Sequence record: OR352955.1
DNA: 64,000 nucleotides
Source: Escherichia phage AV125
Direction: 5' to 3' (one strand)
Position 1 is the stretch's first letter. Each line of letters opens with the position of its first letter. Below are positions 1 to 64,000 of this stretch, one piece after another. The position numbers were made by a program, and so were the translations under genes. The notes beneath the pieces are model-generated. The model did not search any database. It had not been told where the DNA came from and saw nothing but the letters and a program-made list of their open reading frames with translations.

Positions 1-772
1 CTTGTTGCTTAAGGTCATAGTTAGGATCACTAGGTTTCATGTTAACACCTTCTTGTAAAAAGAAAATAACTTTAGGGAATACAGGTGTTACATGATCTTT
101 GCCTAGACCGTTACTATGCACTTTAAGATAGTTAGCTGTGATCATTCTGCCAAAAACAGAGGTATCCAGACCCATACTGATTGTAATAAAAGGAGATTGT
201 CCATTTACACTCATTAAAGTATTAACCTGATACAAGAGAGTTTGCATCGCATCATATACATCTTGTTCGGTCATTTCCAGGGCTTCTTTCCTTGCATAAC
301 AGCCGTAGCGACGTTTGGTTATCTCCATGTTTTTAAGGAAACTAGCTTCAACATAAGGACTAAGACCTTTATCAATGTGCGCACACGTTTGACCTCCATA
401 CTGACTGGAGGCAACAGCTTGAATGATTTGAGTTAGCACTGTAGTAGCTACCCCAATAGATTTTGGTTTTTCTATCTGTGCGGCTCCGATCTTAAAACCA
501 TTCTCTAACATATCTTGATAATTAACAAGACAACAGTTTGTAAGAGGAGAGAGTAGATAATCCAAGTCGTGAATATGTCCAAAACCTTCTGTATGCCATT
601 CTGACAAGTTTTTTGGCAGTATCTGTGTCATTGCCATATGTTTGCTTAAAATCCCCGCCAAGAGATCCCTGTGCGTGTTAACGAGGTGGGAAGGTTTGTT
701 TGCATTCTCTCTAGTGTATGTTTCTGAAGTGCGATCTAAAAAAGAAAAAACATCTTGGTACAAATCTTTCAT
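1..772 (-). CDS. nrdD: anaerobic ribonucleoside-triphosphate reductase (class III RNR) NrdD, N-terminal part; gene continues beyond window start
   Basis: Own translation from ATG 772..770: MKDLYQDVFSFLDRTSETYTRENANKPSHLVNTHRDLLAGILSKH...TNCCLVNYQDMLENGFKIGAAQIEKPKSIGVATT...SQYGGQTCAHIDKGLSPYV; closely resembles NrdD N-terminus as remembered from T4; frame open to position 1. Confidence 0.75.
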   Translation of the reverse strand, partial: MKDLYQDVFSFLDRTSETYTRENANKPSHLVNTHRDLLAGILSKHMAMTQILPKNLSEWHTEGFGHIHDLDYLLSPLTNCCLVNYQDMLENGFKIGAAQIEKPKSIGVATTVLTQIIQAVASSQYGGQTCAHIDKGLSPYVEASFLKNMEITKRRYGCYARKEALEMTEQDVYDAMQTLLYQVNTLMSVNGQSPFITISMGLDTSVFGRMITANYLKVHSNGLGKDHVTPVFPKVIFFLQEGVNMKPSDPNYDLKQQ

Positions 773-843
773 TATTAATCCTTATTTTGTGAGTAGAACT
801 ATTATTCTACCTCTTCCAACCGAAAAAAGCTTTGAGGAAAATC

Positions 844-864
844 AAAAAAGGCGCAAAGTGCGCC
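844..864 (-). terminator. intrinsic terminator (hairpin GGCGCA-aag-TGCGCC plus T-run on minus strand)
   Basis: Perfect 6-bp stem at 850-855/859-864, flanked by A6 on plus strand (T6 on minus); lies between 449-aa gene and nrdD. Confidence 0.6.
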
Positions 865-872
865 TTTAAGTT

Positions 873-2222
873 TTATTGTTTGGAGAGGAATTGTCTTCCC
901 ATGATCTTACCGTTCTTTACAGCGGTCCCATCATGTCCATTATAATCCCAAGTTCCATCGATATTACGCAAGAAGCTATCACGAACAGTGTAGGCTTTAC
1001 CGTTCTCTACTTTACTTTCTTCCACAATGATCGCCATAACAAGCTTATTTTCAATTTCGGTAGTAACCGATTCTTTGATACCCTCTGTAACTTCACGATC
1101 ATATTGGATATAAACTCGCTCCTCAGTCACTTGCACGTCTACCACATTTTTAAATGTGTAGGTCTGTTGTGTAGTGTAGAGGACACGAACGACACTCTTC
1201 TTACCTACTGGCGGCTTCTGACGACGTTTGCGGTAACGTGGAGACGGGTTAAGTTTAATATAGCCTACAATATCTGATCCATCTCCAGAGTGGCTCCAAT
1301 AAAGTGTCTCTGCCAACAAACCTTTTCCTTGGTCCCCATTTCGAAAAAGAACATCAACAGGACCATCACAAGGGCGTTTACCTCCAATGTGGGCTTGGTA
1401 TTTTGCTGTTCTTGGGAGAACAAAATATTCTTCAATCTGCCATTCACTATCGTATTTCTCCCATTCAAAGTGGTTGGCTTTGCATACTTCTAAAACACCA
1501 TTTTTGTAACGGACTTGAACAAAGTCCTCACAAGGTTGAATACCTGTATTAGGAATATAGGTAGGCTCTGTGTCTTCTGGTTCAAAAGTCTCTTTTTGTT
1601 GTTCCACATCTTCCACTTTTCTTACATGTTTAGTATAAAACATATCTTTAAACTCCTGGGCTTCAACCTCAACTGCAAATTCATGTTCTCTGACAGCCGG
1701 AGGCACAAGGCTTCCACACTCAAGATGTAGAGCATCCAGACCTGCCATTTTATCGTAAAAGATAACTTTTCGATACTTCTTACCGTCTTCTGGAATAGCA
1801 GGGTCTACTCGTTTAAGACGGGAAGCATCGCTTTTAGTCCAAAAACTCTTCCCTGTTGTATTATTGAAAGTAGTAATCATTTCTCCAATTTCTTCTTCAG
1901 AAAGGTTACTAGTGTCTGTGTAAACATCTTCAATTTTTAGCATTTTAGTTTTCTTAAAAATTAAATCTAGCATTGCATCTCCTGTAAAACGTAGTTCATT
2001 ATCTCCTACTGTCGGCTCTCCAGTAAATTCATCGGTCCCGACTGTGTGACAGATGTATGGAAAATTTGTGCAACCGTGTAAAAGAGCATATTGTCCTGTA
2101 AGTTTAGGATCTGTCTCTTTAGTCCAACCATATGCAATCTCAATAGCTTTGCAAAGCCTATCGAACAAGCCCCGATTGTTTGCCGCTGTTACCAAATCTT
2201 GCTTATGTGCATATACATTCAT
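873..2222 (-). CDS. hypothetical protein (449 aa)
   Basis: Long ORF, start overlaps upstream stop (ATGA); no motif recognised. Confidence 0.7.
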   Translation of the reverse strand: MNVYAHKQDLVTAANNRGLFDRLCKAIEIAYGWTKETDPKLTGQYALLHGCTNFPYICHTVGTDEFTGEPTVGDNELRFTGDAMLDLIFKKTKMLKIEDVYTDTSNLSEEEIGEMITTFNNTTGKSFWTKSDASRLKRVDPAIPEDGKKYRKVIFYDKMAGLDALHLECGSLVPPAVREHEFAVEVEAQEFKDMFYTKHVRKVEDVEQQKETFEPEDTEPTYIPNTGIQPCEDFVQVRYKNGVLEVCKANHFEWEKYDSEWQIEEYFVLPRTAKYQAHIGGKRPCDGPVDVLFRNGDQGKGLLAETLYWSHSGDGSDIVGYIKLNPSPRYRKRRQKPPVGKKSVVRVLYTTQQTYTFKNVVDVQVTEERVYIQYDREVTEGIKESVTTEIENKLVMAIIVEESKVENGKAYTVRDSFLRNIDGTWDYNGHDGTAVKNGKIMGRQFLSKQ

Positions 2223-2773
2223 AATAACCCTCCTCGTTTTATTGCAATAGATGCCCTAGGCTCTGCGATACCAGTGGCGTATAAATATGGATGACCTTGT
2301 GGAGAAGTTCTCATCCCAAACGAACCTAATTCTAACCCATACATATCTTCCACGTCAAGACCAATATCTGTCTCTATGATTTGAGTTTGAACTTTGTAAT
2401 ACGTCCAAAAGAAATAGCGCATAGTTTCGGCATATTCTTTGACGGACGCTCCTGGATAAAACTCAATAATTTCCAACTTTAAGAAAATGTTAAAATGAGC
2501 ATCATCCAACTCTTCTTCTGTTCGGTAGCAAGGTGTTAGAGCCATATAAGGATGATCTGTTGAAAATTCGAACCCATCTTTCTCCATCTGGAGGAAAGAC
2601 TGCTCTGCACTGGCTACGTAGAACTTACCATTAGGATGCCCCAAGGGGCGATCCTCTTTACCTTCTGGTAATGTATATGCAAGGATATCCGCATCTACAA
2701 GATAAGGGACTTCCAACATCTCCGCAAATCGCCCGTAGTAATCAATAGCTTGAGCAATAACAGCTACGTTCAT
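2219..2773 (-). CDS. hypothetical protein (184 aa)
   Basis: ORF with ATGA overlap to neighbours; function not recognised. Confidence 0.6.
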   Translation of the reverse strand: MNVAVIAQAIDYYGRFAEMLEVPYLVDADILAYTLPEGKEDRPLGHPNGKFYVASAEQSFLQMEKDGFEFSTDHPYMALTPCYRTEEELDDAHFNIFLKLEIIEFYPGASVKEYAETMRYFFWTYYKVQTQIIETDIGLDVEDMYGLELGSFGMRTSPQGHPYLYATGIAEPRASIAIKRGGLL

Positions 2774-3021
2774 GATCTTCCTCCTGTGCGGAAAGCGCGT
2801 TTAGTAATGTTGGACATAATGATTAAATCTTGTAAAGTCATATCTGGGAACTGTTGTTCTAAAACTCCCTCAACAGCCCCTATAATATCTGATAATTCCA
2901 CAAGTTGCATTATTTTGCAATCCTGTTCAACAGCATCAAAAAGTTCTTCTACTTCCTCTTTAATCTTTTCTATGCTGCCATAAGGTTGTTTCTTAATGTC
3001 TGTTATGTGATACCCCGCCAT
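2770..3021 (-). CDS. MazG-like nucleoside triphosphate pyrophosphohydrolase (small)
   Basis: 83 aa; acidic EExxE-type helix IEKIKEEVEELFDAVEQD typical of MazG/dimeric dUTPase-like house-cleaning enzymes. Confidence 0.55.
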   Translation of the reverse strand: MAGYHITDIKKQPYGSIEKIKEEVEELFDAVEQDCKIMQLVELSDIIGAVEGVLEQQFPDMTLQDLIIMSNITKRAFRTGGRS

Positions 3022-4614
3022 TTAACGATCCTCTCTGATTTGATTAATCTTACGAGCAAGGGCAGCTATAAGCTTATCTTCTTCAGATACAGGAGCCGTG
3101 CTCTTACCTAAACGATGCATGTCTAAAATCTCTTGAACAGTCCGGTTCCATTGCAGACATTTAATACAACGTGTATGTGCAACATACAGAAGATTTCGTT
3201 CTGATTCTTCAAGACCTACCCACTCACCCTTCTTATCATAATTAGAAGGGAAGTCATTTGCAACAATAACCTGATCCCATTCCAAACCTTTTGATTTGTG
3301 GGCTGTAGTTAAAGTAACTTTAGCCGTTGGAGAGTTACGGTGCATACGTAAAGTGTATGCAATATTATTAGCTTTACCAGAAACAACAATGTTTAAAAGT
3401 CGTTTTGCATCAGGATCTGATTCTGCACACTCTACAAATTCTTCCCAAGAAGTGTAAGGTAGAACTGTCTCATGCTTAACTTTGTCCAAATCACCTCTAC
3501 GTAAAGCATTAACACTATCAACCATAGAAATGAAATCTTTGGTATCTACGTTAATAATAATCTCTTCTCCGTTAGCGATTCGATCCATAGCTTCGAGCAA
3601 CAGGGTCAAATTCTTACGGAAAATAATGGTGTAAGGTTTACTATAATCTACCACATCAGAATGAAAACTTCCAGTGACAGTATCATAACCTTTGCCTACC
3701 AGCGGATGCTTCAGAGGTGAGCGATCAGAAAGGATCGCATTAGCAATGTCCGCAACTTTAGGACCAAAGCGAAAACAAGCTGTCAGAGGCAACTCAACTC
3801 CATATGTAGCCGTTTGCTTCATCATGTTCTGGCTTCCACGGAACTGATAAATACTCTGAAATTCATCACCCACAACAACAATACGTTTAGCCGATTTAGC
3901 ATTGCGAAGGATAGACAGGAATGCAGGGTTAACATCCTGGAATTCATCTCCAAAAATAATATCGTATCCTAAATCTTCTTTACTCAATTCGAAGAGTTTC
4001 ACATAGGTGTCATGAGTCATAATGGTTTCTGATTTAGGATCAATACGCTCACGCCAAAGTTGCTTCGCATATTTAACAACTTCGTTAATAAGTTTTTGTT
4101 CGTTGATGTTCTTACGTTTAAGATCTGACATATGCACTTTAGGAAAATGTTTATGTCCAATATGTTCATCGTCAGAAAACTCATATTTAGCTAAAGTTTG
4201 TTTTACCATTAACCCGATCATTGCACGAGTCAGTAGCACTTTACCATTCTTATCAATCAAGTTCTGAATCTTGAATTTTTTGGCAATCTCACTACCAGTT
4301 CCAGCTACGTTAACATATTGACCTTCTGGACGAGACAATTTGTGTCGAAGGTTTTGTGGAAGACGCTGGTAACAGATTGAATGTAGCGTTCGGCACATAA
4401 CATTAGGCGGCATTTTACGTCGAGCTTCCTCTGCCATACTTTTGTTAAACGCCAAGTATAGAATACTATCATTTGTGCCATTAGCCAACATATACAGTGT
4501 TGACGTTTTACCTGATCCAGATTTAGCTTGAATTGTAACGAAACGATTTTCTTGATACCCACTTTCAATAGCGTATTGTTCGTCGGTAGGTGTAAAACTC
4601 AATTGTGTAGACAC
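3022..4614 (-). CDS. UvrD-like superfamily 1 DNA helicase
   Basis: 530 aa; Walker A AKSGSGKTS near N-terminus after TDEQ; Walker B DEFQD; C-terminal TAHKSKGLEWDQV motif. Confidence 0.75.
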   Translation of the reverse strand: MSTQLSFTPTDEQYAIESGYQENRFVTIQAKSGSGKTSTLYMLANGTNDSILYLAFNKSMAEEARRKMPPNVMCRTLHSICYQRLPQNLRHKLSRPEGQYVNVAGTGSEIAKKFKIQNLIDKNGKVLLTRAMIGLMVKQTLAKYEFSDDEHIGHKHFPKVHMSDLKRKNINEQKLINEVVKYAKQLWRERIDPKSETIMTHDTYVKLFELSKEDLGYDIIFGDEFQDVNPAFLSILRNAKSAKRIVVVGDEFQSIYQFRGSQNMMKQTATYGVELPLTACFRFGPKVADIANAILSDRSPLKHPLVGKGYDTVTGSFHSDVVDYSKPYTIIFRKNLTLLLEAMDRIANGEEIIINVDTKDFISMVDSVNALRRGDLDKVKHETVLPYTSWEEFVECAESDPDAKRLLNIVVSGKANNIAYTLRMHRNSPTAKVTLTTAHKSKGLEWDQVIVANDFPSNYDKKGEWVGLEESERNLLYVAHTRCIKCLQWNRTVQEILDMHRLGKSTAPVSEEDKLIAALARKINQIREDR

Positions 4615-4628
4615 GTATTTCTCCTCTC

Positions 4629-5144
4629 TTAATAAAAACTCTTGACAATCCTCATCATTTCCTTAGCTCTGCTGGCGTAAGGTTCTTTTAGATTAGGTGG
4701 CAAATGTGCATTAATGTATCCCATTTGTTTTTCCCATGTCCACTTATCTTTAAATCTTGGCATGGTGTCTCCTGCTAAACTGTTTTCTTTTCGTGTTTGA
4801 ATAATCCAATTACATGGAAAATGCACACCACCTTTACGGAAGGGAATATAATGTCCCAATGTGAATGCCTTATTGTTCTTTAAACGTCCAGCTAAATTAA
4901 GATTAACAATAAGACTACGAAACACGTAGTATTGATAAAGATTGTCAACAGTATATACAGAGTAGTATGCTCTAAGTGCATTATCTCGACTAAGATTACC
5001 AACATCCAAACTGCACCAGTTTAAATTACTTGGATCGTAGTTGTGATTATCAATCCATTCTTCTCTTTCCTCAAATTCTGCATTAACAGCAGACTGCCCT
5101 GCTGTAGATACAAAAAGAGAATTTGCATCAAAGAACATACTCAC
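4629..5144 (-). CDS. hypothetical protein (171 aa)
   Basis: ORF track; compact spacing to neighbours. Confidence 0.55.
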   Translation of the reverse strand: MSMFFDANSLFVSTAGQSAVNAEFEEREEWIDNHNYDPSNLNWCSLDVGNLSRDNALRAYYSVYTVDNLYQYYVFRSLIVNLNLAGRLKNNKAFTLGHYIPFRKGGVHFPCNWIIQTRKENSLAGDTMPRFKDKWTWEKQMGYINAHLPPNLKEPYASRAKEMMRIVKSFY

Positions 5145-5151
5145 TCCCCCT

Positions 5152-5505
5152 TTAGTTTACATCGTTTAGAGCATTACCAATCTTTAAGATAATAACGTCG
5201 TTAAGAGCTTCTTCTCCATTAAGGCCAGAGAAAGCAGGAGTAACGAAAGTTACCATATAATAATGGTCTTCTTGTAGGATTGCGATAACGCCGTCTAGTT
5301 TAACATCTCCTGTGAAACGAAAAACTTTCAACTTTTGTTCTAAAGGAAGATCTCCTTCGACATTTAAAACCATATCTCCGACACCAAACTTTTCTGCCCC
5401 GATGTAGATGTAAGTTTGGTCCTCTTTTTTATGGTAATACAATGTTGCTTGTTTGTCTTGTAGTGTTGTGATACCAAACACATCTACATCAATAATATTT
5501 TTCAA
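5152..5505 (-). CDS. hypothetical protein (117 aa, TTG start)
   Basis: Track ORF 5152..5562 shortened to TTG at 5505 preceded by GGAGGAG; start overlaps upstream TGA stop. Confidence 0.45.
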   Translation of the reverse strand: MKNIIDVDVFGITTLQDKQATLYYHKKEDQTYIYIGAEKFGVGDMVLNVEGDLPLEQKLKVFRFTGDVKLDGVIAILQEDHYYMVTFVTPAFSGLNGEEALNDVIILKIGNALNDVN

Positions 5506-5870
5506 AAATTCTCCTCCCAAATCCAATAATTGTCTACATAAGTAGGATGCCTTTTGTCCCACTCTTTTCTAGCCCAGACCACGGCTGCTACCAATACATC
5601 TCCATGACAAGGTTGAGGGGAGCAGAAGCAAACTAAGTCTTTCCCTTCTAACTCTAATAAATCTTCAAGAGTGATCTTACCACAACGAATTTGCTCCCAC
5701 AACCACTCTTTATACCTTTGTATAGTTGATCCTCGTGGTTCATCATCTTTTAACTTAAAAGGGTTTGCAAACTTAGAGGCTTTTAATCCCATGTGTGGCA
5801 TTGCTCTACCAATATAAACAGCACCTTCTGGGATTGTTTTGCCTAAATGGTAAAAGTTTAATACCTTCAT
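5502..5870 (-). CDS. DUF4326-family protein
   Basis: 122 aa; N-terminal PEGAVYIGRA...NPF pattern as remembered for DUF4326. Confidence 0.5.
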   Translation of the reverse strand: MKVLNFYHLGKTIPEGAVYIGRAMPHMGLKASKFANPFKLKDDEPRGSTIQRYKEWLWEQIRCGKITLEDLLELEGKDLVCFCSPQPCHGDVLVAAVVWARKEWDKRHPTYVDNYWIWEENF

Positions 5871-5871
5871 A

Positions 5872-6231
5872 TTAACCTAAACACATACGTGCGATCAGAC
5901 CCTGGATGAGTTTATCTGCTTCTTCCCGATCATAGTCGGTATCTTCTATACCACCATCTTCGTCACGATAAACTTTACCTTCCAGGTACCCAGCATCGAT
6001 CAAACCAATAATCAAATCGAACTGCCAGCAAGAGTTACCGAAAGGGCGTTTTCCACTGAAACTATCTTCTTCCCAAAGTGTAGAGAGCAGTCGTCTGAAA
6101 TATTCACGCACAGTAACAGTGCCAAGATCATCGTCTTCAAAAACAACATCTAAAGCATCTGGTTCAGCTTTCTCTACAACAGGCACATAACGTTGACCAT
6201 TAATAACAACATCTACGATTGTTTCTCTCAT
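5872..6231 (-). CDS. hypothetical protein (119 aa)
   Basis: ORF track. Confidence 0.55.
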   Translation of the reverse strand: MRETIVDVVINGQRYVPVVEKAEPDALDVVFEDDDLGTVTVREYFRRLLSTLWEEDSFSGKRPFGNSCWQFDLIIGLIDAGYLEGKVYRDEDGGIEDTDYDREEADKLIQGLIARMCLG

Positions 6232-6590
6232 TTTTCCTCCTTTTTGTATTCAATGAACATATCTGCATAGTAAGCTTTACGTTCTTCAAATTTAGCAGGG
6301 TTTACCACAATGAACAACACCTTTCTATTGTCTTGTGGTTCTTTGACTGTAATATATAAATCTTTTGTGCAATAGAAACCTGTGGCTTTGTAAGCGTCAC
6401 CCCAATTATCCACTCCACGATCTATACGATCAAACTTGCAGTTATACTTTTTATCATCCACCTGGTAGACAGCTTCACCACCATACCAAGTGAAGAATTG
6501 GCTACCTTCCACCCCAATCTTGAAACCATCACGGGCGGCTGTAGCATTGGTGGCAATCATCAACATCAGGACACAAAGTAGCCTTTTCAT
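6228..6590 (-). CDS. predicted secreted/periplasmic protein (signal peptide)
   Basis: N-terminus MKRLLCVLMLMIATNATAA is signal-peptide-like; ATGA overlap with downstream gene. Confidence 0.55.
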   Translation of the reverse strand: MKRLLCVLMLMIATNATAARDGFKIGVEGSQFFTWYGGEAVYQVDDKKYNCKFDRIDRGVDNWGDAYKATGFYCTKDLYITVKEPQDNRKVLFIVVNPAKFEERKAYYADMFIEYKKEEK

Positions 6591-6896
6591 TTAGAATTCC
6601 TCTTCAGTCTTCTGTCGGTTTTTGAAGAATACTACGTCATATACCTCTCCGTAACCATCATTTACACAGAACATAATAAAACGATCATCTTCTGCTGTTG
6701 GTGCGCGATGTTCAAGTTCAAAACTTTCAATAAAACCTCGTGAATTTACGTAGTAGATTTCATCCTCACCAGAGAACATCCAATCCCTGTCTATCAGATA
6801 GAAAGCTAAACTCACAGGCAACAACTCATCCTTCACAGAATCATTGTACAGCATGTGGGCTGCAACTGCCAAGCTTAAAGTCGGATTATACAACAT
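6591..6896 (-). CDS. hypothetical protein, paralog of 6896..7123
   Basis: 101 aa; shares FIMxFVNxGxGExxxVVFxK motif with adjacent ORF. Confidence 0.5.
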   Translation of the reverse strand: MLYNPTLSLAVAAHMLYNDSVKDELLPVSLAFYLIDRDWMFSGEDEIYYVNSRGFIESFELEHRAPTAEDDRFIMFCVNDGYGEVYDVVFFKNRQKTEEEF

Positions 6897-7123
6897 TACA
6901 CCTCCTCGTCAGACTCATCTGCTTTAGAGAATACAACATTAAACGTTTCACCGCAACCATTATTTACGAAATACATGATAAAGTTTTCATCTTCGTCTAC
7001 AGGGTCACGGTATTCCAGTTCGTAGCTATACAGAGAACTATCGCTTGTGGCTCCCTGCGGATACCAGAAATAGATCTCATCGAAAGATTTAACCCACTTC
7101 AAACCTGTACGATCCTCAAACAC
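6896..7123 (-). CDS. hypothetical protein, paralog of 6591..6896 (GTG start)
   Basis: 75 aa; FIMYFVNNGCGETFNVVFSK motif. Confidence 0.4.
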   Translation of the reverse strand: MFEDRTGLKWVKSFDEIYFWYPQGATSDSSLYSYELEYRDPVDEDENFIMYFVNNGCGETFNVVFSKADESDEEV

Positions 7124-7204
7124 TAATGAGGAAGGATTGTCAGCATCTTTGACAGCTTCTTCATAATCCTAGTGGAACTTGACTGCTGTTGATAATGTGC
7201 TCAT

Positions 7205-7378
7205 TATGCCTCCTCGTAATGTTTGCAAACAACGTGTCTCCACGTCTTCTTATAATGTTCTCGCTTCGTCATAGCTTCTTGATAAGAGGGAATACGCTGT
7301 AACAGAAGTCTCCATTCACAGTCTACGCCCATACGTCCGTACAAAGCATAACGAACATTGTTTTTCTTGTCTTGCATA
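7205..7378 (-). CDS. small hypothetical protein (57 aa)
   Basis: Own translation MQDKKNNVRYALYGRMGVDCEWRLLLQRIPSYQEAMTKREHYKKTWRHVVCKHYEEA; GGAGGGAG precedes ATG. Confidence 0.35.
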
Positions 7379-7396
7379 CTCCCTCCGATCAGTTAA

Positions 7397-7594
7397 TTAA
7401 ACTTTTTCCCAAGTACCAAAAGCACAGGAAGGGTAGATTCCAACTTGAGGGTTTCCGTTATCATCTTTGAAAGTAAAACTGTTGTTGTCTTTATCAAGAA
7501 CTGTAGAATAAATCTTACCAACAGTAACGCAGTTGGAAGCTTGACCCAGTTCAGTGAGAGTAAGACATTTCATTTTCTGTTTCTTTGTAGCCAT
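7397..7594 (-). CDS. hypothetical protein (65 aa)
   Basis: ORF track; preceded by promoter-like element. Confidence 0.45.
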   Translation of the reverse strand: MATKKQKMKCLTLTELGQASNCVTVGKIYSTVLDKDNNSFTFKDDNGNPQVGIYPSCAFGTWEKV

Positions 7595-7624
7595 TTATAA
7601 AATCTCCTTAGTAAGTGAATCTTT

Positions 7625-7654
7625 ATTCTACACAAAGAGCTTTGCACATGTCAA
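7625..7654 (-). promoter_or_regulatory. sigma70-type promoter (minus strand)
   Basis: rc reads TTGACA (7654-7649) - 18 nt - TAGAAT (7630-7625) upstream of 7594 start. Confidence 0.4.
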
Positions 7655-7676
7655 GTAACTCTTTGTCAGATTAGTC

Positions 7677-7946
7677 TTAATGATTGGTGATGTTGATGAC
7701 AATCTTAGTTTCAACCTTAGCCCAACAGGAGTCTGCTTCATTAAAACGACTATTCACAATGTATTCTCCTGCACGAGAACCTGTTAAGCACACTGCACCT
7801 GTATCTGTAGCCAAATAGTATTCCCGTTCTTGTTCATCTACTTCTGCAATGTAATAGTAGAAAACAGACATAGGTTCAATTTCAGATAAACGGTATAACT
7901 TTGGAACAGGGGATTTCTCGATAAACTCAACAGAAGTTTTACTCAT
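7677..7946 (-). CDS. hypothetical protein (89 aa)
   Basis: ORF track. Confidence 0.5.
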   Translation of the reverse strand: MSKTSVEFIEKSPVPKLYRLSEIEPMSVFYYYIAEVDEQEREYYLATDTGAVCLTGSRAGEYIVNSRFNEADSCWAKVETKIVINITNH

Positions 7947-8179
7947 TTGTTTTCTCCTAGATCTAAACTAATTAAGAAGTCACGAAGGATGATCATTTGT
8001 TCTGTAGACAATGATAATACACCTTCTCCATAAATATCACCAGACCATTCAGCAGTTAGATCTAGTGTACCAGTACCAGGAAACCAATCAACAGTGATCT
8101 GATTACCATTAGAGTCAGGTAGTATTTCACTGACTAACATAACACACTCTCCTATTATTGTTCTTGATCTTACGATCAT
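7943..8179 (-). CDS. hypothetical protein (78 aa)
   Basis: ORF track; ATGA overlap. Confidence 0.5.
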   Translation of the reverse strand: MIVRSRTIIGECVMLVSEILPDSNGNQITVDWFPGTGTLDLTAEWSGDIYGEGVLSLSTEQMIILRDFLISLDLGENK

Positions 8180-8255
8180 CTACCGATAAGAACAAGTACT
8201 TAAATCTCTGTTCTTCGAACATCTAACGATAGAGATTAATCTATTACATAATCTA

Positions 8256-8313
8256 TACTCGCTATCGCTCGACCCTTCGGGGTTAGGGTAGCATATTTTT
8301 TGAAAAAAGTCAA
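8256..8313. repeat. copy 1 of ~60-bp repeated intergenic element
   Basis: TACTCGCTATCGCTCG ... TTAGGGTAGCATATTTTTTGAAAAAAGTCAA; second copy at 42547-42607. Confidence 0.7.
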
Positions 8314-8316
8314 CAC

Positions 8317-8634
8317 TTATTTTTTGGTAAGTAGATAAATCAATTGTTCACCTGCTTCTGGTGCATATAGTGCTTTAGTATCGAAGTCAAAGAAGTGAGT
8401 GACTCCTGTTACTTTGGATGCATGAATAGATAATCGTGCAAGCTTAAGCAGATTATCCATTTCCGCAATCTTTGCACGAAATACTGCACGTGTAGCGTCA
8501 AAAGCTGCATGTGGCATGTATTTACGATTTAGACTACTACGTTTAAATTTACGATAATCTGCAATGATCCTGTTACGTTCTTTGTTCAAGTGCTTTACCA
8601 GTGCAGTATATACATGTGGTTCTTTGTTAGCCAT
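8317..8634 (-). CDS. hypothetical protein (105 aa)
   Basis: Track ORF 8317..8667 shortened to ATG 8634 preceded by AGAGGAGA. Confidence 0.5.
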   Translation of the reverse strand: MANKEPHVYTALVKHLNKERNRIIADYRKFKRSSLNRKYMPHAAFDATRAVFRAKIAEMDNLLKLARLSIHASKVTGVTHFFDFDTKALYAPEAGEQLIYLLTKK

Positions 8635-8839
8635 TGTTAATCTCCTCTTCATATGTTGGTAGTGCATGGTATGCGATCACAGGTGCCAAGTCAAAATAAA
8701 AATGACCATTGATAACAGCTATCGTGCCATTGCGTGTTTTGTTAACTTCACAGAATCCCTTCTTGCCGTTTGCCATGATTACAAGCCACTCTCCGATAGG
8801 AACATCCTCGGTACCAGATACTTTAATCCATCCACTCAC
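8627..8839 (-). CDS. hypothetical protein (70 aa)
   Basis: ORF track; ATGA overlap with upstream gene. Confidence 0.45.
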   Translation of the reverse strand: MSGWIKVSGTEDVPIGEWLVIMANGKKGFCEVNKTRNGTIAVINGHFYFDLAPVIAYHALPTYEEEINNG

Positions 8840-9096
8840 TTTACTTCCCCTTTGTAATCGGACACTATACCAGGTCTTACTTTTGCCTTAAGATGTTTCA
8901 ACTCTGCCATAGGAGTTGCCGCTTGTATAAGGTTAATAATTTCAACCTCGTAGATAGTATACTCATAACCCGCATACTTCCCGATGGAATGCAGGTATTT
9001 GATAGCATGTTCAGGTGAATCTGCTTCAACATACCCCAAATCTTTTGTAGTGCGGCCTTCACAGTCGCCTTCTGTAGTTACGTGATAAAGTGTCAT
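8836..9096 (-). CDS. hypothetical protein (86 aa)
   Basis: ORF track. Confidence 0.5.
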   Translation of the reverse strand: MTLYHVTTEGDCEGRTTKDLGYVEADSPEHAIKYLHSIGKYAGYEYTIYEVEIINLIQAATPMAELKHLKAKVRPGIVSDYKGEVK

Positions 9097-9242
9097 AAAA
9101 CCTCCTCATAGTAAGGTAAAGCCTTGATCAGTTGTTCTGAAGTGCCATTTTGCACCCACGTAACACCCTTGTCAAGAGAAACATACCTTTTCTTATTGAT
9201 AAATTTACGGAGACAACCAGTGAACTTGTTTTTGTAGATCAT
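9093..9242 (-). CDS. small hypothetical protein (49 aa)
   Basis: Own translation MIYKNKFTGCLRKFINKKRYVSLDKGVTWVQNGTSEQLIKALPYYEEVL; start and stop both overlap neighbours. Confidence 0.35.
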   Translation of the reverse strand: MIYKNKFTGCLRKFINKKRYVSLDKGVTWVQNGTSEQLIKALPYYEEVL

Positions 9243-9682
9243 TTCTTCTTTCCTTTCTTTAATTTGTTGTGACCTTTACCCTTATAAAGCTTGTGATTAC
9301 GAGCAGACGGGTTATTTTGGTTCTCCAGTCGGCTAACAGGTGTATTCCAAAGGTTTCCTGCTACAAAAGATGCTGCCACAAGTTCTTCCAGGTATACAAA
9401 ATCCAAAACAGGTATCTTTGTTTCCCTCATCTCGCGTTCTACATTAGACAACACGCCTTCTTCCTTACTGTCTTCTTTTTCAATTACAGACCAACCCTCT
9501 TCCTGCCAAGCTTCCCCTCTGAACCAAGTTTCCATGTTATAACCTTGTTCGTCGAGAATAACACCATCTCGCATCTCAAACCATTCGCCACCACAAAAAT
9601 GGCGGTGCTCAACACGTCTACCTTCCTTCATTGCTTCTTTAGCTTCGGGCCAAGTCAGTTTGATGTTTTGGATGTTTTGCAT
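9239..9682 (-). CDS. hypothetical protein (147 aa, lysine-rich C-terminus)
   Basis: ORF track; first gene of minus-strand block. Confidence 0.55.
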   Translation of the reverse strand: MQNIQNIKLTWPEAKEAMKEGRRVEHRHFCGGEWFEMRDGVILDEQGYNMETWFRGEAWQEEGWSVIEKEDSKEEGVLSNVEREMRETKIPVLDFVYLEELVAASFVAGNLWNTPVSRLENQNNPSARNHKLYKGKGHNKLKKGKKK

Positions 9683-9796
9683 TTGTTTTCTCCTTTTGTT
9701 TGGTAGGAGTTGATCTTAACAAGATTAAAAAGTATGTCAATACTTGATCTGAAATTATTTTCAGGTATCATGTATGAACATTAACAAGAGAGGTAG

Positions 9797-10090
9797 ATGA
9801 TGAACATTACTTTAGCAACTAAGAATATTTCTGAAACAATTAACGGTTTTGGTGTGATTGTAGCCTTGCACGGTAACAATGAGAAATGGTTGGCTTCTTT
9901 TGAAGAGGATCGTCAACACAACATTATTTTAGATGCCCCTATAAAAGTTATGCATATCGTTGGTGAAAGCAAAGTGCTCACTTCCTCCCGTTCAAAAGAA
10001 CAAATTACAAATGAATTAGTAAAACTGCTTGACAATGTTCTTAACATGTTTGATAATGCACCCATCGATACAAAACGTGTCTTAATGTGA
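9797..10090 (+). CDS. hypothetical protein (97 aa)
   Basis: GAGGTAGA before ATG; first gene of plus-strand block. Confidence 0.55.
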   Translation: MMNITLATKNISETINGFGVIVALHGNNEKWLASFEEDRQHNIILDAPIKVMHIVGESKVLTSSRSKEQITNELVKLLDNVLNMFDNAPIDTKRVLM

Positions 10091-10102
10091 GAGGAGAACA
10101 AA

Positions 10103-10390
10103 ATGTACTATTCACAAGACGAAGTAGCAAACATTAAACTGGCAGTGGGAGATCTTATTGTGTCACCTAACTACTATTGGGATAACACAGATTTGGTTGA
10201 AGTAGTAACCCATGTTGGAGTTGAAGGTATTGTGCTCTACACACTAGGTGGAGGTGTTGTTGGGGAAATGGAACGTTATACGACAACGAAGAAACTGGTA
10301 AGCTCTTATCACATGTTTTTACACCAAGGTTCGGAAGAGTATACAGCTTTCTTGTTGAAATTAGATGCAGATCGGGAGAAGGCACGATGA
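10103..10390 (+). CDS. hypothetical protein (95 aa)
   Basis: GGAGAACAAA-ATG. Confidence 0.55.
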   Translation: MYYSQDEVANIKLAVGDLIVSPNYYWDNTDLVEVVTHVGVEGIVLYTLGGGVVGEMERYTTTKKLVSSYHMFLHQGSEEYTAFLLKLDADREKAR

Positions 10391-10743
10391 AAATTGTACA
10401 CGATGAAATTCAAATAGAAGAAAGTGACCTGATGGATTTGGATGCAGCTTTGGGGAAGGTAATCTATGCAGGAATTAAAGCCTTCCGTGAGAAGGCAAAC
10501 AATAGCACGTTTGTCATGATCCCCACTAAACTGATGCGTGTTTTGTATCCAAATAGAAGTGCGCCGTATACAGATGAAGAAGAGGAGACAGGTAGAAGAG
10601 AGTGGTTAAATATTTTAGAAAAGATGGAGAATGCTTTTATTGATAGTGGTAATCCAGAAATCGTGTATGCTGAAGATCAAAGGAAGGCACGGTTAGAGGG
10701 CCGTCTTTTATTCGCTAGTTATTTTGATAATCTTTGGAGCTAA
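10387..10743 (+). CDS. hypothetical protein (118 aa)
   Basis: ATGA overlap with upstream gene. Confidence 0.55.
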   Translation: MKIVHDEIQIEESDLMDLDAALGKVIYAGIKAFREKANNSTFVMIPTKLMRVLYPNRSAPYTDEEEETGRREWLNILEKMENAFIDSGNPEIVYAEDQRKARLEGRLLFASYFDNLWS

Positions 10744-10745
10744 AT

Positions 10746-10922
10746 ATGTCTGAATTCTTCACAATGGCTTTCTTAGGGATCTATCTGATTATTAGTGCTG
10801 TTGGCTTAATCATGTCTCTAATAGAGGAAATGGGAATTAAGTGGAATTGTGCATTCGGTATAGCTCTTATGCTCACTCCAGTTTGGATCTACATTTGCAA
10901 ATCGGTTGAACTAATTGGTTAA
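10746..10922 (+). CDS. small membrane protein (58 aa)
   Basis: Hydrophobic segments; start moved to ATG 10746 just after upstream stop. Confidence 0.4.
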   Translation: MSEFFTMAFLGIYLIISAVGLIMSLIEEMGIKWNCAFGIALMLTPVWIYICKSVELIG

Positions 10923-10932
10923 TGGAGGTAAT

Positions 10933-11271
10933 ATGTTTAGTAAAGAAATGAGAGAGGTGATCGCTACTCTGGTAGTTGATCATGGTGTTGAAGTTGAGCG
11001 TCACGTTTGGAAAGACGAGCCTCCTTTCTTTGATTTGGCATCACGGGCTAAAAGTCACATGTATCTCCTTGAAGATGATAAGGATTTTATTCTGCGTATG
11101 CGTTATGATCGAGAGTTTAGAATTCCTCTTGACACAGATCCTGATGATGTAGTATTGTGGTTGGCAGAGCATTTCGCATTTAACGCTCTACATGGAAGAA
11201 GTTTTGGTAATGAACGTTGGGATACCATTTGTCGTAAACATAATATTGAACCAGAATACGGGAGTATGTAA
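10933..11271 (+). CDS. hypothetical protein (112 aa)
   Basis: Track ORF 10915 (TTG) shortened to ATG 10933 after GGAGGT. Confidence 0.5.
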   Translation: MFSKEMREVIATLVVDHGVEVERHVWKDEPPFFDLASRAKSHMYLLEDDKDFILRMRYDREFRIPLDTDPDDVVLWLAEHFAFNALHGRSFGNERWDTICRKHNIEPEYGSM

Positions 11272-11522
11272 TGTTAAGTATCAAACCTAAAATGATTACT
11301 GAAGATCAAAAAGATTACATTTATAAATGTGGTCGGGTGTGGAAAGAATACACTAAAGGTAATGAAGTTATTGTAGTTACGGAACATGCTATTTCTTTAT
11401 CAGATCTTTTTGGTGATTATTTGCAAGTCATTAAAATTGGTATTGACAGAGGTTTGGTGCAGGTGTTAACATTATCCCAAGTTGAAGCAGAACACTTAGA
11501 CAAAATCATTGTCGAGTTCTAA
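11271..11522 (+). CDS. hypothetical protein (83 aa)
   Basis: TAATG overlap with upstream gene. Confidence 0.5.
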   Translation: MLSIKPKMITEDQKDYIYKCGRVWKEYTKGNEVIVVTEHAISLSDLFGDYLQVIKIGIDRGLVQVLTLSQVEAEHLDKIIVEF

Positions 11523-11710
11523 GAGGAGAAAGAATATGATCTCTTTAGAATCAATAGCTTTTAAGAAGGGGGTATACCGCAGGGTTCAAGTTTGGTATGT
11601 TTAATAAAGTAAATCCATATTGTCCAATGACACACAAAAAGGAATTCGAAGAATGGGAAGATGGATTTTCTAAAGGCTATCAGGCAAAAGGTTGGTTGTA
11701 AGGAGAGAAT

Positions 11711-11875
11711 ATGATTTTAAACTTCATCATCAACTTGTGTTTGACATTGGGGTTACTCTGTGCAATAGTATCCCCTTTGGTTGGTGAATATTGTTCTGAA
11801 CTGGCGATGTTTATAGTTCTTGGTGCGGCTATTGCTAATATGTTTGTCGCTGCGATTTGTATGTTGTGGGAATAG
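11711..11875 (+). CDS. small hydrophobic membrane peptide (54 aa)
   Basis: Own translation MILNFIINLCLTLGLLCAIVSPLVGEYCSELAMFIVLGAAIANMFVAAICMLWE after AGGAGAGA. Confidence 0.35.
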   Translation: MILNFIINLCLTLGLLCAIVSPLVGEYCSELAMFIVLGAAIANMFVAAICMLWE

Positions 11876-11886
11876 GAGGGAAGTTT

Positions 11887-12243
11887 ATGAAAAAACTAAT
11901 CTTAGCCACATTGCTGGCTACCGTAAGCTTCACCACTTACGCTCAAAAATTTGTAGCAGTTAAAACAGATATTGGTAAAGATGTTGTGATCACAGGCAAC
12001 AAGTTTTACTATACACCTGGGAATGGTGTTCTAGAAGAGTGTAAAGATGTTGAGGCATATACGGGAAAAGAAGATAACACGGAACGTCCTTTTTATTCGA
12101 TTATAGCTACTTGCAAAAATGAAATAGTAGCTATTAAACAATACAAAGATGCCCCTGGAGGAGAATACTTATTAGTCAAGAATATTAAGAGTGAAAAAAC
12201 TGCAAAGTTTACAGTAATTATTTTAAAAGGAGAAACGTTCTGA
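11887..12243 (+). CDS. predicted secreted protein (118 aa)
   Basis: Start ATG 11887 gives signal-peptide-like MKKLILATLLATVSFTTYAQ. Confidence 0.5.
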   Translation: MKKLILATLLATVSFTTYAQKFVAVKTDIGKDVVITGNKFYYTPGNGVLEECKDVEAYTGKEDNTERPFYSIIATCKNEIVAIKQYKDAPGGEYLLVKNIKSEKTAKFTVIILKGETF

Positions 12244-13382
12244 TGAAATACACTATTTTTGGAGATGTAGCTGTTGTAAATAAGGAATATGGCGTTGAAG
12301 CTAATAAACTTCCTGCTGGAGTTTGGGTTGTCAACTGCGATCCGCACGGTAACTACTCTTTAGTGCGTGGTGAAAGTTTCTCTCTTCCGAACACTCTTTA
12401 TGGGGAAACTAAAGATCGCGCCGCACATGTTATTAAAACATTTGCTCGTCGTAGTAAAGAAGGTAAAAATACTGGGGTGTTACTGACAGGGACAAAAGGC
12501 AGTGGTAAGACGATGTTAGCTAAACTAATTAGCATGTCTCTAATGTCCACAGAAGGTTTAGGTATTCCAACCATTTTGGTTACACAGCCTTACACAGATG
12601 CTGGCTTCTTAGAATTTATGAGTAAAATTACAGATCGTGCTGTTGTTTTATTTGACGAATTTGATAAAGTGTACGCTAAGAAAGAAGATCAGGAAGCACT
12701 GTTGACCTTGTTGGATGGAACAGGAAGTGGGAATAAACTTTACATCCTCACTAAAAATAGTGGTTATATCTCGGAATATTTTGTAAACCGTCCTAGTCGT
12801 ATCTACTACAGTTTCAATTACGATAAACTGTCTAGTGAAACTATGTTAGATTACTTGGATAAGAACTTGGTAAATAAAAAGCACGTAGATAACTTCCAAC
12901 GTTTATGGGATGTTAGCACAGAGTTGTCTTTCGATGTTATTCAAGGCATTGTAGAAGAATTGAATTTCTATCCAAAAATGACTTTTAAAGAATGTCTTGA
13001 AATGATGGGTATTTCTTTAGGGAACGATGCTAAATGGAATGTGGCTTCTATCGTAGCTAATGGCAAAACCTTGAAGGTGAATTGGATCAATAACTGGCAC
13101 GACTTCACCCCTACTAAGTTTTTGTCGGGTGCTTGTTCCCTGAACATCTATCTACAAAGTTTGAAAGATGATGAAGTGGAAGCAATGGAAACCAACAGTT
13201 ATGTTATCCTGGATGAAGATGGTGATCCACATATTGATCTATGTGCAACGGCTGATGGTCTAACTTGTGATCTGATTGAAGGTGGTAAGATTCTGGTTAT
13301 GAGCACTACACCAGGAAACACTTTGCGAGTGGTGCTGGAGCCTGTAACACAACGTTCCACTACACTTGGTAGCGTGTTCTAA
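12243..13382 (+). CDS. AAA-family ATPase
   Basis: 379 aa; Walker A GTKGSGKT, Walker B VVLFDEFD. Confidence 0.7.
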   Translation: MKYTIFGDVAVVNKEYGVEANKLPAGVWVVNCDPHGNYSLVRGESFSLPNTLYGETKDRAAHVIKTFARRSKEGKNTGVLLTGTKGSGKTMLAKLISMSLMSTEGLGIPTILVTQPYTDAGFLEFMSKITDRAVVLFDEFDKVYAKKEDQEALLTLLDGTGSGNKLYILTKNSGYISEYFVNRPSRIYYSFNYDKLSSETMLDYLDKNLVNKKHVDNFQRLWDVSTELSFDVIQGIVEELNFYPKMTFKECLEMMGISLGNDAKWNVASIVANGKTLKVNWINNWHDFTPTKFLSGACSLNIYLQSLKDDEVEAMETNSYVILDEDGDPHIDLCATADGLTCDLIEGGKILVMSTTPGNTLRVVLEPVTQRSTTLGSVF

Positions 13383-13387
13383 TAAAG

Positions 13388-13412
13388 ATGCCCCGCAAGG
13401 GGCATTTGTTAT
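13388..13412 (+). terminator. intrinsic terminator
   Basis: ATGCCCC-gcaa-GGGGCAT hairpin then TTGTT. Confidence 0.55.
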
Positions 13413-13470
13413 GGAGGGATTTTAGTTATTCTTTTGTTGTAGGCTCGCACTAATAGCTAAAGGGGGAGGT

Positions 13471-14931
13471 GTGCCAAAAATAGTCACTTGGGAACAATAT
13501 AAAACAGATATAAAACAAGCTTATCAAGGTAAGTCTTGGACTGTTGTAGATTATATTGAGCCGTGGAACGGCAATAAAACTAAACTTAGATGCATCTGTG
13601 CTCTGCATGGAGAATGGAAAACAACAAGCATAAATACCGCTAAACTAGGGAGGGGTTGTCCAGAATGCGGTAGGGAGATTATAAGTAAAGCAGTATCTAT
13701 AAACAAATCAAAAACCTGGGAGCAATATAAAGAAGAAGTGCAAACCACTTACAATCAGGCAGGTAAGTTTTGGACTGTTACAGGATGGCACGGAGAATGG
13801 AAAGGATGGAATACTAAACTGGTTTGTTGTTGTGCTTTACATGGGGAGTGGAGGTCTACTTCTATATCTTCTGCGAAAAACGGGAGTGGATGCAGGAAGT
13901 GTATGGGAGAAGCAAACAGAGAAAGAACATCGATTGCATGGGAGAAACATAAAGAAGAAGTAGAAGAAGCTTATAAAGAAAAACCCTGGATTGTTAGAGG
14001 CTATGTGGAACCGTGGAACGGTTCCCGCACTAAGTTGATTTGTGAGTGTAAGGTTCATGGTCAATGGTGCACTACCACTGTAAACAGTGCTAAACAAGGG
14101 ACTGGATGCTACAGTTGTCAAAGAGAAATGACGAAACAAAGGAATACAATGGAGGATAAACAACATGTTGAAGATTTTATAAAAGCTTGTCCTGATAATG
14201 TAGAGCGTAAATATTATCGTAGCGATAGAGTAGATAGATTAGGTCGTCAGGTTTACTGGATTGTAGAATGTCCTATATGTGCAGAGGATGATTATTGTAA
14301 AGAAGGCTTATGCGATAATAAATTTGAGATGAAGATGAGTCATTTGAAAAGGGGTGGCCTTCCTTGCCGTTGTTCTAAATATTATCATTACACTCCTGAA
14401 CAATGGGCCTACCGTATGACCAAAGCTTGCCAGGAACGAGGGGATCAATTTATAGGATTCATTGATAAGGTAAGCAATAACAGCAAGTTTAAATATCTAT
14501 GTAGGGAGCATGGAGAGCAAACGATCACACCTACCGATTATCTCAATGGGAAAGGTTGTCCAGGCTGTAAGAACAGAAATATGCAAGAATTTTACATCAA
14601 TATTATTCTTGATGAGTACGGAGAAGACACGGGAGCTTACAAGTTGGGGATTGCAAAGGACAGTGATATCAGGATCAAAGGGCAGAATGCAAACAACAAT
14701 TACTCTATGCGCCGTATAGCATTGTTCGATCTGCCGTCCTACCAAGCTTGCAGGGCGTTAGAGAGTAAGCTAAAGTCTAAGACTGATCAGATTCTACCGT
14801 CTATTGGCTGTGTAGAACGCTTGCACATGAAAGATGGTCATAGTGAAACCTTCCTGCGCGAGGATTTGGCTATCGTCTTAAGTGCTATCAACCAAGCAGG
14901 TGGAATAATGAGAGAGGAGGAAACATGTTAG
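13471..14931 (+). CDS. zinc-ribbon tandem-repeat protein
   Basis: 486 aa; four N-terminal repeats of ~75 aa each with EPWNG..TKL..C.LHGEW..TS....AK.G.GC..C; cysteine-rich C-terminal half. Confidence 0.6.
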   Translation: MPKIVTWEQYKTDIKQAYQGKSWTVVDYIEPWNGNKTKLRCICALHGEWKTTSINTAKLGRGCPECGREIISKAVSINKSKTWEQYKEEVQTTYNQAGKFWTVTGWHGEWKGWNTKLVCCCALHGEWRSTSISSAKNGSGCRKCMGEANRERTSIAWEKHKEEVEEAYKEKPWIVRGYVEPWNGSRTKLICECKVHGQWCTTTVNSAKQGTGCYSCQREMTKQRNTMEDKQHVEDFIKACPDNVERKYYRSDRVDRLGRQVYWIVECPICAEDDYCKEGLCDNKFEMKMSHLKRGGLPCRCSKYYHYTPEQWAYRMTKACQERGDQFIGFIDKVSNNSKFKYLCREHGEQTITPTDYLNGKGCPGCKNRNMQEFYINIILDEYGEDTGAYKLGIAKDSDIRIKGQNANNNYSMRRIALFDLPSYQACRALESKLKSKTDQILPSIGCVERLHMKDGHSETFLREDLAIVLSAINQAGGIMREEETC

Positions 14932-15290
14932 TTGACGTTCAAATTATGCGCAACGAAAGAATGGACTTCTTTGAAGCAGTAGAGAAACATCTGATCAGAT
15001 GGGACTATGAATTTGTTCCTGCTGGATGTGGACCAGTAGAGCATTTAGCGGAAGACGACGATGTATACATGATCATTCGTCAAGTGTACCAGACAGACCA
15101 GTGTGAAGAAACTCCCGAACTGATTTTGTTTGAGTGTAAAGATCTTGCAAAATATTTTGACTATGGCGGAAAAGAGGGTCATAATCTCTCCAGATACAAT
15201 AAACGTCTACTTATCTTAGACTACATGCGGAACAACAAACACAAACTCATCGACGCAGACGCAGTTTATGGCTACTGGTGGATGGACTAA
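14925..15290 (+). CDS. hypothetical protein (121 aa)
   Basis: GGAGGAAAC-ATG; overlaps upstream stop. Confidence 0.55.
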   Translation: MLVDVQIMRNERMDFFEAVEKHLIRWDYEFVPAGCGPVEHLAEDDDVYMIIRQVYQTDQCEETPELILFECKDLAKYFDYGGKEGHNLSRYNKRLLILDYMRNNKHKLIDADAVYGYWWMD

Positions 15291-15303
15291 CAAAGGAGAA
15301 ACT

Positions 15304-15483
15304 ATGGCACGTTTAGCAGATCATGAAATCTTTAAACCTATTCTGAACCACTATGATGAACTTAAAGCAGTGTTGGATTGTTATAGAGAGGATGAAGAAC
15401 GTTTGGAAGTCAATCTTAAGATAGTTCTGATGAAAGCTTTTCAAGACGGGCAAGCTAAAGTTTTAGAAGGCATGAAAAAATGA
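15304..15483 (+). CDS. hypothetical protein (59 aa)
   Basis: Track ORF 15268 shortened to ATG 15304 after AAGGAG. Confidence 0.4.
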   Translation: MARLADHEIFKPILNHYDELKAVLDCYREDEERLEVNLKIVLMKAFQDGQAKVLEGMKK

Positions 15484-16022
15484 GAATAACTGATGAATAT
15501 GTATTCTTCTTTTCACATAAAGATGTGTTTAGTAATTGGTATATTGCACCCTTTACAGAAACTGAACCAGGTTACAATGAGACTTTCTGTTGTGTTGAGC
15601 AATATATGATGTGGCGTAAGGCTTTGCTGTTCAAGGATCATGCGATTGCAGCAGCTATCCTTGATCACTCAACTATACGTGACAACGAGAGGAAACAAGC
15701 ATACTACAAACGTATGGGTCGAGCGGTATCTGGTTTTAATAATGATATGTGGGAAGAGAACCGTGAGCGTATTGTTATGCGAGGCTTATGCTTGAAATAT
15801 GTACAGAATCCAGATTTGTATGCAGACTTACACCTTTACCAATACAAAACGTTTGTTGAAGCAAGTCCTTACGATAAGGTTTACGGTATTGGAATGGGAA
15901 TGTATGAACCAGGGGTGCTAAACCCTGCTACCTGGAAAGGGCAGAATCTTTTAGGCAAATATCATAATAAACTGATCGAAATACTTTTCCCAGACAAAAT
16001 ACCGCAAAGACGATATTTGTGA
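15480..16022 (+). CDS. NADAR-family (YbiA-like) protein, putative ADP-ribose/N-glycoside hydrolase
   Basis: 180 aa; FFFS..SNW...PF...EQYMMWRKALLF.D....VMRGLCLKYVQNP.L...L..T....LVEASPYDKVYGIG pattern matches NADAR/YbiA fold as remembered. Confidence 0.6.
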   Translation: MRITDEYVFFFSHKDVFSNWYIAPFTETEPGYNETFCCVEQYMMWRKALLFKDHAIAAAILDHSTIRDNERKQAYYKRMGRAVSGFNNDMWEENRERIVMRGLCLKYVQNPDLYADLHLYQYKTFVEASPYDKVYGIGMGMYEPGVLNPATWKGQNLLGKYHNKLIEILFPDKIPQRRYL

Positions 16023-16265
16023 TATTTTAACTTTTTTCATTTTTAGAACAAAGGTGTCACTTTGTAGCACAGAAATAAGGCTCCTACAGCACCGTAGAGA
16101 GCCTGTTATTTTGTCCTATACAAACCCTTGTCTTTTTCAGTTTGCATCACTAAGATTCGATCTGAGTGGGTTCCTGAAGGTTTACCAATAAGATTAAAGG
16201 TTATATCAAATTCCCACTATCTTTTATCTCAAAAATCCCTCAAATTATTTAAACTTTTTAAGAAT

Positions 16266-16450
16266 TTACAAAAGTGAAAGTTGAAAACCAAAATTTAAAG
16301 TTTAGGAAAATTATCTTAAAATGTCAGATACAAAACAAAACTCAAAAGTCAAGGAAAATTTTAAAAATTTTGCGCGCCCACAGTATTTAAAGTTTTTTTG
16401 CTTTTACAAAAATGAAAGTACAAAAGCAAAATTTAAAGTTTACAAAAATT
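16266..16450. repeat. AT-rich direct repeats (iteron-like), 2 full copies of ~48 bp plus partial copy
   Basis: TTTACAAAAgTGAAAGT...CAAAATTTAAAGTTTAggAAAATT at 16266-16313 and 16403-16450; partial AAAGTCAAGGAAAATTTT at 16346-16364. Confidence 0.6.
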
Positions 16451-16465
16451 TTTATGCAGGTGAAA

Positions 16466-16580
16466 ATGAGAAGAGTTCTCATATGGAAATGCAAATGATA
16501 ATGATTCGCATTTAAGTTTATAAATGAGATTGATTCTTATTTAATAAGGTAAATGACAATCATTCTCATTTAGAGAATGA
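16466..16580. promoter_or_regulatory. cluster of operator-like inverted repeats built on half-site ATGAGAA/TTCTCAT
   Basis: ATGAGAA-gag-TTCTCAT (16466-16482); 27-bp near-palindrome AAATGCAAATGATAATGATTCGCATTT (16487-16513); CATTCTC-attta-GAGAATG (16561-16579). Confidence 0.5.
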
Positions 16581-16799
16581 CGCGCAGGGGCGGTGTTTGT
16601 CTCGCGCTCCCGTGTCCCCTCGCCATGTAATAAGAATAACAGATCCAGCCAGGAAAGCAAGCGATTATTTTATCTTTACATTTCTTTACAAATATATAGC
16701 ACCCAGCCTACCGGCGATCAACCTTCCAACCAGTGCCCCCTGGTATGTTAGCCCCGCCTTTACGCCGTGGGGTGGCGCTTCCTCTTCTGTATGTAAAAC

Positions 16800-16828
16800 A
16801 GTATAAGCCCGATCCCTGGGCTTGTCAA
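16800..16828 (-). promoter_or_regulatory. sigma70-type promoter on minus strand, no obvious downstream ORF
   Basis: rc reads TTGACA (16828-16823) - 17 nt - TATACT (16805-16800); reads leftward into GC-rich segment. Confidence 0.45.
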
Positions 16829-16830
16829 GA

Positions 16831-17097
16831 TTATTTTTTGTTTTCTTGCCAGGATAGGACACCTAACCAAAAATACATATCGCCCCGCGCCCCTGGTGGT
16901 ATCTTGCTTTCCCCGCCGCCACTGCAAGCCCATAGATAACCATTTGCGAACGTATCAAAATGATCTATCTCTTCCACCTTATGATCGCCCAGGTTGAGAA
17001 CGGTTTCAACCTTTAAGCCCGTTGCGCTTGCTACCTGGTGCACCGTGCCGCCTTGCCAGCCCAATGAGTGCATAAGGTGTAATGTAGTATTTGTCAT
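16831..17097 (-). CDS. small hypothetical protein (88 aa) inside a GC-rich insert, antisense to flanking genes
   Basis: ORF track; GC-rich codons (GGC, GCG, CAG) unlike surrounding AT-rich genes. Confidence 0.4.
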   Translation of the reverse strand: MTNTTLHLMHSLGWQGGTVHQVASATGLKVETVLNLGDHKVEEIDHFDTFANGYLWACSGGGESKIPPGARGDMYFWLGVLSWQENKK

Positions 17098-17205
17098 GAT
17101 ATCGCCCTTTCTTTGTTGTGCGCCCTGGTTGGCGCGGTAGAAAGATAATAGCCCTTTTCTTTATATATAGCAAGCAAAAAGAAAATAAAAAAGATTGAAA
17201 AATGG

Positions 17206-17263
17206 TTGACGTTAACCAGGCGGCGGCGTAGTATTCATCTTGTAGGGCGGCAATGGTGCCGCT
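17206..17263 (+). promoter_or_regulatory. early promoter + leader stem-loop cassette 1
   Basis: TTGACG 17206; -10 TAGTAT 17229; hairpin GCGGCA-atgg-TGCCGC 17246-17263. Confidence 0.55.
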
Positions 17264-17283
17264 CACTATTTGGAGTTAAGATC

Positions 17284-17481
17284 ATGGCAACATTGCACAT
17301 TGTGGCGAAAGCTGGACAAATCAACGTAGTGGTAAACGGTTTTACTGAGTTCAGTCACCCCCAGGATGATCATGAAACGGTTTTATCTTTCATTGATTCC
17401 CTGTTAGAAATGGGAGTCATTACAGAAGACCAGCACGCTACAAAATGCAAGCGCGTTAATCAAATTGCAGGAATAGAATAA
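17284..17481 (+). CDS. small early protein (65 aa)
   Basis: Start moved to ATG 17284 after GGAG; track start 17206 is TTG of -35 box. Confidence 0.5.
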   Translation: MATLHIVAKAGQINVVVNGFTEFSHPQDDHETVLSFIDSLLEMGVITEDQHATKCKRVNQIAGIE

Positions 17482-17487
17482 AAAGTA

Positions 17488-17547
17488 TTGACAACAAACA
17501 ACAACCTGATAAGATGTATCACATAGGGCGGCGGAATGGTCCACCGC
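17488..17547 (+). promoter_or_regulatory. early promoter + leader stem-loop cassette 2
   Basis: TTGACA 17488; TAAGAT 17510; hairpin GGCGGCGGA-atgg-TCCACCGC. Confidence 0.55.
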
Positions 17548-17572
17548 TCACAACAGAAGAGAGATTATCATC

Positions 17573-17845
17573 ATGGCATCATATAGCGCAACAATGATCG
17601 TAGCTGGCACCACTGGTAAACCTATGCGCGGTGGCGGATCTTTCGCTAATATCAATATTGACGGGCGTTTATCCCTGGACGCAGCGATCACCGTGGCGCG
17701 GGAAACATTTAAGAAAGAATGTAAATTCAATAAACAAGATTATCTCGGTTTTGCTATTGAAAAAACCGCGCGCTTTGTTGATTATAAAAGCCCGAAAATG
17801 GTTGACACTACATTAAAAGCGCAAGATGTAGCGTTTTTGTTTTAA
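17573..17845 (+). CDS. small early protein (90 aa)
   Basis: ORF track; AGAGAGA upstream. Confidence 0.5.
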   Translation: MASYSATMIVAGTTGKPMRGGGSFANINIDGRLSLDAAITVARETFKKECKFNKQDYLGFAIEKTARFVDYKSPKMVDTTLKAQDVAFLF

Positions 17846-17848
17846 GGC

Positions 17849-17904
17849 TTGACATTAACGAATAATTTGTTAATATGTTACATAAAGCGGGAATAGTTCC
17901 CGCT
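17849..17904 (+). promoter_or_regulatory. early promoter + leader stem-loop cassette 3
   Basis: TTGACA 17849; TAATAT 17871; hairpin GCGGGAA-tag-TTCCCGC. Confidence 0.55.
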
Positions 17905-17921
17905 ATTTGTAAGGTGGTAGA

Positions 17922-18179
17922 ATGTTTTACATCAAATTAAAAGGTCACGTGATCGCGTTCAAAGATAACGCTTTTTACAGATTAGCAAAATATGCGTTAA
18001 TACATCCCCACTATGTTTATATAAGGGGGCGTGATGAAATAAATATCTTTGATCAAACAACATGCGAGAACATCGAGATCCGCAAGGTTGGCGTACGTGA
18101 TTATCGTACATCTTTCTACCCTTGCAAGGATTCAGCAAGTCTTTTTAAAGTATGCCAATTGTTGAAAAAAGGTGGTTAA
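17922..18179 (+). CDS. small early protein (85 aa)
   Basis: ORF track. Confidence 0.5.
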   Translation: MFYIKLKGHVIAFKDNAFYRLAKYALIHPHYVYIRGRDEINIFDQTTCENIEIRKVGVRDYRTSFYPCKDSASLFKVCQLLKKGG

Positions 18180-18180
18180 T

Positions 18181-18738
18181 ATGGGCCGCGAATATGTGAT
18201 CCAGTCTTGGGTAAAACATGAAGCAGATGATCCGCGCATCATTCCCGATCATCTTATCGATGAATCCACGGGATATAGTGGTGAGCAAATAGGTAACAGA
18301 TTAGCACGTAGTAACGGCAACGTAAAAGCGCGTTATGTGCGCCCTGGCTGGCTGGCAAATGGTAACGCTGATTTATCCAGTGCGGAAGATGCGAGCGACG
18401 GCGCGAAAGATAATCCTTTGTACAAAGTTGATCCAGCTTTTCGTGTCCTGGATGAATACCCCAGCAAGATAGCGGCGCTCGATCAGGCCCTGGAAAGTAA
18501 GCGCATCACCTGGACCGCTTACAACATGGCAAAAAACGTACTTGATAGTAAATTGATTCAAGCTGAAAGAAAATTAGCCAAAATTGCAGCCATAGCCCAG
18601 GAGGAAGACGAGGAGACAACGGAAGAGGAAGAGTACGAAGAGATCCCGCCGTTGTTGTGTGTTGATGCTTTTCCTGATTATCAGCCGACAGAGGAAGAAA
18701 AAAGGATCGCACTAGAAAACTTTGAAAATAGTCTTTGA
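18181..18738 (+). CDS. hypothetical protein (185 aa), acidic C-terminal tail
   Basis: Track ORF 18172 (GTG) shortened to ATG 18181 after AAGGTGG. Confidence 0.5.
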   Translation: MGREYVIQSWVKHEADDPRIIPDHLIDESTGYSGEQIGNRLARSNGNVKARYVRPGWLANGNADLSSAEDASDGAKDNPLYKVDPAFRVLDEYPSKIAALDQALESKRITWTAYNMAKNVLDSKLIQAERKLAKIAAIAQEEDEETTEEEEYEEIPPLLCVDAFPDYQPTEEEKRIALENFENSL

Positions 18739-18791
18739 CATATCGCCGCCACTGGCATAATATTTACCACGTAGGGCGGCAATGGTGCCGC
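18735..18791 (+). promoter_or_regulatory. early promoter + leader stem-loop cassette 4
   Basis: TTGACA 18735; TAATAT 18758; hairpin GGGCGGCAATGGTGCCGC. Confidence 0.55.
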
Positions 18792-18820
18792 TCATAGTGA
18801 AATTATGCAAGAGGCTTACA

Positions 18821-18916
18821 ATGATTAATAAAGAAAATAGCTTGACGGTTGGAACGATTAACGCTATCATTCTAGCCGTTCCATTTTGGGTTGTAGTAGC
18901 GGCTATTATTTTCTAA
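18821..18916 (+). CDS. tiny hydrophobic peptide (31 aa)
   Basis: Own translation MINKENSLTVGTINAIILAVPFWVVVAAIIF after cassette 4. Confidence 0.3.
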   Translation: MINKENSLTVGTINAIILAVPFWVVVAAIIF

Positions 18917-18924
18917 AAATATTC

Positions 18925-18985
18925 TTGACAACGTTTTTTAATCTGATAAGATGTATCACATAGGGCGGCGGAATACTTCCCCGCC
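18925..18985 (+). promoter_or_regulatory. early promoter + leader stem-loop cassette 5
   Basis: TTGACA 18925; TAAGAT 18947; hairpin GGCGGCGGAATACTTCCCCGCC. Confidence 0.55.
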
Positions 18986-19006
18986 AAAACAAAAAAGGGT
19001 AACACA

Positions 19007-19369
19007 ATGAGCAAGCAAATCAATACTATCATGTTTAATCTGGTATCTTTCCGCGATGATATGAAAAATTTACCACGTGAAACGGTTGATATTCATGTTT
19101 CAGCTTATCGCGCCCTTATTGACATGTTACCGCTAAAACGTGATCAACATGCCGCTAATATGATGCTTAATGCTATGCTTAAAAAGATGATTCAAACGGA
19201 TCTTACTCTGGCGTATGAGTATCAAGGGCGCTTATATGCGACTTACAACAAAGCGGTACCTGGTCTGGGAAGTACCGAAGAGTTGCACGGCTTAAACCTG
19301 GATCAAAACACTTGGGATAGTATGCGCCGCGTTATGGTATGGGCCGAAAGCGGTAAAATTTACGAATAA
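19007..19369 (+). CDS. small early protein (120 aa)
   Basis: ORF track. Confidence 0.55.
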   Translation: MSKQINTIMFNLVSFRDDMKNLPRETVDIHVSAYRALIDMLPLKRDQHAANMMLNAMLKKMIQTDLTLAYEYQGRLYATYNKAVPGLGSTEELHGLNLDQNTWDSMRRVMVWAESGKIYE

Positions 19370-19375
19370 AAACGG

Positions 19376-19435
19376 TTGACACTGTTTAAAATGCTGGTAT
19401 AGTTTATCACATAGGGCGGGAAGTGGTTTCCCGCC
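19376..19435 (+). promoter_or_regulatory. early promoter + leader stem-loop cassette 6
   Basis: TTGACA 19376; TATAGT 19398; hairpin GGCGGGAA-gtggt-TTCCCGCC. Confidence 0.55.
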
Positions 19436-19457
19436 AACAATGAAAAAGGTTATCATC

Positions 19458-19823
19458 ATGGCTATTAATATTAATGTTTCCGCTTATGCTACCCTGGCTA
19501 ACACGGCTAAAATTGAATTATCCAGCATTGAGGCGGTGCATATTAGCGCCCGTCGCTGGTTTCAACAGTCCTACGGTAACACGTATTTTTCTTTAATGGT
19601 TGACGTTGAGATCGGCGGTAAACTGATCGAGGTGGTTAACGTTCCGTTTCAATATGGCTATGGTGATCATTTTGATACCGTCGCCCTGGAAGAATTTAGC
19701 AAGGTTATCAACCTTGAGGGCAAGGAATTTTCACGCGGCGCGTATCTTTCCCGTTTTTGCCGTGACAATGGGATCACTGTATACAGTCATGCAAGCGATG
19801 TTAAACGTAAAAAAGATCTATAA
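19458..19823 (+). CDS. small early protein (121 aa)
   Basis: Start moved to ATG 19458, the conserved atcatcATGgc context shared with other cassettes. Confidence 0.5.
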   Translation: MAININVSAYATLANTAKIELSSIEAVHISARRWFQQSYGNTYFSLMVDVEIGGKLIEVVNVPFQYGYGDHFDTVALEEFSKVINLEGKEFSRGAYLSRFCRDNGITVYSHASDVKRKKDL

Positions 19824-19829
19824 AAAGCA

Positions 19830-19888
19830 TTGACAGCACGAATAAAAAGAGTAAACTGTATTACATAGAGAGCGGGAACACTTCCCGC
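19830..19888 (+). promoter_or_regulatory. early promoter + leader stem-loop cassette 7
   Basis: TTGACA 19830; TAAACT 19852; hairpin GCGGGAA-cac-TTCCCGC. Confidence 0.55.
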
Positions 19889-19912
19889 CTCACTGAAAAA
19901 GAGAGAAAAATC

Positions 19913-20152
19913 ATGGCTAAATCTAAAATGTACAACGGTCACAAAAACAAAACTCATTGGAATGTAAGCCTGTGGATTAATAACGATGAGGGATTGTATC
20001 GGTTTGCATTGGGATTGATCAATGAGTGCGGTAATAAAGATCAGGCGGCTGATTTAATGTGCTACCGTTTGAAACAGGATGGAATCACTACAACGCCAGA
20101 CGGCTTTAAGTATAGTAAAACTGCAATCCGCGCCGCTATGGTTGGAATGTAA
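19913..20152 (+). CDS. small early protein (79 aa)
   Basis: ORF track. Confidence 0.5.
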   Translation: MAKSKMYNGHKNKTHWNVSLWINNDEGLYRFALGLINECGNKDQAADLMCYRLKQDGITTTPDGFKYSKTAIRAAMVGM

Positions 20153-20161
20153 TAAAAACAG

Positions 20162-20221
20162 TTGACAACGTTTAAAATTAGTGTAAGATGTATCACATAG
20201 GGCGGGAAGTGGTTTCCCGCC
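20162..20221 (+). promoter_or_regulatory. early promoter + leader stem-loop cassette 8
   Basis: TTGACA 20162; TAAGAT 20184; hairpin GGCGGGAAGTGGTTTCCCGCC. Confidence 0.55.
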
Positions 20222-20243
20222 AACAACAGAGAGATTAAAGATT

Positions 20244-20471
20244 ATGGCTATCAATATTGTTCGTGTATCCGGCACCGTTGGCAGTTCCCAGGTTGTAGCA
20301 GTTGTAACAAACAAAAAGATTAATGATGTATGTGAGATCTTGAATAAGTGGGCTATTGCTAATTTTGGGGAATATGCAAGCGTTGAGTACATCGAATCCT
20401 GCCAGGTGCCGACCATCAGCCTAACCGATCTCAACGTTGATCGCCTGTTATGCCTGGATGAATTAATCTGA
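20244..20471 (+). CDS. small early protein (75 aa)
   Basis: ORF track. Confidence 0.5.
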   Translation: MAINIVRVSGTVGSSQVVAVVTNKKINDVCEILNKWAIANFGEYASVEYIESCQVPTISLTDLNVDRLLCLDELI

Positions 20472-20480
20472 AAAAGATTG

Positions 20481-20536
20481 TTGACACGGGAAAGAAAAAG
20501 AGTAAACTGTATTACGTAGGGCGGCAATAGTGCCGC
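20481..20536 (+). promoter_or_regulatory. early promoter + leader stem-loop cassette 9
   Basis: TTGACA 20481; TAAACT 20503; hairpin GGCGGCA-atag-TGCCGC. Confidence 0.55.
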
Positions 20537-20561
20537 TCACAACAGAAGAGAGATTATCACG

Positions 20562-20777
20562 ATGGCTAATATCCGTACACTGTTAAAAAATGCAAGTCAA
20601 GTTTTATTTTCAGATGACGAGTATTTCAACAAAGACATTACAGGCGTGAAAAATTTAAAAGACGTGAAGGATGTTATCGGTATCCGTGGATCTTTACGTA
20701 AAGGTGATATATACGGTAACAAGGTGCAATATAAACTGTCAAAAGATTATGATTTTACTTTGACAATTATTTCATAA
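20562..20777 (+). CDS. small early protein (71 aa)
   Basis: ORF track. Confidence 0.5.
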   Translation: MANIRTLLKNASQVLFSDDEYFNKDITGVKNLKDVKDVIGIRGSLRKGDIYGNKVQYKLSKDYDFTLTIIS

Positions 20778-20783
20778 AACCGC

Positions 20784-20845
20784 TTGCAATCTTAATAAAA
20801 TAAAGTAAACTGTATTACATCAAGGCGGCGGAATGGTCCACCGCC
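20784..20845 (+). promoter_or_regulatory. early promoter + leader stem-loop cassette 10
   Basis: TTGCAA 20784; TAAACT 20806; hairpin GGCGGCGGAATGGTCCACCGCC. Confidence 0.5.
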
Positions 20846-20869
20846 TAACAAAGAGAAGAGGAAAATATT

Positions 20870-21037
20870 ATGATCACTTTCGCTACCCGTGAAGCCGCTC
20901 GCAACGTTGCCCGTAAAGTTAACGCCGCCAACCTGGGCGCTACACTTAAAGCCCCGGTAAAAGATGCATCAGGCGCGTGGATCTTCCCTGGTCTGCGTCA
21001 CGCTGATAAGCTAGGCACTTTAAGCCTTAAAAAATAA
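20870..21037 (+). CDS. small early protein (55 aa)
   Basis: Own translation MITFATREAARNVARKVNAANLGATLKAPVKDASGAWIFPGLRHADKLGTLSLKK; not in ORF track (below 60 aa). Confidence 0.4.
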   Translation: MITFATREAARNVARKVNAANLGATLKAPVKDASGAWIFPGLRHADKLGTLSLKK

Positions 21038-21040
21038 TCG

Positions 21041-21078
21041 TTGACTTTTCGTTATAGCGCCTTATAATGGGCGCTATA
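21041..21078 (+). promoter_or_regulatory. early promoter cassette 11, variant in which the stem-loop encloses the -10 box
   Basis: TTGACT 21041; TATAAT 21063 lies in loop of TAGCGCC...GGCGCTA hairpin. Confidence 0.45.
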
Positions 21079-21111
21079 GAGAAGAGAAACCACTACTAAC
21101 AAGGAAACATC

Positions 21112-21333
21112 ATGATCACTTTCGCTATTGTCGCCGTTGTCGCTGGTCAGGTTTACGTAAACGAGACATTTACTACAGAAGACAAGGCCGCAGGAGATAT
21201 AACCGCCGTTTACAACGAGTGCAAGGCAGTAGAAAGGATGTTAGCGCCTTGTATGCTAATGAGTGAACGCCAGGACGGGATAACAGTATTTACTAACATT
21301 GAAACAGGGTACCAAATGGTAGTAACAAAATAA
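21112..21333 (+). CDS. small early protein (73 aa)
   Basis: ORF track; N-terminus MITFA shared with 20870 ORF. Confidence 0.5.
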   Translation: MITFAIVAVVAGQVYVNETFTTEDKAAGDITAVYNECKAVERMLAPCMLMSERQDGITVFTNIETGYQMVVTK

Positions 21334-21336
21334 AGC

Positions 21337-21393
21337 TTGACACGGATTTAATTTTCAGTAAACTGTTACACGTAGGGCGGGAATAGTTCCCGC
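21337..21393 (+). promoter_or_regulatory. early promoter + leader stem-loop cassette 12
   Basis: TTGACA 21337; TAAACT 21359; hairpin GCGGGAATAGTTCCCGC. Confidence 0.55.
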
Positions 21394-21412
21394 TCAAAAA
21401 GAGAGAAAGACC

Positions 21413-21766
21413 ATGAAAGCACAAAATGCAATTAAAGAGTACATCCTTGCCGCTATCGATTTTAATGATTACGGTATTACAACCGAAAAAGAGAAGATCG
21501 CGGAATTGATGCGCCGTTTTAATTCCGAGTACTGGTACCCTGATAACCAATCACGTTTTAATTATAGTATTGTTAAAGCACTTGCATCATGGTTACAAGG
21601 TTTGCCATCAGATATCAATATCGCTTTCGAATATTGGGAAATTGATCGCCTGTTAACATCCTGGGGATACATTAAAGAGAATAGCCGCGATGATAAAATC
21701 CAACGAGAAAGGGAAAATTATTGGCTTTATATTGCAGGCGTGATCCTTGCTTGCTCTTATGAATGA
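21413..21766 (+). CDS. small early protein (117 aa)
   Basis: ORF track. Confidence 0.55.
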   Translation: MKAQNAIKEYILAAIDFNDYGITTEKEKIAELMRRFNSEYWYPDNQSRFNYSIVKALASWLQGLPSDINIAFEYWEIDRLLTSWGYIKENSRDDKIQRERENYWLYIAGVILACSYE

Positions 21767-21772
21767 TAAACC

Positions 21773-21826
21773 TTGACAATTTTACAAAACAGTTTAAATT
21801 AACAATATAGCGGCAATGGTGCCGCT
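21773..21826 (+). promoter_or_regulatory. early promoter + leader stem-loop cassette 13
   Basis: TTGACA 21773; TAAATT near 21795; hairpin GCGGCAATGGTGCCGC. Confidence 0.5.
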
Positions 21827-21845
21827 CATATGAAGAGGAAACAAA

Positions 21846-21992
21846 ATGAATACATCTAATCGCGCAGAAAAAATTCAATCTTCCAAGATCCGCAAGGCCT
21901 GGAACGAGGAAGTGATCCGCAAAGGCGACAAGCGTAATAAAACAAAGCGCGGGAAGAGTGACAAATATAATTGGATGGATTTAGAGGATTAA
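21846..21992 (+). CDS. small basic protein (48 aa)
   Basis: Own translation MNTSNRAEKIQSSKIRKAWNEEVIRKGDKRNKTKRGKSDKYNWMDLED. Confidence 0.35.
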   Translation: MNTSNRAEKIQSSKIRKAWNEEVIRKGDKRNKTKRGKSDKYNWMDLED

Positions 21993-22000
21993 CATAACAA

Positions 22001-22026
22001 GGGCGCATCAAGCGCCCTTTCTTTTT
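22001..22026 (+). terminator. intrinsic terminator (copy 1 of a repeated terminator)
   Basis: GGGCGC-atcaa-GCGCCC then TTTCTTTTT; identical hairpin at 26912. Confidence 0.65.
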
Positions 22027-22047
22027 ACATGTAGAGGATAAACAAAA

Positions 22048-22233
22048 ATGACTTTAAACGAGCTTAAAACAGCCTACAACGCAACATTAAAAATAGCTGT
22101 GCGTTACCGTGATGCGTACGGTTTTATCGCGCAGGGCGTGATCCTGGGCTTTTCTGACGATGGTTTGATCTATGTTGATGCACATCACAACAAGGTTAAA
22201 CCGGAAAACGTTATCAATATAAAATATCTTTAA
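22048..22233 (+). CDS. small early protein (61 aa)
   Basis: ORF track. Confidence 0.45.
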   Translation: MTLNELKTAYNATLKIAVRYRDAYGFIAQGVILGFSDDGLIYVDAHHNKVKPENVINIKYL

Positions 22234-22239
22234 AAGTGG

Positions 22240-22298
22240 TTGACACCATAACCGGACCTGTTAAACTGTATTACATCAGGCGGGGAATAGTTCCCCAC
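22240..22298 (+). promoter_or_regulatory. early promoter + leader stem-loop cassette 14
   Basis: TTGACA 22240; TAAACT 22262; hairpin GGGGAA-tag-TTCCCC. Confidence 0.55.
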
Positions 22299-22318
22299 CA
22301 TACAAAAAGGTAAATATT

Positions 22319-22525
22319 ATGATCACCGCAAAACAAGAAAAAATCATTATCGACGTTGCAGCCGTTGCCGCTATTGCTATTATTGGATCTTATTATGATA
22401 CCCGTTTCCCGTCGGCTATGCATGAGATCGCCGCCGTTGCATCAGTTGGCGTGCTGTTTTACGTTGGTAAACGCTATTTATCACCAATGATTAACAAGCT
22501 GACACCGTGGAAAAATAAAGGTTGA
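22319..22525 (+). CDS. small membrane protein (68 aa)
   Basis: ORF track; hydrophobic IIIDVAAVAAIAIIGSYY. Confidence 0.5.
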   Translation: MITAKQEKIIIDVAAVAAIAIIGSYYDTRFPSAMHEIAAVASVGVLFYVGKRYLSPMINKLTPWKNKG

Positions 22526-22576
22526 TCCTGTTTTACATTGTGTTATAGTTATCGTGTAGGGCGGCAATGGTGCCGC
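22522..22576 (+). promoter_or_regulatory. early promoter + leader stem-loop cassette 15
   Basis: TTGATC 22522; TATAGT 22544; hairpin GGCGGCAATGGTGCCGC. Confidence 0.5.
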
Positions 22577-22596
22577 GCCCCTTTGAGGATGCAATC

Positions 22597-22881
22597 ATGA
22601 GTAAAGCTAACACCGTGCTAATGTTTTCCCTGATTAATGATCTCGCTTACTTGTCCAACATGACGCAGGAGGGTAACACATTAACGGCAACATTCACCAA
22701 TAAGCTTGACCGAGTGATCATCATCTCACTGAAAACAGTTAGTAAAGGCTTTTACTCGTTAGCTTATCATTGGATCACCGATACCGATGAGACAAGCCAG
22801 GACTATAGCGCCCCTTTTCCTGAATCAATGGCACGGGAGATCATCGCCGCCGTTGTAAATGATGGTTTGTTTACTGCATAA
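22597..22881 (+). CDS. small early protein (94 aa)
   Basis: Start moved to ATG 22597 after GAGGATG; track start 22567 lies in the hairpin loop. Confidence 0.5.
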   Translation: MSKANTVLMFSLINDLAYLSNMTQEGNTLTATFTNKLDRVIIISLKTVSKGFYSLAYHWITDTDETSQDYSAPFPESMAREIIAAVVNDGLFTA

Positions 22882-22898
22882 ATAATTTAGAAAAAGGC

Positions 22899-22955
22899 TT
22901 GCAATCATTTTGAGATAGTGTATATTTAATTCATAGGGCGGCGGGAATAGTTCCC
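22899..22955 (+). promoter_or_regulatory. early promoter + leader stem-loop cassette 16
   Basis: TTGCAA 22899; TATATT 22921; hairpin GGGAA-tag-TTCCC. Confidence 0.5.
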
Positions 22956-22978
22956 AAAGCAAATGAGAGGATTACACG

Positions 22979-23098
22979 ATGAGCAAGTACACAGTAGAAT
23001 ACACGGTAGAAAATCCGGCAGTATCCGAAGGTAAAAAGATGACATTTGCCATCAGTATAATCGCTTTCGTTGTCACTATCTTATCAATCATCTTATAA
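22979..23098 (+). CDS. tiny membrane peptide (39 aa)
   Basis: Own translation MSKYTVEYTVENPAVSEGKKMTFAISIIAFVVTILSIIL after GAGAGGA. Confidence 0.35.
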   Translation: MSKYTVEYTVENPAVSEGKKMTFAISIIAFVVTILSIIL

Positions 23099-23108
23099 GG
23101 TGCACACC

Positions 23109-23270
23109 ATGAAAATAGCAGACATTATCAAAGAGATCGCCCTTGCCGCTGGCGTTGAGGTCGAGGAAGTGATCGCGCTCAATCTTACAGAAAACGATCT
23201 GCGCAACTATGAAGCGGAAAGCGTGAAAGCAAGCGGCGCGGTCCTGGTATATGATCCGGCTAACAAGTAA
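23109..23270 (+). CDS. small early protein (53 aa)
   Basis: Start at ATG 23109; track start 23070 would lie inside the preceding peptide gene. Confidence 0.4.
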   Translation: MKIADIIKEIALAAGVEVEEVIALNLTENDLRNYEAESVKASGAVLVYDPANK

Positions 23271-23390
23271 GGGGATAACATGAATCCGAAAGATATGCAA
23301 GCATGGAAAGGGTACGACGATCTAAGCGCCTTGCGCAATAAGTCAAGCCGTAACCTTAGACGGTTGGAAGCAAAGAAAAAGAAAAAATAG

Positions 23391-23446
23391 TTTGACAAGT
23401 CCGCGTAGTCTGGTAATATGTATCTTGTAGGGCGGCAATGGTGCCG
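23391..23446 (+). promoter_or_regulatory. early promoter + leader stem-loop cassette 17
   Basis: TTGACA 23391; TAATAT 23413; hairpin GGGCGGCAATGGTGCCGC. Confidence 0.55.
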
Positions 23447-23468
23447 CTCACAAGAAGAGAGAAAAATC

Positions 23469-23753
23469 ATGAAAATCACAAAAAGCCTGACTAATTATGC
23501 AGCACGTCGCGGATTATGTTTAACTGTTGAAAACTTAGGGAAAGAAGACTTTTTGTGTTTTTGGGAGCTTGAAAATGATTGCGAGTGGATGTTTTCTTAT
23601 TCTATCTGCGAAGATCAAAACGGTTGTTTGTTAACTTGGCGCGGTAATATCTATTTACCGGAAGAAATTAAAGAAGAGTTACCAGGTACGATCATGACAG
23701 AGAGACAGCTTAAGGAAGTGATCAATTTTGTAGGGCAAAACATTAAAAAATAA
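23469..23753 (+). CDS. small early protein (94 aa), cysteine/tryptophan-rich
   Basis: Start moved to ATG 23469; track start 23418 lies in the hairpin loop. Confidence 0.5.
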   Translation: MKITKSLTNYAARRGLCLTVENLGKEDFLCFWELENDCEWMFSYSICEDQNGCLLTWRGNIYLPEEIKEELPGTIMTERQLKEVINFVGQNIKK

Positions 23754-23754
23754 T

Positions 23755-23816
23755 TTGACAACAGGCAAACAACGTAGTAAAGTTTATTACATAGAGCGGC
23801 GGAATGGTCCACCGCT
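23755..23816 (+). promoter_or_regulatory. early promoter + leader stem-loop cassette 18
   Basis: TTGACA 23755; TAAAGT 23778; hairpin GCGGCGGAATGGTCCACCGC. Confidence 0.55.
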
Positions 23817-23838
23817 CACAACAGAAGAGAAACAAATC

Positions 23839-24009
23839 ATGATCCCGACTATGTTTTATGTATCGCGCAAAGGTCACAATATTTTTTGGTCTGAAGATTT
23901 AAATGAAGCTATGACGTTTGCCCGTGATCGTGTTGCTATCGGTGGCGTTAACATCACCGTAACCGATGAAAATGGCATTGAATACTATAACGGCAACGAT
24001 GAAGAATAA
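23839..24009 (+). CDS. small early protein (56 aa)
   Basis: Start ATG 23839 (MIPTMFYVSRKGHNIFW...); track start 23755 lies in promoter. Confidence 0.45.
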   Translation: MIPTMFYVSRKGHNIFWSEDLNEAMTFARDRVAIGGVNITVTDENGIEYYNGNDEE

Positions 24010-24015
24010 TTAATG

Positions 24016-24038
24016 AGGCGGGGGAGTATTCCCCGCCG
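24016..24038 (+). promoter_or_regulatory. intercistronic leader stem-loop with no promoter upstream
   Basis: GGCGGGGGA-gtat-TCCCCGCC immediately before RBS of 24057 gene. Confidence 0.5.
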
Positions 24039-24056
24039 TCAATAAAGAGGTAAATC

Positions 24057-24326
24057 ATGAAAATATCATTGGACGTTGCAATCAAGGCCATCGAATCCGG
24101 TTACATCCTGGTAAAAGATGATAAGGCTAAAACCGTGCACCACGTTAACAAAGAAACAGGCGAAAGCATGATCACATATAAAGCCGCCTACTTTCTCCAA
24201 TCAGTAGCAGATCCGCGCGTACAACGCCAGGTTACAGCGGCTATTGCTAAAAAATTATGTGCTTTACAGGGTATAAGTTTTAACGAGATCGCCCCGTGTT
24301 TTGACTGGTCGAGCTTGAAAAAATAG
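24057..24326 (+). CDS. small early protein (89 aa)
   Basis: ORF track. Confidence 0.5.
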   Translation: MKISLDVAIKAIESGYILVKDDKAKTVHHVNKETGESMITYKAAYFLQSVADPRVQRQVTAAIAKKLCALQGISFNEIAPCFDWSSLKK

Positions 24327-24327
24327 T

Positions 24328-24389
24328 TTGACAACAATTATAAATCGGGTAGAATGTATTTCGTAGGGCGGGGCAATAAGGCAACGCCC
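24328..24389 (+). promoter_or_regulatory. early promoter + variant leader stem-loop cassette 19
   Basis: TTGACA 24328; TAGAAT 24350; hairpin GGGCG...CGCCC. Confidence 0.5.
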
Positions 24390-24407
24390 ATTAATGAGGG
24401 TAGAATC

Positions 24408-24512
24408 ATGTTAGAGAAAATTTTCACGGTTGTAATAGTGGGCCTGGCGTTATCGGTTGGAGGGGTTGCAACTATGGCTAACATGATCCTATCTTCCCAC
24501 GGTATCGGCTAA
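24408..24512 (+). CDS. tiny membrane peptide (34 aa)
   Basis: Own translation MLEKIFTVVIVGLALSVGGVATMANMILSSHGIG. Confidence 0.3.
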   Translation: MLEKIFTVVIVGLALSVGGVATMANMILSSHGIG

Positions 24513-24522
24513 GGTGAAACAA

Positions 24523-24738
24523 ATGATCACGAATAAGACAGGTAAAACGGAATTTTTACGCGGCTTGCAAGTTGGTAAACCTGAGATCTGGCATTGTACT
24601 AAATCCGCGCATAATGAAATGAAAGATTTTACCGCTACTTTACAACGTGTTAAAATATCTATCACACAGAAAAAAGCCTTGTTAGTAGTAGAAAACGAGA
24701 TCCCGCAAACTATTATTATTGTCGAGCGTACAGCATGA
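24523..24738 (+). CDS. small early protein (71 aa)
   Basis: Track ORF 24514 (GTG) shortened to ATG 24523 after AAGGTG. Confidence 0.45.
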   Translation: MITNKTGKTEFLRGLQVGKPEIWHCTKSAHNEMKDFTATLQRVKISITQKKALLVVENEIPQTIIIVERTA

Positions 24739-25121
24739 AAACAGAAATCATTATTGAAATCATCAACGGTTATAAAGAAGCCTTTATTTTTGCTGAATCA
24801 GCAAGGGATCATGAAGGTAATTTTATTGAAAACTTAGACGATTATGATTTTTCTCCTAGCGCGGACGAACGGATCGCCCAGGATGTAACAGCCTTTATTA
24901 ATGCTAATCTTGCCGCTATCTCTGAGGCAATGAGCGACGGCGCAACAGCCAACCAGATCGGGAATGATTTACATTTTACCCGTAACGGTCACGGCGTAGG
25001 CTTTTGGGATCGCCCTGAAATATACACCACTAACACGGCGAACCGCCTAACCAATGCAGCTAAGTTTATGCCGAACGTGTCGGCTTACATTGGTGAAGAT
25101 AATTTGATTTATATTGAATAA
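24735..25121 (+). CDS. small early protein (128 aa)
   Basis: ATGA overlap with upstream gene. Confidence 0.55.
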   Translation: MKTEIIIEIINGYKEAFIFAESARDHEGNFIENLDDYDFSPSADERIAQDVTAFINANLAAISEAMSDGATANQIGNDLHFTRNGHGVGFWDRPEIYTTNTANRLTNAAKFMPNVSAYIGEDNLIYIE

Positions 25122-25127
25122 AAAGTA

Positions 25128-25183
25128 TTGACACAGATCGCCAGTGTGCTAATATTTACCACGTAGGGCGGCAATGGTGCCGC
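25128..25183 (+). promoter_or_regulatory. early promoter + leader stem-loop cassette 20
   Basis: TTGACA 25128; TAATAT 25150; hairpin GGGCGGCAATGGTGCCGCC. Confidence 0.55.
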
Positions 25184-25202
25184 CGATAATGAGGAAAGTA
25201 AA

Positions 25203-25502
25203 ATGGAAACTATCGCTATTGTTACCGTAGAAAAACTGGTTGTTGGTGATGTATTCGCGTTAATGGTGCCTAACAGCAGCAAGCTGGGCGCTTATGAAGT
25301 AATGGATCATAAAAATGAATCATTTGGCGACGGTTGCACAATGGCGGTAAAATCTTTAAAGGATGGAATCATCCGCCAGGCTAACTGGCACAAAGGGAAT
25401 CAAGTCGGTTTAATATCAGCTAATTTCTTGCCAGAAGAGCAAACGTTAGACCAACTATCAGGCGGTAAGACGTTAGCCGAACTACTGGAAACAGCGATCT
25501 AA
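25203..25502 (+). CDS. small early protein (99 aa)
   Basis: ORF track. Confidence 0.55.
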   Translation: METIAIVTVEKLVVGDVFALMVPNSSKLGAYEVMDHKNESFGDGCTMAVKSLKDGIIRQANWHKGNQVGLISANFLPEEQTLDQLSGGKTLAELLETAI

Positions 25503-25510
25503 TCAACAAA

Positions 25511-25526
25511 GGGGCGGCAACGCCCC
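25511..25526 (+). promoter_or_regulatory. intercistronic GNRA-type stem-loop
   Basis: GGGGCG-gcaa-CGCCCC, no T-run; precedes RBS of 25547 gene. Confidence 0.45.
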
Positions 25527-25546
25527 ACATCAGAAAGGAAAAGATT

Positions 25547-25783
25547 ATGAGTATTGCAACAGTATTAAACGCCGTTAAAACCGCTGAATCATCCGGCTTG
25601 CATGTTGAGCTTATAGATCAACCAGGTGGCGATCTCCTTGTCCAGGTTTACCCGCCGAAAGTAGGGGATGATTATTATTGGGCTTATTCTGATACGTTCG
25701 AACAAGTAGACACGAAAGCGATCACGGCTTTTATTTTAAAAGCTATTGAAGAAAATAACTTTCATCATAACATCAATCAATAA
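25547..25783 (+). CDS. small early protein (78 aa)
   Basis: ORF track. Confidence 0.5.
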   Translation: MSIATVLNAVKTAESSGLHVELIDQPGGDLLVQVYPPKVGDDYYWAYSDTFEQVDTKAITAFILKAIEENNFHHNINQ

Positions 25784-25792
25784 ACCATAAGC

Positions 25793-25808
25793 GGGGCGGT
25801 AACGCCCC
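25793..25808 (+). promoter_or_regulatory. intercistronic GNRA-type stem-loop
   Basis: GGGGCG-gtaa-CGCCCC, no T-run; precedes 25838 gene. Confidence 0.45.
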
Positions 25809-25837
25809 ATTAAACGCAATAGGAAGAGGATAGACGC

Positions 25838-26128
25838 ATGAAAAAGATGATCGCAGTAGTTGCCCTGGTTGTTGGTATTAACGCGCCTGTACTGGCTAAT
25901 GAGTTGCCAGAATCCATCACGCTAACCGATATCAACGCAATAAACCGGATCGGCGTTAATTATCGCCTATGCCTTGCCGCTAAAACTTTCCAGGACGGCA
26001 CGACAGAATACCACGGATTCGAGGGTATCCGCTGCGGTGAGCTTGCACGCGACCTTAAGGAAGATCCAGACCTTGAGGCCATACCGATGACCGTAAACGG
26101 TAAAGCTTACGTAAACCGCCAACAATGA
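25838..26128 (+). CDS. predicted secreted protein (96 aa)
   Basis: Signal-peptide-like MKKMIAVVALVVGINAPVLA. Confidence 0.55.
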   Translation: MKKMIAVVALVVGINAPVLANELPESITLTDINAINRIGVNYRLCLAAKTFQDGTTEYHGFEGIRCGELARDLKEDPDLEAIPMTVNGKAYVNRQQ

Positions 26129-26259
26129 GAAAGGTAATCATCACAATGGGGATCATAGTAGCGACACTGGCGCTTATCCCCTTCATGGTTGAATATGTGC
26201 TGATCAGTGTTGTCCTGGTAGTCAGTGACCTATTGGAAACGGTTGGCAACTGGTTTTAA
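26125..26259 (+). CDS. tiny membrane peptide (44 aa)
   Basis: Own translation MRKVIITMGIIVATLALIPFMVEYVLISVVLVVSDLLETVGNWF; ATGA overlap. Confidence 0.35.
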   Translation: MRKVIITMGIIVATLALIPFMVEYVLISVVLVVSDLLETVGNWF

Positions 26260-26436
26260 AAATAAGAAAAACAGGACTTGTTTTTGTTCTGTTTTTTGTT
26301 ATACTTATTGAACGGGCGGCACCTGGAAGCAGGGGAAGATAATCACCGGAAGACCCCGCTATATATTGATAACTAACGCCTATCAAACAACAAAACATCA
26401 AAGGAATAAACTATCAAATCTTTACAATTCTACCTA

Positions 26437-26480
26437 TTGACACCGGATCACGCTTACACTATTATTTATCACGTAGGGCA
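26437..26480 (+). promoter_or_regulatory. early promoter with conserved leader start but no stem-loop (cassette 21)
   Basis: TTGACA 26437; TATTAT 26460; TATCACGTAGGGC leader. Confidence 0.5.
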
Positions 26481-26511
26481 AACAATTTTAAACGGTAAAC
26501 GAGGAATCACC

Positions 26512-26895
26512 ATGAGCAATATCATCAACCTGGCAGCGACTGTAAACGGTAAAGACTTTAACGGCGCTGTAGACCGTGATCCTATGTGGTGCTTGTCAGT
26601 GTTTAAAGGCGATCTGGTTGAAGTTAGAACAACCGAAGGTTATAGCGATGATTATAAATGCGAGATTCATTTACATAATTGGTACACGGGTAAAACTTAT
26701 GCGCTGAATCACGCGTTTATCGGGAAAATTGAATATCGCGAGATGATCGACGATGAAACGGGGCAAGATTTTAGCGAAAACGTTTATATTCGTTCCGAGA
26801 CATTAGCCGAACGTTTGATCGAGAAAATGAAAGCAAAAAATAAAATTAATTTATCTCATTGGATTGATATAACAAATGATCCGGCTTATCAGTAA
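26512..26895 (+). CDS. hypothetical protein (127 aa)
   Basis: Start moved to ATG 26512 after GAGGAA; track start 26437 is the TTG of the -35 box. Confidence 0.55.
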   Translation: MSNIINLAATVNGKDFNGAVDRDPMWCLSVFKGDLVEVRTTEGYSDDYKCEIHLHNWYTGKTYALNHAFIGKIEYREMIDDETGQDFSENVYIRSETLAERLIEKMKAKNKINLSHWIDITNDPAYQ

Positions 26896-26911
26896 ATAAC
26901 ATTTCATACCA

Positions 26912-26937
26912 GGGCGCATCAAGCGCCCTTTCTTTTT
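26912..26937 (+). terminator. intrinsic terminator (copy 2 of repeated terminator)
   Basis: GGGCGC-atcaa-GCGCCC then TTTCTTTTT, identical to 22001-22026. Confidence 0.65.
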
Positions 26938-26999
26938 GCCCGAATAATGTTGATAGCTTTCGCCTATGAAAAACCGACACAGAACAAAACTGAATAAAT

Positions 27000-27420
27000 C
27001 ACGGTATCGAGCTAATCGACCATTAAACGAATAACCATACATCCCAGGGCAACAGGCTGTTAGAGAGCTATTTAGAGCGGTTAAAATCGATCAACAACCA
27101 ACAACAAACCATCAAAAACACCCTTTTACCTCTTTTCTAGTGCAATGATAACCATTATCATCTATCATTGATTATCTATTCAATATAAGTGCATAACTAT
27201 AATGTTGATAATAGTTCGCAACAACTAACCAACAAACAACATAAAACAATAAGCAAACTAATCATAATCAAAGGAATAATAGCAAGATGACTGATAACGA
27301 CAAACAATCAAACCATGATGAATATTAAACAAGATAACGATAACACGACAAAACAACCAACTAACGAACAATAACAAACGAAACCATTAAAAGATCAACT
27401 ATTAGCAAAATAGTGTATAT
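27000..27420. other. noncoding A/C-rich tract, strongly G- and T-depleted on plus strand
   Basis: Long runs such as aaccaacaaacaacataaaacaataagcaaactaatcataatc; no ORF on either strand. Confidence 0.6.
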
Positions 27421-27505
27421 TGCCATAATAGTGACTGAATGAAATCATTACAAAACGAATCATTCCAAGGATCATCATTAGCACGCTACGCCGGACACGT
27501 AGCGA

Positions 27506-27633
27506 GCTAATAATAAGCCAACTACACCCCAACAATCATAACCATCGGTGATGGTTATTTCTTGTTACTGCGTAGCTTGCAATAATTGCAAGCGTAATGA
27601 CGCTTACACTTATTGCGCTGGCTTATTATTAGC
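27506..27633. repeat. 128-bp element bounded by perfect 15-bp inverted repeats, with nested palindromes
   Basis: GCTAATAATAAGCCA (27506-27520) vs TGGCTTATTATTAGC (27619-27633); inside: ATAACCATC-ggt-GATGGTTAT (27538-27558), TTGCAAT-a-ATTGCAA (27577-27591), AAGCGT-aatg-ACGCTT. Confidence 0.6.
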
Positions 27634-28091
27634 ATTATATGTAATTACTAAGATCATAACATTAGCGCAATAACAATAATCATTGTAATAGTTACAAGAT
27701 GAGATCATTAGCAAGATGAATAATTGCACGTAGCAACATGAGCGAATAGCGACAGGTTGCATAGTGTGCACATAGTGTATAAACATACAAGAAAATAAAG
27801 GCTAATCTTTTGGGGGCGAATACTATCGCTACGCGATATGTTGAGCACCTTCTCTTAAACGTAAATAAAATCAGAATAATCTTGATTTATTTTAGTTTTT
27901 ATGTTAATAAACGTTTAAATAATAATCATTCTCATATAAATAATAGTCTGCTTGTCATGAGCGGGATCAGTTGACAATGTTCCGTCATATGATGAAGTTG
28001 CCAAACCATTGATAAATAAGTGTTTGTGTGATTTATAATCAAGTGGCCCACCTTGTCGCTACGTTGGTATGAGCCTTGCATAAGTCATTGA

Positions 28092-28120
28092 ATACGAATG
28101 ATAATTATTCTCATTCGTAT
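28092..28120. promoter_or_regulatory. operator-like inverted repeat sharing the ATGAGAA/TTCTCAT half-site
   Basis: ATACGAATGA-taattattc-TCATTCGTAT; related AATCATTCTCAT at 27924-27935. Confidence 0.45.
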
Positions 28121-28456
28121 GATATTTGGGAATTGTCGCTGCGTGGACCTGACGGCCCGAAAATTCGCGTTAAGCACTTCTTACGTATGCGCCATGATTT
28201 TTGCCATATGATATTGATTCTATTAGATATTCTTGCCATGATTGCCATGAAACAGGGTGTCCCGAAATAATCTCTCCCCGTAGATATTTTGGGTTACTTT
28301 TTATACAAGAGTGGGGTGTCAAAAATAATCGGTATATATAGGATAATTGATAGGAATCCCCTATGATAATTCGATTGTAATTCCCTAAGATTGATCGTAT
28401 GATGTTGGTGATTGATGATTGCCATGAAAGATGGCTAACGATGAGAGGAGATTGTC

Positions 28457-28801
28457 ATGCAAGAGAGTAAAAATGTTCCGTTGAGTAGTTTACGTCTAAT
28501 GAAGTTTTACAAAGCTTGGCTTGCTGGTGAGGTAGAAGGTCACACAACGAGTGGTTTGTGCATATGTTTGATTAAGTATGTAGAGGGAACATACCCTGAT
28601 GAACTGTTACCTCGTCTACAACAAGAGATGAAATCACAGTTTATTGGTGCAGGATTGGATTACAATTTCCCGTTTAATGAAGGTGGTTATGAGGAATACA
28701 CCTTTGAACATAAAAAACATATTTGCCATAAAAACAAACATCGTATACAATGGGTGCTAGATAGAATTCAAGATTATGAAGGAGAGAAAGATGACAAATA
28801 G
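28457..28801 (+). CDS. paralog family A member 1 (114 aa)
   Basis: FYKAWL..GLC..L....EM..QF..AGLDYNFPFN...RIQWV.DRI family signature. Confidence 0.6.
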   Translation: MQESKNVPLSSLRLMKFYKAWLAGEVEGHTTSGLCICLIKYVEGTYPDELLPRLQQEMKSQFIGAGLDYNFPFNEGGYEEYTFEHKKHICHKNKHRIQWVLDRIQDYEGEKDDK

Positions 28802-29159
28802 TATTCCGTTGAGCAGTGCAACATTGCTTCGCTTCTATAAAGCATGGATTGCCAACTATCCTGCAATGAATCGCACAACGAGTGGCTTATGTGGTTGTCT
28901 GGTAGACTATGTAGATGATTTTGTTGGTGATACACCTAGAGAAGAAGATAGAAAATGGCGTGATCATTTGTTGGACCGTTTGAAATATGAAATGAGGAAA
29001 CAATTTACATGTGCAGGACTGGACTACAATCTTCCGTTCAATGCAGATTGCATGGATTACCTTTCAGAGTGTATAAACTTGGCGTGTCATACCAACACGT
29101 TACGTCTTCAGTGGGTGAAAGATCGGATTGAAGATGCAAATAATGCTTGCATTGAATAA
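28791..29159 (+). CDS. paralog family A member 2 (122 aa)
   Basis: Start ATG 28791 after AAGGAGAG; FYKAWI..GLCGCL..EMRKQF..AGLDYNLPFN..RLQWVKDRI. Confidence 0.6.
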   Translation: MTNSIPLSSATLLRFYKAWIANYPAMNRTTSGLCGCLVDYVDDFVGDTPREEDRKWRDHLLDRLKYEMRKQFTCAGLDYNLPFNADCMDYLSECINLACHTNTLRLQWVKDRIEDANNACIE

Positions 29160-29208
29160 AGATGTTTGTATAATGGATGACATAACAGATAGCCAATGAG
29201 GAGATGAA

Positions 29209-29418
29209 ATGAAGAATTTGAAAACTGTCACAATGTTCTTGACTGATCCTACACGTGTGCAAGCACTGGCTAAAGCCAGCCGTGTAGCTGTAGAATTCCA
29301 AAACTTTAAGCCGTCCGTTGTGACAGGCAGTGAAACGTGTGTTATCGATTTCATTAACGAATACTTCCGAGGGAATCCGGTTGGTCGTTACTTTATTAAG
29401 GGTCTGAAGGATGCATAA
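29209..29418 (+). CDS. hypothetical protein (69 aa)
   Basis: ORF track; GAGGAG upstream. Confidence 0.5.
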   Translation: MKNLKTVTMFLTDPTRVQALAKASRVAVEFQNFKPSVVTGSETCVIDFINEYFRGNPVGRYFIKGLKDA

Positions 29419-29641
29419 CATGAAACGCATGAAAATTCGTATTGAGAATGATGGTGGTTATAAAGGATTGGCACATGCAAAATTTCCACTTGTGTTGGAA
29501 GCTACTGTGGAATACAGTGGGCTTGCTCATGTGCGATTCTCGAAGATGATGGAAGTGCAGGAATGGTTTTGGGACGAGATAGATGCACGAGAAGGGGAAG
29601 ATTATGTTTTCTTTCCTCACGAATATGAAATTGTCTATTAA
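29411..29641 (+). CDS. hypothetical protein (76 aa)
   Basis: ORF track. Confidence 0.5.
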   Translation: MHNMKRMKIRIENDGGYKGLAHAKFPLVLEATVEYSGLAHVRFSKMMEVQEWFWDEIDAREGEDYVFFPHEYEIVY

Positions 29642-29653
29642 GGGTTGTGTGCA

Positions 29654-29893
29654 ATGATCACACCACAACAGAATGAAGCAGCAATGGATCTTCTCGATAG
29701 TTTGTATTTCGATAACTGGTACTCTGAATGTGAATGGATGAATATGCAAACTCTGAAAGAGAAGACAGAAGCGTTGATTACAGTAGATCAATTTCTTGCA
29801 GAGACGGAAAGAATGAATTATGATATGGCATCTCGCGCACGACGCGTTTCCATTTTCAATAAAATGTTAGCATTATGGGGAGGTAGAAAATGA
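29654..29893 (+). CDS. hypothetical protein (79 aa)
   Basis: Track ORF 29645 (TTG) shortened to ATG 29654. Confidence 0.45.
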   Translation: MITPQQNEAAMDLLDSLYFDNWYSECEWMNMQTLKEKTEALITVDQFLAETERMNYDMASRARRVSIFNKMLALWGGRK

Positions 29894-30351
29894 GACAACC
29901 ATCTATACTGGAAGCGCATGTGCAATGTGTTGTAGATTATGTCAAAGAACACTCAAGTTTATTAAATGTAACCTGTGCAGTGCAAAATGATGTAGGCATT
30001 GTCTGTGTGCAACATATCTTATCTGAAACTCGTTATGAAGTATTTCGTGCCACGTTGTTTGGATGTGATCGAGTGCATGTAAACTTCCTGGACTCCAATT
30101 ATCGTTATGCTTTAGAAAATATTGATGATTATCTTCCTTGCTCTCCGACAGGATATGTAATGGTAACAGCAAACGAAGTAACACCAAGCAACAGTGAACG
30201 GGAAGCTTTGTTACGGAAGAAAATACGCCAACTGAAAATGCTGATGGAAATGCAAGAAGAGATTGAAAAAGAACTGAAAGAAGATTTTGGTATGCTTCCA
30301 AAAGACGCTTTGAAATGGTATGATGAACTAGGAGGAGAGAGCAATGTTTAA
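29890..30351 (+). CDS. hypothetical protein (153 aa)
   Basis: ATGA overlap; GGAGGTAG upstream. Confidence 0.55.
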   Translation: MRQPSILEAHVQCVVDYVKEHSSLLNVTCAVQNDVGIVCVQHILSETRYEVFRATLFGCDRVHVNFLDSNYRYALENIDDYLPCSPTGYVMVTANEVTPSNSEREALLRKKIRQLKMLMEMQEEIEKELKEDFGMLPKDALKWYDELGGESNV

Positions 30352-30802
30352 AGAAGGTCATGTCTACCGTTTCCAGGATGAGGATTATATGCGACTATAT
30401 TCTACCTTTGATAACAGTATTGCGGCTATCATTGGAGAGAATTTTTTCGAGGTGTTGAGCACTGATGCAAATGGTAATATCTTGTCAATGGTTGTAATAG
30501 GTATGAGAGATGGTATTATCACTGCTGGTGATGGGGATCGTTACATAATCAATTCTGCTCATATAGATTATTTTGTTGACGGTGGTGTTCGTGGTGGTCG
30601 TGGAAAACCCCAAGAAGAACCTGTTGATACAACAAAAGAAGAGTGGTATGTTGTAATGACTGATGACACCTGTATTTCTGGATTTGAAAGTTATGAAGAA
30701 GCTTTGAAAGAAGCAGCAGAGCATAAAATGGCTAATCCTACAGAAGAGGTTGAAGTTTATAAACGTATGGTTGTTGCTACCATCGGTGTATCTTTTGTTT
30801 AA
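30344..30802 (+). CDS. paralog family B member 1 (152 aa)
   Basis: N-terminus MFKEGHVYRF; family MFK.G.VY.F...E...F; C-terminal EVYKRMVVATIGVSF. Confidence 0.55.
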   Translation: MFKEGHVYRFQDEDYMRLYSTFDNSIAAIIGENFFEVLSTDANGNILSMVVIGMRDGIITAGDGDRYIINSAHIDYFVDGGVRGGRGKPQEEPVDTTKEEWYVVMTDDTCISGFESYEEALKEAAEHKMANPTEEVEVYKRMVVATIGVSFV

Positions 30803-30814
30803 AAGGGGAATGTT

Positions 30815-31600
30815 ATGTTTAAAGTAGGTTTTGTTTATAATTTCAAATCGGAAGATACCAAAAAGAATTTTGGTAAAGCTAGTATTGGTAACGCTTTCTT
30901 TGTAGGTTGCATTCAAGATAGCAAGTTTAAAGTTTTGGATGTTGATTTTCTTGGTTCTGTATCTAAGGTGAAGGTATTAGACACAAATAAAATCATCGAA
31001 GCTGGTTCTGGGCTTTTCCCTGAAGGTTATAAGCTTGTAAGTTGTATGGATTATACTCGTTTTGAAGAACATACTCCTGAAGATTATGAAGATTCTCCTA
31101 CAGGAGGCTGTGTCTTTGTAGAAGGTGGTGTCTATAAGTTTGCAAGTGAACAAGATCGTAAGCTTTTCGCCAATTATATTGACGGCGGACAAACGACAAA
31201 CAATGTAAACCGAAAAATTTCCGATCTTATTGGCGATGATCCTTTCGTGATCACAAAGATGGTTGGACAAGATGTAACAGCAATCCGTAGGCTTGTATGT
31301 AATACAAATCATGTAGCAGGTGAAGGCTGGTTCAAGGAAGCTTGTGCGCTGCTAATCAAAAGCGATAACCCTTATTTTAAAAATATTAAAGATGTTGTTG
31401 AGCCTAAACAAGAGGAATCCGCAGCGAATTTTAAACACTATGCTATTGTTAAAGGTATGAATGTCCAACTGGTGTCACATTCTTACGAAGAGATCGCCAC
31501 AGAAGCAAAAAAGATGAAAGAAGAATACCCAATTTCTACTGTTGAGATCTATGAGCGTATTGGTGTTGTTAGTATTGAGCCTACTGCGGTAATAAAATAA
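30815..31600 (+). CDS. paralog family B member 2 (261 aa)
   Basis: MFKVGFVYNFKSED; C-terminal EIYERIGVVSIEPT resembles member 1. Confidence 0.6.
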   Translation: MFKVGFVYNFKSEDTKKNFGKASIGNAFFVGCIQDSKFKVLDVDFLGSVSKVKVLDTNKIIEAGSGLFPEGYKLVSCMDYTRFEEHTPEDYEDSPTGGCVFVEGGVYKFASEQDRKLFANYIDGGQTTNNVNRKISDLIGDDPFVITKMVGQDVTAIRRLVCNTNHVAGEGWFKEACALLIKSDNPYFKNIKDVVEPKQEESAANFKHYAIVKGMNVQLVSHSYEEIATEAKKMKEEYPISTVEIYERIGVVSIEPTAVIK

Positions 31601-31609
31601 GGAGCTATT

Positions 31610-32047
31610 ATGTTCAAAGCTAATGCTGTTTACTGTTTCAAAAGCAAAGCTGCATGTGAAGCTTTCTCTACAATCTCTGATGAAAATTTCAAAATGGCAG
31701 CTTTGATTGAAGGGTCTTGTTTCCGCGTCGAAGATGTTAGTGAATCAGGATCTGTTTGCTCGTTGACTTTATTGGACAGCGGAGATATTATTGAAGCTGG
31801 ACAGTATCCGTTCAGAAGTTGGGAGATATTGTTAGCTCGTGGAGAGCGTAACTTTTTTATGTGCGTGTCTGCGGGGGAAGTTGTGAAAGAAACTAAGGAT
31901 GTTTCTGTTTACAATTCTGAATTTATAAGTTATAGTGAGTATCAACATCTGGAAGGCATTGTTGGTCACTTGTTATCTCTGATTGACATTGAATGTGACT
32001 TGCCTGAATCATTGAAAGAAGAGTTGAAAGCATTAGATCTGCTGTAA
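31610..32047 (+). CDS. paralog family B member 3 (145 aa)
   Basis: MFKANAVYCFKSKA. Confidence 0.55.
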   Translation: MFKANAVYCFKSKAACEAFSTISDENFKMAALIEGSCFRVEDVSESGSVCSLTLLDSGDIIEAGQYPFRSWEILLARGERNFFMCVSAGEVVKETKDVSVYNSEFISYSEYQHLEGIVGHLLSLIDIECDLPESLKEELKALDLL

Positions 32048-32074
32048 TGTTCCGCACAACGAAAGGAGAATAAA

Positions 32075-32374
32075 ATGAATCTGACCGAACAGTTACGCCG
32101 TATTGCAAAAGAAGCTTCCTTCAACTTCCCTGTTGAAGAAGTGATCGAGACATGTTTTGCTGAAGCACGAGCGGGAAACTCTTCAAGAAATTTCACGCCA
32201 TCTGATTTTGGTCTGGATAATTCCCCTACCCACCCAGGGGAGATCTACAATCAGGTGAAGTGGATGGATGAAGCAGTAGCAATTCTTCGTGAGCGTGGGC
32301 TTATTGTTTATAAAGAAATGGATCTGAACGGGGCATACGAGTGGATCACTATTGATTGGTCGGAGGTGAAATAA
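32075..32374 (+). CDS. hypothetical protein (99 aa)
   Basis: AAAGGAGAA upstream. Confidence 0.55.
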   Translation: MNLTEQLRRIAKEASFNFPVEEVIETCFAEARAGNSSRNFTPSDFGLDNSPTHPGEIYNQVKWMDEAVAILRERGLIVYKEMDLNGAYEWITIDWSEVK

Positions 32375-32583
32375 TGGTTACTATCACATTGACAGTTACA
32401 CAAGAGCAAGCAGAAGAATTACGTGATGCAGTGGCATACATGGGACGCTCTTATTATATGCCTTATAAATCACAAGATGTTTTTGCTACAGCCATTGAGA
32501 AAGCTTTAAACAAATATCGAGAAACTCATGCCGTTCCTAAAGTATCGGCGGAAGAGTTTGGCACTTGGCACGAAGTTCACTGA
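32374..32583 (+). CDS. hypothetical protein (69 aa)
   Basis: Start ATG 32374 after GGAGGTG; TAATG overlap. Confidence 0.45.
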   Translation: MVTITLTVTQEQAEELRDAVAYMGRSYYMPYKSQDVFATAIEKALNKYRETHAVPKVSAEEFGTWHEVH

Positions 32584-32593
32584 GGAGGTTTCG

Positions 32594-32827
32594 ATGAAAG
32601 GTAACAAGATGAAAGTTAATCAAGTGCCGAGCGCATACACTTTGTGGCTTGCGCGAGCGTTACACCAGACGATCAAAAACCCTAAGAAGCCAATGAAGAG
32701 CGGGAAGAAGTTTATGTCTAAGGGCAAAACAACCTTTGGCTTCACTCGTATGTCTGTTAAGATGAAAAGACTGGGGTACAAGCCAAACTACGCTCGTTAC
32801 CCTTCTGAATACAACTGGTTTGACTAA
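32594..32827 (+). CDS. small basic protein (77 aa)
   Basis: Start ATG 32594 after GAGGAGG; lysine/arginine-rich. Confidence 0.45.
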   Translation: MKGNKMKVNQVPSAYTLWLARALHQTIKNPKKPMKSGKKFMSKGKTTFGFTRMSVKMKRLGYKPNYARYPSEYNWFD

Positions 32828-32840
32828 AAGGAGGAAGATT

Positions 32841-33017
32841 ATGGCTACTTTTCAACAATTGAAAGATGTTTCACGTTTAGTAAGAAAAATCCGAGAAGCA
32901 GACGCTGCTGTGCGGAATGCATTAACGCCAGCAGAGCGTGAAGATCTTGAAGAGGAGGTTAAAACAGCCGAGAATGCTTTTGCTGTGTATCTTTCAACAC
33001 TGTACACAGGGGGTTAA
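32841..33017 (+). CDS. hypothetical protein (58 aa)
   Basis: Start ATG 32841 after AAAGGAGGAAG. Confidence 0.4.
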   Translation: MATFQQLKDVSRLVRKIREADAAVRNALTPAEREDLEEEVKTAENAFAVYLSTLYTGG

Positions 33018-33332
33018 ATGTCAGAAGAACTTAAAGAATTTTATCAAGCCTATCATAATTGGCTGTTAGCTGGTGCTCCAGATAATAATCCTTTCTGGCA
33101 CGATAAAGGTTTGTGCAGTTGCCTCTATCTTTGGTCTGGTGGTTATGATGACCTAAATTATGAAATGCAAATGCAATTTCGAGAAGCAGGATTGTCTGAA
33201 GAATACCCGTTTGATGACGGAGACTGGTTTAAATATGATTTTGCACAAAGAAACGGGCTATTGCATTTGAATGCTGCCCGTATAAGATGGGTAAAAGATC
33301 ATGCTACACAGGAGGATGTGCAATGCCAATAG
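33018..33332 (+). CDS. paralog family A member 3 (104 aa)
   Basis: FYQAYHNWLLAGAPDNNPF..GLCSCL..EMQMQF..AGL..PF....RIRWVKDH. Confidence 0.6.
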   Translation: MSEELKEFYQAYHNWLLAGAPDNNPFWHDKGLCSCLYLWSGGYDDLNYEMQMQFREAGLSEEYPFDDGDWFKYDFAQRNGLLHLNAARIRWVKDHATQEDVQCQ

Positions 33333-33523
33333 TGTTTAGTTTCTTGGTAATTGTTATGGTTGTTCTTTTCGCGGCATGGCTTTGGGATTTTGACCCAGGA
33401 GCAGCGCAGCAAAGAGCTACAGACTGGAAAGAACAATGTATTGTGCTCAAACATGAACGAAATGCAGAGAAATTTCTTGACCTGGAGTGTGATCGCCTTG
33501 TAAGATACAAGCAAGACAAATAA
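33323..33523 (+). CDS. small membrane-anchored protein (66 aa)
   Basis: Start ATG 33323; MPIVFSFLVIVMVVLFAAWLW transmembrane helix. Confidence 0.45.
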   Translation: MPIVFSFLVIVMVVLFAAWLWDFDPGAAQQRATDWKEQCIVLKHERNAEKFLDLECDRLVRYKQDK

Positions 33524-33537
33524 CCTTGAGGTGCAAA

Positions 33538-33726
33538 ATGGTAATTGAGATTAAACTTGAGTATGCTGGCGCTGTTGCTCTGATCGCACAAATGCTTGGA
33601 GCAAAGATTGAAGAAGTGTATATCAACGCTTGGAGCGTAGAGATTGATGTTCCTATGGACAACATTGCTAATCGCTTGCTGGTGGCAGAGTGTGAACGCA
33701 CCAACATAATCTACAAAGGAGCATAA
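33538..33726 (+). CDS. hypothetical protein (62 aa)
   Basis: Start ATG 33538 after GAGGTG. Confidence 0.4.
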   Translation: MVIEIKLEYAGAVALIAQMLGAKIEEVYINAWSVEIDVPMDNIANRLLVAECERTNIIYKGA

Positions 33727-33727
33727 T

Positions 33728-33949
33728 ATGAAAATTAGAGTTTGTGATGTATTGGGTTATGTTGGTTTTGAGAATGTTCAGATTCCTTTTGTTGTTGAAG
33801 CACATCTTGTTAGTGAGGATATGACAACATTCTTTGTTACGATAGAAGAAATGTCCAAAGTTGAGGGATGGGAGTGGTTTGAAGAAGATGTTTGGGAAGG
33901 TTGTGATTACGTATTCTTCTCTGATGAAGTGAATGTTCTTTCGGAGTAG
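33728..33949 (+). CDS. hypothetical protein (73 aa)
   Basis: ORF track; AAGGAG upstream. Confidence 0.5.
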   Translation: MKIRVCDVLGYVGFENVQIPFVVEAHLVSEDMTTFFVTIEEMSKVEGWEWFEEDVWEGCDYVFFSDEVNVLSE

Positions 33950-33951
33950 GT

Positions 33952-34158
33952 ATGTCTTGTTTTACAAAAGCAGTATCCATATGTAAGAAACAGTATGAAA
34001 GTGATTACGGAATATTTAATATTCCAGCGGATCATACAGAGTATTGTTCATGTGGTGGCAGAATGAAGAAAACAGTGATTTATGCGGATAATGGAGATGA
34101 ACTTGTTCCGGTTATTGTTTGCAAAGCTTGTCATTCTGTTAAAACATTAAAAGCGTAA
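33952..34158 (+). CDS. zinc-ribbon protein (68 aa)
   Basis: CSCGG...CKAC cysteine pairs. Confidence 0.45.
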   Translation: MSCFTKAVSICKKQYESDYGIFNIPADHTEYCSCGGRMKKTVIYADNGDELVPVIVCKACHSVKTLKA

Positions 34159-34253
34159 GGAGTCGGGACACCCGACGATTGGAGCTAAAAATTTTGCGTA
34201 CAACCCTTTTCGCCCAACAGGGGCGCGTCGGGTAAATAAAGAGGAGAGTTTAT

Positions 34254-34652
34254 ATGAAAAAGATCATCGTAGGTTTCTTGTTACTCATTGCATCACTTGG
34301 AACAGCAAATGCGTCTCAAGTTTATGAGTGTGTGTCAGATGTGGTTGTTAAAAATCTGAAAGGTGAAGTGATTTCTGGTCCTAAGAAAATGGCTTCTGTT
34401 GTCATTAATAAAGATAACTCCTTTATCCTTAAAAATTCAGGCGGTGCTTTGATGAGTGGCATTCTGCAATACACAGGAGAAAAAAGTAAAGATGGTAGTG
34501 CTATGTACGGTTCACAACAATTTATTGGCACTACTGAAGTTGTGATGATGCGCACAGAGTATCGAGACACTTTGGCTTGGTTTGCATTTCTAAAAAATGA
34601 TAAAACAATAACGAATGTTCTTACTCTAGAAGCTGATTGTACGCAACGATAA
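34254..34652 (+). CDS. predicted secreted protein (132 aa)
   Basis: Signal-peptide-like MKKIIVGFLLLIASLGTANA. Confidence 0.55.
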   Translation: MKKIIVGFLLLIASLGTANASQVYECVSDVVVKNLKGEVISGPKKMASVVINKDNSFILKNSGGALMSGILQYTGEKSKDGSAMYGSQQFIGTTEVVMMRTEYRDTLAWFAFLKNDKTITNVLTLEADCTQR

Positions 34653-34662
34653 GGGAGTATTT

Positions 34663-35109
34663 ATGACTAAAGTGCGACATTATGCTGTAAACTGCAATGA
34701 TGTTTGGCGTTTGTGTCCTGATGATCCGACAGAAGGCACATTTGTAAGATATGAGGATTATAAAGAGTTATCGGATGCTGTGATCGCATTGTTAACTGAT
34801 ATCCGTTCACGTTATCCAGGACAAGATTTCACTTGCCCTCACATCAAACTTCTTGCTTGTCTGGTAGAAGGTGAGAAAGAAGTGGAAGATGGCTTCAAGC
34901 GTGTAGAGTATCAAGGTGAAACTTTAGAGGTTCCTGAATTTGTTAATTATATTGCAACAGATTCGAGTGGCGAGCGTTATGGCTACAGCCATAAGCCAGA
35001 GATTCCTGATTGGATTCCCGCTTGGAGATATTCCGTTAGTACCGGAGACTATATCTTCCTTGGTGTAGGTAGTAGTAAGGATTGGCGTTTCTCTTTGACA
35101 GAGGTTTAA
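34663..35109 (+). CDS. hypothetical protein (148 aa)
   Basis: ORF track; AAGGGAG upstream. Confidence 0.55.
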   Translation: MTKVRHYAVNCNDVWRLCPDDPTEGTFVRYEDYKELSDAVIALLTDIRSRYPGQDFTCPHIKLLACLVEGEKEVEDGFKRVEYQGETLEVPEFVNYIATDSSGERYGYSHKPEIPDWIPAWRYSVSTGDYIFLGVGSSKDWRFSLTEV

Positions 35110-35113
35110 TAAT

Positions 35114-35377
35114 ATGGAAGAAACATTGCCAGCAGCATATCGTTTGAATGATGAGCGTATTTGGGAGTGGACCGACGTTTCTTGTTTTTACCCTGAAATA
35201 GTTCAATATTGGCGAGCGAAAGGGTGTGTTGTAGTTATCAACCCTTGTGGACCAGTAGATGAAGATTGCTTGTATCTCGATGGGAAGTGGCACAGTTATT
35301 GTCGCTGGGCTTTTGAGTGGATGTGTAAAGAAGATCTCCCAGAGGGTTGGGAGTATCCAAAAGCAAATAGGAGATAA
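35114..35377 (+). CDS. hypothetical protein (87 aa)
   Basis: ORF track. Confidence 0.5.
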   Translation: MEETLPAAYRLNDERIWEWTDVSCFYPEIVQYWRAKGCVVVINPCGPVDEDCLYLDGKWHSYCRWAFEWMCKEDLPEGWEYPKANRR

Positions 35378-35378
35378 T

Positions 35379-35741
35379 ATGTCTAAAGATTTTGTTGAAG
35401 TATTTGTCAAAGATGAAGAAACTGGTTTAGGCACGGGTTTCATTTGTGAAGAAACTTTTAAGCGTGAACAAGAAAAAGCTATTCTTATGCACCGCTATGA
35501 TCATGCATTAGAACAATGGAAAAATGCAGAACAAAAATGCAAAAACCTTTATGCAGAAAATAGAAAACTACAAGATCAAATGGAGTTGTTAGCTATCAGT
35601 TTACGATCTCTCATTTTGGCTGTAGAAGACGGTTTTAAAAATCCAGATGGTTTTCCTGTGAGCGATATTGAACATGATTTGTATCTTGCTCGTGGTGCTT
35701 ACTTTTATGTTAAACAGAAGTCTGTAGAAGGAGAGAAGTGA
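35379..35741 (+). CDS. hypothetical protein (120 aa), predicted coiled coil
   Basis: Track ORF 35259 shortened to ATG 35379 after TAGGAGA, removing overlap with 35114 gene. Confidence 0.5.
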   Translation: MSKDFVEVFVKDEETGLGTGFICEETFKREQEKAILMHRYDHALEQWKNAEQKCKNLYAENRKLQDQMELLAISLRSLILAVEDGFKNPDGFPVSDIEHDLYLARGAYFYVKQKSVEGEK

Positions 35742-35938
35742 TGGAAGAAAAACTGGAACGTATTATCGAGTTAGCCATGTCTATTGGCTACGACGATTGT
35801 TTTCTCCAAACTATTGGAGAAACACAGAACGATTACGACTCTTGGGTGAAAGAGTTGGAAGAACTCAAAACTTCCTTGATTGCTGACTTTGCTGAAGCAG
35901 AGGATAAAGCGGATCGTTACAACTATCTGTGTCGATAA
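35738..35938 (+). CDS. hypothetical protein (66 aa)
   Basis: ATGA overlap. Confidence 0.45.
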   Translation: MMEEKLERIIELAMSIGYDDCFLQTIGETQNDYDSWVKELEELKTSLIADFAEAEDKADRYNYLCR

Positions 35939-35941
35939 ACC

Positions 35942-35969
35942 TTGACATTTCTTTTATGTATGGTATACA
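35942..35969 (+). promoter_or_regulatory. sigma70-type promoter
   Basis: TTGACA 35942 - 16 nt - TATACA 35964. Confidence 0.4.
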
Positions 35970-36000
35970 TACATTATCAACGTGAGCAAGGTGGTGTAAT

Positions 36001-36273
36001 ATGAATAAAGATCGGTTTCTTTCTTTAGTCGCGGAAGCGCCTTTTGATGTTCTTGGGGTGAGATTATGGAAAGACAGAAACTATGGGTTAGATGTTCAAA
36101 CATATTCTCTTTGGTTGGTTGGGGAGCACAGCTTAGATGAAAGCTTGTGCATGGGTAGGGATTCTCGTTCCCTTTGTTTAAAGTTTAGAAGCTTAGAACG
36201 CGCAAACAAAGAGCAAGAAAAACTAACGAGGTGGCTAAATGAAAACAAGCGCAGGGTTGATGGAGTTTTATAA
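36001..36273 (+). CDS. hypothetical protein (90 aa)
   Basis: ORF track; AAGGTGG upstream. Confidence 0.5.
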   Translation: MNKDRFLSLVAEAPFDVLGVRLWKDRNYGLDVQTYSLWLVGEHSLDESLCMGRDSRSLCLKFRSLERANKEQEKLTRWLNENKRRVDGVL

Positions 36274-36565
36274 AATTTATCTAGCATGGATTGATGTTGG
36301 TGCTCCTGATGGTAAACCTTTTCGGCGGGATTGTGGTTTGTGTGCCAACTTGTTCGATTATGTGCACAGAGGTAATTACAATCCCCTTATAACAACCTTG
36401 TCAGATGAAATGCACGCACAGTTTTACCACAAAGGGTTGAGTCAAGAATTACCCTTCAATGAGAACTACGATGCATATGTCTTAGAATCAGATGCAGGGG
36501 TATGTCACCTGAACGTGGACAGGATTAATTGGGTAAGAGATCGTATTGCAGAGGAGGATGAATAA
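36239..36565 (+). CDS. paralog family A member 4 (108 aa)
   Basis: FYKIYLAWIDVGAPDGKPF..GLCANL..EMHAQF..GL..PFN...CHLNVDRINWVRDRI. Confidence 0.55.
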   Translation: MKTSAGLMEFYKIYLAWIDVGAPDGKPFRRDCGLCANLFDYVHRGNYNPLITTLSDEMHAQFYHKGLSQELPFNENYDAYVLESDAGVCHLNVDRINWVRDRIAEEDE

Positions 36566-36792
36566 TGTCGGATTATAACTGGTATGAACTTGAAGCTGTT
36601 TGTCAGTTTTATGATTCAATAGTTCTGCGTGATCCAATCTGTCAAGAATTAAGTCGCCGTGCAAGTGCATTGGCAATCCGTGTTAAAATAAACGGTTGGA
36701 ACGCAGATTTGGAAAAAGAGTTGGCATTTCTCTTAGAAAACACGCGGGTCTTCCGCAAAGTGTTCCCTGAATGGTTTGAGATGGAGGAATAA
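36565..36792 (+). CDS. hypothetical protein (75 aa)
   Basis: ORF track. Confidence 0.5.
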   Translation: MSDYNWYELEAVCQFYDSIVLRDPICQELSRRASALAIRVKINGWNADLEKELAFLLENTRVFRKVFPEWFEMEE

Positions 36793-36794
36793 CC

Positions 36795-37010
36795 ATGTGG
36801 ATTGTCCGTCTTAAATATGATGGTCCAGGTTCTTGGGTGCATAATGTTTGTGGTTGCGATTCCGAAGAAGCAGCACACAAAGCAGGAAGAGCAGTAAGTG
36901 CCTTCTATAATGACAAACCTCTTTGTTTAGAGATGGCAGGTGTGGTGAGCATGAGTATGTTTGAATACTACTCCTATGATATTAAAAAACATGAAGGAGA
37001 GTGGAAATGA
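36795..37010 (+). CDS. hypothetical protein (71 aa)
   Basis: ORF track; GGAGGAATAACC upstream. Confidence 0.5.
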   Translation: MWIVRLKYDGPGSWVHNVCGCDSEEAAHKAGRAVSAFYNDKPLCLEMAGVVSMSMFEYYSYDIKKHEGEWK

Positions 37011-37327
37011 GCGAAGAACTATTAACATTTTACCGCACGTATTTGGCATGGTTGGAAGCTGGTGCTCCTGAAGGTGAACCGTTCACCCGTTGCACAGGTT
37101 TGTGCTCTAACCTCTATGATTTTTACGATATGGGGGAAAGCGAACGATACGAACCTGTACTGGATGAAATGCATGAGCAGTTCTACCGCAAAGATTTGGT
37201 TATGGTATTGCCTTTCAACAGTAATTTTGGAAAGTACACCTTAGAAGCGGAAAAAAGCCGCTGTCATTTGAATGTGGATCGTGTGAACTGGGTAAAAGAA
37301 CGTGTAGCAGAAGAAATAATTGGTTGA
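37007..37327 (+). CDS. paralog family A member 5 (106 aa)
   Basis: Start ATG 37007 (ATGA overlap); FYRTYLAWLEAGAPEGEPF..GLCSNL..EMHEQF..PFN..CHLNVDRVNWVKERV. Confidence 0.6.
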   Translation: MSEELLTFYRTYLAWLEAGAPEGEPFTRCTGLCSNLYDFYDMGESERYEPVLDEMHEQFYRKDLVMVLPFNSNFGKYTLEAEKSRCHLNVDRVNWVKERVAEEIIG

Positions 37328-37381
37328 CAGAAGGATCTGTCTTTGTCATAATCATCTCATCGAAACAGAGAGGAGAAAATC

Positions 37382-37795
37382 ATGAAAAAATTTATTTGCA
37401 CCCGTTCCACTAACAGTGATATCCTTGTAGGTAAGGTTATCAAAGGAGAACTCTTCCATGCAAATGGTAAGAAATATATCCTGCTGAAAGATTCTTTCAA
37501 CGGGGAATATCCGCGCTGCACTTTCTTTAATTACAACACTCCATTTGCTTTAGAAGGAGATGCTTGGGAATGGGCTGAACTCAATCCTTGTTGTGAAGAA
37601 GAAGAATCTATGTTCTTAGGTTTAAACGTTTACCGTGTAGATTACACCATGTGCGGAGCGGAACATTCTGTTCGCGTAGAAGCCGAATCCAAACTACAAG
37701 CACCTTTCAAGGCAGGATTGACTTTGGGTCATTGTTTGGCAAACATTGAAGATGTTGTGATCCAAAGAGTTGTTTTAGAGAAAGAGGCTATTTGA
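37382..37795 (+). CDS. hypothetical protein (137 aa)
   Basis: ORF track; GAGAGGAG upstream. Confidence 0.55.
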   Translation: MKKFICTRSTNSDILVGKVIKGELFHANGKKYILLKDSFNGEYPRCTFFNYNTPFALEGDAWEWAELNPCCEEEESMFLGLNVYRVDYTMCGAEHSVRVEAESKLQAPFKAGLTLGHCLANIEDVVIQRVVLEKEAI

Positions 37796-37849
37796 CAGAA
37801 GACGGTACAATATTTAAAATATAAAGATTAACCACAAAAGGAGAGAAAC

Positions 37850-38149
37850 ATGCAAGTTGAAGACCTGATCAAGATTCTGAATAAAGCCAAAGAGAAGGGT
37901 GCTATCAAAGACTGGAAACGTGAAACAAGTGAAGACCTATCTCACTGTTGCCGAGAATTTTACATCGAAGGTATTGCTGACGATCATTATATTATCGAAT
38001 GGTATATCAACTTAATGACTCTTAAGCACGGTTCGTTTGAGGTTTGGTTTGATGATATTGATGTAAATGGTTTTCATCCTGGCTATAAAATCGCTATGCA
38101 GTTATCTTATCGTAGAGAAGTTGTAGCACATTTGGGTTTACATAACTAA
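37850..38149 (+). CDS. hypothetical protein (99 aa)
   Basis: ORF track. Confidence 0.55.
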   Translation: MQVEDLIKILNKAKEKGAIKDWKRETSEDLSHCCREFYIEGIADDHYIIEWYINLMTLKHGSFEVWFDDIDVNGFHPGYKIAMQLSYRREVVAHLGLHN

Positions 38150-38159
38150 GGAGAAAAGA

Positions 38160-38483
38160 ATGCAAGCAGTTGTTAACGAAGCTATTATGAACTTATCCTT
38201 TTTGTTAGCTGGTTTAGGAGGTGTTCTCATAGGTTTGGCTCTTATCTGGTGTATTCGTCGATTAATCGGGTACCGACAAAAAGGTGTTTCATGTTTTGTA
38301 TCTTACAATTTTACAACTGCTTACAGCAATGAGGTTGGATCTGGCAATGCTCAAGCATTTTTACCAACATATCCTCCTACGGTGGAAGATATTCGAAACT
38401 TGGAAGTAGAACTTATGGGACTAAGTGATAACTATACATCTCTAGTTATTCAAAATATTTTTCGACTAAAACAGGAGGCGTGA
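38160..38483 (+). CDS. membrane protein (107 aa)
   Basis: Hydrophobic LSFLLAGLGGVLIGLALIWCI. Confidence 0.5.
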   Translation: MQAVVNEAIMNLSFLLAGLGGVLIGLALIWCIRRLIGYRQKGVSCFVSYNFTTAYSNEVGSGNAQAFLPTYPPTVEDIRNLEVELMGLSDNYTSLVIQNIFRLKQEA

Positions 38484-38696
38484 ATGAAGGTACATTACCC
38501 TCATCCCTTTGATCCTAAAAACAAAGCCGTAATTCTTCGTCAGTGGCAACGGGTTTGTCGTACTAAATGTCCAATCAATAGCCCACACAATGTAGACAAG
38601 GACTATCTTGGGACATTTGTTGAATACACTTACATAGACAAAAACAAGCGTAAACAACATGTCGAGGAATACTGCTTAAGAGTAGAATGGCTGTAA
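38484..38696 (+). CDS. hypothetical protein (70 aa)
   Basis: ORF track. Confidence 0.5.
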   Translation: MKVHYPHPFDPKNKAVILRQWQRVCRTKCPINSPHNVDKDYLGTFVEYTYIDKNKRKQHVEEYCLRVEWL

Positions 38697-38708
38697 ATAA
38701 TAAATACC

Positions 38709-38737
38709 TTGACAAGTGTTTATTCGTTTTGTAAAGT
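38709..38737 (+). promoter_or_regulatory. sigma70-type promoter
   Basis: TTGACA 38709 - 17 nt - TAAAGT 38732. Confidence 0.4.
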
Positions 38738-38766
38738 GAGGATACAGCAATGGTTTAGGAGTGGTT

Positions 38767-39438
38767 ATGAAAAAGTTTGTTGTTTACAGTCGTCTTTCTA
38801 AACAGAAAAAAGGTGAGGCACAATATGGTATGGAGAGCCAAGAGAACGATATCCGTTACTTCTTAGACTCTGTGCCTGATGCGGAAGTTATTGGTCAATT
38901 TTCTGAATACTATTCGGGTAAGGGCGATTGGAAGCAACGTAAGGAACTGGTTAAAGCGGTTGAAATGTGTAAAGCTACCGGAGCAACTTTATTGGTAGCT
39001 AAAGTTGACCGCTTGGGTCGTAACAACGCCTCCGTAGCAACTCTTCTAGAAATGATCGATGTTAAGATAGCCATCATGCCAGACGCAGATAAAATGGTTA
39101 TACAGCTTCTGTCTGTTCTGGCTGAACAAGAAGTTAGAGGTATTGCTGATCGTATTAAAAAGGGTCTTGCTGTAGCAAAAAGCAAAGGTGTTTTATTAGG
39201 CAGTGCTAATCCTAAAACTGCCGCTGCACGTAGAAAAGGAAAAATGGAATACAACTCTGTTAAAGCAGACGCTTTTGCAGAGACATTCCGTGAACGTTTG
39301 GAGATCCTTAGAGATTTAAATACACCTTACAAAACTATTGCTGAAAAATTCAATAGTAAGAAAATAGCAACAGCACGTGGTGGTAAATGGGATGCTAAAA
39401 CTGTTTCTCGTTTGTGTGCCAGACTGAACATTAAATAG
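38767..39438 (+). CDS. serine recombinase (resolvase/invertase family)
   Basis: 223 aa; N-terminal VVYSRLSKQKK (catalytic Ser context), LLVAKVDRLGRN and QLLSVLAEQEVRGIADRIKKGLAVAKSKGVLLG match resolvase catalytic-domain motifs as remembered. Confidence 0.7.
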   Translation: MKKFVVYSRLSKQKKGEAQYGMESQENDIRYFLDSVPDAEVIGQFSEYYSGKGDWKQRKELVKAVEMCKATGATLLVAKVDRLGRNNASVATLLEMIDVKIAIMPDADKMVIQLLSVLAEQEVRGIADRIKKGLAVAKSKGVLLGSANPKTAAARRKGKMEYNSVKADAFAETFRERLEILRDLNTPYKTIAEKFNSKKIATARGGKWDAKTVSRLCARLNIK

Positions 39439-39446
39439 GAGAGGAT

Positions 39447-39869
39447 ATGAAACAAGAAAATGAATCTGTAGATCACTTAATCATGCTGTCAGCCCTTTTT
39501 GCCGGATGGGACGTATTTTTTGAAAATTTGTTCAATTCTGCTACAGATGGTTCCGATTTTATGCGCCAGTTTAAACGACGAACTGTTGAGGACTATGCTT
39601 TCTATTCAGGTCGGATTGAAAAAGGTTACGAAGATACAAATACAACACTCACCATTAAAGTTTTAGATGTGATGTTTAGTGTTATAGATGCTATCGACGA
39701 AAGTCTTCCGATCCTAGACAATTGTAATACGAAAGCCTATGTTTACAAAATAGCTCGTGCTTATGTGTCTGCAAACAGTTGTCTTCTTTCCACCCAGATT
39801 GCCGTGAACAATCTTGCCAACTTGTTTGACGAAGGAGAAACTTTTTATGACAATCGATTTGAAGTGTAA
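39447..39869 (+). CDS. hypothetical protein (140 aa)
   Basis: ORF track. Confidence 0.5.
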   Translation: MKQENESVDHLIMLSALFAGWDVFFENLFNSATDGSDFMRQFKRRTVEDYAFYSGRIEKGYEDTNTTLTIKVLDVMFSVIDAIDESLPILDNCNTKAYVYKIARAYVSANSCLLSTQIAVNNLANLFDEGETFYDNRFEV

Positions 39870-40212
39870 GAGGATTCTTTTAGATTTCTATAATAATTGG
39901 TTAGAACACCTCCGTCTCTTTCCAAGAGAAAGTGGTTACGCTGATGTTGGCTTATGCCGAGGTCTGCGTATGTATATAAGTGATGAATTTCGGTCCGAGC
40001 ATTCTTTAGCATATTCTGTTTATGGTATGCAATTAGCCAGTTTTGAAAACGCTGGCTTAGATACAACTTTCCCATTTAACACAGCAAAATCTTTTGAGCA
40101 AGAGTGTAAGGAAAAACGTTGCATGTTTAATGAAAAACGTGTACAGTGGGTTAAGGATCGAGTTAAACAATTGGAACAAGAGTTGGATTTCTTTTATGAC
40201 GAGGCAGAATAA
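39847..40212 (+). CDS. paralog family A member 6 (121 aa)
   Basis: Start ATG 39847; FYNNWLEH..GLCRGL....AGLDTTFPFN..RVQWVKDRV. Confidence 0.55.
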   Translation: MTIDLKCKRILLDFYNNWLEHLRLFPRESGYADVGLCRGLRMYISDEFRSEHSLAYSVYGMQLASFENAGLDTTFPFNTAKSFEQECKEKRCMFNEKRVQWVKDRVKQLEQELDFFYDEAE

Positions 40213-40484
40213 TGGATAGACAAACCTTAAAAACAATGGCAGATGCTACTAATTCCCCGTACTTTGAAAAAGTAAGTAAATTGGTAGTTCAAGCCGCAGA
40301 GGAAGGATATTATAACATAAACATCCACAACCCAAATCTTATACTAGAAATGCCAAGCGATAAGAAGATACAAGAGAGTATCTGTGAAGGTATTGTTAGT
40401 TACTGGCGCGAGCGTGGGTGTGGTGCAAACATGGCTTTAGACAGTGCAAACATTGTAAGATATATAAATATTTCTTGGGGGTGA
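40212..40484 (+). CDS. hypothetical protein (90 aa)
   Basis: Overlapping start with upstream stop. Confidence 0.5.
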   Translation: MDRQTLKTMADATNSPYFEKVSKLVVQAAEEGYYNINIHNPNLILEMPSDKKIQESICEGIVSYWRERGCGANMALDSANIVRYINISWG

Positions 40485-40488
40485 TTTT

Positions 40489-41100
40489 ATGATTCAATGC
40501 ACTCATATCCAAATTACTTGGAGAGATGAACTTTACCATTTGGGACAATTTACTGTAGGGGAAACATACCCTGTCATTAAACATAATCCTAACATCGCAA
40601 ACTTTGACAGGATGGTTCTTGTTGAGGACGATCTAGGTCAAACTTATTCTTTAGATCTAAAATATCCGTTTTCTTACGGCTACGATTGGATCGTTACTTT
40701 TGAAGACGTGGAGGAAAATAAAGCAATGAACGAAAAAAATTCTTGGTATTATCGTTGTGAACTGCCGCCAGTAGGTGAAAAGGTTATCTTTGTTCCTGAT
40801 TTGGAAAGATATTCTTGGGACAGTTCTTATTCTGTTCCTAAAGAAGGCACCGAAGTTGAAGTTATTGCACATCGCACAACTTCACATGGTAACGATGTAG
40901 CAGTTGTTTTCTGGGATGATGAAGGCGCTGCTTGTGCAGGTGGCTTTGTTGCAGGTAATTTTGAACCCCTGCCAGATCCTTTGAAGGAGGCAATTTTAGG
41001 CGTAGCTTCTTTTGGACTCTCTTACACATCTGCACAAGAGATCGTAGAAGGTATTTTAAACGGTACCGTTCCAAACGAAATTTTTAAACAGATTAAATAG
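40489..41100 (+). CDS. hypothetical protein (203 aa)
   Basis: ORF track. Confidence 0.6.
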   Translation: MIQCTHIQITWRDELYHLGQFTVGETYPVIKHNPNIANFDRMVLVEDDLGQTYSLDLKYPFSYGYDWIVTFEDVEENKAMNEKNSWYYRCELPPVGEKVIFVPDLERYSWDSSYSVPKEGTEVEVIAHRTTSHGNDVAVVFWDDEGAACAGGFVAGNFEPLPDPLKEAILGVASFGLSYTSAQEIVEGILNGTVPNEIFKQIK

Positions 41101-41106
41101 TAGTTG

Positions 41107-41130
41107 CACCCCGTTCTGCGGGGTGTTATT
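41107..41130 (+). terminator. intrinsic terminator or attenuator
   Basis: CACCCCG-ttctg-CGGGGTG then TTATTGTAT. Confidence 0.45.
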
Positions 41131-41151
41131 GTATACGTAAAGGAGGCGCTA

Positions 41152-41511
41152 ATGTATTACACTGAAGACTACATATTGTATAACTTTTTTAAAGGCTGGT
41201 TGGAATGGGCGGAAAAAGCTCCTGTTGGAGATTGTGTTTTTCCTTGGGACTCTCGTCAAGGTTTGTGTCGTTGTTTGGAAGACTGGCTTATAACCACAAG
41301 CTACAATTCAGAGACTAAGAAATCTACATCAAAGAGACTAAAAATGTTATTTGAAGAAGATGGTTTAGATCCGATTTATCCTTTCGGTGCTGAAAGCTTC
41401 CACAATGGTCTTTTTCTTGGCACTCAACATTATGACAAAGATCGCGTAGATTGGGTAAAAGAAAAGGTAGCACAGTATGAATGGGGGCTAAGACTTATCA
41501 TCGTTGGTTAG
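41152..41511 (+). CDS. paralog family A member 7 (119 aa)
   Basis: Start ATG 41152 after AAGGAGG; FFKGWLEWAEKAPVGD..GLCRCL...DGLDPIYPFG..RVDWVKEKV. Confidence 0.55.
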   Translation: MYYTEDYILYNFFKGWLEWAEKAPVGDCVFPWDSRQGLCRCLEDWLITTSYNSETKKSTSKRLKMLFEEDGLDPIYPFGAESFHNGLFLGTQHYDKDRVDWVKEKVAQYEWGLRLIIVG

Positions 41512-41681
41512 AAAGTTATATTAAGAAATGTGAACTTGGTGTTCCAGGCTATACTTACGACACGGACGAGATCCTTGATGAAATGGAAGTTTGGTTTAAA
41601 GATCCTCGTGAACTATTGGAAAACATTCTAATGGCTTGGGATGGTACGGCACAAAGCATTGAAGGAGGTAGAAATGAGTAA
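41481..41681 (+). CDS. hypothetical protein (66 aa)
   Basis: ORF track; overlaps end of upstream gene in another frame. Confidence 0.4.
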   Translation: MGAKTYHRWLESYIKKCELGVPGYTYDTDEILDEMEVWFKDPRELLENILMAWDGTAQSIEGGRNE

Positions 41682-41808
41682 GAAATTGTTTAATATTCGT
41701 GAGAACCGTGATGGATCGTTCTCTGTAGTCAATGAGTTTAACGTTTCGGTTGGGACTTTTATTACTAAACGTCAAGCAGAACAAGTAAGAGATACTTTAA
41801 ACAAGTAA
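41674..41808 (+). CDS. small hypothetical protein (44 aa)
   Basis: Own translation MSKKLFNIRENRDGSFSVVNEFNVSVGTFITKRQAEQVRDTLNK after GGAGGTAG. Confidence 0.35.
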   Translation: MSKKLFNIRENRDGSFSVVNEFNVSVGTFITKRQAEQVRDTLNK

Positions 41809-41825
41809 ATTTTTAAGGGGGACTT

Positions 41826-42245
41826 ATGTTAGGTAAGATCAAAGCCTTTTTCAAACGTATTATCGAAGGAAGTCCAACAGAAGGTGCATTAGGAAGATCT
41901 CTAACAGGAGAACCGCTTGCCATAATTTCTATCAGTCGGTATGGTGGATATTCAATTAAACAAACACCTTTAGGTATAGAAGGTAGTATGCTTTCTTGGA
42001 CAATATCTCAAGTTGGTGATAATAGGCTTGCAGCTATAGCATTGCTTCGTGGGGAGTATGACTATTGTTTATCAGCACCTTGTAAAAAGCACCTCATAGA
42101 GCACATTAGAGACAGAGTAGAAAGAGAAGGCGGATACTTCTTCGAAACTAAGAGAAACAAACAAGGAACTCTTGACTTCACTAAGGTTTACTGGGACAAT
42201 CATACTCGTCAAACTGTTGAACAACTTCTGGAGGAAAGATGTTAA
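41826..42245 (+). CDS. hypothetical protein (139 aa)
   Basis: ORF track. Confidence 0.55.
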   Translation: MLGKIKAFFKRIIEGSPTEGALGRSLTGEPLAIISISRYGGYSIKQTPLGIEGSMLSWTISQVGDNRLAAIALLRGEYDYCLSAPCKKHLIEHIRDRVEREGGYFFETKRNKQGTLDFTKVYWDNHTRQTVEQLLEERC

Positions 42246-42448
42246 AAGCTTTTGCTATATACTCTACTGTAGGATTCTTTTATTGGATTATAGTTATTGT
42301 TGGATGTTGGTTAGGTTCTTGTGTTGTGATGGGAGAATGGTTAACATACAATGTATTTGAATGGGATGTAGTTTGTAGATCATTACTTGTTATATGGACT
42401 GTTATTGTTTGTTGGATAACTGTTAGTCTAACATTGGATCTATACTGA
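42239..42448 (+). CDS. membrane protein (69 aa)
   Basis: Two hydrophobic segments. Confidence 0.5.
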   Translation: MLKAFAIYSTVGFFYWIIVIVGCWLGSCVVMGEWLTYNVFEWDVVCRSLLVIWTVIVCWITVSLTLDLY

Positions 42449-42546
42449 TTAATAGATGGTAGATAGATGATCATAGTTTATCTACCTTCACTTACGTTTC
42501 ATACCTCACTATCGTGAGTAACATGAAACATTATTATATAGAAATC

Positions 42547-42607
42547 TACTACTCGCTATCGCTCGTAAACATATGTTTAGGGTACCATATTTTTTTGAAA
42601 AAGTCAA
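42547..42607. repeat. copy 2 of ~60-bp repeated intergenic element
   Basis: TACTCGCTATCGCTCG...TTAGGGTACCATATTTTTTTGAAAAAGTCAA; copy 1 at 8256-8313. Confidence 0.7.
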
Positions 42608-42741
42608 TGCTGATTCACCTATCAATTATCTGTTTAAGATAAGTCTTACCTATCAATCTAACTCTTAACTAGTATTGCACCTATAGTAAGACTATTCCTA
42701 TAGTTATTAACCCTCTTCTTCTGTAGAATGTAATTAGATCC

Positions 42742-42770
42742 TTGACAAACTCACAAAGCTTATGTTACAT
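42742..42770 (+). promoter_or_regulatory. sigma70-type promoter
   Basis: TTGACA 42742 - 17 nt - TTACAT 42765. Confidence 0.4.
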
Positions 42771-42808
42771 TGTGTCTCACAAGTGAATAATACCAAACAG
42801 GAGGAAGA

Positions 42809-43024
42809 ATGAGTTCCAATTTTCTATACAAAGCAAAAGATTCACGAGATGGAGAGAACCATTGGTGGTTGATCACAGCAGATGGTGTTATCATCCTACC
42901 GTGGGACGGAGAGACGAAAGTTCAAATACTAGAGAAAGTAAAAGGTGTTAGTTTTAATGTTAGTCATGATATAACAACTTTCAAAGCTTTTGCTATGAAT
43001 CCTAGTCTTGTTGCTGAATGGTAA
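42809..43024 (+). CDS. hypothetical protein (71 aa)
   Basis: ORF track; AGGAGGAAG upstream. Confidence 0.5.
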   Translation: MSSNFLYKAKDSRDGENHWWLITADGVIILPWDGETKVQILEKVKGVSFNVSHDITTFKAFAMNPSLVAEW

Positions 43025-43037
43025 TCCAGGAGAAGAT

Positions 43038-43256
43038 ATGACTAAAATGTATGCAGCCGTTGATAAGCTGGATGGGTCTGATTCTGTTTTTATTTTGAAT
43101 AAAATGGGTGTCTTAGTTTATGCCCGAACTTCTCAAAACATAGAGCACCAAGTGGAAGCAGCACAAATTTTAGAGCAAATAACCCCTCCATACCTATACT
43201 CAAATGTTGAGCGTTTTAACGATGCACTTGGTTTGACGTTAATAGCGGAATGGTAA
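43038..43256 (+). CDS. hypothetical protein (72 aa)
   Basis: Start ATG 43038 after CAGGAGAAG. Confidence 0.45.
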   Translation: MTKMYAAVDKLDGSDSVFILNKMGVLVYARTSQNIEHQVEAAQILEQITPPYLYSNVERFNDALGLTLIAEW

Positions 43257-43456
43257 TAATGGCGAAAATGTTGAAAATTGATAATGTCGTAACAATCACT
43301 ACGTCCATACCTTGTCCTCCTATGCCTTGCCCCTATTGTGGTGGTGCAGGATATGTTATGGCGGATGTAGGTCAAATTTACGAGTGTAACCCGTGCAAAA
43401 CCACAGGTTATATCCAAATAGAATCAGAGGAGAAACACTATGAGCCAAAACGCTAA
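43250..43456 (+). CDS. zinc-ribbon protein (68 aa)
   Basis: CPPMPCPYCGG....CNPCKTTG cysteine pairs; start uncertain. Confidence 0.4.
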   Translation: MVIMAKMLKIDNVVTITTSIPCPPMPCPYCGGAGYVMADVGQIYECNPCKTTGYIQIESEEKHYEPKR

Positions 43457-43889
43457 AGAAAAAGAAGTAATCACAGTAATCCGTCAGATGGAAGGTGCCG
43501 AAAACAATGCTTTTGTTACTAAGATTCTTCTTAATATCTTTGAAGATGTTATTTTAAACAATCCTGGTCATAAAGATTATCAGTATGATGTTATGATGGG
43601 TGCTTTGCTTGAGATTAACAAAAACACTTTTGCTGAATATGAGCAACACATGCTTTTACCAGAGGAAGATCAGGATTATTTGTTATCTGGTGCTTTAAGT
43701 GCACAAGAAAATTTCTACCACGTTCTTAATATGGCTTATGCAGATGAACTTGCTGTTTCCCTTGAAGAGCGTATTCAAATGGTTCGTGATGTGATGAATG
43801 AACAAATCCAAGAAGTTGAAGACTTGGTAGCAGAACCTTTAGCAGAAATTCGTGCAGCTATTGAAAAACAAAAAGGAACTCAATCATGA
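43440..43889 (+). CDS. hypothetical protein (149 aa)
   Basis: ORF track; GAGGAGAAAC upstream. Confidence 0.55.
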   Translation: MSQNAKEKEVITVIRQMEGAENNAFVTKILLNIFEDVILNNPGHKDYQYDVMMGALLEINKNTFAEYEQHMLLPEEDQDYLLSGALSAQENFYHVLNMAYADELAVSLEERIQMVRDVMNEQIQEVEDLVAEPLAEIRAAIEKQKGTQS

Positions 43890-44053
43890 TGCAAGTAGGT
43901 GATGTGGTTTGCCTTAAAGGTGCAAACAAACAAATGACAGTAATAGAAAGTTATGGTGAATCTTGTAAAGTAACTTGGTTCGATGAAAACGGGGAATTGC
44001 AACACGCCATATTCGATCAAAAAGCTTTGAGGAAGGTTGAAGAAAAAGAATGA
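43886..44053 (+). CDS. small hypothetical protein (55 aa)
   Basis: Own translation MMQVGDVVCLKGANKQMTVIESYGESCKVTWFDENGELQHAIFDQKALRKVEEKE; ATGA overlaps at both ends. Confidence 0.35.
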   Translation: MMQVGDVVCLKGANKQMTVIESYGESCKVTWFDENGELQHAIFDQKALRKVEEKE

Positions 44054-44313
44054 GCCATCCGTCAATATTTTTCTGTTTTGTAGATCTTGAAAACGAGTCT
44101 TTAATCGTTGATAGTGAGGGTTACTTCACTTATTGGGAATCCGAGCACGAAACTATAAGTGTAGTGAAAGAAATTATGCAAACCAATCCAAGCCTACCAG
44201 CGCATAAGTACGGTATTGCAAAAGTGTTTGTTACTAAAACAGAGTACACAAAAGAGCGAAGCACTTTGTACCATAATATTGAAGTGATTCACTATTTCAA
44301 AGATGTTATTTAG
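44050..44313 (+). CDS. hypothetical protein (87 aa)
   Basis: ORF track. Confidence 0.5.
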   Translation: MSHPSIFFCFVDLENESLIVDSEGYFTYWESEHETISVVKEIMQTNPSLPAHKYGIAKVFVTKTEYTKERSTLYHNIEVIHYFKDVI

Positions 44314-44321
44314 GAGGTTAT

Positions 44322-44930
44322 ATGGAAGAGAAGATTTGGGATGGTAAAGATCCTTTAGAAGTTGGACACGTAGCGCGTGTCAAAAAATCTACTACAGGTC
44401 CTGGTTTTTCTGGTTTGTATCATATACCAGAAGAAGGTCAGCACGTTACAATTTTGGCTCGTGACAAACAAAACGGAGCAACGCCTGTGTGGATTGTTCG
44501 TTGGTATGACAAAGATCTTAACATTTGCTTGTCACCTATTATGGCTCATTTGCTGGAAGCCCCTTGCTCTGAAGAAGCTCTAATTTTTGTTTCGGCTTTT
44601 CAGAAAGCCACAGGTTTAACATTAGATGCAAAAGATGTGCAAAAAGCATTTGACATTATTCAGGAAGACAACGATACTACATCTAACGACGAACTGGTTG
44701 AAGTTACAATCTTATCTTCAGCAGATATCCGAGAGATTGATAATTGTGATTTTCCAATCACATTTAAAATGTCGCAGAAAGACATGCAGTCATCTGGAAG
44801 TTGTTTTGGTATACCTCGTTGGTTTTTTGATTCTATCAAAAATTCTACTACAGAGGGATCAGACTATGATCAAGATGACGTGCTTTGGTTCTTAAAAAAC
44901 CGAGAGATTGTTCTCTCACCACTTAAATAA
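44322..44930 (+). CDS. hypothetical protein (202 aa)
   Basis: ORF track; TAGGAGG upstream. Confidence 0.6.
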   Translation: MEEKIWDGKDPLEVGHVARVKKSTTGPGFSGLYHIPEEGQHVTILARDKQNGATPVWIVRWYDKDLNICLSPIMAHLLEAPCSEEALIFVSAFQKATGLTLDAKDVQKAFDIIQEDNDTTSNDELVEVTILSSADIREIDNCDFPITFKMSQKDMQSSGSCFGIPRWFFDSIKNSTTEGSDYDQDDVLWFLKNREIVLSPLK

Positions 44931-44939
44931 GGAGAAATA

Positions 44940-45041
44940 ATGGTTTCATTTATCGTAGGTGTAGTTGTAGGCTATCTTATTAACAAATATCAAGACGTTA
45001 TCACGGCAAAAGTAAAAGACATTTTAGACTCATCTAAATAA
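44940..45041 (+). CDS. tiny membrane peptide (33 aa)
   Basis: Own translation MVSFIVGVVVGYLINKYQDVITAKVKDILDSSK after AAGGAGAAATA. Confidence 0.3.
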   Translation: MVSFIVGVVVGYLINKYQDVITAKVKDILDSSK

Positions 45042-45093
45042 TCTATCAAAGCTGCATCTTCAATAGGTGCAGCCTTTTAAAAGGAGATATGGC

Positions 45094-45267
45094 ATGACTA
45101 AACGCACTGATTTTAAATGTATGCATTGTGGGAAATCTTTTGGGGATCATCAAGCTCGCACATTCAACTGTCCACGTAAAGGTCGCGGAAATTTTAAAGG
45201 TTTTAATCCCGCACATGTTTATTCTCCAGATTACGATAAGCCAGAAGAAGAAAAATTTGTTATTTAA
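45094..45267 (+). CDS. small zinc-ribbon protein (57 aa)
   Basis: Start ATG 45094 after AAAGGAGAT; CMHCG...CPRKG. Confidence 0.4.
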   Translation: MTKRTDFKCMHCGKSFGDHQARTFNCPRKGRGNFKGFNPAHVYSPDYDKPEEEKFVI

Positions 45268-45279
45268 TAAGGAGGTCAT

Positions 45280-45561
45280 ATGGAACTCGTTCAAGAATTG
45301 TATAATGCTTTAGGAGCAAAAGGAAAAGATTGGCCCGAACATGCGCTTATTGCTATAAGAGACTCCGATGGTGAGATTAAGTTTTCAAGCGTAAGTAAAG
45401 AGCACATCGTAGAAACAAAACTGGGTATTTACATGCGTGGAACTTATTGCTTATTCAACACCAGAATGGTAGAAGCCCCTGTTATCGAGGATGGAACAAA
45501 AGATTGCCCCACAATCGTAACAAAATCTGAATATGAGAAGTTTTTCTACGCTAAGGCTTGA
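45280..45561 (+). CDS. hypothetical protein (93 aa)
   Basis: ORF track; TAAGGAGGT upstream. Confidence 0.55.
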   Translation: MELVQELYNALGAKGKDWPEHALIAIRDSDGEIKFSSVSKEHIVETKLGIYMRGTYCLFNTRMVEAPVIEDGTKDCPTIVTKSEYEKFFYAKA

Positions 45562-45605
45562 CACAGAAACAATACTATAGGATAGTGATCCTATCGTAGC
45601 AATAG

Positions 45606-45627
45606 AACCCGCTTCGGCGGGTTTTTT
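45606..45627 (+). terminator. intrinsic terminator
   Basis: AACCCGC-ttcg-GCGGGTT then TTTTTT. Confidence 0.7.
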
Positions 45628-45652
45628 CATATCTGTAGCAATAGGAGGTCGT

Positions 45653-45883
45653 GTGTTAAATAAAATCGAAGAAGGTTGTATGGCATTTTTGGTAGATAAC
45701 CCGTTTCCCTTTATGGTTAAGGTCCATGTAGGAGAGTATTTAGGTTATGACGAATGGGATTGTAGTATCAATAGTGAAATGCACCACTACCAACCAACAA
45801 TACTTAAGACGGATCAAATGGCGCGTATTACAGTAGAGGATGAATTGATCATTGAGTTATACGAGAGAGCACTACCCAAGTAA
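45653..45883 (+). CDS. hypothetical protein (76 aa, GTG start)
   Basis: ORF track; TAGGAGGT upstream; last plus-strand gene. Confidence 0.45.
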   Translation: MLNKIEEGCMAFLVDNPFPFMVKVHVGEYLGYDEWDCSINSEMHHYQPTILKTDQMARITVEDELIIELYERALPK

Positions 45884-45924
45884 GCTAGAACCCACCTAAA
45901 TCGAACAGAGACGCTCTAAAATAG

Positions 45925-45957
45925 AAAAGGCACCCACTTGGGTGCCTTTGTTTTATT
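45925..45957. terminator. bidirectional intrinsic terminator at convergence of plus and minus blocks
   Basis: GGCACCC-actt-GGGTGCC flanked by AAAA upstream and TTTGTTTTATT downstream. Confidence 0.65.
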
Positions 45958-46225
45958 CTTCGTTAGATTGCGTCTCAGACGCGTTAAATTCGGTTTCAGT
46001 ACAACTTGCTAGGTAACTTATATTTTGCATCACTACAACTACAGGTGTTTGAAGTTTATCTTCTAGCCCCGCAGCCACTTGAGCCAAGGCATTATCAATA
46101 TTTGATTTCCTAACGCCTGTTCCATGTCCTGTTGCCAAGTAAAGATTACCTTCCCCTTTTTGTGTAGCATTGGCAAAGTAGTAAACGTAATGTGCAAGGT
46201 AGTAATCACGGATTTCTTCAGTCAT
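45953..46225 (-). CDS. hypothetical protein (90 aa)
   Basis: ORF track; AGGAGA upstream on minus strand. Confidence 0.5.
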   Translation of the reverse strand: MTEEIRDYYLAHYVYYFANATQKGEGNLYLATGHGTGVRKSNIDNALAQVAAGLEDKLQTPVVVVMQNISYLASCTETEFNASETQSNEE

Positions 46226-46243
46226 TTTATTCTCCTAATAAGA

Positions 46244-46261
46244 AAGGGGCCGAAGCCCCTT
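46244..46261 (-). terminator. stem-loop (terminator/attenuator), copy 1 of repeated hairpin
   Basis: AAGGGGC-cgaa-GCCCCTT; identical at 58337-58354. Confidence 0.45.
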
Positions 46262-46268
46262 GAGTGGT

Positions 46269-47084
46269 TTATTTGTTTAAGTGGTCTTCGACCATTTTAA
46301 TGAAACCTTCATTGCTGAAGGCTGTTGCAGCTTTTTCTCGGTAAACAAAAACTCCACGATCTTCATAGAGAAGTGTTTCTTCGTAATTAACTCCAGGGTT
46401 AACTACAACCATTTTTGTACCCATACTAAGTGCAGGAAATAATTCCCAATTAAAATTGATAACTTGGTTTGAACATCCTACTACTACAACCAAATCTTGC
46501 ATGGTCAAAGTATCGAACAAGTGAGCCATATCTGCATACAAAGGTGCAGCCTCACCAAAAAATACAACATTAGGCTTCACCCAGTTATAATCATCTATGT
46601 TTATACTATTGTAACCAATATCTACCAGTGTTTTGTAATCTCCAGGATGCATACGGTAAACTACTTCAGGAAGATATCCGTGTACGTGAATAACAGAATC
46701 TCTGTCTACACCTGCTCGCTCTAGCAGATCATCAACGTTTGTTGTCAAGTTTACTATTTGGTTAGGATATTCCTTAAACCACTTTGCTATTTGAATATGT
46801 GCAGCATTAGGTTGTACATCTTTAAGCTCAACACGTCTTTTGTTATAAAATTCGTGTGTTTTGGCATACAAATCCATACCGTTCTCGTCTACACCACCGA
46901 CCACTGGAAGATCTGGAGATGTTCTAACACGATAACCTGCTTGGAAAGCTCCAATATCGCAGACCTCTTCTAAATCATATTCTTCCCATAAAGCACGACC
47001 ACTATCTGTGTCTGTTCTAAATGTTCGAATCCCACTGTCTGCACTTAAACCTGCACCGCTTACAAAAATCACTCGTCTTGGCAT
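46269..47084 (-). CDS. Sir2-like (sirtuin family) NAD-dependent protein
   Basis: 271 aa; N-terminal FVSGAGLSADSGIRTFR, central HG, FFGE match the sirtuin NAD-binding signature as remembered. Confidence 0.7.
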   Translation of the reverse strand: MPRRVIFVSGAGLSADSGIRTFRTDTDSGRALWEEYDLEEVCDIGAFQAGYRVRTSPDLPVVGGVDENGMDLYAKTHEFYNKRRVELKDVQPNAAHIQIAKWFKEYPNQIVNLTTNVDDLLERAGVDRDSVIHVHGYLPEVVYRMHPGDYKTLVDIGYNSINIDDYNWVKPNVVFFGEAAPLYADMAHLFDTLTMQDLVVVVGCSNQVINFNWELFPALSMGTKMVVVNPGVNYEETLLYEDRGVFVYREKAATAFSNEGFIKMVEDHLNK

Positions 47085-47554
47085 TCTTCCTCCTCAAATG
47101 GATCATAAGAATTGTACTCGTAAGTATCATCTTCTGAAAATTCTACTTCGAAATAAATATCAAACTCTGCAAACAGACGTAGGATGTTAGACATGCTGTA
47201 ATAATTATCGTAGGCAGATTCAGCTTCATAGTAAACATAAAGCCAATGGTTAGCCTTATCATCTTCCAAATATTTCCCGTCTGCATACGCATAGTCTGCA
47301 TATGCTTTACCTGCATCTTCCACAAGAGAACGATCAAGCAGAGTAGGAAATGGTTTCTCTTTTTCTTTTAGTTTGCTCACTAACCAATGTGCAATATCAT
47401 TCCATTCTGCATCCATACCACTAAAGCAACTTGCTTCTTCTCCAAAAGAAGCTTCTCCTAAATCGCCACTAATACGAATAACATTAGATGAATTATAGCC
47501 ACACGTTTCACAATCAGAGTAACTATTATGCACATTGACATTTACTTGAAACAT
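47069..47554 (-). CDS. highly acidic, aromatic-rich protein (161 aa)
   Basis: ORF track; C-terminus rich in D/E/Y/F. Confidence 0.5.
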   Translation of the reverse strand: MFQVNVNVHNSYSDCETCGYNSSNVIRISGDLGEASFGEEASCFSGMDAEWNDIAHWLVSKLKEKEKPFPTLLDRSLVEDAGKAYADYAYADGKYLEDDKANHWLYVYYEAESAYDNYYSMSNILRLFAEFDIYFEVEFSEDDTYEYNSYDPFEEEECQDE

Positions 47555-47574
47555 ATTCCCTCCTATAAAAGAAA

Positions 47575-47595
47575 AGCCCCCTGAAACAGGAGGCT
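47575..47595 (-). terminator. intrinsic terminator
   Basis: rc: AGCCTCCTG-ttt-CAGGGGGCT then TTTCTTTT. Confidence 0.5.
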
Positions 47596-47612
47596 TTGTT
47601 CAGATGTTGGCA

Positions 47613-48266
47613 CTATACCAGACTTTGTAGGTATTTGTCAAGGGCTTCTTGATCGCCTTGACAAACATAGCAACGGAAGTCTTGAGCCGAAGGTTGTTTA
47701 TTTTCATCCCAGTCCCAATAAACATTACCCTTATAACGTGAACCAGGAAACTCAAAAGAGGCTGTATGTGTAATGTATCCTGGGCCACCAGTGAAATCAC
47801 AGAATGAGAATTGGGGGTATGCCGCCTTTACTGCCTCAATAAACCAAGCTTTACGATCTAAAGCTTCATTGATGCTATACGCATGTCTCTCCATTTCTTC
47901 CCACGTTTTCCAGACACTTCTCTCATCAGGAGAAAAGACAAGCCATTCTGGAAGGTATAGAGTGTCATAGTAATCATCATATTCGATCTCGGAGGCGCAC
48001 GAAGCTGACTCCTCCAGTTTTGAGTAATCAAAAGCAGAATATACCCACCAACCATCTTCCAGTAACGCTTTGATAGGGACGAAGCCTTTATCAGCATATT
48101 GATCGAATTGTTTGACACGGTGGCTTGTGCAGTCTTCAAACTCACATTCTAAACGATATGCACCTTTTCGACGAGCCTCAAGACCGTGTGTACTGAAAAT
48201 AACAACACTTCCTTCACCATCATTACGATCTACTTGATAAGCAACCACTGGTTTTGAATTTGACAT
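47613..48266 (-). CDS. hypothetical protein (217 aa)
   Basis: ORF track; no motif recognised. Confidence 0.6.
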   Translation of the reverse strand: MSNSKPVVAYQVDRNDGEGSVVIFSTHGLEARRKGAYRLECEFEDCTSHRVKQFDQYADKGFVPIKALLEDGWWVYSAFDYSKLEESASCASEIEYDDYYDTLYLPEWLVFSPDERSVWKTWEEMERHAYSINEALDRKAWFIEAVKAAYPQFSFCDFTGGPGYITHTASFEFPGSRYKGNVYWDWDENKQPSAQDFRCYVCQGDQEALDKYLQSLV

Positions 48267-48949
48267 TATTTCTCCTTATCTAGAAGATTGTTAGACAAAA
48301 ACACTGCACGAGCAAAACCACGTGCGGTTAGTGATCTAAGTTGTTTTGTTTTTGCACTAGCTCCACCTAAGCTTTTCCAACCCCAGAAGCAGCCTATATG
48401 ATCTACTGGTTTCTTCACTGGTTGAACAAAACCATTGCCGTGCCAAATACAAGTTTTCTTTGTATACCCATCACGGGTAGGCATTTTAGGATGAAAGCTT
48501 CCTTCCTCTTCAAACAAATACCCACCATACTCATAAGGATCAAAGTAAAAATCGGGTTTACGCCATAAGGTTGAAAGTTTACCTACTGGGTTCTCAATCA
48601 TCCAAGGAACATTATATTTGTTACCCAAAGCTTCCACTACACGAATATTAGCTAAAGCTTCATCCAATTCCTCTGTGCTGCGTTCGTGTTTGCTACCACT
48701 ACCTGCTAACATAGTGCAAGGTGGAAATCCAAAAATAATATCGGGTTTAGGTATCCCATGATCTTCAGGGTTGAATGTAGAATCTATCCAGGTATTCACA
48801 TAGGTTATGTTTGGGTGCTCCATCCTAACCTCGTATTTACCGTGATCCCCTTCATCAGCGTTTACACAAAAACACTTGTGACCTGCTTCGGCATAACGTA
48901 ACACCATGATCCCAGATCCGTCAAACATAGACAAAACTGTTTTACTCAT
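48266..48949 (-). CDS. small DNA (cytosine-5)-methyltransferase-like protein
   Basis: Start ATG 48949; motif I SMFDGSG, motif IV FGFPPC, motif VI MIENPVG; short (227 aa), target-recognition region not evident. Confidence 0.55.
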   Translation of the reverse strand: MSKTVLSMFDGSGIMVLRYAEAGHKCFCVNADEGDHGKYEVRMEHPNITYVNTWIDSTFNPEDHGIPKPDIIFGFPPCTMLAGSGSKHERSTEELDEALANIRVVEALGNKYNVPWMIENPVGKLSTLWRKPDFYFDPYEYGGYLFEEEGSFHPKMPTRDGYTKKTCIWHGNGFVQPVKKPVDHIGCFWGWKSLGGASAKTKQLRSLTARGFARAVFLSNNLLDKEK

Positions 48950-49337
48950 TACCCCTCCATTCAAGACAAGCCATAACTTTACGCCAATCACTTTCTGTAA
49001 GAAAAATCTCGTTTGCTTTCTTCCACAAATCTAAATCGTGAAGGGTTGGAATACGATATGTTAGTTCACAGAATCTATGCTCTTCTTCTGTAATATAACC
49101 AAAATGCAGAGCCACATCGTGAAACCAACACCAACCATGCATCTCTCGAACAACATGGTCATGCTGAGACATTGTTTTATGCCGTAAACCTAACCAACAA
49201 GGAACAGATATTTTAGTAGTCTTTAATCTGTGATCAACAGTATTAGAGTATTCAATAATAGCTGTCAGTTTCAATCGTGCTTTTTCTAAATCCTCATGGG
49301 TCACTTTGAAATAACTTTCTGAAAGATATCCACACAT
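48942..49337 (-). CDS. hypothetical protein (131 aa), Cys/His/Trp-rich
   Basis: Start ATG 49337 after AAGGAGG; track start 49355 would overlap upstream gene. Confidence 0.5.
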   Translation of the reverse strand: MCGYLSESYFKVTHEDLEKARLKLTAIIEYSNTVDHRLKTTKISVPCWLGLRHKTMSQHDHVVREMHGWCWFHDVALHFGYITEEEHRFCELTYRIPTLHDLDLWKKANEIFLTESDWRKVMACLEWRGNE

Positions 49338-49338
49338 A

Positions 49339-50280
49339 TTAATAACCTCCTTCAAAAGGCTTAACTACATGTTGATTAGCTTTAAAACGTTCAACATAGT
49401 CATTTTCGCCCATGTTTTCATATAGCTTAGTAACAACATAAAAGTTTTCCCAAGCATATTCCCTAAACCAACCACTAGTGATGGATGTGCAGACTTTAGA
49501 TAAAGCCATTATAAAACTTTGCTTAGGGGTTGGACCTCCAATCTCTTCACCGAAAGGAATTTGTGAACGTTCCAAAGCCAAAACACACGCTTCTTCATAA
49601 ACACCTAACAGGCGCACATGTTTTGGTTGAGCAAAAAACTTTTCTTTGCTGGTCATAACTTCACTTCCATCTTTCATATAAGATTTATATGCTGGAGCAT
49701 CCATTAACGCGATTGCTTCATGGATAGAATCATGATCATAAACATACGGAACCTCGTCACCTTTAAAGAAGTCTTTACTTTTTACGTTTAAGTTCGGATG
49801 AGAGTAAGTGTATGTTTCTTTCTCACGCAACTCATAAATACTCTTAAGATTTTCTGGGATCTTTGCGCCCAGTGACCGCATGAAATGAATATCTTTCATA
49901 GTTTTAAAGAAATGAGGACTATCCTTTTTAAAACGATGACTCATTTTAAGAAGGTAGAGCACATCTAAAGGAGCAACAACATGTCCAGCGTAAGTTCGAC
50001 GAACATCATCAGAATCTTCACAATAACTAATCAAAGCTTCTGTGCTATCTCCTTGAGAAGCAATATCGTATTCCAAATGTGCACCAGTTATCATTTTGAC
50101 ATGGCCTTTGTTTCCTTTACGTTCTACAAGTTCAACAAACTCCTCTTGAGAGAACATTTTTGATAATTCTTCCCACTCTTGTTCTGTACACAGGTAATCT
50201 AAATCTACACAAGGGCGATACAAGTCTTTTCCCATGTCCATAGCATGAATTTGCAATGCACGGCTACCAATTAACACCAT
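49339..50280 (-). CDS. Pol-beta-superfamily nucleotidyltransferase-like protein
   Basis: 313 aa; N-terminal IGSRALQIHAMDMGKDLYRPCVDLDY fits hG[GS]x9-13DhD with downstream HLEYD acidic residue. Confidence 0.5.
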   Translation of the reverse strand: MVLIGSRALQIHAMDMGKDLYRPCVDLDYLCTEQEWEELSKMFSQEEFVELVERKGNKGHVKMITGAHLEYDIASQGDSTEALISYCEDSDDVRRTYAGHVVAPLDVLYLLKMSHRFKKDSPHFFKTMKDIHFMRSLGAKIPENLKSIYELREKETYTYSHPNLNVKSKDFFKGDEVPYVYDHDSIHEAIALMDAPAYKSYMKDGSEVMTSKEKFFAQPKHVRLLGVYEEACVLALERSQIPFGEEIGGPTPKQSFIMALSKVCTSITSGWFREYAWENFYVVTKLYENMGENDYVERFKANQHVVKPFEGGY

Positions 50281-50310
50281 AATATTTCTCCTCTATTGGT
50301 TGATAGGTTA

Positions 50311-50339
50311 AGTTTATCAAGCTTCCAGATTCCTGTCAA
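50311..50339 (-). promoter_or_regulatory. sigma70-type promoter (minus strand)
   Basis: rc reads TTGACA (50339-50334) - 17 nt - TAAACT (50316-50311). Confidence 0.45.
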
Positions 50340-50340
50340 T

Positions 50341-50362
50341 AAAAAACCCGCCGAAGCGGGTT
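50341..50362 (-). terminator. intrinsic terminator
   Basis: AACCCGC-cgaa-GCGGGTT with T-run on minus strand. Confidence 0.6.
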
Positions 50363-50370
50363 ATTATTTA

Positions 50371-50643
50371 CTAACACATTGAGGAAGAAGAGATCCAAAC
50401 ACCTCTTGTGGTTAAACCATTTTCATCCAACTCTACACCATAATCTTCACAAATGAAATCAATATAGTGATCTGCGGCTGGCGTTCCTGTAGGGTAATAA
50501 GTTTCTCCGTTACCGTAGTCACCTATCCAAGCTTGTTCCTGAAACTGTTCACAAAGTTCTTCAATTTCCTTACGAAACTTTCTTTGTGCTTGTTCCATCT
50601 CTTTAACTTTCTTTTTTATCAGCAGTTCGCCTTCAGACTCCAC
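50371..50643 (-). CDS. paralog family C member 1 (90 aa)
   Basis: C-terminus GVWISSSSMC. Confidence 0.5.
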   Translation of the reverse strand: MESEGELLIKKKVKEMEQAQRKFRKEIEELCEQFQEQAWIGDYGNGETYYPTGTPAADHYIDFICEDYGVELDENGLTTRGVWISSSSMC

Positions 50644-50652
50644 AATCTCTCC

Positions 50653-50871
50653 TTAACAGCTACTACTGTGCCAAACGCCTTGAGAATTAACGACGAAACC
50701 ATCATCACCTTCACCATAACAAGAAGAGGATTGCCAATCTTCAAAACAGATTGCGTCATCTTCTAAACTAAGACCAAAACCAGCATCTTCAGCTTCTTTT
50801 GTAAGTTCGTCCACTAAAGCCATAATAGCTTGGGCTTTTTCAGTTAATTCTTCAACATTACGATAACTCAT
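50653..50871 (-). CDS. paralog family C member 2 (72 aa)
   Basis: Start ATG 50871 (TAATG overlap); C-terminus GVWHSSSC. Confidence 0.45.
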   Translation of the reverse strand: MSYRNVEELTEKAQAIMALVDELTKEAEDAGFGLSLEDDAICFEDWQSSSCYGEGDDGFVVNSQGVWHSSSC

Positions 50872-51179
50872 TAGTATTTCTCCTCTGGTTGGAAAACGGA
50901 ACGACAGGCCCACATAGAAGCTTCTTTCAACTTAGTCTTTGCTATTGAAATTTGGTCAAGGCGGGTGGATATATTGGTAGACTCTTCCAAATCTTCACAA
51001 TCGTCCAGTTCAGCCCACAATTCAGACATTAGAGCATCAAAGATTAATCCTAATCGAACTTCAGCATCTTTAATAGCATTCACTTTACCAATTTTGTCAT
51101 CGGTATGCGGTTTATAACCTTTGATATCTTCGATTCCCACTTTACCTCCTATTAACAACTTAAAGAAGATGGATGCCAA
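50871..51179 (-). CDS. hypothetical protein (102 aa)
   Basis: ORF track. Confidence 0.5.
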   Translation of the reverse strand: MASIFFKLLIGGKVGIEDIKGYKPHTDDKIGKVNAIKDAEVRLGLIFDALMSELWAELDDCEDLEESTNISTRLDQISIAKTKLKEASMWACRSVFQPEEKY

Positions 51180-51349
51180 TTTGTTCCAGTGTTCTCATTT
51201 TCGTCTTCTGGATCATAATAACCACCCATCCCATATTCAGGGGAGAAACGGAAACCTTTACCAGTCTCATCTGCTAACTGCTCTGCTTCCGCTAAAGCCT
51301 CATAAGCTGCTTTTACGGCTTCTTCTACTGTTTTAAACTTGGTCGTCAT
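51152..51349 (-). CDS. paralog family C member 3 (65 aa)
   Basis: C-terminus NWHPSSLSC. Confidence 0.45.
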   Translation of the reverse strand: MTTKFKTVEEAVKAAYEALAEAEQLADETGKGFRFSPEYGMGGYYDPEDENENTGTNWHPSSLSC

Positions 51350-51623
51350 AAAATTTCTCCTCTCCTAAAGACATGTTGACATGAAATGCGCGGTATGTAA
51401 ATTCGTTGTCCGTTGTGTTAGAATAAAACTCAAATTGAACAACACCGTCTTGAGAAGACAAATACATGCCAATTTGAACTGTTCCTTCTGGTACCAGGTA
51501 AGCATACTCTGGACGTAGTGTTACATTGTAAAAATAAAGTTCCCCAACACCCATTTCATCCCAAGCTTCCCAAGCGGTAACGAAGTTACTTTCAAAACTT
51601 GTTACTGATCCGAACTCTGCCAT
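51333..51623 (-). CDS. hypothetical protein (96 aa)
   Basis: ORF track. Confidence 0.45.
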   Translation of the reverse strand: MAEFGSVTSFESNFVTAWEAWDEMGVGELYFYNVTLRPEYAYLVPEGTVQIGMYLSSQDGVVQFEFYSNTTDNEFTYRAFHVNMSLGEEKFYDDQV

Positions 51624-52114
51624 AAAACCTCCTCAATCTTGTAGTTTGACTCCATCTCCAACACATTTCCACGAACGTCTCTCCGAAGAAAGGCATAAGC
51701 TTTATTAGGTATTGTAGACTCATATTTAACCATATCTGGCACAGCAAAAGATACTACTACTCCTGCTGGGCTTCTGTCAAGAGCCTTATTAATATTTCTA
51801 AGGATATCGTTAGCCAAGATTTCTGCCAATTCTCCAAGAACAGTTTCTGTTATATCTTTATATCCCATTAAGTATTTGTTGATATCTTTCATCTCCGTAT
51901 TGTTCAGAGTATAGTCCAAAGGATAGAAATTCAAAGCGGAGTCACTTTTATGTGTCCACATGAAATGCACCCGATCCGAGCAGAATCGTAACCCTCTTTG
52001 AAGAATATCTTCTACAACAGGCAGAATTTCTTTTGTCACATCATTAACCATGTTGTAATCTAAGATTTCTGCCAAGTTTGTTCTTTGTTCACCACGTTTA
52101 CGTTTAGGAATCAC
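51602..52114 (-). CDS. hypothetical protein (170 aa)
   Basis: ORF track. Confidence 0.55.
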   Translation of the reverse strand: MIPKRKRGEQRTNLAEILDYNMVNDVTKEILPVVEDILQRGLRFCSDRVHFMWTHKSDSALNFYPLDYTLNNTEMKDINKYLMGYKDITETVLGELAEILANDILRNINKALDRSPAGVVVSFAVPDMVKYESTIPNKAYAFLRRDVRGNVLEMESNYKIEEVLWQSSDQ

Positions 52115-52685
52115 TTGTTATTGCCCTCATTACCAAAGGTCGTAGAAAATCGTAAATCTCTTGTTTTGTTTTCCCACGAATGTTTAAACAAGGAACATTA
52201 TTGGCTTTAGCTATCTTCCAAGCCGTAGCTGTTCCACCTTTTGCATCTCCATGTTTATCAGTATTAGCACAAGCCAACAAGAAACATGATGGAGCAGGAT
52301 TCTCCAAATCTCTACCTAACACTTGATGCACATTACGTTGGTGCAATTTTCTAGCACCCTGCTTAAGCTTTTCATAGGCTGGGTGAACATCTTTGATCCA
52401 TTGCACAGAGATAGCATAGTTCATTGTATCTGGTTTTGCAAGAACAATAACATCCCCTGGAATCTGATTACCTTTGAAATTTTCCCAAGGAACATAAATC
52501 TCCTTGTTAGTAGGATTTTCAGACTCTTGGACACCTGTTTCAAAAGCAGAATCACTACCCTCTGCCTTCCCAGACCTTAATTTAAACCCAAGGTTTGAAA
52601 GCCATTTCCCTATGCCTACCATCAAAGCCCACTCTTCTTCGGATATGTCTCTACTTCCAACTCCCGTATAGAACAGTTCTGCCAT
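52104..52685 (-). CDS. DprA/Smf-like Rossmann-fold protein
   Basis: Start ATG 52685; GVGSRDIS...LSNLGFKLRSGKAEGSDSAFETG resembles DprA GSR...SG.A.GiD core as remembered. Confidence 0.45.
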   Translation of the reverse strand: MAELFYTGVGSRDISEEEWALMVGIGKWLSNLGFKLRSGKAEGSDSAFETGVQESENPTNKEIYVPWENFKGNQIPGDVIVLAKPDTMNYAISVQWIKDVHPAYEKLKQGARKLHQRNVHQVLGRDLENPAPSCFLLACANTDKHGDAKGGTATAWKIAKANNVPCLNIRGKTKQEIYDFLRPLVMRAITSDS

Positions 52686-52692
52686 AATCACC

Positions 52693-53001
52693 TCAACAAG
52701 TAATTTCAAAAGGTGTATAGGGTTCCGTATTTCTCATGATCCAAGGACTGCTAGGATTGCTCGGATCATAAGGGCCAAAAGGTTTTATGGTAGGTTGTGT
52801 TTCTTTCTTCTGAATCTCTTCAAAAATACGACGAAGTTCAGAATATTCTTGATCCACCATAAGATTCGGTGCATCTGATTCTACAGCTTGCAGGTTATCT
52901 TCCTTAAGAACAATCTCACGAACAAGATTAACATCTTCTGTTTCTAAGATAACTTCTTTACGGATATTACCTACACTTTGAATAATTGTAATCTTATACA
53001 T
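52693..53001 (-). CDS. hypothetical protein (102 aa)
   Basis: ORF track. Confidence 0.5.
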   Translation of the reverse strand: MYKITIIQSVGNIRKEVILETEDVNLVREIVLKEDNLQAVESDAPNLMVDQEYSELRRIFEEIQKKETQPTIKPFGPYDPSNPSSPWIMRNTEPYTPFEITC

Positions 53002-53744
53002 TAATCCTCCTCAAGAGTTGAATAAAATTGAAGACCACCGTCCATATCGAAATAAGCAAATGTTAAGTTATTATTGAACACAGATCCAGTATCCATATAA
53101 ACACGATTCGCATTGATAATAGGTGTTTTTACATAAGAGTGTCCATGAAACACATAATCCACACCCATCACAACAGGAAGTTTCATTCCCTCTTTAGCAC
53201 AGTCTACCATATCTCTGTCCCACATAAGTGCTTCAGCAAAACGGTTTTCCTGTGTTTTTGTCATCTTCGAAATGTATTCTGGAATATCTGTTACAGGGAG
53301 ATATTCCAAAGAAGATGGATACCCACCATGAATAAACGCAAGTTTCATGCCTCTGTAGTTAACAATGAGAACAACAGGTAAATCTTCTGTCATCATTGCT
53401 AAGGCTGTAGCTCCTTCTTCACCACATTCTTCAAAGACCGTATATCCTCCATTTTGATACCAACACTCATAGTAGCTACGATCTCCTTCCAGCATACCTT
53501 TAATCATCATGTCTTCATGATTGCCACGAATAGCGTAGCGATTGTGTTTACGAGTAAATTCTAAAACACAACGAAAGTTTTGCTTTCCACGGTCAGTAAG
53601 ATCTCCTAGAGATACAACCACATCTGTATCTCGGATACCTAACTTTGCCTTTCCTTTTTCATACAAATTATAACAACCGTGTAGATCTCCAATTATAAAA
53701 AGATCTTGATCGCTTTTAACAGTAATTTCTCTGTGTATGATCAC
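53001..53744 (-). CDS. Ser/Thr protein phosphatase (calcineurin-like metallophosphoesterase)
   Basis: 247 aa; GDLHG, GDLTDRG, GNHE metallophosphatase motifs. Confidence 0.8.
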   Translation of the reverse strand: MIIHREITVKSDQDLFIIGDLHGCYNLYEKGKAKLGIRDTDVVVSLGDLTDRGKQNFRCVLEFTRKHNRYAIRGNHEDMMIKGMLEGDRSYYECWYQNGGYTVFEECGEEGATALAMMTEDLPVVLIVNYRGMKLAFIHGGYPSSLEYLPVTDIPEYISKMTKTQENRFAEALMWDRDMVDCAKEGMKLPVVMGVDYVFHGHSYVKTPIINANRVYMDTGSVFNNNLTFAYFDMDGGLQFYSTLEED

Positions 53745-54070
53745 TTATCCTCCTCAAAATCTAAGAAAATAAAAATATTCACCTTTCCTTCAATCTCTTG
53801 TTCTAAAACAAGATCGGCAAATTCTGCATAAGCTTTCTCTTCAACTTTTTCAATATGTTCTGCGGCATCTTTAAAAGGCGTATCCCCATCCACCTTTACT
53901 AATAAGAAAAGAGATCGCATTTCGACGTTTTTACTGTTACGAGGAAGGAAATCTACAGCTTCAACAATTCTCCAACCCAAATAGCCAGGGGTTTTATGAA
54001 TCTCCCCTAAATACTTTTCTAAGATTTTACGACCCTCGTCGATAAGGGCTTGTTCTGTAGTAATTTCCAT
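53741..54070 (-). CDS. hypothetical protein (109 aa)
   Basis: ATGA overlap. Confidence 0.5.
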   Translation of the reverse strand: MEITTEQALIDEGRKILEKYLGEIHKTPGYLGWRIVEAVDFLPRNSKNVEMRSLFLLVKVDGDTPFKDAAEHIEKVEEKAYAEFADLVLEQEIEGKVNIFIFLDFEEDK

Positions 54071-54080
54071 TCCTTCCTCC

Positions 54081-54653
54081 TCAAATTATTAACGAAACCG
54101 CATGACTAAATCTTGGTTCAGATATAACCTCTGCTACAGTCACATATGTATCGTGCAGCCAAAAAGATTCTACTCTACAAACACAAATACCGTTGATAAT
54201 GAAATCTACACAGGCTTTATTATTTTCGCACACTTGTTGACTATAAACAACCCCTAAAGAGTCATAAAGTGATCTCACTGTTGCTACCATTTCATCTGTT
54301 TCGTCTTCCTGTGAAACAAAGAAAACGAATACAGACAAGTTATTAGCGAAAGTATTGCTATTCTCTACTTCAACCGACTTACAAGGTAAAAAGGAGTAAT
54401 ATTTACCGTTAGGTATCAATTTCGCCTCAACCTGGTTAAGTATGCTTTGAGATGGTTTTGTTACATAAAAAAGATTTTCTGTTGGGTTTTCAACATTACT
54501 CCTTACTATGCAACGAGTGGGGTTCGAAGGATCAAAAACATGATCGAAATCGACACACACAGGTAAGTTAACAACTTTAAACTTTTTGCTAAGAATGCTT
54601 ACTGCTGTAAAAATCAAACCAGCATTTATTTTGCCAGTGAAAGTTGAACGCAT
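54081..54653 (-). CDS. hypothetical protein (190 aa)
   Basis: Start ATG 54653 after GAGGAG. Confidence 0.5.
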   Translation of the reverse strand: MRSTFTGKINAGLIFTAVSILSKKFKVVNLPVCVDFDHVFDPSNPTRCIVRSNVENPTENLFYVTKPSQSILNQVEAKLIPNGKYYSFLPCKSVEVENSNTFANNLSVFVFFVSQEDETDEMVATVRSLYDSLGVVYSQQVCENNKACVDFIINGICVCRVESFWLHDTYVTVAEVISEPRFSHAVSLII

Positions 54654-54667
54654 AACTACTCCTCGGA

Positions 54668-54862
54668 TCATTCTACCAAAGAGAATTCCGCCTCTTCCAG
54701 GTAGATTACAGACCTTGTTGCATGATATTTAACGCTCCAGAAATTACCTTCGCGCCGTAAAAGTATCTCATTCACATCAAGATTGCTTAGAAAAACCATA
54801 TAACTTAAAGCTTGTTGACGCGTTGAGAATTGTTTCTCTAAAAGTTCTTCTCCGCTCTGCAT
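54668..54862 (-). CDS. hypothetical protein (64 aa)
   Basis: ORF track; AAGGAGGG upstream. Confidence 0.45.
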   Translation of the reverse strand: MQSGEELLEKQFSTRQQALSYMVFLSNLDVNEILLRREGNFWSVKYHATRSVIYLEEAEFSLVE

Positions 54863-54907
54863 AATCCCTCCTTAAAATACTCCCTCCGAAAAGGGAGTAT
54901 AAGTATA

Positions 54908-55111
54908 TCACGTAGTTGTTATGTTGTCTTCTTGGATACTAGAATCCACTTCTGCAAACATATCTTCTGCACTGTAATTATTTCCAGTCCAGCGTGATAA
55001 AAGGATAGCACCAATCTCTTTTGCATGAGATTCGGACTCCGCATAAACGTTAGTCCCAGTGTCACCTTTTTTCTTTTCATGTGCATAAATGCAGTAATAA
55101 TTGTAAGCCAT
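54908..55111 (-). CDS. hypothetical protein (67 aa)
   Basis: ORF track. Confidence 0.45.
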   Translation of the reverse strand: MAYNYYCIYAHEKKKGDTGTNVYAESESHAKEIGAILLSRWTGNNYSAEDMFAEVDSSIQEDNITTT

Positions 55112-55347
55112 TAATCTTCCCAGTCATTGCCCTCGGTAGAGTGAACTAAAGCTCGCACGATACCACCGTAATCTACTGCCTGATTTGCAGCATGTTCGGC
55201 ATAAACTTCAATGGCTTTTTTGAAGAAAAGAGCAGTAGCTGCTTCAATATTATCCATTTCGCCATCTACGTCAGTAGAAAGTGAAAGGTTGAGGCTTTCA
55301 TCTACTTCATCAAAATCAATAGCCACTGTCATAATTAGTTTACCCAT
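55111..55347 (-). CDS. hypothetical acidic protein (78 aa)
   Basis: ORF track. Confidence 0.5.
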   Translation of the reverse strand: MGKLIMTVAIDFDEVDESLNLSLSTDVDGEMDNIEAATALFFKKAIEVYAEHAANQAVDYGGIVRALVHSTEGNDWED

Positions 55348-55359
55348 AGTTCACACTCC

Positions 55360-55869
55360 TTAAACAAAATAAAATGGTTGAGAGAGGCCCAAACGATTCT
55401 TTGGGTCGTATACATACCAAGCGTATGCTGTCTTATCTGTTCCACCTGCAACAAACGAAGGCCGTTCTGAAAGGACTATAAGGTTTGTTGGTGGATTCTT
55501 TTGATGGAACTCTCGTCGTTTCTTTGACTCCAAGAAGCCCAACCGAAGAAGATAAATACAAACATCTGCCTCTTTTAAGCTCTTTTCCAAGAACTCCATT
55601 GCTAACTTAAATGGAGGATTTGTGATTATAATGTCGGGACGATTTTCCCATTCATGACTAAAATAATCTTTACCTTCTTCAAGTTCGCAATATTCTGAAC
55701 CTTCAGGAAAATGGCGATAAATCGCTTCAGCTTCACCTCTGCAAGGTTCTGCAAAAACCCAACCTTCTTCCTTTAGATTTTTGAAATCTATAACACTAAA
55801 CAAACTATTGATTGCTTTTTGCGGTGTCGGATAATAATCGCTCGTTGGGCGATCATAATCTAATGCCAT
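55360..55869 (-). CDS. small DNA N6-adenine methyltransferase-like protein
   Basis: 169 aa; NPPF catalytic motif (IIITNPPFKLA); size fits short phage Dam-type proteins. Confidence 0.5.
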   Translation of the reverse strand: MALDYDRPTSDYYPTPQKAINSLFSVIDFKNLKEEGWVFAEPCRGEAEAIYRHFPEGSEYCELEEGKDYFSHEWENRPDIIITNPPFKLAMEFLEKSLKEADVCIYLLRLGFLESKKRREFHQKNPPTNLIVLSERPSFVAGGTDKTAYAWYVYDPKNRLGLSQPFYFV

Positions 55870-56287
55870 CTAAAATCTCCTCTTTTGTAATATTATCCAA
55901 CTCTTTAAAGGATGAAATCTCGTTTAATAATCCTATTTGATCAGCTTCTAGCGGATAAGTGTTTTTATCTGTTTTTCTAGACAGAATATCTTCAACAAAC
56001 TTATCAATAGCCAAAGAAGAATCATAAAATTTTAAAAGTTGGTAATCCATAGGAGATATTTTGTCATCTCTTAGAAATATTTCTAACATGTTTTCAGGAG
56101 TATCGTGGTTTAGTTTATGTTCACCAAAAATATTAACTTCGTAAACATCTTTGCCAAACCAACGTTTCTTCTTTTCAACAGTATAGGTTTTTGCCACCAG
56201 ACCATCTAAACAGTTTCTTGCCCTCTTACATGTTTGACGGTAAGAGTGGATAGCGCCTTCAACAAACTTAGCAGGAACTTGTAACAT
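55853..56287 (-). CDS. hypothetical protein (144 aa)
   Basis: ORF track. Confidence 0.5.
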   Translation of the reverse strand: MLQVPAKFVEGAIHSYRQTCKRARNCLDGLVAKTYTVEKKKRWFGKDVYEVNIFGEHKLNHDTPENMLEIFLRDDKISPMDYQLLKFYDSSLAIDKFVEDILSRKTDKNTYPLEADQIGLLNEISSFKELDNITKEEILDGIRL

Positions 56288-56311
56288 TATTAATCTCCTA
56301 TGTTTAAGAAA

Positions 56312-56327
56312 TGCCCCCGAAGGGGCA
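56312..56327 (-). terminator. intrinsic terminator
   Basis: TGCCCC-cgaa-GGGGCA downstream of 56333 stop. Confidence 0.5.
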
Positions 56328-56332
56328 GTTTG

Positions 56333-57025
56333 TTAAATAGCGGTTCCTTCGAAATCCGCCACATTTACGAGATTAATATTTTCAGATTTAGAAGTCAAGT
56401 TGTTTTCTGCAACAGATTTTTCTTCAGTATCCGCCTCGTTACCTGCCACGTTACGAGGTTCTTCTTCACCGTAGGGATTACCGAATTTCAAAAGATTGAT
56501 CAATTCTTCTTTGGAGAAGTTTTCTAAATCATCGTCTGTTAATTCAATAATCTCGTCTTGTTCTTCAATAAATGTTTCACCACCAGAAAAAGCATCTCGC
56601 TTTTTAGCTACTTCCATAGCTTGTTCTGGTGTTGCCCCTGCGTCAAGAGCAGCTAAAGCAAAGTCTGACCCACTTCCTACTGCATAATATTCTTCATCAA
56701 TCGGATATGCACGTGTTGGGTTGTTACCTTCGTGCAAGAAAATACGTCCGTCTGGATGAACAACAAGTGCAATAAACTCTTCATCTTCTTTATCTGGATC
56801 AGAGTGAATCATCAAACCAGGGACAGCATCACGTGCTGCTTCGCACTGTAGATTTTGTTCAAACCATTGAAAGAAAGAAAGCACGGAGGTCAGACGACCA
56901 GCACCACCTACAAGGTAATCTCCAATTTTTCGGACCTTTTTGAAATTAATAGAATCTACACGTCCACCAAAAGTTACCTTACCATCACTCAAAATCTTAT
57001 TTTTGGTTGCAATAATTGTCGTCAC
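56333..57025 (-). CDS. HslV-like Ntn-hydrolase peptidase with acidic C-terminal extension
   Basis: 230 aa, GTG start; N-terminal TTIIATKNK...GRVDSINFKKVRKIG..GGAGR and AVGSGSDFALAA parallel HslV as remembered. Confidence 0.65.
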   Translation of the reverse strand: MTTIIATKNKILSDGKVTFGGRVDSINFKKVRKIGDYLVGGAGRLTSVLSFFQWFEQNLQCEAARDAVPGLMIHSDPDKEDEEFIALVVHPDGRIFLHEGNNPTRAYPIDEEYYAVGSGSDFALAALDAGATPEQAMEVAKKRDAFSGGETFIEEQDEIIELTDDDLENFSKEELINLLKFGNPYGEEEPRNVAGNEADTEEKSVAENNLTSKSENINLVNVADFEGTAI

Positions 57026-57528
57026 TATTCTTCCTCCTCTGTTAATGTTTTAAGAACCGCTTTCCCGCCATTCACATATTTGCAGATGTATTCTATCGCA
57101 CGTAGTGTCTCTTTGTCAACAAAAATTTGATCAGACGTTGCGAGCGGGTTATTAAGAAGATCACTACAATCACGAACAAGCAGTGCTTTCTTATTAAACA
57201 AATTACTTAAGAACAGTAACTTCGCCTCTTCTTCTGTTATGTGCAGAAGACTGGGATCGGAGCCAGCTATTCCTATTATACAATCAAACAAGCTTTCTTT
57301 ACTATCAGAAAGTTCTTGAAAATGGTTTAAAAGCCAATCTTCTCCTAGACACCAACATTTAAACATTTCCAGTTTATCTCGGAGGGTCATATTCTCTAAA
57401 GTAAGAGCAATCTCTTTTTCAATATGGTTTACACAAATTTGACGAAATTCGTTAGGTTTTACGAGTCCCGTTTGATAGCACTCATCTATACCGCTTCTTC
57501 CGATAGCTATTGTTGCTACACCCATCAA
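57025..57528 (-). CDS. hypothetical protein (167 aa)
   Basis: ORF track. Confidence 0.55.
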   Translation of the reverse strand: MMGVATIAIGRSGIDECYQTGLVKPNEFRQICVNHIEKEIALTLENMTLRDKLEMFKCWCLGEDWLLNHFQELSDSKESLFDCIIGIAGSDPSLLHITEEEAKLLFLSNLFNKKALLVRDCSDLLNNPLATSDQIFVDKETLRAIEYICKYVNGGKAVLKTLTEEEE

Positions 57529-57560
57529 TCCTCCTTATAAATGGCTTCCCTGCCACATTA

Positions 57561-58319
57561 TTAAATAAACACTTCAGTAATCAGTTTAGACAAACGTCCA
57601 CGTTTATTATCGTCCGTTGTCAGTTCAACGTATCCAATAAAATCTACAATTGGTTCACGAACACCTTCTTCATTTTCTGGATATAAAAGTTCCAAAATTT
57701 GATGCAGACCATTGCTACGTTTTTTAATTGCATATGTCTGGCGAACATCGCCTAATACAATAACATGCGTATTAATACCTGCACGTTCAATAAGAAGTTT
57801 AAGTGTTTCTGTTGACATAAGTTGTGCTTCGTCAATAATGACGATTGTATTATCCAGGGTAGCCCCCAACAAATAGTTAGGAATATTCAATTCGATCTTA
57901 CCTGATCCAATATCGTTTTCCAATTTGTTGGCTGTCATGAATTGCTGGAAAATACGTTTTGTAGATTCATAGTGTGCTGCTAGTTTATCTGTTTTATCCC
58001 CAGACAAGAAACCAATCTGGTCATCTCCGACTTCAGTAGGGTTCTTGATAAAAAGTAGTTTACGGAAGTCTCCTGAACGAAGCATCTGCAAAGCTTTCCA
58101 TAAAGCAACAGAGGTTTTACCAGTCCCTGCCGGAGCATTTACAACAGTCAGATCATTCCAGATCATGCTTTGAACAATCTTATTTTGGTCCCCTTCAGGC
58201 ATAAATTCATCTAAACGGTAATCGTCATTACCTACCGCTTTTGCTGCATAACGGCTTTCAATCTTTGCTGAATTAGCCAGTTTCTGCCGTTGTGTTTTAG
58301 CTGCGGTTTTATTTCCCAT
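57561..58319 (-). CDS. phoH: PhoH-like ATPase
   Basis: Start ATG 58319 after AAGGAG (track start 58370 overlaps lysozyme gene); Walker A NAPAGTGKTS, Walker B IIDEAQ. Confidence 0.8.
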   Translation of the reverse strand: MGNKTAAKTQRQKLANSAKIESRYAAKAVGNDDYRLDEFMPEGDQNKIVQSMIWNDLTVVNAPAGTGKTSVALWKALQMLRSGDFRKLLFIKNPTEVGDDQIGFLSGDKTDKLAAHYESTKRIFQQFMTANKLENDIGSGKIELNIPNYLLGATLDNTIVIIDEAQLMSTETLKLLIERAGINTHVIVLGDVRQTYAIKKRSNGLHQILELLYPENEEGVREPIVDFIGYVELTTDDNKRGRLSKLITEVFI

Positions 58320-58336
58320 AGTAGCACTCCTTTTAG

Positions 58337-58354
58337 AAGGGGCCGAAGCCCCTT
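58337..58354 (-). terminator. stem-loop between lysozyme and phoH (copy 2 of repeated hairpin)
   Basis: AAGGGGC-cgaa-GCCCCTT identical to 46244-46261. Confidence 0.45.
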
Positions 58355-58356
58355 TA

Positions 58357-58857
58357 TTAGTTGTAAGCATCTAAAGTTCCAGAAGTCAGAACTTTAATTA
58401 CTCGTTCAGCACGGTTTGGCGTCTGGCTATACCATCGGCTTTTACGCATGTTTTTACCTGCTTGAGTATAATATGCATTGCTGATTAAAGTCAAGCTATT
58501 TTGAAACCCTTCAGCACCTTTTAACCCCAACTGGAAAACCATGTTGATTATTCCCAATTTACGAGTATCACTCACCTTATCATAGATTGGTGATAAGATA
58601 GCACTGTTTTTTATGTCTCTCTTCACTTTTGCAACATCGTCAGCAAAGATTTGACGGGCTTCTTTTTCTGTGATAACTCCATTAGTCTTACGACCAAGAA
58701 GATTATCTAAGATTTGAATAGCCTTTGCTTTATCTTTTATTTTAGTCAGAAGGTGTCCTATGCCGACTGTCCAATAACCAAGATGGTCTTGATAAACAGT
58801 AAGCTTCAGTCCTTCATCGACTCGTAGCATATCAAACTCATCTACTACTTTAGCCAT
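58357..58857 (-). CDS. T4-type lysozyme (endolysin, glycoside hydrolase family 24)
   Basis: 166 aa; MLRVDEGLKLTVYQDHLGYWTVGIGHLL...NGVITEKEA...SRWYSQTPNRAERVIKVLTSGTLDAYN aligns along its length with T4 lysozyme as remembered. Confidence 0.9.
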   Translation of the reverse strand: MAKVVDEFDMLRVDEGLKLTVYQDHLGYWTVGIGHLLTKIKDKAKAIQILDNLLGRKTNGVITEKEARQIFADDVAKVKRDIKNSAILSPIYDKVSDTRKLGIINMVFQLGLKGAEGFQNSLTLISNAYYTQAGKNMRKSRWYSQTPNRAERVIKVLTSGTLDAYN

Positions 58858-58864
58858 TTACTTC

Positions 58865-59014
58865 CTATTCGTCGTCTCCTACTCCGTGATCCAACTCGTT
58901 AAACAACAGATGTTCTGGAGAAGTTTCACGTTTTGGTTTCGTTTTCTTTATGTTGGACTTCAGCTCATTTGCCAAAGCACGAGAAAAGATCTTACGTTTC
59001 TGTTTACTTTTCAT
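58865..59014 (-). CDS. small hypothetical protein (49 aa)
   Basis: Own translation MKSKQKRKIFSRALANELKSNIKKTKPKRETSPEHLLFNELDHGVGDDE. Confidence 0.3.
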   Translation of the reverse strand: MKSKQKRKIFSRALANELKSNIKKTKPKRETSPEHLLFNELDHGVGDDE

Positions 59015-59019
59015 AATTG

Positions 59020-59280
59020 TTACTCCGCAATTTGAGCCATGAGATCACGCAGTTCGGTAAAACCGCCTACGTATGTTACCTCCCCGTTCACTTCAGACAA
59101 AATTTGTGGAAATGTGCGTGGAGGAACTCCGGTAAGATCAACAACTGTTTTAGTCATTGATTCTAAATCGTAGTCTTGGTCAAGACTTAAATATTCAAAC
59201 TGTTTATTGCGCATGGTTAATAGTTGTTTTGACATTTCGCAAAATTGACAGTTAGGTTTACCAAAAATTACAAATTCCAT
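59020..59280 (-). CDS. glutaredoxin-like protein
   Basis: 86 aa; CQFC active site near N-terminus, PQI..G...GGF motif. Confidence 0.7.
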   Translation of the reverse strand: MEFVIFGKPNCQFCEMSKQLLTMRNKQFEYLSLDQDYDLESMTKTVVDLTGVPPRTFPQILSEVNGEVTYVGGFTELRDLMAQIAE

Positions 59281-60122
59281 TACCTCTCCTTATTAAGTAA
59301 TACTGCTAAAGACCGTTCAATACCTTTATTTAAATCTGATTTTGTAAGATAGTGACTGGTTACTAGTTGTGACTTCACCGGACGTGCTGCTGGAGCATTA
59401 TAGGTTGAAGCTGATACCGCCGATATCTTAACAGGTTCTGGCATCTGTGTCAAGATCTTTTCCGCAAACTCCGCCCAAGAAATAAGATGGCTTCCTGCAA
59501 AATGGTAAGTCTTTACAGATCTTGACCAACCTGTTTTTAATACTTCAAAAATAGCTTCTGCTAAATCTGGGGCATATGTTGGACAAGAGAACTGATCTGC
59601 AACGATAGTAAAATCACGTTGTCCATCATTATAGCGAGACAACATAGTTTTTAGAAAGTTATTTCCAAATTCACTATATACAGACGCTGTTCGAATAATA
59701 TATGCGTTCGGGTTAACTCCTCGCACCATTTTTTCACCGAGTTCTTTCGTATACCCATAATTGTTTATCGGGTTAGGTGTAGTATCTTCAAAAATAGGAT
59801 GAGAATAATTAAAAATATAGTCTGTAGAAATATGCACAAAATCAATTTTAAGTTTGCTGCACACTGCCGCAATATTTGCAGGGCCATAGGCATTAACAGC
59901 CAAAGCAGTAGCAAAATCATGTTCTGCTTTATCTACAGCCGTATAAGCAGCGCAATTAATAACACCATCTACATAATCTTCAATAATAGCGTTTCGCACA
60001 GCTTCAAAATTTGTAATATCTACACGTTCTTTAGGATAAATTAAAGACACATTTGAAGGAGCCACTTTACGTAAAGCTTGTCCCAGTTGTCCATTACCAC
60101 CCAATACCAGATATGTTAGCAT
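59280..60122 (-). CDS. rmlD: dTDP-4-dehydrorhamnose reductase
   Basis: 280 aa; N-terminal LVLGGNGQLGQAL, Rossmann GxxGxxG; fourth gene of rml cluster. Confidence 0.75.
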   Translation of the reverse strand: MLTYLVLGGNGQLGQALRKVAPSNVSLIYPKERVDITNFEAVRNAIIEDYVDGVINCAAYTAVDKAEHDFATALAVNAYGPANIAAVCSKLKIDFVHISTDYIFNYSHPIFEDTTPNPINNYGYTKELGEKMVRGVNPNAYIIRTASVYSEFGNNFLKTMLSRYNDGQRDFTIVADQFSCPTYAPDLAEAIFEVLKTGWSRSVKTYHFAGSHLISWAEFAEKILTQMPEPVKISAVSASTYNAPAARPVKSQLVTSHYLTKSDLNKGIERSLAVLLNKER

Positions 60123-60682
60123 ACACCCTCGCTACGTAACTGTTGAAAAGACTTAGCCATTGCATCTTTTGTTGATAAGATAGGTTTAAAATCTTCGTCA
60201 AAAATCATATCGAAGCCCCAATCAATCCCTATATCAGGATCATCCCAACGTAAACTTTGTTCGCTGGAAGGGTCGTATGGAGTTGTGCATTTGTATTCGA
60301 AGATAGCATCCATACTCAACACTATAAAACCATGTGCCAAACCAGGTGGAAGCCAGAACTGTGTATGGTGTCGTGCACGAAGAACAACACCGTCCCAAGC
60401 ACCGTAAGTAGGACTATCTTTACGTAGGTCTACAGCGAAATCCAATACTTCCCCACTTACACAACGAACAAGCTTACCTTGCGGATTATTTGTTTGAAAG
60501 TGCATTCCTCGCAAAACACCGAAGTTTGATTTAGACATGTTATCTTGAACGAAAGTTTGTCTACCAATGATATCTTCATATTTTTGTTCATTATATGTTT
60601 CTAAAAAGAAACCACGGTCATCTTTATAAACGTCTGGTTTGATAATTACCGCACCTTCAATTTTTGTTTTTTCTACTTTCAT
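60116..60682 (-). CDS. rmlC: dTDP-4-dehydrorhamnose 3,5-epimerase
   Basis: Start ATG 60682 after GGAGGGAAA (MKVEKTKIEGAVIIKPDVYKDDRGFFLETYN); FVQDNMSKSNFGVLRGMHFQ motif. Confidence 0.8.
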   Translation of the reverse strand: MKVEKTKIEGAVIIKPDVYKDDRGFFLETYNEQKYEDIIGRQTFVQDNMSKSNFGVLRGMHFQTNNPQGKLVRCVSGEVLDFAVDLRKDSPTYGAWDGVVLRARHHTQFWLPPGLAHGFIVLSMDAIFEYKCTTPYDPSSEQSLRWDDPDIGIDWGFDMIFDEDFKPILSTKDAMAKSFQQLRSEGVC

Positions 60683-60758
60683 TTTCCCTCCGCTAATTTG
60701 AGTAGGTATTGCCCGTACTCTGTTTTCTTCAGTGAGTTTCCATGGTAGACCAAAGTCT

Positions 60759-61556
60759 CTAAAGAAATCCACCCTTTTTGAAAGCAATTTCTTCCAGGCA
60801 CGCAATCTTCAATCCTTGACAGTTCTCAATAGTCTGCACGAATTGACCAGCTTCCATCAGACTGGCGTGTGTTCCTGTGTCAAGCCAAGTAAATCCTCGT
60901 CCGAGAACTTCTACTTGTAACTTCCTGTCTTCGAGGTAGCTGCGATTGATATCGGTGATCTCCAGTTCTCCACGCGCGGAAGGGGTTACTTCTAATGCAC
61001 GTTGAATAACAGAGTTATCATAGAAATATAAACCTGTGACAGCATAATCTGATTTAGGATTTTCAGGTTTCTCTTCAATAGAAATAACTTGACGATTACT
61101 CCCAAATTCAACCACACCGAATCGTTCAGGATCTTTCACCAAACACCCGAAGATACAAGCTCCGCCCCAAACATCTACCATCTCACTAGCGTTAATCAGT
61201 AGTTTACCAAAGCTTTGTCCGAAGAATAGGTTGTCACCTAAAATAAGAGCAACAGAGTCTTCTCCGATAAAATCTTTACCGATGATGAAAGCGTCCGCAA
61301 GACCTCGTGGCTCGGATTGGATTGCGTAAGTGAGTTTTATCCCAAACATAGACCCATCTCCAAGAAGATGCTCAAAGTCTTCCTGATCGCCTGGTGTGGT
61401 GATGATTAAGATATCCTTAATGTCAGCCAACATCAATACCGATAAGGGGTAGTAGATCATGGGTTTGTCATACACAGGGAGCAATTGCTTGCTCACACTG
61501 CGTGTTACCGGATGAAGGCGGGTTCCACTTCCTCCCGCCAAAATAATACCTTTCAT
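60759..61556 (-). CDS. rmlA: glucose-1-phosphate thymidylyltransferase
   Basis: 265 aa; [36 protein letters not shown]...GELEITD nearly collinear with E. coli RmlA as remembered. Confidence 0.9.
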
Positions 61557-61564
61557 AACCCTCC

Positions 61565-62557
61565 TTAAATCTTCTTACTCCACCATTGAGGGTTGTTTAA
61601 GTACCATTCAATCGTTGAGTAGAGATCTTGTTCAAATGTAGAGTTTGCACTCCAACCCAGTTCAGACTCTATTTTAGAAGGATTGATTTCATAACGCAAG
61701 TCATGTCCTTTACGATCTTCAACAAAAGTTATCAAGTTGGAAGAAGGGTAGGTTCCTGCTTCTGGATGTACAGCATCCATGTAGTCACAAACCATATAGA
61801 TGATCTCCATATTGGTTTTGGGATTACGTGTTCCAACATTATACGTTTGACCTGGTTCTCCACCTGTTGCCACTTGAAGAATAGCTCGCGCATGATCCTC
61901 AACAAAAAGCCAGTCTCGCACCTGATCGCCTTTACCATACACCGGAATCTCTTTATTCGTCAAGATACTTGTGATGATTTTTGGGATCAGCTTTTCTGGA
62001 TGTTGATAAGGTCCAAAGTTATTGGAGCAGTTGGTTATCACAACAGGTAAACCGTAGGTACGGTACCAAGCTTTCACAAGATGGTCAGATGCTGCCTTAG
62101 ACGCACTGTACGGGCTTGAAGGGGCATAAGCTGTCTCTTCGGTAAAGGGAACGCCAGAGTCTGCCATATCGCCGTACACTTCGTCTGTGGAGACATGTAC
62201 GAACATCTTAAGTTTATTTTTTGGGAGGAGCCTTGCAGCTTCCAATAAATTGTATGTACCAATAATATTGGAGTCGATGAAAACTCGTGGATTCTTGATA
62301 GAATTATCCACATGACTCTCTGCCGCTAAGTGAATGATGAAATCGGGATTGCACTCTACTACTAAACTTTTGACCTGGGTTTCGTTTGCCAAATCTGTTA
62401 TGCTTAGTTTAACGTGAGTGATATCGCCTACATTCTCAATATCTGCTGCATAGCCCATCTTATCAACGACAAAAACTTCGTTATTGGGATCTTGACAAAG
62501 AGAGCGCACCACGGCACTCCCAATAAAACCAAGACCACCTGTTACCAGATAGCGCAT
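61565..62557 (-). CDS. rmlB: dTDP-glucose 4,6-dehydratase
   Basis: 330 aa; [33 protein letters not shown] (YxxxK). Confidence 0.85.
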
Positions 62558-62566
62558 CAGTTCTCC

Positions 62567-62893
62567 TTACCAGACATGTTGAGAAATAATAGTTTCCGTT
62601 TTAATGTTATATTTTTCAAGTAGCTTTGCATAGGCTTCTTTTGCATTCTCATTCAATTGCTCAAGATCTACAGCTATGCTTCCTTCTCCGCCTTCTAAAT
62701 CAAGGCCATATATGCAATAAGACTCATCCGCATCGTAGAAAGGAGAGATGCGGCTTAAGTCAAGACCTTCTTGTAAGAACCAGTTAAAATCTCCGTCAAA
62801 TTCTTCTTCAATTCTAGGATCTTCTCCTACAGCCTCTTCCCACTTATTTAAAGGTGCACCCTGTAACATACGCCATTCGATATCAATACCCAT
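62567..62893 (-). CDS. hypothetical acidic protein (108 aa)
   Basis: ORF track. Confidence 0.5.
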   Translation of the reverse strand: MGIDIEWRMLQGAPLNKWEEAVGEDPRIEEEFDGDFNWFLQEGLDLSRISPFYDADESYCIYGLDLEGGEGSIAVDLEQLNENAKEAYAKLLEKYNIKTETIISQHVW

Positions 62894-63047
62894 TTTTCAT
62901 CTCCTCCTCTTCTTGAGCAGCTTTAATAATTGCTTCATAAATATCGTAAGCAATGCCTCCACAACATCTAGCTTCGAAAGCTATTGCTTCTGCAATGTGA
63001 TCTGTTAATTCTCGTGGAATGCGAACATACTCTTTTTCACTCTCCAT
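62883..63047 (-). CDS. small hypothetical protein (54 aa)
   Basis: Own translation MESEKEYVRIPRELTDHIAEAIAFEARCCGGIAYDIYEAIIKAAQEEEEMKNGY after GGAGG. Confidence 0.35.
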   Translation of the reverse strand: MESEKEYVRIPRELTDHIAEAIAFEARCCGGIAYDIYEAIIKAAQEEEEMKNGY

Positions 63048-63189
63048 CTTCTACCTCCAACCCTTCTTTTTCAAAGACTACTACTCGTCCCTCACCATGA
63101 CAATTCAGGCAAGGAAATGTTACCATAATTTCCACTTCCATCTGTCCCGTCCCACCGCACACAGGACAAAAAATAAGTTTTTCAGCCAC
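63037..63189 (-). CDS. small zinc-ribbon protein (50 aa, GTG start)
   Basis: Own translation (V)AEKLIFCPVCGGTGQMEVEIMVTFPCLNCHGEGRVVVFEKEGLEVEDGE after GGAGGAATA; CxxC...CxxC. Confidence 0.35.
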   Translation of the reverse strand: MAEKLIFCPVCGGTGQMEVEIMVTFPCLNCHGEGRVVVFEKEGLEVEDGE

Positions 63190-63398
63190 TATTCCTCCTT
63201 AATTATTTCAAATTTGGCAACACCATTTACAATAATATGACCACAAGACATAACTCCTAGCCAAGGATCGCCGTTTTTCTTCAGGCGTTTACCGAATACA
63301 TCACAAAAACCATTCTTCATTTCAGAGGCTTCATAAGAAACCCCTTTATCAAAAACGTCTTTGAATGTGTCGATTATACCAACACATTTCAAAATCAT
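63189..63398 (-). CDS. hypothetical protein (69 aa)
   Basis: ORF track; stop overlaps downstream start. Confidence 0.45.
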   Translation of the reverse strand: MILKCVGIIDTFKDVFDKGVSYEASEMKNGFCDVFGKRLKKNGDPWLGVMSCGHIIVNGVAKFEIIKEE

Positions 63399-64000
63399 TC
63401 GAAGTCAAGCTCCTCATCATCAGAGAGATCTTTGTTAGCTGAATTCAATTTGTAGTTAGTTAACTGAATCTCTTGGGCTGCTGACTGAATCAAATCAGGA
63501 TTCAACCATTTTTCCATCCAAGCTAAAGGGCTATGTTTAGGTGCTTTAAACTTGGCTTTCATTTTCAATCGACGATAAATAGGAGCAGCATTGAAATAAA
63601 CCCACTGTTTAGACAATTCGGCGTTAAGACCTACAATAAAACGACCTTCACTAAACAGGTAGTCACACCACTGTTCCTCTTGTTCAACAACAGTGTCAAG
63701 AATCAAAGTCAACTCTTCAATGTTGTCTTCGTAAATTTTACGCCAAATTGGGTCATGCATCAATGCATCAATTACAGCATAATCCATCTTAACATGCAAG
63801 ATTTCATCTAGCATAATTTTCTGGATCAGTTTACAAGCTCCAACAAACAGTTGTTGTTCTGCCATAGCAAAAGTAGCAGAGAAGGAGGATATAAACTGAA
63901 TACCTTCTAACCCAATCAGGGCTACCATCCCTTTAAGAATCAGCAGTCGAAGTTCATCGTTAGCTTCAATCAATCCTAGAGCATACTTATGACCAGCTTC
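63395..64000 (-). CDS. nrdB: ribonucleotide reductase small subunit (class I RNR beta), C-terminal part; gene continues beyond window end
   Basis: Frame open to 64000 (track start 63973 is an internal TTG); LEGIQFISSFSATFAMAE...DYLFSEGRFIVGLN...NYKLNS...DDEELDFE parallels NrdB C-terminal half as remembered. Confidence 0.75.
   Translation of the reverse strand, partial: EAGHKYALGLIEANDELRLLILKGMVALIGLEGIQFISSFSATFAMAEQQLFVGACKLIQKIMLDEILHVKMDYAVIDALMHDPIWRKIYEDNIEELTLILDTVVEQEEQWCDYLFSEGRFIVGLNAELSKQWVYFNAAPIYRRLKMKAKFKAPKHSPLAWMEKWLNPDLIQSAAQEIQLTNYKLNSANKDLSDDEELDFE

Follow-up and report, generated by a model that had tools for sequence, protein, structure and literature searches.

Predicted small membrane peptides encoded in a promoter-rich small-gene array of a phAPEC8-like Escherichia phage

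Four short open reading frames (ORFs) in a 64,000-nucleotide stretch of Escherichia phage AV125 (OR352955.1; the window), a phAPEC8-like E. coli myovirus of the genus Phapecoctavirus, are probably real, selected genes that belong to a putatively early array and encode peptides predicted to reside in the inner membrane. The ORFs are ordinary and largely catalogued, as hypothetical or membrane proteins in many related genomes. A specific host-envelope or exclusion role for the peptides is possible and is put forward tentatively.

Small hydrophobic ORFs in the window

Hydrophobicity was measured as the maximum Kyte-Doolittle score in a 19-residue window, for which the conventional membrane-spanning cut-off is ~1.6. 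A preliminary description had placed six small ORFs in the window, and an ATG ORF was found at each position; a seventh ORF of the same class, absent from that list, is added at the end.

18821-18916, + strand, p18821, 31 aa, maximum Kyte-Doolittle 2.63
22979-23098, + strand, p22979, 39 aa, maximum Kyte-Doolittle 2.69
24408-24512, + strand, p24408, 34 aa, maximum Kyte-Doolittle 2.24
26125-26259, + strand, p26125, 44 aa, maximum Kyte-Doolittle 2.61
11711-11875, + strand, 11711 ORF, 54 aa, maximum Kyte-Doolittle 2.45
44940-45041, + strand, p44940, 33 aa, maximum Kyte-Doolittle 1.19
10746-10922, + strand, additional ORF, 58 aa, two hydrophobic segments

The first four had been called single-helix peptides and the two at 11711 and 44940 similar, a description that fits p18821, p22979, p24408 and p26125 but not the 11711 ORF, with two hydrophobic segments, nor p44940, which is doubtful as a membrane helix (weak score, short hydrophobic N-terminus, charged C-terminal half). 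The word "recurrent" applies to a class rather than a family, since mutual comparison of the small peptides found no sequence similarity. Ribosome-binding sites, claimed for the first four, are present as Shine-Dalgarno (SD) sequences at p18821, p22979 and p24408, but no SD sequence lies upstream of the p26125 start.

p18821 (MINKENSLTVGTINAIILAVPFWVVVAAIIF; SD AGAGG) has a short polar N-terminus followed by a hydrophobic helix up to the C-terminus, as in tail-anchored proteins, p22979 (MSKYTVEYTVENPAVSEGKKMTFAISIIAFVVTILSIIL) has a polar N-terminal segment of 20 residues and then a C-terminal membrane helix, and p24408 (MLEKIFTVVIVGLALSVGGVATMANMILSSHGIG) has a single membrane helix. p26125 (MRKVIITMGIIVATLALIPFMVEYVLISVVLVVSDLLETVGNWF) combines an N-terminal membrane helix (~residues 4-22) with an amphipathic C-terminal half, and its AlphaFold2 model is one continuous helix over residues 2-43 (pLDDT 93.8). 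The 11711 ORF has a strong SD (AGGAG), sits in a separate, tightly packed gene block and occurs in 70 phage records, annotated as hypothetical.

Promoter cassettes and gene arrangement

The array holding the four ORFs, called early in the preliminary description, consists of ~25 very short transcription units with one consensus sigma-70-type promoter each. The early timing is suggested by promoter type only, and the spread of sigma-70-type consensus promoters over the whole rV5 genome counts against it (PMC3606486). The predicted elements upstream of three of the ORFs are as follows.

18735-18763, + strand, p18821 promoter, TTGACA-17-TAATAT, sigma-70-type, from a consensus scan
18774-18793, + strand, GC-rich p18821 5′ hairpin, GGGCGGCA-ATGG-TGCCGCTC, close to the predicted transcript 5′ end
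22899-22926, + strand, p22979 promoter-like site, TTGCAA-16-TATATT
~22943-22955, + strand, weaker p22979 hairpin, 5′ UTR fold -7.9 kcal/mol (RNAfold)
24328-24355, + strand, p24408 operon promoter, TTGACA-16-TAGAAT, sigma-70-type, 11/12 matches
24366-24389, + strand, p24408 operon 5′ UTR hairpin, -14.9 kcal/mol (RNAfold)

Each of p18821, p22979 and p24408 is thus the first gene after its own sigma-70-type promoter, 5′ hairpin and SD site, a layout shared with other genes of the array. The predicted p18821 5′ UTR folds at -14.7 kcal/mol (RNAfold), and the hairpin motif CACRTAGGGCGG occurs 16 times versus 2.4 expected. p18821 is monocistronic, the promoter of gene 19007 (18925-18952) starting 9 nt past its stop. 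p22979 and p24408 are first cistrons whose stops overlap the SD of the next gene (TAAGGTG), 23109 and 24523 respectively, with a spacer of 10 nt. Between genera, these genes vary in presence, position or allele, and the arrays of relatives carry other, unrelated small hydrophobic peptides; both points suggest an accessory character. Family searches with the neighbours of the four ORFs gave no functional clue.

Coding evidence and database matches

The ORFs could be chance open frames in non-coding leaders or spacers, hydrophobic merely through T-rich codons and giving no functional peptide. They are very short, and many GenBank records lack them: among the 28 high-identity p24408 matches listed, 17 have no annotated feature, and two further records are wholly unannotated. 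Hydrophobic small ORFs also arise in non-coding frames, as 18 of the 249 + strand ATG ORFs of 25-60 aa are hydrophobic (17-residue score ≥2.2). An SD is present in 19 of these 249 and both properties in 5, which exceeds chance: ~1.4 are expected under independence, and 200 random sequences from a first-order Markov model gave a mean of 0.15 per strand (maximum 2).

The ORFs are intact, at near-constant length, across relatives of 56-98% identity, some of another subfamily; length varies only for p18821, which has 31 aa in Phapecoctavirus and Justusliebigvirus, the phi92 copy having 34 aa and that of Klebsiella phage 05F01 39 aa. In contrast, a truly non-coding conserved element at 26300-26368 has indels of 1-2 nt. 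Substitutions favor third positions (variable columns at codon positions 1/2/3 for the four ORFs, 8/4/13, 16/19/30, 8/5/16 and 21/9/31), and divergent comparisons gave pN/pS of 0.18-0.66, as under purifying selection, although each value draws on a small number of substitutions, the ORFs having 31-44 codons, and several close pairs are uninformative. Individual pN/pS values were 0.15-0.50 for p18821, 0.36-0.51 for p26125 and 0.18 for p24408 against the 76%-identical UPEC06 copy (pS 0.67, pN 0.12). Peptide motifs are also kept: KKENSLTVG..N...PF in p18821; V.Y.V.NPA..EG.K in p22979, common to two allelic types of equal length and ~40% identity between which the helix is retained only in its hydrophobicity; and, in p24408, a C-terminal half (G18..ATMAN.ILS..GIG) invariant even in 56%-identical variants, the 34-codon ORF being intact in all 14 sequences compared. 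Together with the SD sites and dedicated promoters, these patterns make chance frames a negligible prospect.

p22979 and p24408 might instead serve mainly as leader cistrons that open or couple translation of 23109 and 24523, the peptide being incidental. Their position directly after a promoter cassette and their overlap with the next SD fit this idea, and, with the next gene starting 10 nt further on, coupling of translation could account for some of their conservation. Such a role is nevertheless very unlikely as the main one. In p24408 synonymous sites change while the amino-acid motif is kept, and p22979 alleles hold length and motif despite their divergence. In phi92 and the IMG/VR locus L013 (IMGVR_UViG_3300045988_074297), p24408 precedes a homologue of a different gene, 24735, because 24523 is missing; p18821 has no downstream cistron at all.

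Full-length PHROG matches were found for five of the six ORFs named earlier (E 1e-12 to 1e-38), namely phrog_10979 "membrane protein" for p22979 (6e-23), phrog_14631 for p24408 (6e-21), phrog_16005 for p26125 (3e-29), phrog_27459 for the 11711 ORF (1e-38) and phrog_11666 for p44940 (1e-12); no PHROG family matched p18821. The additional ORF at 10746-10922 matched phrog_22639 over its full length (1.5e-42). Each of the six occurs in 67-218 GenBank phage records, many of them annotated: p18821 in 107 (many annotated), p22979 in 67 ("membrane protein" in RefSeq phAPEC8 and tuntematon), p24408 at full length in 218 from Stephanstirmvirinae and Vequintavirinae (many without annotation), and p44940 in 126, including phi92 gp032. 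Annotated relatives (tuntematon gp029 and gp044, the phAPEC8 "membrane protein", BASEL bas59_0121 and bas59_0124) have the same length, position and neighbors, but GenBank annotation is inconsistent, with p24408, p18821 or p26125 left out of many records. No similarity of the ORFs was found to T4 Imm/Sp, holins, type I toxins, defense-system proteins or PDB chains, nor, in NCBIfam and Pfam scans, to known E. coli small membrane proteins, and the peptides were not found in E. coli genomes or in 185,579 bacterial species genomes. In published work on this phage group, no direct evidence of translation, membrane localization, expression or phenotype was found.

p26125 and gene 25838

Two further elements flank p26125.

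25838-26128, + strand, partner gene, 96 aa, signal-peptide-like N-terminal segment MKKMIAVVALVVGINAPVLA, two cysteines
26266-26297, + strand, terminator-like hairpin with T-run, directly 3′ of p26125, ending its transcription unit

The start codon of p26125 shares bases with the TGA stop of gene 25838-26128 (ATGA), an arrangement suggestive of translational coupling. Homologues of p26125 fall into 25 protein clusters, all within its phage group; those in Vequintavirus are of equal length and 64% identical, and residue 8 of the EduardKellenberger homologue is Ile, so that conservation points to the 44-aa start. Gene 25838 has a full-length match to phrog_9845, and its protein gave a low-confidence AlphaFold2 model (pLDDT 65) with which a fold search found nothing.

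This pair bears on whether the peptides serve the machinery of the phage itself, for example with p26125 anchoring the secreted 25838 protein at the membrane. The genes co-occur and abut in 6/6 loci having either, with 25838 directly upstream, and this strict association with start/stop overlap extends over two subfamilies; in Vequintavirus the p24408 operon adjoins the pair. p26125 alone has such a partner, however, for which family and fold searches returned no function or fold, and both genes are missing from six Justusliebigvirus-type loci, so the shared life cycle does not need them. A function in phage machinery is unlikely on this evidence.

Proposed role and comparison with known systems

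In the preferred reading, host RNA polymerase would transcribe the genes right after infection, yielding four micro-proteins (31-44 aa) that are unrelated to one another and consist of essentially one transmembrane helix each. The peptides would enter the inner membrane of E. coli, their N-terminus being predicted to be cytoplasmic because Lys/Arg residues lie N-terminal of each helix. They may then bind larger proteins of the membrane or envelope, each family by a contact surface of its own: in p24408 an invariant small/polar stripe on one helix face (G18-T22-N25-S29-G32), in p22979 and p18821 the conserved juxtamembrane N-terminal motif, and in p26125 the amphipathic C-terminal half, probably working with the 25838 protein as a periplasmic partner. 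Their role is likely accessory, possibly as host envelope modification (e.g., takeover, exclusion of competing phages or counter-defense); a core part in replication or assembly is improbable. The preliminary description had suggested inhibition of host membrane proteins or superinfection exclusion, for which the similarity searches and the neighboring genes gave no support.

Membrane-damaging effectors, which would depolarize or permeabilize the membrane to shut off the host or to time lysis, would need no specific partners. Hok/TisB/Ldr-type toxins and small holins are akin to the peptides in size and shape, p26125 joins a membrane helix to an amphipathic half, and the glycine/small-residue stripe of p24408 is of a kind typical for helices that self-associate. 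The rV5 genome paper reports that no homologue of a holin was detected, which also favors such effectors (PMC3606486). Against them, no holin or type I toxin model matched in Pfam, NCBIfam or PHROGs (best E 0.09, p44940 only), the genes lie in a host-promoter-driven small-gene array and not next to an endolysin, no antisense regulator is evident (the minus strand has putative consensus matches only), and early depolarization would be expected to hurt the energy supply of the phage itself. Membrane damage is accordingly considered improbable.

Phage-encoded envelope proteins offer a general precedent. T4 Imm (~83 aa) and Sp (~97 aa), larger than the peptides here, and the ac product are small proteins made early. 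All three belong to the phage proteins of the envelope that change the envelope of the host: imm and sp prevent DNA injection and the breakdown of peptidoglycan (PMC11436027), and AcrAB-TolC is the presumed target of ac (PMC13250531). The periplasmic 25838 protein and membrane p26125 would recall, by location alone, an exclusion pair with one membrane and one periplasmic member, and Pfam scans found no homology of the peptides or 25838 to Imm or Sp.

Among bacterial proteins, the closest class is that of AcrZ, MgrB, MgtS, SgrT and YohP, which, like the peptides here, have <50 aa, about one transmembrane helix and no enzymatic domain (PMC7549839, PMC12648545), although the phage-encoded peptides share no sequence similarity with them. 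[quoted passage not shown] Family-specific residues in or beside the helix of the phage peptides likewise suggest partner binding.

The array itself recalls the PeSL cassettes of T4-type phages (PMC2839356, PMC4122927), from which it differs in lineage (Stephanstirmvirinae/Vequintavirinae) and in consensus (CACRTAGGGCGG). In both systems a strong sigma-70-like promoter, here a predicted one, is combined with a GC-rich stem-loop, the cassettes flank many small non-essential genes within a variable region, and gene order and allele mosaics change between relatives at cassette boundaries.

Identification of short hydrophobic ORFs

All six short ORFs that the preliminary description had named were recovered with exact coordinates, each beginning with ATG; they are designated by their start positions. 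Hydrophobicity was scored as the maximum over a 19-residue window, and an additional membrane-type ORF was recorded at 10746-10922.

Short ORFs, with hydrophobicity maxima
18821-18916, + strand: p18821, ATG start, 31 aa (MINKENSLTVGTINAIILAVPFWVVVAAIIF), hydrophobicity 2.63
22979-23098, + strand: p22979, ATG start, 39 aa (MSKYTVEYTVENPAVSEGKKMTFAISIIAFVVTILSIIL), hydrophobicity 2.69
24408-24512, + strand: p24408, ATG start, 34 aa (MLEKIFTVVIVGLALSVGGVATMANMILSSHGIG), hydrophobicity 2.24
26125-26259, + strand: p26125, ATG start, 44 aa (MRKVIITMGIIVATLALIPFMVEYVLISVVLVVSDLLETVGNWF), hydrophobicity 2.61
11711-11875, + strand: p11711, ATG start, 54 aa, two hydrophobic segments, hydrophobicity 2.45
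44940-45041, + strand: p44940, ATG start, 33 aa, weakly hydrophobic, 1.19
10746-10922, + strand: additional ORF, 58 aa, two hydrophobic segments, SD GGAG, full-length phrog_22639 match

The products had been described as single-helix peptides. This held for p18821, p22979, p24408 and p26125, which have one segment each and qualify as small single-pass membrane proteins (50 aa or less, one bilayer-spanning segment), but not for p11711 (54 aa, two segments) or p44940 (only 1.19). Ribosome-binding sites had also been assigned; well-spaced Shine-Dalgarno (SD) sites precede p18821 (AGAGG), p22979 (GAGAGGA) and p24408 (GAGGGT), whereas p26125 lacks one and its ATG overlaps the TGA stop of gene 25838-26128. 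A promoter cassette lies directly upstream of three of the ORFs.

18735-18763, + strand: promoter of p18821
22899-22926, + strand: promoter of p22979
24328-24355, + strand: promoter of p24408

p18821 forms a monocistronic unit, p22979 and p24408 each come first in theirs and are followed 10 nt past the stop by a gene whose SD overlaps that stop (TAAGGTG), and p26125 closes its unit, after which a terminator-like hairpin follows at 26266-26297. A leader-cistron function, for which p22979 and p24408 are suitably placed, was considered quite improbable.

The + strand was searched for ATG ORFs of 25-60 aa, which gave 249, including 19 with an SD and 18 with a strongly hydrophobic 17-mer; both features were combined in 5 of the 249 (p18821, p22979, p24408, p11711 and 10746-10922). 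In 200 runs of random first-order Markov sequences, such ORFs averaged 0.15 per strand (maximum 2); the minus strand of the window contains one. The observation of short hydrophobic ORFs exceeds chance. The idea of a recurrent family was rejected, as pairwise similarity among the peptides is absent: what recurs is a class, not copies of one gene.

Sequence comparison and selection

ORFs were compared with 13-16 related loci from GenBank phages and IMG/VR, the latter reached through a neighboring 128-aa gene (3 close relatives), and 6-14 sequences per ORF were used in the selection comparison. Every homologue of p18821, p22979, p24408 and p26125 is intact, and length is constant except in p18821 (34 aa in phi92, 39 aa in Klebsiella phage 05F01). 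All 14 sequences of p24408 have 34 codons, among them copies from Vequintavirinae that are 76% and 56% identical, p22979 occurs as two 39-codon alleles, ~40% identical, which share V.Y.V.NPA..EG.K and differ throughout the helix, and p26125 has 44 codons in Vequintavirus, the EduardKellenberger copy being 64% identical. A shorter internal p26125 start picked by some gene callers was ruled out, since residue 8 is Ile in EduardKellenberger.

Variable alignment columns at codon positions 1/2/3 numbered 8/4/13 for p18821, 16/19/30 for p22979, 8/5/16 for p24408 and 21/9/31 for p26125, and pN/pS in divergent pairs (Nei-Gojobori) was 0.18-0.66 (for p24408 and UPEC06, pS 0.67 and pN 0.12). Because the homologues are intact, variation is biased to third positions and pN/pS lies in this range, the alignments indicate purifying selection on the proteins that all four ORFs encode. 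They are very probably translated genes, and their predicted products are probably inner-membrane peptides; chance ORFs are a scarcely credible account.

Distribution and annotation

Catalogued phage protein families (PHROGs) were matched at full length by p22979 (phrog_10979 "membrane protein", E 6e-23, 39/39 profile positions) and, in families with no assigned function, by p24408 (phrog_14631, E 6e-21, 34/34), p26125 (phrog_16005, E 3e-29, 44/44), p11711 (phrog_27459, E 1e-38, 54/54) and p44940 (phrog_11666, E 1e-12, 48/49). p18821 matched no PHROG family, yet is annotated in many GenBank relatives. By tblastn, homologues were found in 218 phage records for p24408, 126 for p44940, 107 for p18821, 70 each for p26125 and p11711, and 67 for p22979.

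The genes are thus already known, mostly as hypothetical proteins, and they are called inconsistently. Among the rows sampled, p24408 has no feature in 17 of 28 high-identity records and 2 more records carry no annotation at all; of the sampled high-identity records that are annotated, about two thirds lack a feature over it. p26125 falls into only 25 protein clusters of a 5.8-billion-protein database, all from this phage group and all "hypothetical". The practical value of these results lies in annotation, as these are real genes that pipelines with a 50-60-aa cut-off overlook. The literature on this phage group yielded no transcriptomic, Ribo-seq or functional data for them.

Phage identity and organization of the small-gene array

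Positions 18000-27000 align over 100% of their length with Escherichia phage KKP 3954 (95.8% identity), and ~230 other records also match, mostly Phapecoctavirus and Justusliebigvirus, with Vequintavirinae more distant. From these matches, the source of the window is identified as a phAPEC8-like virulent E. coli myovirus of roughly 150 kb (Stephanstirmvirinae). Identity to these E. coli phages is 90-97% even in records named as Campylobacter, Acinetobacter, Pseudomonas and "Dompiswa" phages, which suggests mislabeled hosts or coliphages that contaminated those isolations.

In a simple gene map, the array that holds the four peptide ORFs (~17.3 to 26.9 kb) comprises some 30 genes of 31-185 aa, every one on the + strand, with strikingly regular intergenic gaps of about 75-97 nt. 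Most gaps contain a cassette consisting of an A-rich tract, TTGACA, a 16-17 nt spacer, a -10 box, CAC(A/G)TAGGGCGG, an SD and ATG, in which CAC(A/G)TAGGGCGG opens a GC-rich hairpin at the predicted transcript 5' end.

17206-26481, + strand: cassette-bearing region (examples 18735-18793, 18925-18985, 24328-24389)

Consensus sigma-70-like promoters lie 5' of most genes in 17200-26500. A consensus scan of both strands gave 46 promoter-like sites (24 expected), and the CACRTAGGGCGG motif occurs 16 times (2.4 expected). When the predicted 5' UTRs of 20 units were folded, 17 showed a hairpin (-11 to -17 kcal/mol), the stems being of several alternative sequences; in the Paula record, the array hairpins are annotated as minus-strand terminators.

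Compared with close relatives, array genes form an identity mosaic that changes gene by gene (positions 17573-26128 against L001 and L003-L007, six of the related loci); against tuntematon (L001), for example, genes of 100% identity adjoin genes of 67-69%. Gene order varies between genera, the block of p18821 and gene 19007 being placed differently. Both features are consistent with recombination at the repeated cassettes.

Predicted topology and conserved residues

Positive charges lie N-terminal of each helix (K4 in p18821, K19-K20 in p22979, K4 in p24408, R2-K3 in p26125), and because of this placement the positive-inside rule predicts that the N terminus is in and the C terminus out. As p18821 and p22979 both end with the helix, they would be tail-anchored. 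In these two, the soluble N-terminal motif is conserved and the helix is conserved in hydrophobicity only, a pattern suggestive of a short binding motif anchored in the membrane. In p24408, the C-terminal half of the helix does not vary, even in the RudolfGeigy variant with its 56% identity (MKQKLIDAVILVIALGIGLIATMANVILSSNGIG), and G18, T22, N25, S29 and G32 (within ATMAN.ILS..GIG) fall on one helical face, a stripe that we infer to be the signature of a specific helix-helix interface. p26125 was modeled as one helix, residues 2-43 (AlphaFold2, 16-sequence alignment, pLDDT 93.8). Its residue 23 alternates among E, R and K in homologues and for this reason is probably at the membrane interface, and residues 24-44 carry a narrow polar face (S28, S34/D35, E38/T39, N42).

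Between relatives, the peptide genes are gained or lost, moved (p18821 sits elsewhere in Justusliebigvirus) and allele-swapped, a turnover pattern typical of accessory host-interaction genes. The arrays of relatives carry other, unrelated small hydrophobic peptides, most of them unannotated. At least 8 unrelated one-helix families occur across the relatives examined. The other peptides include one of 31 aa beginning MPYLHLFFGILL (MPYLHLFF...) ~100 nt upstream of the Justusliebigvirus p22979 allele and, in the array of phage EduardKellenberger, peptides of 41 and 39 aa.

Other hydrophobic peptides in related phage loci
L004:11642-11737 (phi92)
L003:7228
L005:8494
L006:3901
L010:3395-3520
L010:3504-3623
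L008:9366

The gene upstream of p26125

p26125 is invariably preceded by the partner gene, stop joined to start.

25838-26128, + strand: partner gene, 96 aa, signal-peptide-like N-terminus (MKKMIAVVALVVGINAPVLA), two conserved cysteines

Both genes are present in six loci and both are absent from six Justusliebigvirus-type loci; in Vequintavirus, the p24408 operon adjoins the pair. Homologues of the 25838 protein are all at least 69% identical. No fold was assigned, because AlphaFold2 gave a low-quality model (pLDDT 65, with 36-43 for its other models) and Foldseek against the PDB gave no match with E below 0.06. If the peptides served membrane-associated functions of the phage itself, this would concern mainly p26125 with its partner; such a role was considered unlikely.

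Neighboring features

Just downstream of p26125, a ~60-nt element at about 26300-26368 (TTATTGAACGGGCGGCACCTGGAAGCAGGGGAAGATAATCACCGGAAGACCCCGCTATAT) is 78-95% conserved across Phapecoctavirus, Justusliebigvirus and Vequintavirinae. In contrast to the four ORFs, it tolerates 1-2-nt indels, which argue against coding despite the 26-29-aa TTG ORF annotated there in BASEL records; as a structured RNA, it gave a weak RNAalifold consensus structure and no Rfam match. At the end of the array lies an ORF-poor stretch of ~1.5 kb (26900-28450) with only short scattered repeats and no tRNA, Rfam family or tandem repeats; a similar "non-coding" block has been described in rV5 (PMC3606486). Within the array, three further products were recorded.

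23280-23390: very basic 36-aa ORF ending KKKKK; conserved, annotated in relatives
21846-21992: very basic 48-aa ORF, K/R-rich; conserved, annotated in relatives
20562-20777: 71-aa protein labeled "phosphoribosylpyrophosphate synthetase" in several records, which looks like a propagated mis-annotation because 71 aa is far too short for that enzyme

Searches against known proteins and hosts

None of the six ORFs scored above threshold in Pfam or matched NCBIfam, PADLOC or PDB chains, and no anti-phage defense component was found with PADLOC. Homology to T4 Imm or Sp was absent from the peptides and the 25838 partner (Pfam, PHROG, NCBIfam). Among ten neighboring genes, none has a lysozyme domain that would mark a lysis cassette, and all belong to PHROGs of unknown function except 26512-26895 (Pfam Phage_30_8, Gp30.8-like). 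No Rfam family was detected within the window.

Membrane-damaging action of the toxin or holin kind was considered improbable. No Pfam or NCBIfam model of a type I toxin (Hok/Gef, Ldr, TisB, Ibs, ShoB and others) was matched, with E values of up to 1 considered, and the best holin-family match in the PHROG search was to p44940 only (E 0.09). Candidate promoters for an overlapping or adjacent antisense RNA are unverified consensus matches on the minus strand (e.g., 24653-24626).

Host mimicry or a prophage origin of p24408 was rejected: back-translated ATMAN[MV]IL was found in 6 unrelated MAGs in 596 Gb (~6.5 calculated by chance), and the p24408 region is absent from 5,426 complete E. coli genomes. 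Because the motif is at chance level in bacteria and the region is missing from these genomes, the searches indicate that the peptide genes belong to virulent phages rather than to the host or a prophage.

Possible roles and comparison with known systems

It is possible, and proposed tentatively, that the peptides act as modulators of host envelope proteins, exclusion or defense, by analogy with T4 Imm/Sp/Ac (PMC11436027, PMC13250531) and with bacterial small membrane proteins (PMC7549839, PMC12648545). The exclusion or inhibitor role suggested in the preliminary description is a reasonable hypothesis. More speculatively, and rather doubtfully, p24408, which occurs full-length in 218 records across two E. 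coli myovirus subfamilies and has an invariant helix face, could be a dedicated intramembrane ligand whose target is a conserved inner-membrane machine of E. coli or a defense effector bound to the membrane; more broadly, the promoter-hairpin cassettes could form a shuffling system that trades many unrelated one-helix host-envelope modulators. If true, a conserved host membrane target of this pan-lineage peptide would be the most interesting possibility here. Relatives of phAPEC8, phi92 and rV5 are used in phage-therapy cocktails, which makes any effects of the peptides on envelope physiology, exclusion or drug efflux relevant.

The results point to no new kind of system; they add examples to the many unrelated one-helix membrane peptides carried by the variable host-promoter-driven arrays of large virulent coliphages. 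The rV5 genome has a block of 88 mainly small ORFs with 33 sigma-70-type promoters and 15 transmembrane-domain proteins (PMC3606486). The array cassettes, in which a sigma-70-like promoter is coupled to a conserved stem-loop and repeated between small genes, are closely similar to the PeSL (early promoter and stem-loop) cassettes of T4-type phages, where promoter and stem-loop likewise lie between the small genes of a variable region (PMC2839356, PMC4122927).

Follow-up and report, generated by a model that had tools for sequence, protein, structure and literature searches.

Two pairs of repeated hairpins in a phAPEC8-like Escherichia coli myovirus call for separate explanations

Described systems and the repeated hairpins of phage AV125

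Morons are accessory genes of phages, each equipped with a promoter and a terminator of its own. They were reportedly described by Hendrix and colleagues in temperate lambdoid phages, where they are inserted between core genes. C(UUCG)G tetraloop hairpins are said to have been found by Tuerk et al. in 1988 in the intercistronic regions of phage T4. A third system is formed by the promoter-early stem-loops (PeSLs) of T4-like phages, composites of a promoter plus a stem-loop of ~100 bp that are present in about 50 copies (Arbiol et al., 2010, PMC2839356; Comeau et al., 2014, PMC4122927).

We compared these systems with two pairs of identical hairpins (pairs A and B, with copies A1/A2 and B1/B2, respectively) in a window of 64,000 nucleotides, the whole stretch of DNA analyzed, from Escherichia phage AV125 (OR352955.1). 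This phage is a Phapecoctavirus, a phAPEC8-like E. coli myovirus of the Stephanstirmvirinae (rV5-like). An exact-match search confirmed both duplications, with GGGCGC of pair A beginning at 22001 and 26912, as read earlier, and pair B located at 46244 and 58337. A sequence-only reading had lumped the two pairs as exact terminators reused by modular shuffling; they need separate explanations. We consider it probable that pair A is a recombining cassette terminator, while pair B and the hairpins at 45606 and 50362 are generic, ancient and stable hairpins. The finding is real and mostly ordinary, since repeated stem-loops at cassette edges are known from T4-like phages and pair B has a generic, very stable design found in many unrelated phages.

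The sequences, positions, predicted folds, conservation patterns and junction structures given below (Table 1) are direct observations. All four copies sit between genes and thus no pair lies within a longer coding repeat, which had been named earlier as the observation that would speak against independent modules. The 60 nt on each side of the copies are unrelated within pair A and within pair B (flank comparison by alignment). In the direction of transcription, all four copies are located 3' of a stop codon, the position of an intrinsic terminator. At every hairpin site, the stem is GC-rich and no shorter than 5 bp, the loop measures 3-8 nt and the structure is stable as RNA; the stems are 7-8 bp long with 5-6 GC pairs and the predicted RNA folds range from -12.7 to -14.8 kcal/mol. 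From these properties we infer that the hairpins terminate transcription or stabilize transcripts. The covariance models of Rfam 15 gave zero matches at gathering score across the whole window.

Table 1. Hairpins, flanking genes and promoter-like site in the window
Feature	Position	Strand	Description
48-aa gene, 5' of A1	21846..21992	+	T7 gene 1.1 family; Pfam Phage_1_1, E = 4.9e-13
A1	22000..22026	+	AGGGCGC-ATCAA-GCGCCCT plus TTCTTTTT; predicted terminator module
61-aa gene, directly 3' of A1	22048..22233	+	ORF; phrog_25271
Second cassette, left copy	25511..25526	+	GGGGCG-GCAA-CGCCCC
78-aa gene between the copies	25547-25783		absent from ukendt and anhysbys
Second cassette, right copy	25793..25808	+	GGGGCG-GTAA-CGCCCC
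Promoter-like site	26437..26465	+	TTGACA-17-TATTAT, 11/12 match; conserved left edge of the exchangeable cassette ending at A2
127-aa cargo gene	26512..26895	+	T4 gp30.8 family; Pfam Phage_30_8, E = 1.8e-28
A2	26911..26937	+	same module as A1; closes rightward early-gene cluster
Third pair, copy 1	45606..45627	+	AACCCGC-UUCG-GCGGGUU plus U-tract; between two + strand genes
90-aa gene, 3' of B1	45953..46225	-	ORF; phrog_15991
B1	46244..46261	-	AAGGGGC-UUCG-GCCCCUU; between Sir2 and 90-aa gene
Sir2-family gene, 5' of B1	46269..47084	-	Pfam SIR2, E = 1.9e-22; annotation
Third pair, copy 2	50341..50362	-	inverted orientation; followed by TTGACA promoter at 50339-50311
UUCG hairpin	56312..56327	-	UGCCCC-UUCG-GGGGCA; between HslV-like gene and next gene
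PhoH-like gene, 3' of B2	57561..58319	-	Pfam PhoH, E = 1e-36; ATG at 58319
B2	58337..58354	-	same hairpin as B1; between lysozyme and PhoH
T4-type lysozyme gene, 5' of B2	58357..58857	-	Pfam Phage_lysozyme; annotation

Pair A and the cassettes of the variable early region

The copies of pair A are an exact 27-nt match (AGGGCGCATCAAGCGCCCTTTCTTTTT), and when 21997-22026 is compared with 26908-26937 their identity reaches 29/30 nt. In 100 dinucleotide-preserving shuffles no match arose, even with three mismatches tolerated. The fold energies are -14.7 kcal/mol (z = -6.6) for A1 and -13.8 kcal/mol (z = -4.4) for A2, and the U-rich tail UUUCUUUUU directly follows both stems. Both copies were flagged by a terminator scan and annotated by ARNold in phAPEC8. 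Like E. coli Rho-independent terminators, A1 and A2 (as well as the hairpins at 45606 and 50362) combine a GC-rich stem and a short loop with a U-rich tail of at least six of nine residues. Pair A is thus predicted to be a canonical intrinsic (Rho-independent) terminator module.

A1 begins 8 nt past the stop codon at 21992 and A2 16 nt past the one at 26895. The 61-aa gene starts only 21 nt beyond A1 with no promoter in between (the nearest promoter-like sites being 21773-21800 and 22240-22267). Therefore, A1 is probably a leaky terminator that must permit read-through, which sets it apart from the E. coli examples. These two sites and the one at 26437-26465 frame the pair A cassettes, and an ORF-poor stretch of ~1.5 kb lies beyond A2. 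The module, with its stem of 7-8 bp, 5-nt loop and U-rich tail, would close small early-gene cassettes.

Two to three paralogous copies of the module are present per genome, all in the variable early region beside small genes of unknown function. In 11 genomes, all copies have the GGGCGC/GCGCCC stem, an A-N-N-A-A loop (A[C/T]NAA) and a leader of the ACAA/ACCA type, and the U-tract is common to them as well. In IMG/VR, unrelated lineages combine this stem and tail with other loops (e.g., CTTGT, CTAGT or CTCGA). The shared stem, U-tract, loop pattern and leader, set against the differing loops of unrelated phages, argue for homology, with a single terminator module as the source of all the paralogous copies. 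The identity of the A1 and A2 loops, found in six of the nine genomes having both copies, is not significant by itself, as ACCAA is common and variation is confined to two loop positions. The loop joined to the Lb flank varies by genome (ACAAA, ATCAA or ACCAA). The exact 27-nt identity in AV125 probably reflects common descent plus strong constraint on stem and tail, with no more than two positions of the loop free to vary; a contribution of gene conversion is possible.

Cassettes next to these hairpins are lost or replaced in relatives. The phAPEC8-type genomes have the organization Lc-H-Rc, followed by gp246 and Ld-H-Rz. In phages anhysbys and nepoznato, a 565-bp cassette is absent and a single hybrid hairpin is retained. 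The junction in anhysbys reads Lc-H-Rz, with the hairpin version and the right flank (120/120 nt) of the second copy, and nepoznato has the same contiguous junction at 96.5% identity. The cassette itself is present in more than 20 genomes, including the divergent phage phiWec181. Compared to the phAPEC8-type genomes, the junction in both phages thus falls within the repeated element and leaves one chimeric copy. At A2, homology between the window and many relatives, phAPEC8-type genomes among them, begins at 26908-26912, the first base of the hairpin, and the 127-aa gene upstream is replaced, in phAPEC8-type genomes by gp247 and gp246; on the left side of this replacement, homology stops at 26479-26486. 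In phage SF1-1, a deletion is found: homology stops where the A1 stem ends (22017) and restarts at 22578 at a GCGCCC microhomology. The hairpins at 25511 and 25793 are a second case of a hairpin-flanked cassette, independent of pair A: phages ukendt and anhysbys lack the spacer with the 78-aa gene plus one hairpin copy and keep one hybrid hairpin.

We infer from the junction structures that they originated by recombination. The near-identical direct copies of ~25-30 bp would supply short homology, by which the cassette between two copies could be lost, leaving one hybrid hairpin, and by which different cassettes could come to share one hairpin plus its right flank. The cargo belongs to gene families shared with T7 and T4.

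The behavior of pair A resembles PeSL-mediated shuffling, here involving a module that consists of a terminator only and a lineage that is not related. Both are short repeats with a GC-rich stem-loop for termination or attenuation of transcription (for pair A, by prediction), both cluster in a hyperplastic region packed with small ORFans, with unrelated genes attached to the same element, and in both, a cassette between two copies is replaced by one chimeric copy in a close relative. However, pair A is a stand-alone terminator of ~27-30 bp in two to three copies per genome. A scan found no promoter-like site within or adjoining A1 or A2, so that the ~100-bp composite of a PeSL is not formed. 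Excised mini-circles that carry one chimeric element are a further mark of PeSLs. The lineage of pair A (Stephanstirmvirinae, rV5-like) is unrelated to T4-like phages. Separate promoter plus stem-loop cassettes, located at 17-25 kb of the window, are closer to PeSLs than pair A. The organization is also similar to that of morons, as the 127-aa gene between the sigma-70-like promoter at 26437-26465 and A2 is replaced in relatives and the 78-aa gene is present or absent as a unit. Here, in contrast, a virulent myovirus carries the cassettes in its early accessory region, and the repeated junction sequence is the terminator itself.

Of the breakpoints among 10 relatives, 71% lie between genes, a strong preference given that 28% of the bases are intergenic. 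When the null was restricted to intergenic positions, no enrichment at hairpins was found in these relatives, with five breakpoints observed within 5 nt of a hairpin versus 4.4 expected (P = 0.46). Targeting of regulatory hairpins is statistically inseparable from breakpoints being intergenic. Since there is no closeness to hairpins beyond this null, the hairpins could be passive landmarks: illegitimate recombination would take place anywhere, selection would keep the intergenic junctions, and the pair A copies would be alike because good terminators are few. Junctions would then look hairpin-associated because the intergenic spacers are short and largely filled by hairpins. Such an origin fits the appearance of GGGCGC-N5-GCGCCCTTTCTTTTT in several unrelated phage lineages and the mere 6 nt of microhomology at the SF1-1 junction. 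It also fits the absence of La-H-Rz, the product predicted for A1 x A2 recombination, among 50,697 phage records, which leaves recombination between the window's own two copies hypothetical. We nevertheless regard passive hairpins as unlikely. Two independent cassettes are flanked by direct hairpin repeats and the single hybrids in relatives combine halves of both, which is the pattern left by recombination between repeats and not by random breakage. In addition, the pair A paralogues share a loop pattern and a leader, neither of which is required for function.

Pair B and other UUCG hairpins

The copies of pair B are an exact 18-nt match (AAGGGGCCGAAGCCCCTT). Shuffled sequences gave a mean of 0.02 matches and never two in one shuffle, yet this null disregards that hairpins are functional. 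A GGGGC inner stem is present in 7/26 and 5/17 C(UUCG)G hairpins of unrelated phage DNA (~27-29%), being the commonest stem. Therefore, a repeat is expected without duplication among the eight to nine UUCG hairpins per genome. The exact 18-mer was found in more than 120 IMG/VR viral contigs, almost none of them related to the window, with GC contents from 0.21 to 0.65, and it is mostly followed by T-runs.

B1 begins 8 nt past the Sir2 stop codon and B2 2 nt past the lysozyme stop codon, both on the minus strand. The start of the PhoH gene at 58319 is backed by the annotations of phAPEC8, phi92, phiWec181 and Tr1 and by a conserved Shine-Dalgarno sequence, 5 nt upstream of which B2 (tail CUAAAAGGAG) is located. 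The tail of B1 (UCUUAUU) is a weak, marginal U-tract, while no U-tract was found at B2 on the minus (coding) strand, where the sequence is CUAAAAGG; both differ in this from E. coli Rho-independent terminators. ARNold called neither B1 nor B2 in phAPEC8. Lacking a U-tract, B2 is by sequence not a classical terminator and more likely protects mRNA 3' ends or attenuates transcription. B1 is probably an attenuator or an mRNA-stabilizing hairpin, at best a weak terminator or attenuator. The term terminator, applied to both pairs in the sequence-only reading, is thus doubtful for B2.

In orthologues of B1 the stem is unchanged and the loops are UACG or GAAA. The B2 stem is conserved over a range of 70-100% PhoH identity with UUCG, GCAA, GUAA, GAAA or GUCAU as loops. 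The AGGGGC/GCCCCU stem is kept in the orthologous spacers of phiWec181, phi92, Tr1 and six IMG/VR loci, and the flanking genes are conserved. Since a given site carries UUCG in some relatives and a GNRA tetraloop in others, stability is conserved rather than the UUCG sequence itself. The two sites are ancient and keep their synteny throughout the subfamily; the stem is constant and the tetraloop variable. Modular shuffling, as proposed earlier for both pairs, agrees with the paralogues of pair A and the cassette junctions in or at its hairpins, but it is not supported for pair B, with its fixed syntenic sites and an 18-mer that recurs mainly in unrelated contigs. Hairpins of this type would be positionally fixed, ancient RNA elements, with a sequence that represents a generic design, repeatedly re-invented.

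A third identical pair is located at 45606 and 50362. Both copies carry a U6 tract, the orthologue of the 50362 hairpin was called by ARNold in phAPEC8, and by sequence we classify the pair as true intrinsic terminators. The AACCCGC version is likewise generic, with a T-run after all 122 of the 122 copies in IMG/VR. The stem of the hairpin at 56327 shows compensatory changes in relatives. B1, B2, 45606(+), 50362(-) and 56327(-) all have a Watson-Crick stem capped by a UUCG loop, with C-G as the closing pair. They are nothing new in kind compared to the T4 examples, as they are intergenic with a GC stem and sit just past stop codons and just ahead of the next ribosome-binding site. Pair B and the 45606/50362 pair are extra-stable C(UUCG)G hairpins between genes, including those of a long leftward transcription unit. 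The phAPEC8 genome contains nine C(UUCG)G hairpins, with the ACCCGC-UUCG stem occurring three times.

This threefold stem is among the observations that fit a single process, in which short-patch gene conversion within the genome (concerted evolution) homogenizes all identical pairs, B included. The B1 and B2 loops are both UUCG in AV125 and in phAPEC8, all three GGGGC hairpins within 28.8 kb of phi92 have GAAA, four substitutions away from UUCG, and the A1/A2 loop agreement coexists with an Lb-linked loop that varies between genomes. However, the GGGGC hairpin loops differ within the single genomes of phiWec181, Tr1 and the IMG/VR loci L297, L298 and L301, the 18-mer is common in unrelated phages, and the homology that the arms provide spans just 7 nt to either side of the loop. 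Matching loops are moreover expected because few stable tetraloops exist. We therefore hold such homogenization to be quite improbable. The same doubt applies to a broader version, in which dispersed terminator or attenuator hairpins are homogenized in this way and act as distributed recombination linkers. If true, PeSL-type shuffling would extend to terminator-only modules and to a lineage unrelated to T4, and pairs A, B and 45606/50362 and the three GAAA hairpins of phi92 would be products of one process.

A role of the repeats as DNA rather than as RNA terminators (for example as cruciforms, or as binding sites used in replication or packaging or by a homing or recombination enzyme) could account for the phAPEC8 record beginning at base 1 of A1 and for several record termini of relatives in the ORF-poor stretch adjoining A2, but it is very improbable, as record starts are submitters' conventions, the hairpins follow transcription (3' of stop codons of the coding strand, and with a correctly placed U-tract), the loops change freely but pairing in the stems is kept, which is what hairpins in RNA should show, neither a protein nor a site family supports it, and Rfam gave no match.

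The occurrence of UUCG at both pair B sites of the window and of GAAA in three hairpins of phi92 hints at within-genome copying, which the two-part explanation does not need.

Duplicated hairpins in a Phapecoctavirus genome

The window matches Phapecoctavirus genomes (Stephanstirmvirinae; phAPEC8-like E. coli myoviruses of ~150 kb). The part between 44 and 64 kb is 99.3-99.5% identical to phages phAPEC8_ev052 (ev052) and ESCO13, while 20-30 kb is a mosaic with phage ukendt as top match (96.6% in five pieces). Between 17 and 27 kb lies a block of very small rightward genes, mostly with a sigma-70-like promoter and in many cases with a conserved stem-loop right behind the -10 element. The part between 46 and 64 kb belongs to a long leftward block, with genes of nucleotide metabolism and accessory genes. 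There are no tRNAs in the window, and an Rfam scan of its whole length gave no family, hence none for any of the hairpins described here. Four records named after other hosts (Campylobacter phage B15, Acinetobacter phage ABPW7, Pseudomonas phage PsgM04F, and Klebsiella phage ZCKP1) share ~92-99.5% identity with E. coli Phapecoctavirus over the compared regions, which makes their host labels look doubtful.

The sequence-only reading had described two pairs of identical hairpins (A1/A2 and B1/B2) and had taken their exact reuse as a sign of modular shuffling of regulatory elements. Both pairs are indeed present as exact repeats, and no dinucleotide-preserving shuffle holds the A or the B repeat twice. 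The 60 bases on each side are unrelated between the copies of either pair and all four sites are intergenic, which rules out that the hairpins are part of a longer duplicated coding sequence. The shuffling proposal holds in substance for pair A, given the junctions found in related phages, but not for pair B, a generic hairpin at fixed sites. Our own hairpin census revealed a near-identical pair with GNRA loops as well as a third identical pair, in inverted orientation, which had been missed before.

Hairpins of the window and the features next to them
Feature	Coordinates	Strand	Description
Gene 5' of A1	21846-21992	+	48 aa, Pfam Phage_1_1 (T7 gene 1.1 family)
A1	22000-22026	+	AGGGCGCATCAAGCGCCCTTTCTTTTT; 7-8 bp stem, 5-nt loop, tail TTTCTTTTT
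Gene 3' of A1	22048-22233	+	Starts 21 nt past the module; first promoter only at 22240
GNRA-loop hairpin, left copy	25511-25526	+	GGGGCG-GCAA-CGCCCC
Gene between GNRA-loop hairpins	25547-25783		78 aa
GNRA-loop hairpin, right copy	25793-25808	+	GGGGCG-GTAA-CGCCCC
Promoter-like site	26437-26465	+	Ahead of the 127-aa gene
Gene 5' of A2	26512-26895	+	127 aa, Pfam Phage_30_8 (T4 gp30.8 family)
A2	26911-26937	+	Identical to A1
Third pair, first copy	45606-45627	+	AACCCGC-TTCG-GCGGGTT-TTTT; on the coding strand of its neighbours
Gene on one side of B1	45953-46225	-	90 aa
B1	46244-46261	-	AAGGGGCCGAAGCCCCTT; RNA AAGGGGC-UUCG-GCCCCUU; tail UCUUAUU, then AGGAGA and ATG
Gene on other side of B1	46269-47084	-	Sir2
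Third pair, second copy	50341-50362	-	Identical to first copy, inverted; on the coding strand of its neighbours
B2	58337-58354	-	Identical to B1; tail CUAAA, then AGGAG and ATG at 58319 (PhoH); U-tract absent
Gene on one side of B2	58357-58857	-	T4-type lysozyme; PhoH on the other side

The pair A module and its cassettes

Both A copies lie on the coding strand of their neighbours. The predicted RNA fold reaches -14.7 kcal/mol for A1 and -13.8 kcal/mol for A2, far better than for shuffled sequences, and a consensus terminator scan flags both. In the phAPEC8 reference, both copies are called by ARNold. The gene following A1 lacks its own promoter, and A1 would therefore have to be a leaky terminator, provided that this gene is expressed. 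The genes preceding A1 and A2 belong to the Phage_1_1 and Phage_30_8 families and are therefore accessory genes common to very different phage groups. The record of Shigella phage SF1-1 names the homologue of the 48-aa protein ‘distal tail protein Dit’, apparently a mis-annotation. Downstream of A2, a stretch of ~1.5 kb (26938 to ~28457) has no convincing ORF, no Rfam match and no tRNA, and is conserved in relatives. The records of KKP 3954, Mt1B1_P17, and ESCO5 have their coordinate 1 or their last base at window ~28096-28171; this may mark a genome end or an origin, or simply be a deposition convention.

A host origin of the A module was rejected, as a search of 5,426 E. coli genomes gave no match. 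The exact 27-nt module has no match in IMG/VR either; a search with a free loop gave 39 matches to stem and tail, mostly in unrelated lineages and with other loops. Because several unrelated IMG/VR lineages combine both with quite different loops, stem and tail by themselves can be the product of convergence and do not count as evidence of homology. This region was compared across ten relatives (ukendt, KKP 3954, ESCO5, ev052, Mt1B1_P17, anhysbys, PNJ1809-36, Paula, phAPEC8, and SF1-1), in which the A hairpin forms a family of two to three copies per genome. All of them combine the stem GGGCGC/GCGCCC with an A-N-N-A-A loop and a leader of the ACAA or ACCA type. That loop pattern and leader are shared speaks for homology of the copies within this phage group.

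We denoted the left flank, hairpin and right flank of each site as L, H and R, respectively. The window, KKP 3954, and ukendt are organized as La-H-Ra ... Lb-H-Rz. Phages phAPEC8, ev052, Mt1B1_P17, and PNJ1809-36 have the organization La-H-Ra ... Lc-H-Rc, gp246, Ld-H-Rz, which is also found in ESCO5, minus the A1 site. Phage anhysbys has La-H-Ra ... Lc-H-Rz. Its junction has the left flank of the middle copy, followed by the hairpin version (extra G, loop ACCAA) and 120 nt of right flank of the last copy; the intervening 565 bp (gp246 and one hairpin) are missing. The same contiguous Lc-H-Rz junction is present in phage nepoznato with 96.5% identity. This state is likely the result of a deletion between direct repeats, since more than 20 genomes, including that of the divergent phage phiWec181, carry the gp246 cassette. 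The shuffling reading has its limits: La-H-Rz, the expected product of recombination between A1 and A2, is absent from 50,697 phage records.

In many relatives, homology to the window stops at 26479-26486, just past the promoter-like site, and returns at 26908-26912, at the first base of A2. Differing genes therefore share one promoter on their left and one terminator (A2) on their right. Homology to SF1-1 extends up to 22017, the final base of the A1 stem, and returns at 22578. The junction is located in 6 nt of microhomology (GCGCCC) to the 3' side of a stem-loop associated with a promoter, and the hairpin is left without its T-tail. The hairpin pair with GNRA loops, which has no U-tract on the + strand, independently shows the architecture of the A-type cassette. 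A total of 282 bp, made up of the spacer 25527-25792 (with the 78-aa gene) and one hairpin copy, is absent from phages ukendt and anhysbys, and the one hairpin left has the flank and loop of the left copy and the flank of the right copy.

Homology breakpoints between the window and the ten relatives were clustered into 36 sites. Against a uniform null, six of these sites lie within 5 nt of a hairpin with 2.0 expected (P=0.012), and the median distance to a hairpin is 45 nt compared to 129 nt for uniformly random positions. For an intergenic-only test, the region was cut at 27 kb, giving 34 clusters, 71% of which are intergenic versus 28% of the bases. The excess at hairpins is then gone (5 versus 4.4 expected, P=0.46), and we dropped breakpoint enrichment as hairpin-specific evidence. 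The specific evidence therefore consists of the cassettes flanked by direct repeats and not of a class-wide statistic. The loops of A1 and A2 are identical in the window and KKP 3954 (ATCAA) and in phAPEC8, Mt1B1_P17, anhysbys, and PNJ1809-36 (ACCAA), but unlike in ukendt, ev052, and SF1-1. Variation is limited to two positions of the loop, and loop identity is by itself not significant. The loop at the Lb flank (ACAAA in ukendt and Paula, ATCAA in the window and KKP 3954, ACCAA in SF1-1) is compatible with patch conversion without proving it.

UUCG hairpins at fixed sites

The B copies form C(UUCG)G tetraloop hairpins on the strand of their neighbouring genes and match the classic C(UUCG)G hairpins between cistrons that were first noted in T4. 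ARNold calls neither B1 nor B2 a terminator in phAPEC8. The annotation of ESCO13 starts PhoH at an ATG at 58370, overlapping the lysozyme gene, which would place B2 inside the coding sequence. This start was rejected: four annotations (phAPEC8, phi92, phiWec181, and Tr1) agree on the ATG at 58319 with a strong AAGGAG site, and this ATG and the spacer, including the Shine-Dalgarno sequence, are conserved.

The exact B 18-mer occurs in more than 120 IMG/VR contigs among the matches listed, whose GC content ranges between 21% and 65%. Substantial similarity to the window is limited to three of these listed contigs, and most of the listed copies lead into a T-run. The AACCCGC version of the third pair behaves in the same way, its 18-mer occurring in more than 120 unrelated IMG/VR contigs among the matches listed. 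In UUCG hairpins of unrelated phage DNA (a pool of 1.08 Mb and one of 210 kb of B-ascertained loci), GGGGC is the commonest inner stem (27-29%); CCCGC was found in none of five in the 210-kb pool, which is too small to be informative. With about eight UUCG hairpins per genome, a repeat of the GGGGC stem is more probable than its absence. The phAPEC8 genome itself has nine UUCG hairpins, among them three with ACCCGC, two with AAGGGGC and one with AAGGGC.

In phiWec181, phi92, Citrobacter phage Tr1, and six relatives from IMG/VR (PhoH identity 70-100%), a hairpin with the stem AGGGGC/GCCCCU lies in the same spacers between the same genes, and the loop is UUCG, UACG, GCAA, GUAA, GAAA, or GUCAU. 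The B sites are ancient and fixed in position, with no trace of mobility across the relatives compared, and the pattern is that of a conserved RNA structure whose loop merely has to be stable. A 28.8-kb segment of phi92 (L292) has GGGGC hairpins at 3113, 14400, and 27832 (-), all with a GAAA loop. Their Phapecoctavirus counterparts have UUCG, as do both B copies in the window. Since UUCG and GAAA agree at none of the four positions, this hinted at copying between sites; the shared GAAA could reflect lineage-specific homogenisation or a loop preference. Homogenisation of B-type loops within a genome by gene conversion nevertheless seems improbable, because phiWec181, Tr1, and the IMG/VR loci L297, L298, and L301 contradict it with unlike loops within one genome.

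The hairpin of the third pair is followed by a U6 tract, with a TTGACA promoter directly after the copy at 50362, and is by these features a bona fide terminator. It is kept at both sites across genera (phiWec181, phi92), and phAPEC8 holds a further copy at 140161.

Relation to known cassette systems

In the hyperplastic regions of T4-like phages, promoter-early stem-loops (PeSLs) are repeated cassettes of a promoter and a stem-loop, and recombination of flanking PeSLs deletes, inserts, or swaps ORFans, leaving one chimeric copy (PMC2839356, PMC4122927). Pair A is similar in that cassettes are lost or swapped at a repeated hairpin of which one hybrid copy is left, but it has no promoter, one of the defining elements of PeSLs, and occurs in few copies and in an unrelated phage lineage. 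Much nearer to T4-type PeSLs than the terminators are the elements of window 17200-25200 (+), where at least 13 promoter-like copies of TTGACA-16-TAnnnT are each directly followed by a conserved stem-loop (e.g., GCGGCAATGGTGCCGC) and a ribosome-binding site. ESCO5 lacks window 20560-24317, and both ends of this segment adjoin such cassettes. The cassette of promoter, gp30.8-family gene and A2 also fits the older moron concept. The finding belongs to a known kind of system and is no new mechanism. Our literature search found no paper tying PeSLs or PeSL-type shuffling to rV5-like, phi92-like, or Phapecoctavirus phages.

On the evidence of pair A, the PeSL idea, in which short conserved regulatory hairpins insulate small accessory genes at the level of transcription and supply homology for their gain, loss, and swap, extends beyond T4-like phages to a terminator-only module in the rV5-like Stephanstirmvirinae. 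These phages are widely used in phage therapy collections. The hairpins predict natural indel sites and sites that are likely to tolerate engineered insertions. Pair B calls for caution: exact repeats of short GC tetraloop hairpins cannot be taken as evidence for duplication, given that both 18-mers turn up in many unrelated phages (more than 120 contigs each among the matches listed).

Repeats of other kinds were also observed in the window. Two AT-rich 72-nt repeats (16241-16312 and 16379-16450) lie 138 nt apart and are 82% identical. Window 32249-43844 contains a family of repeated coding motifs (e.g., GATCGTGTGAACTGGGTAAAAGAACGTGTAGCA in six copies), which suggests a paralogous gene family.
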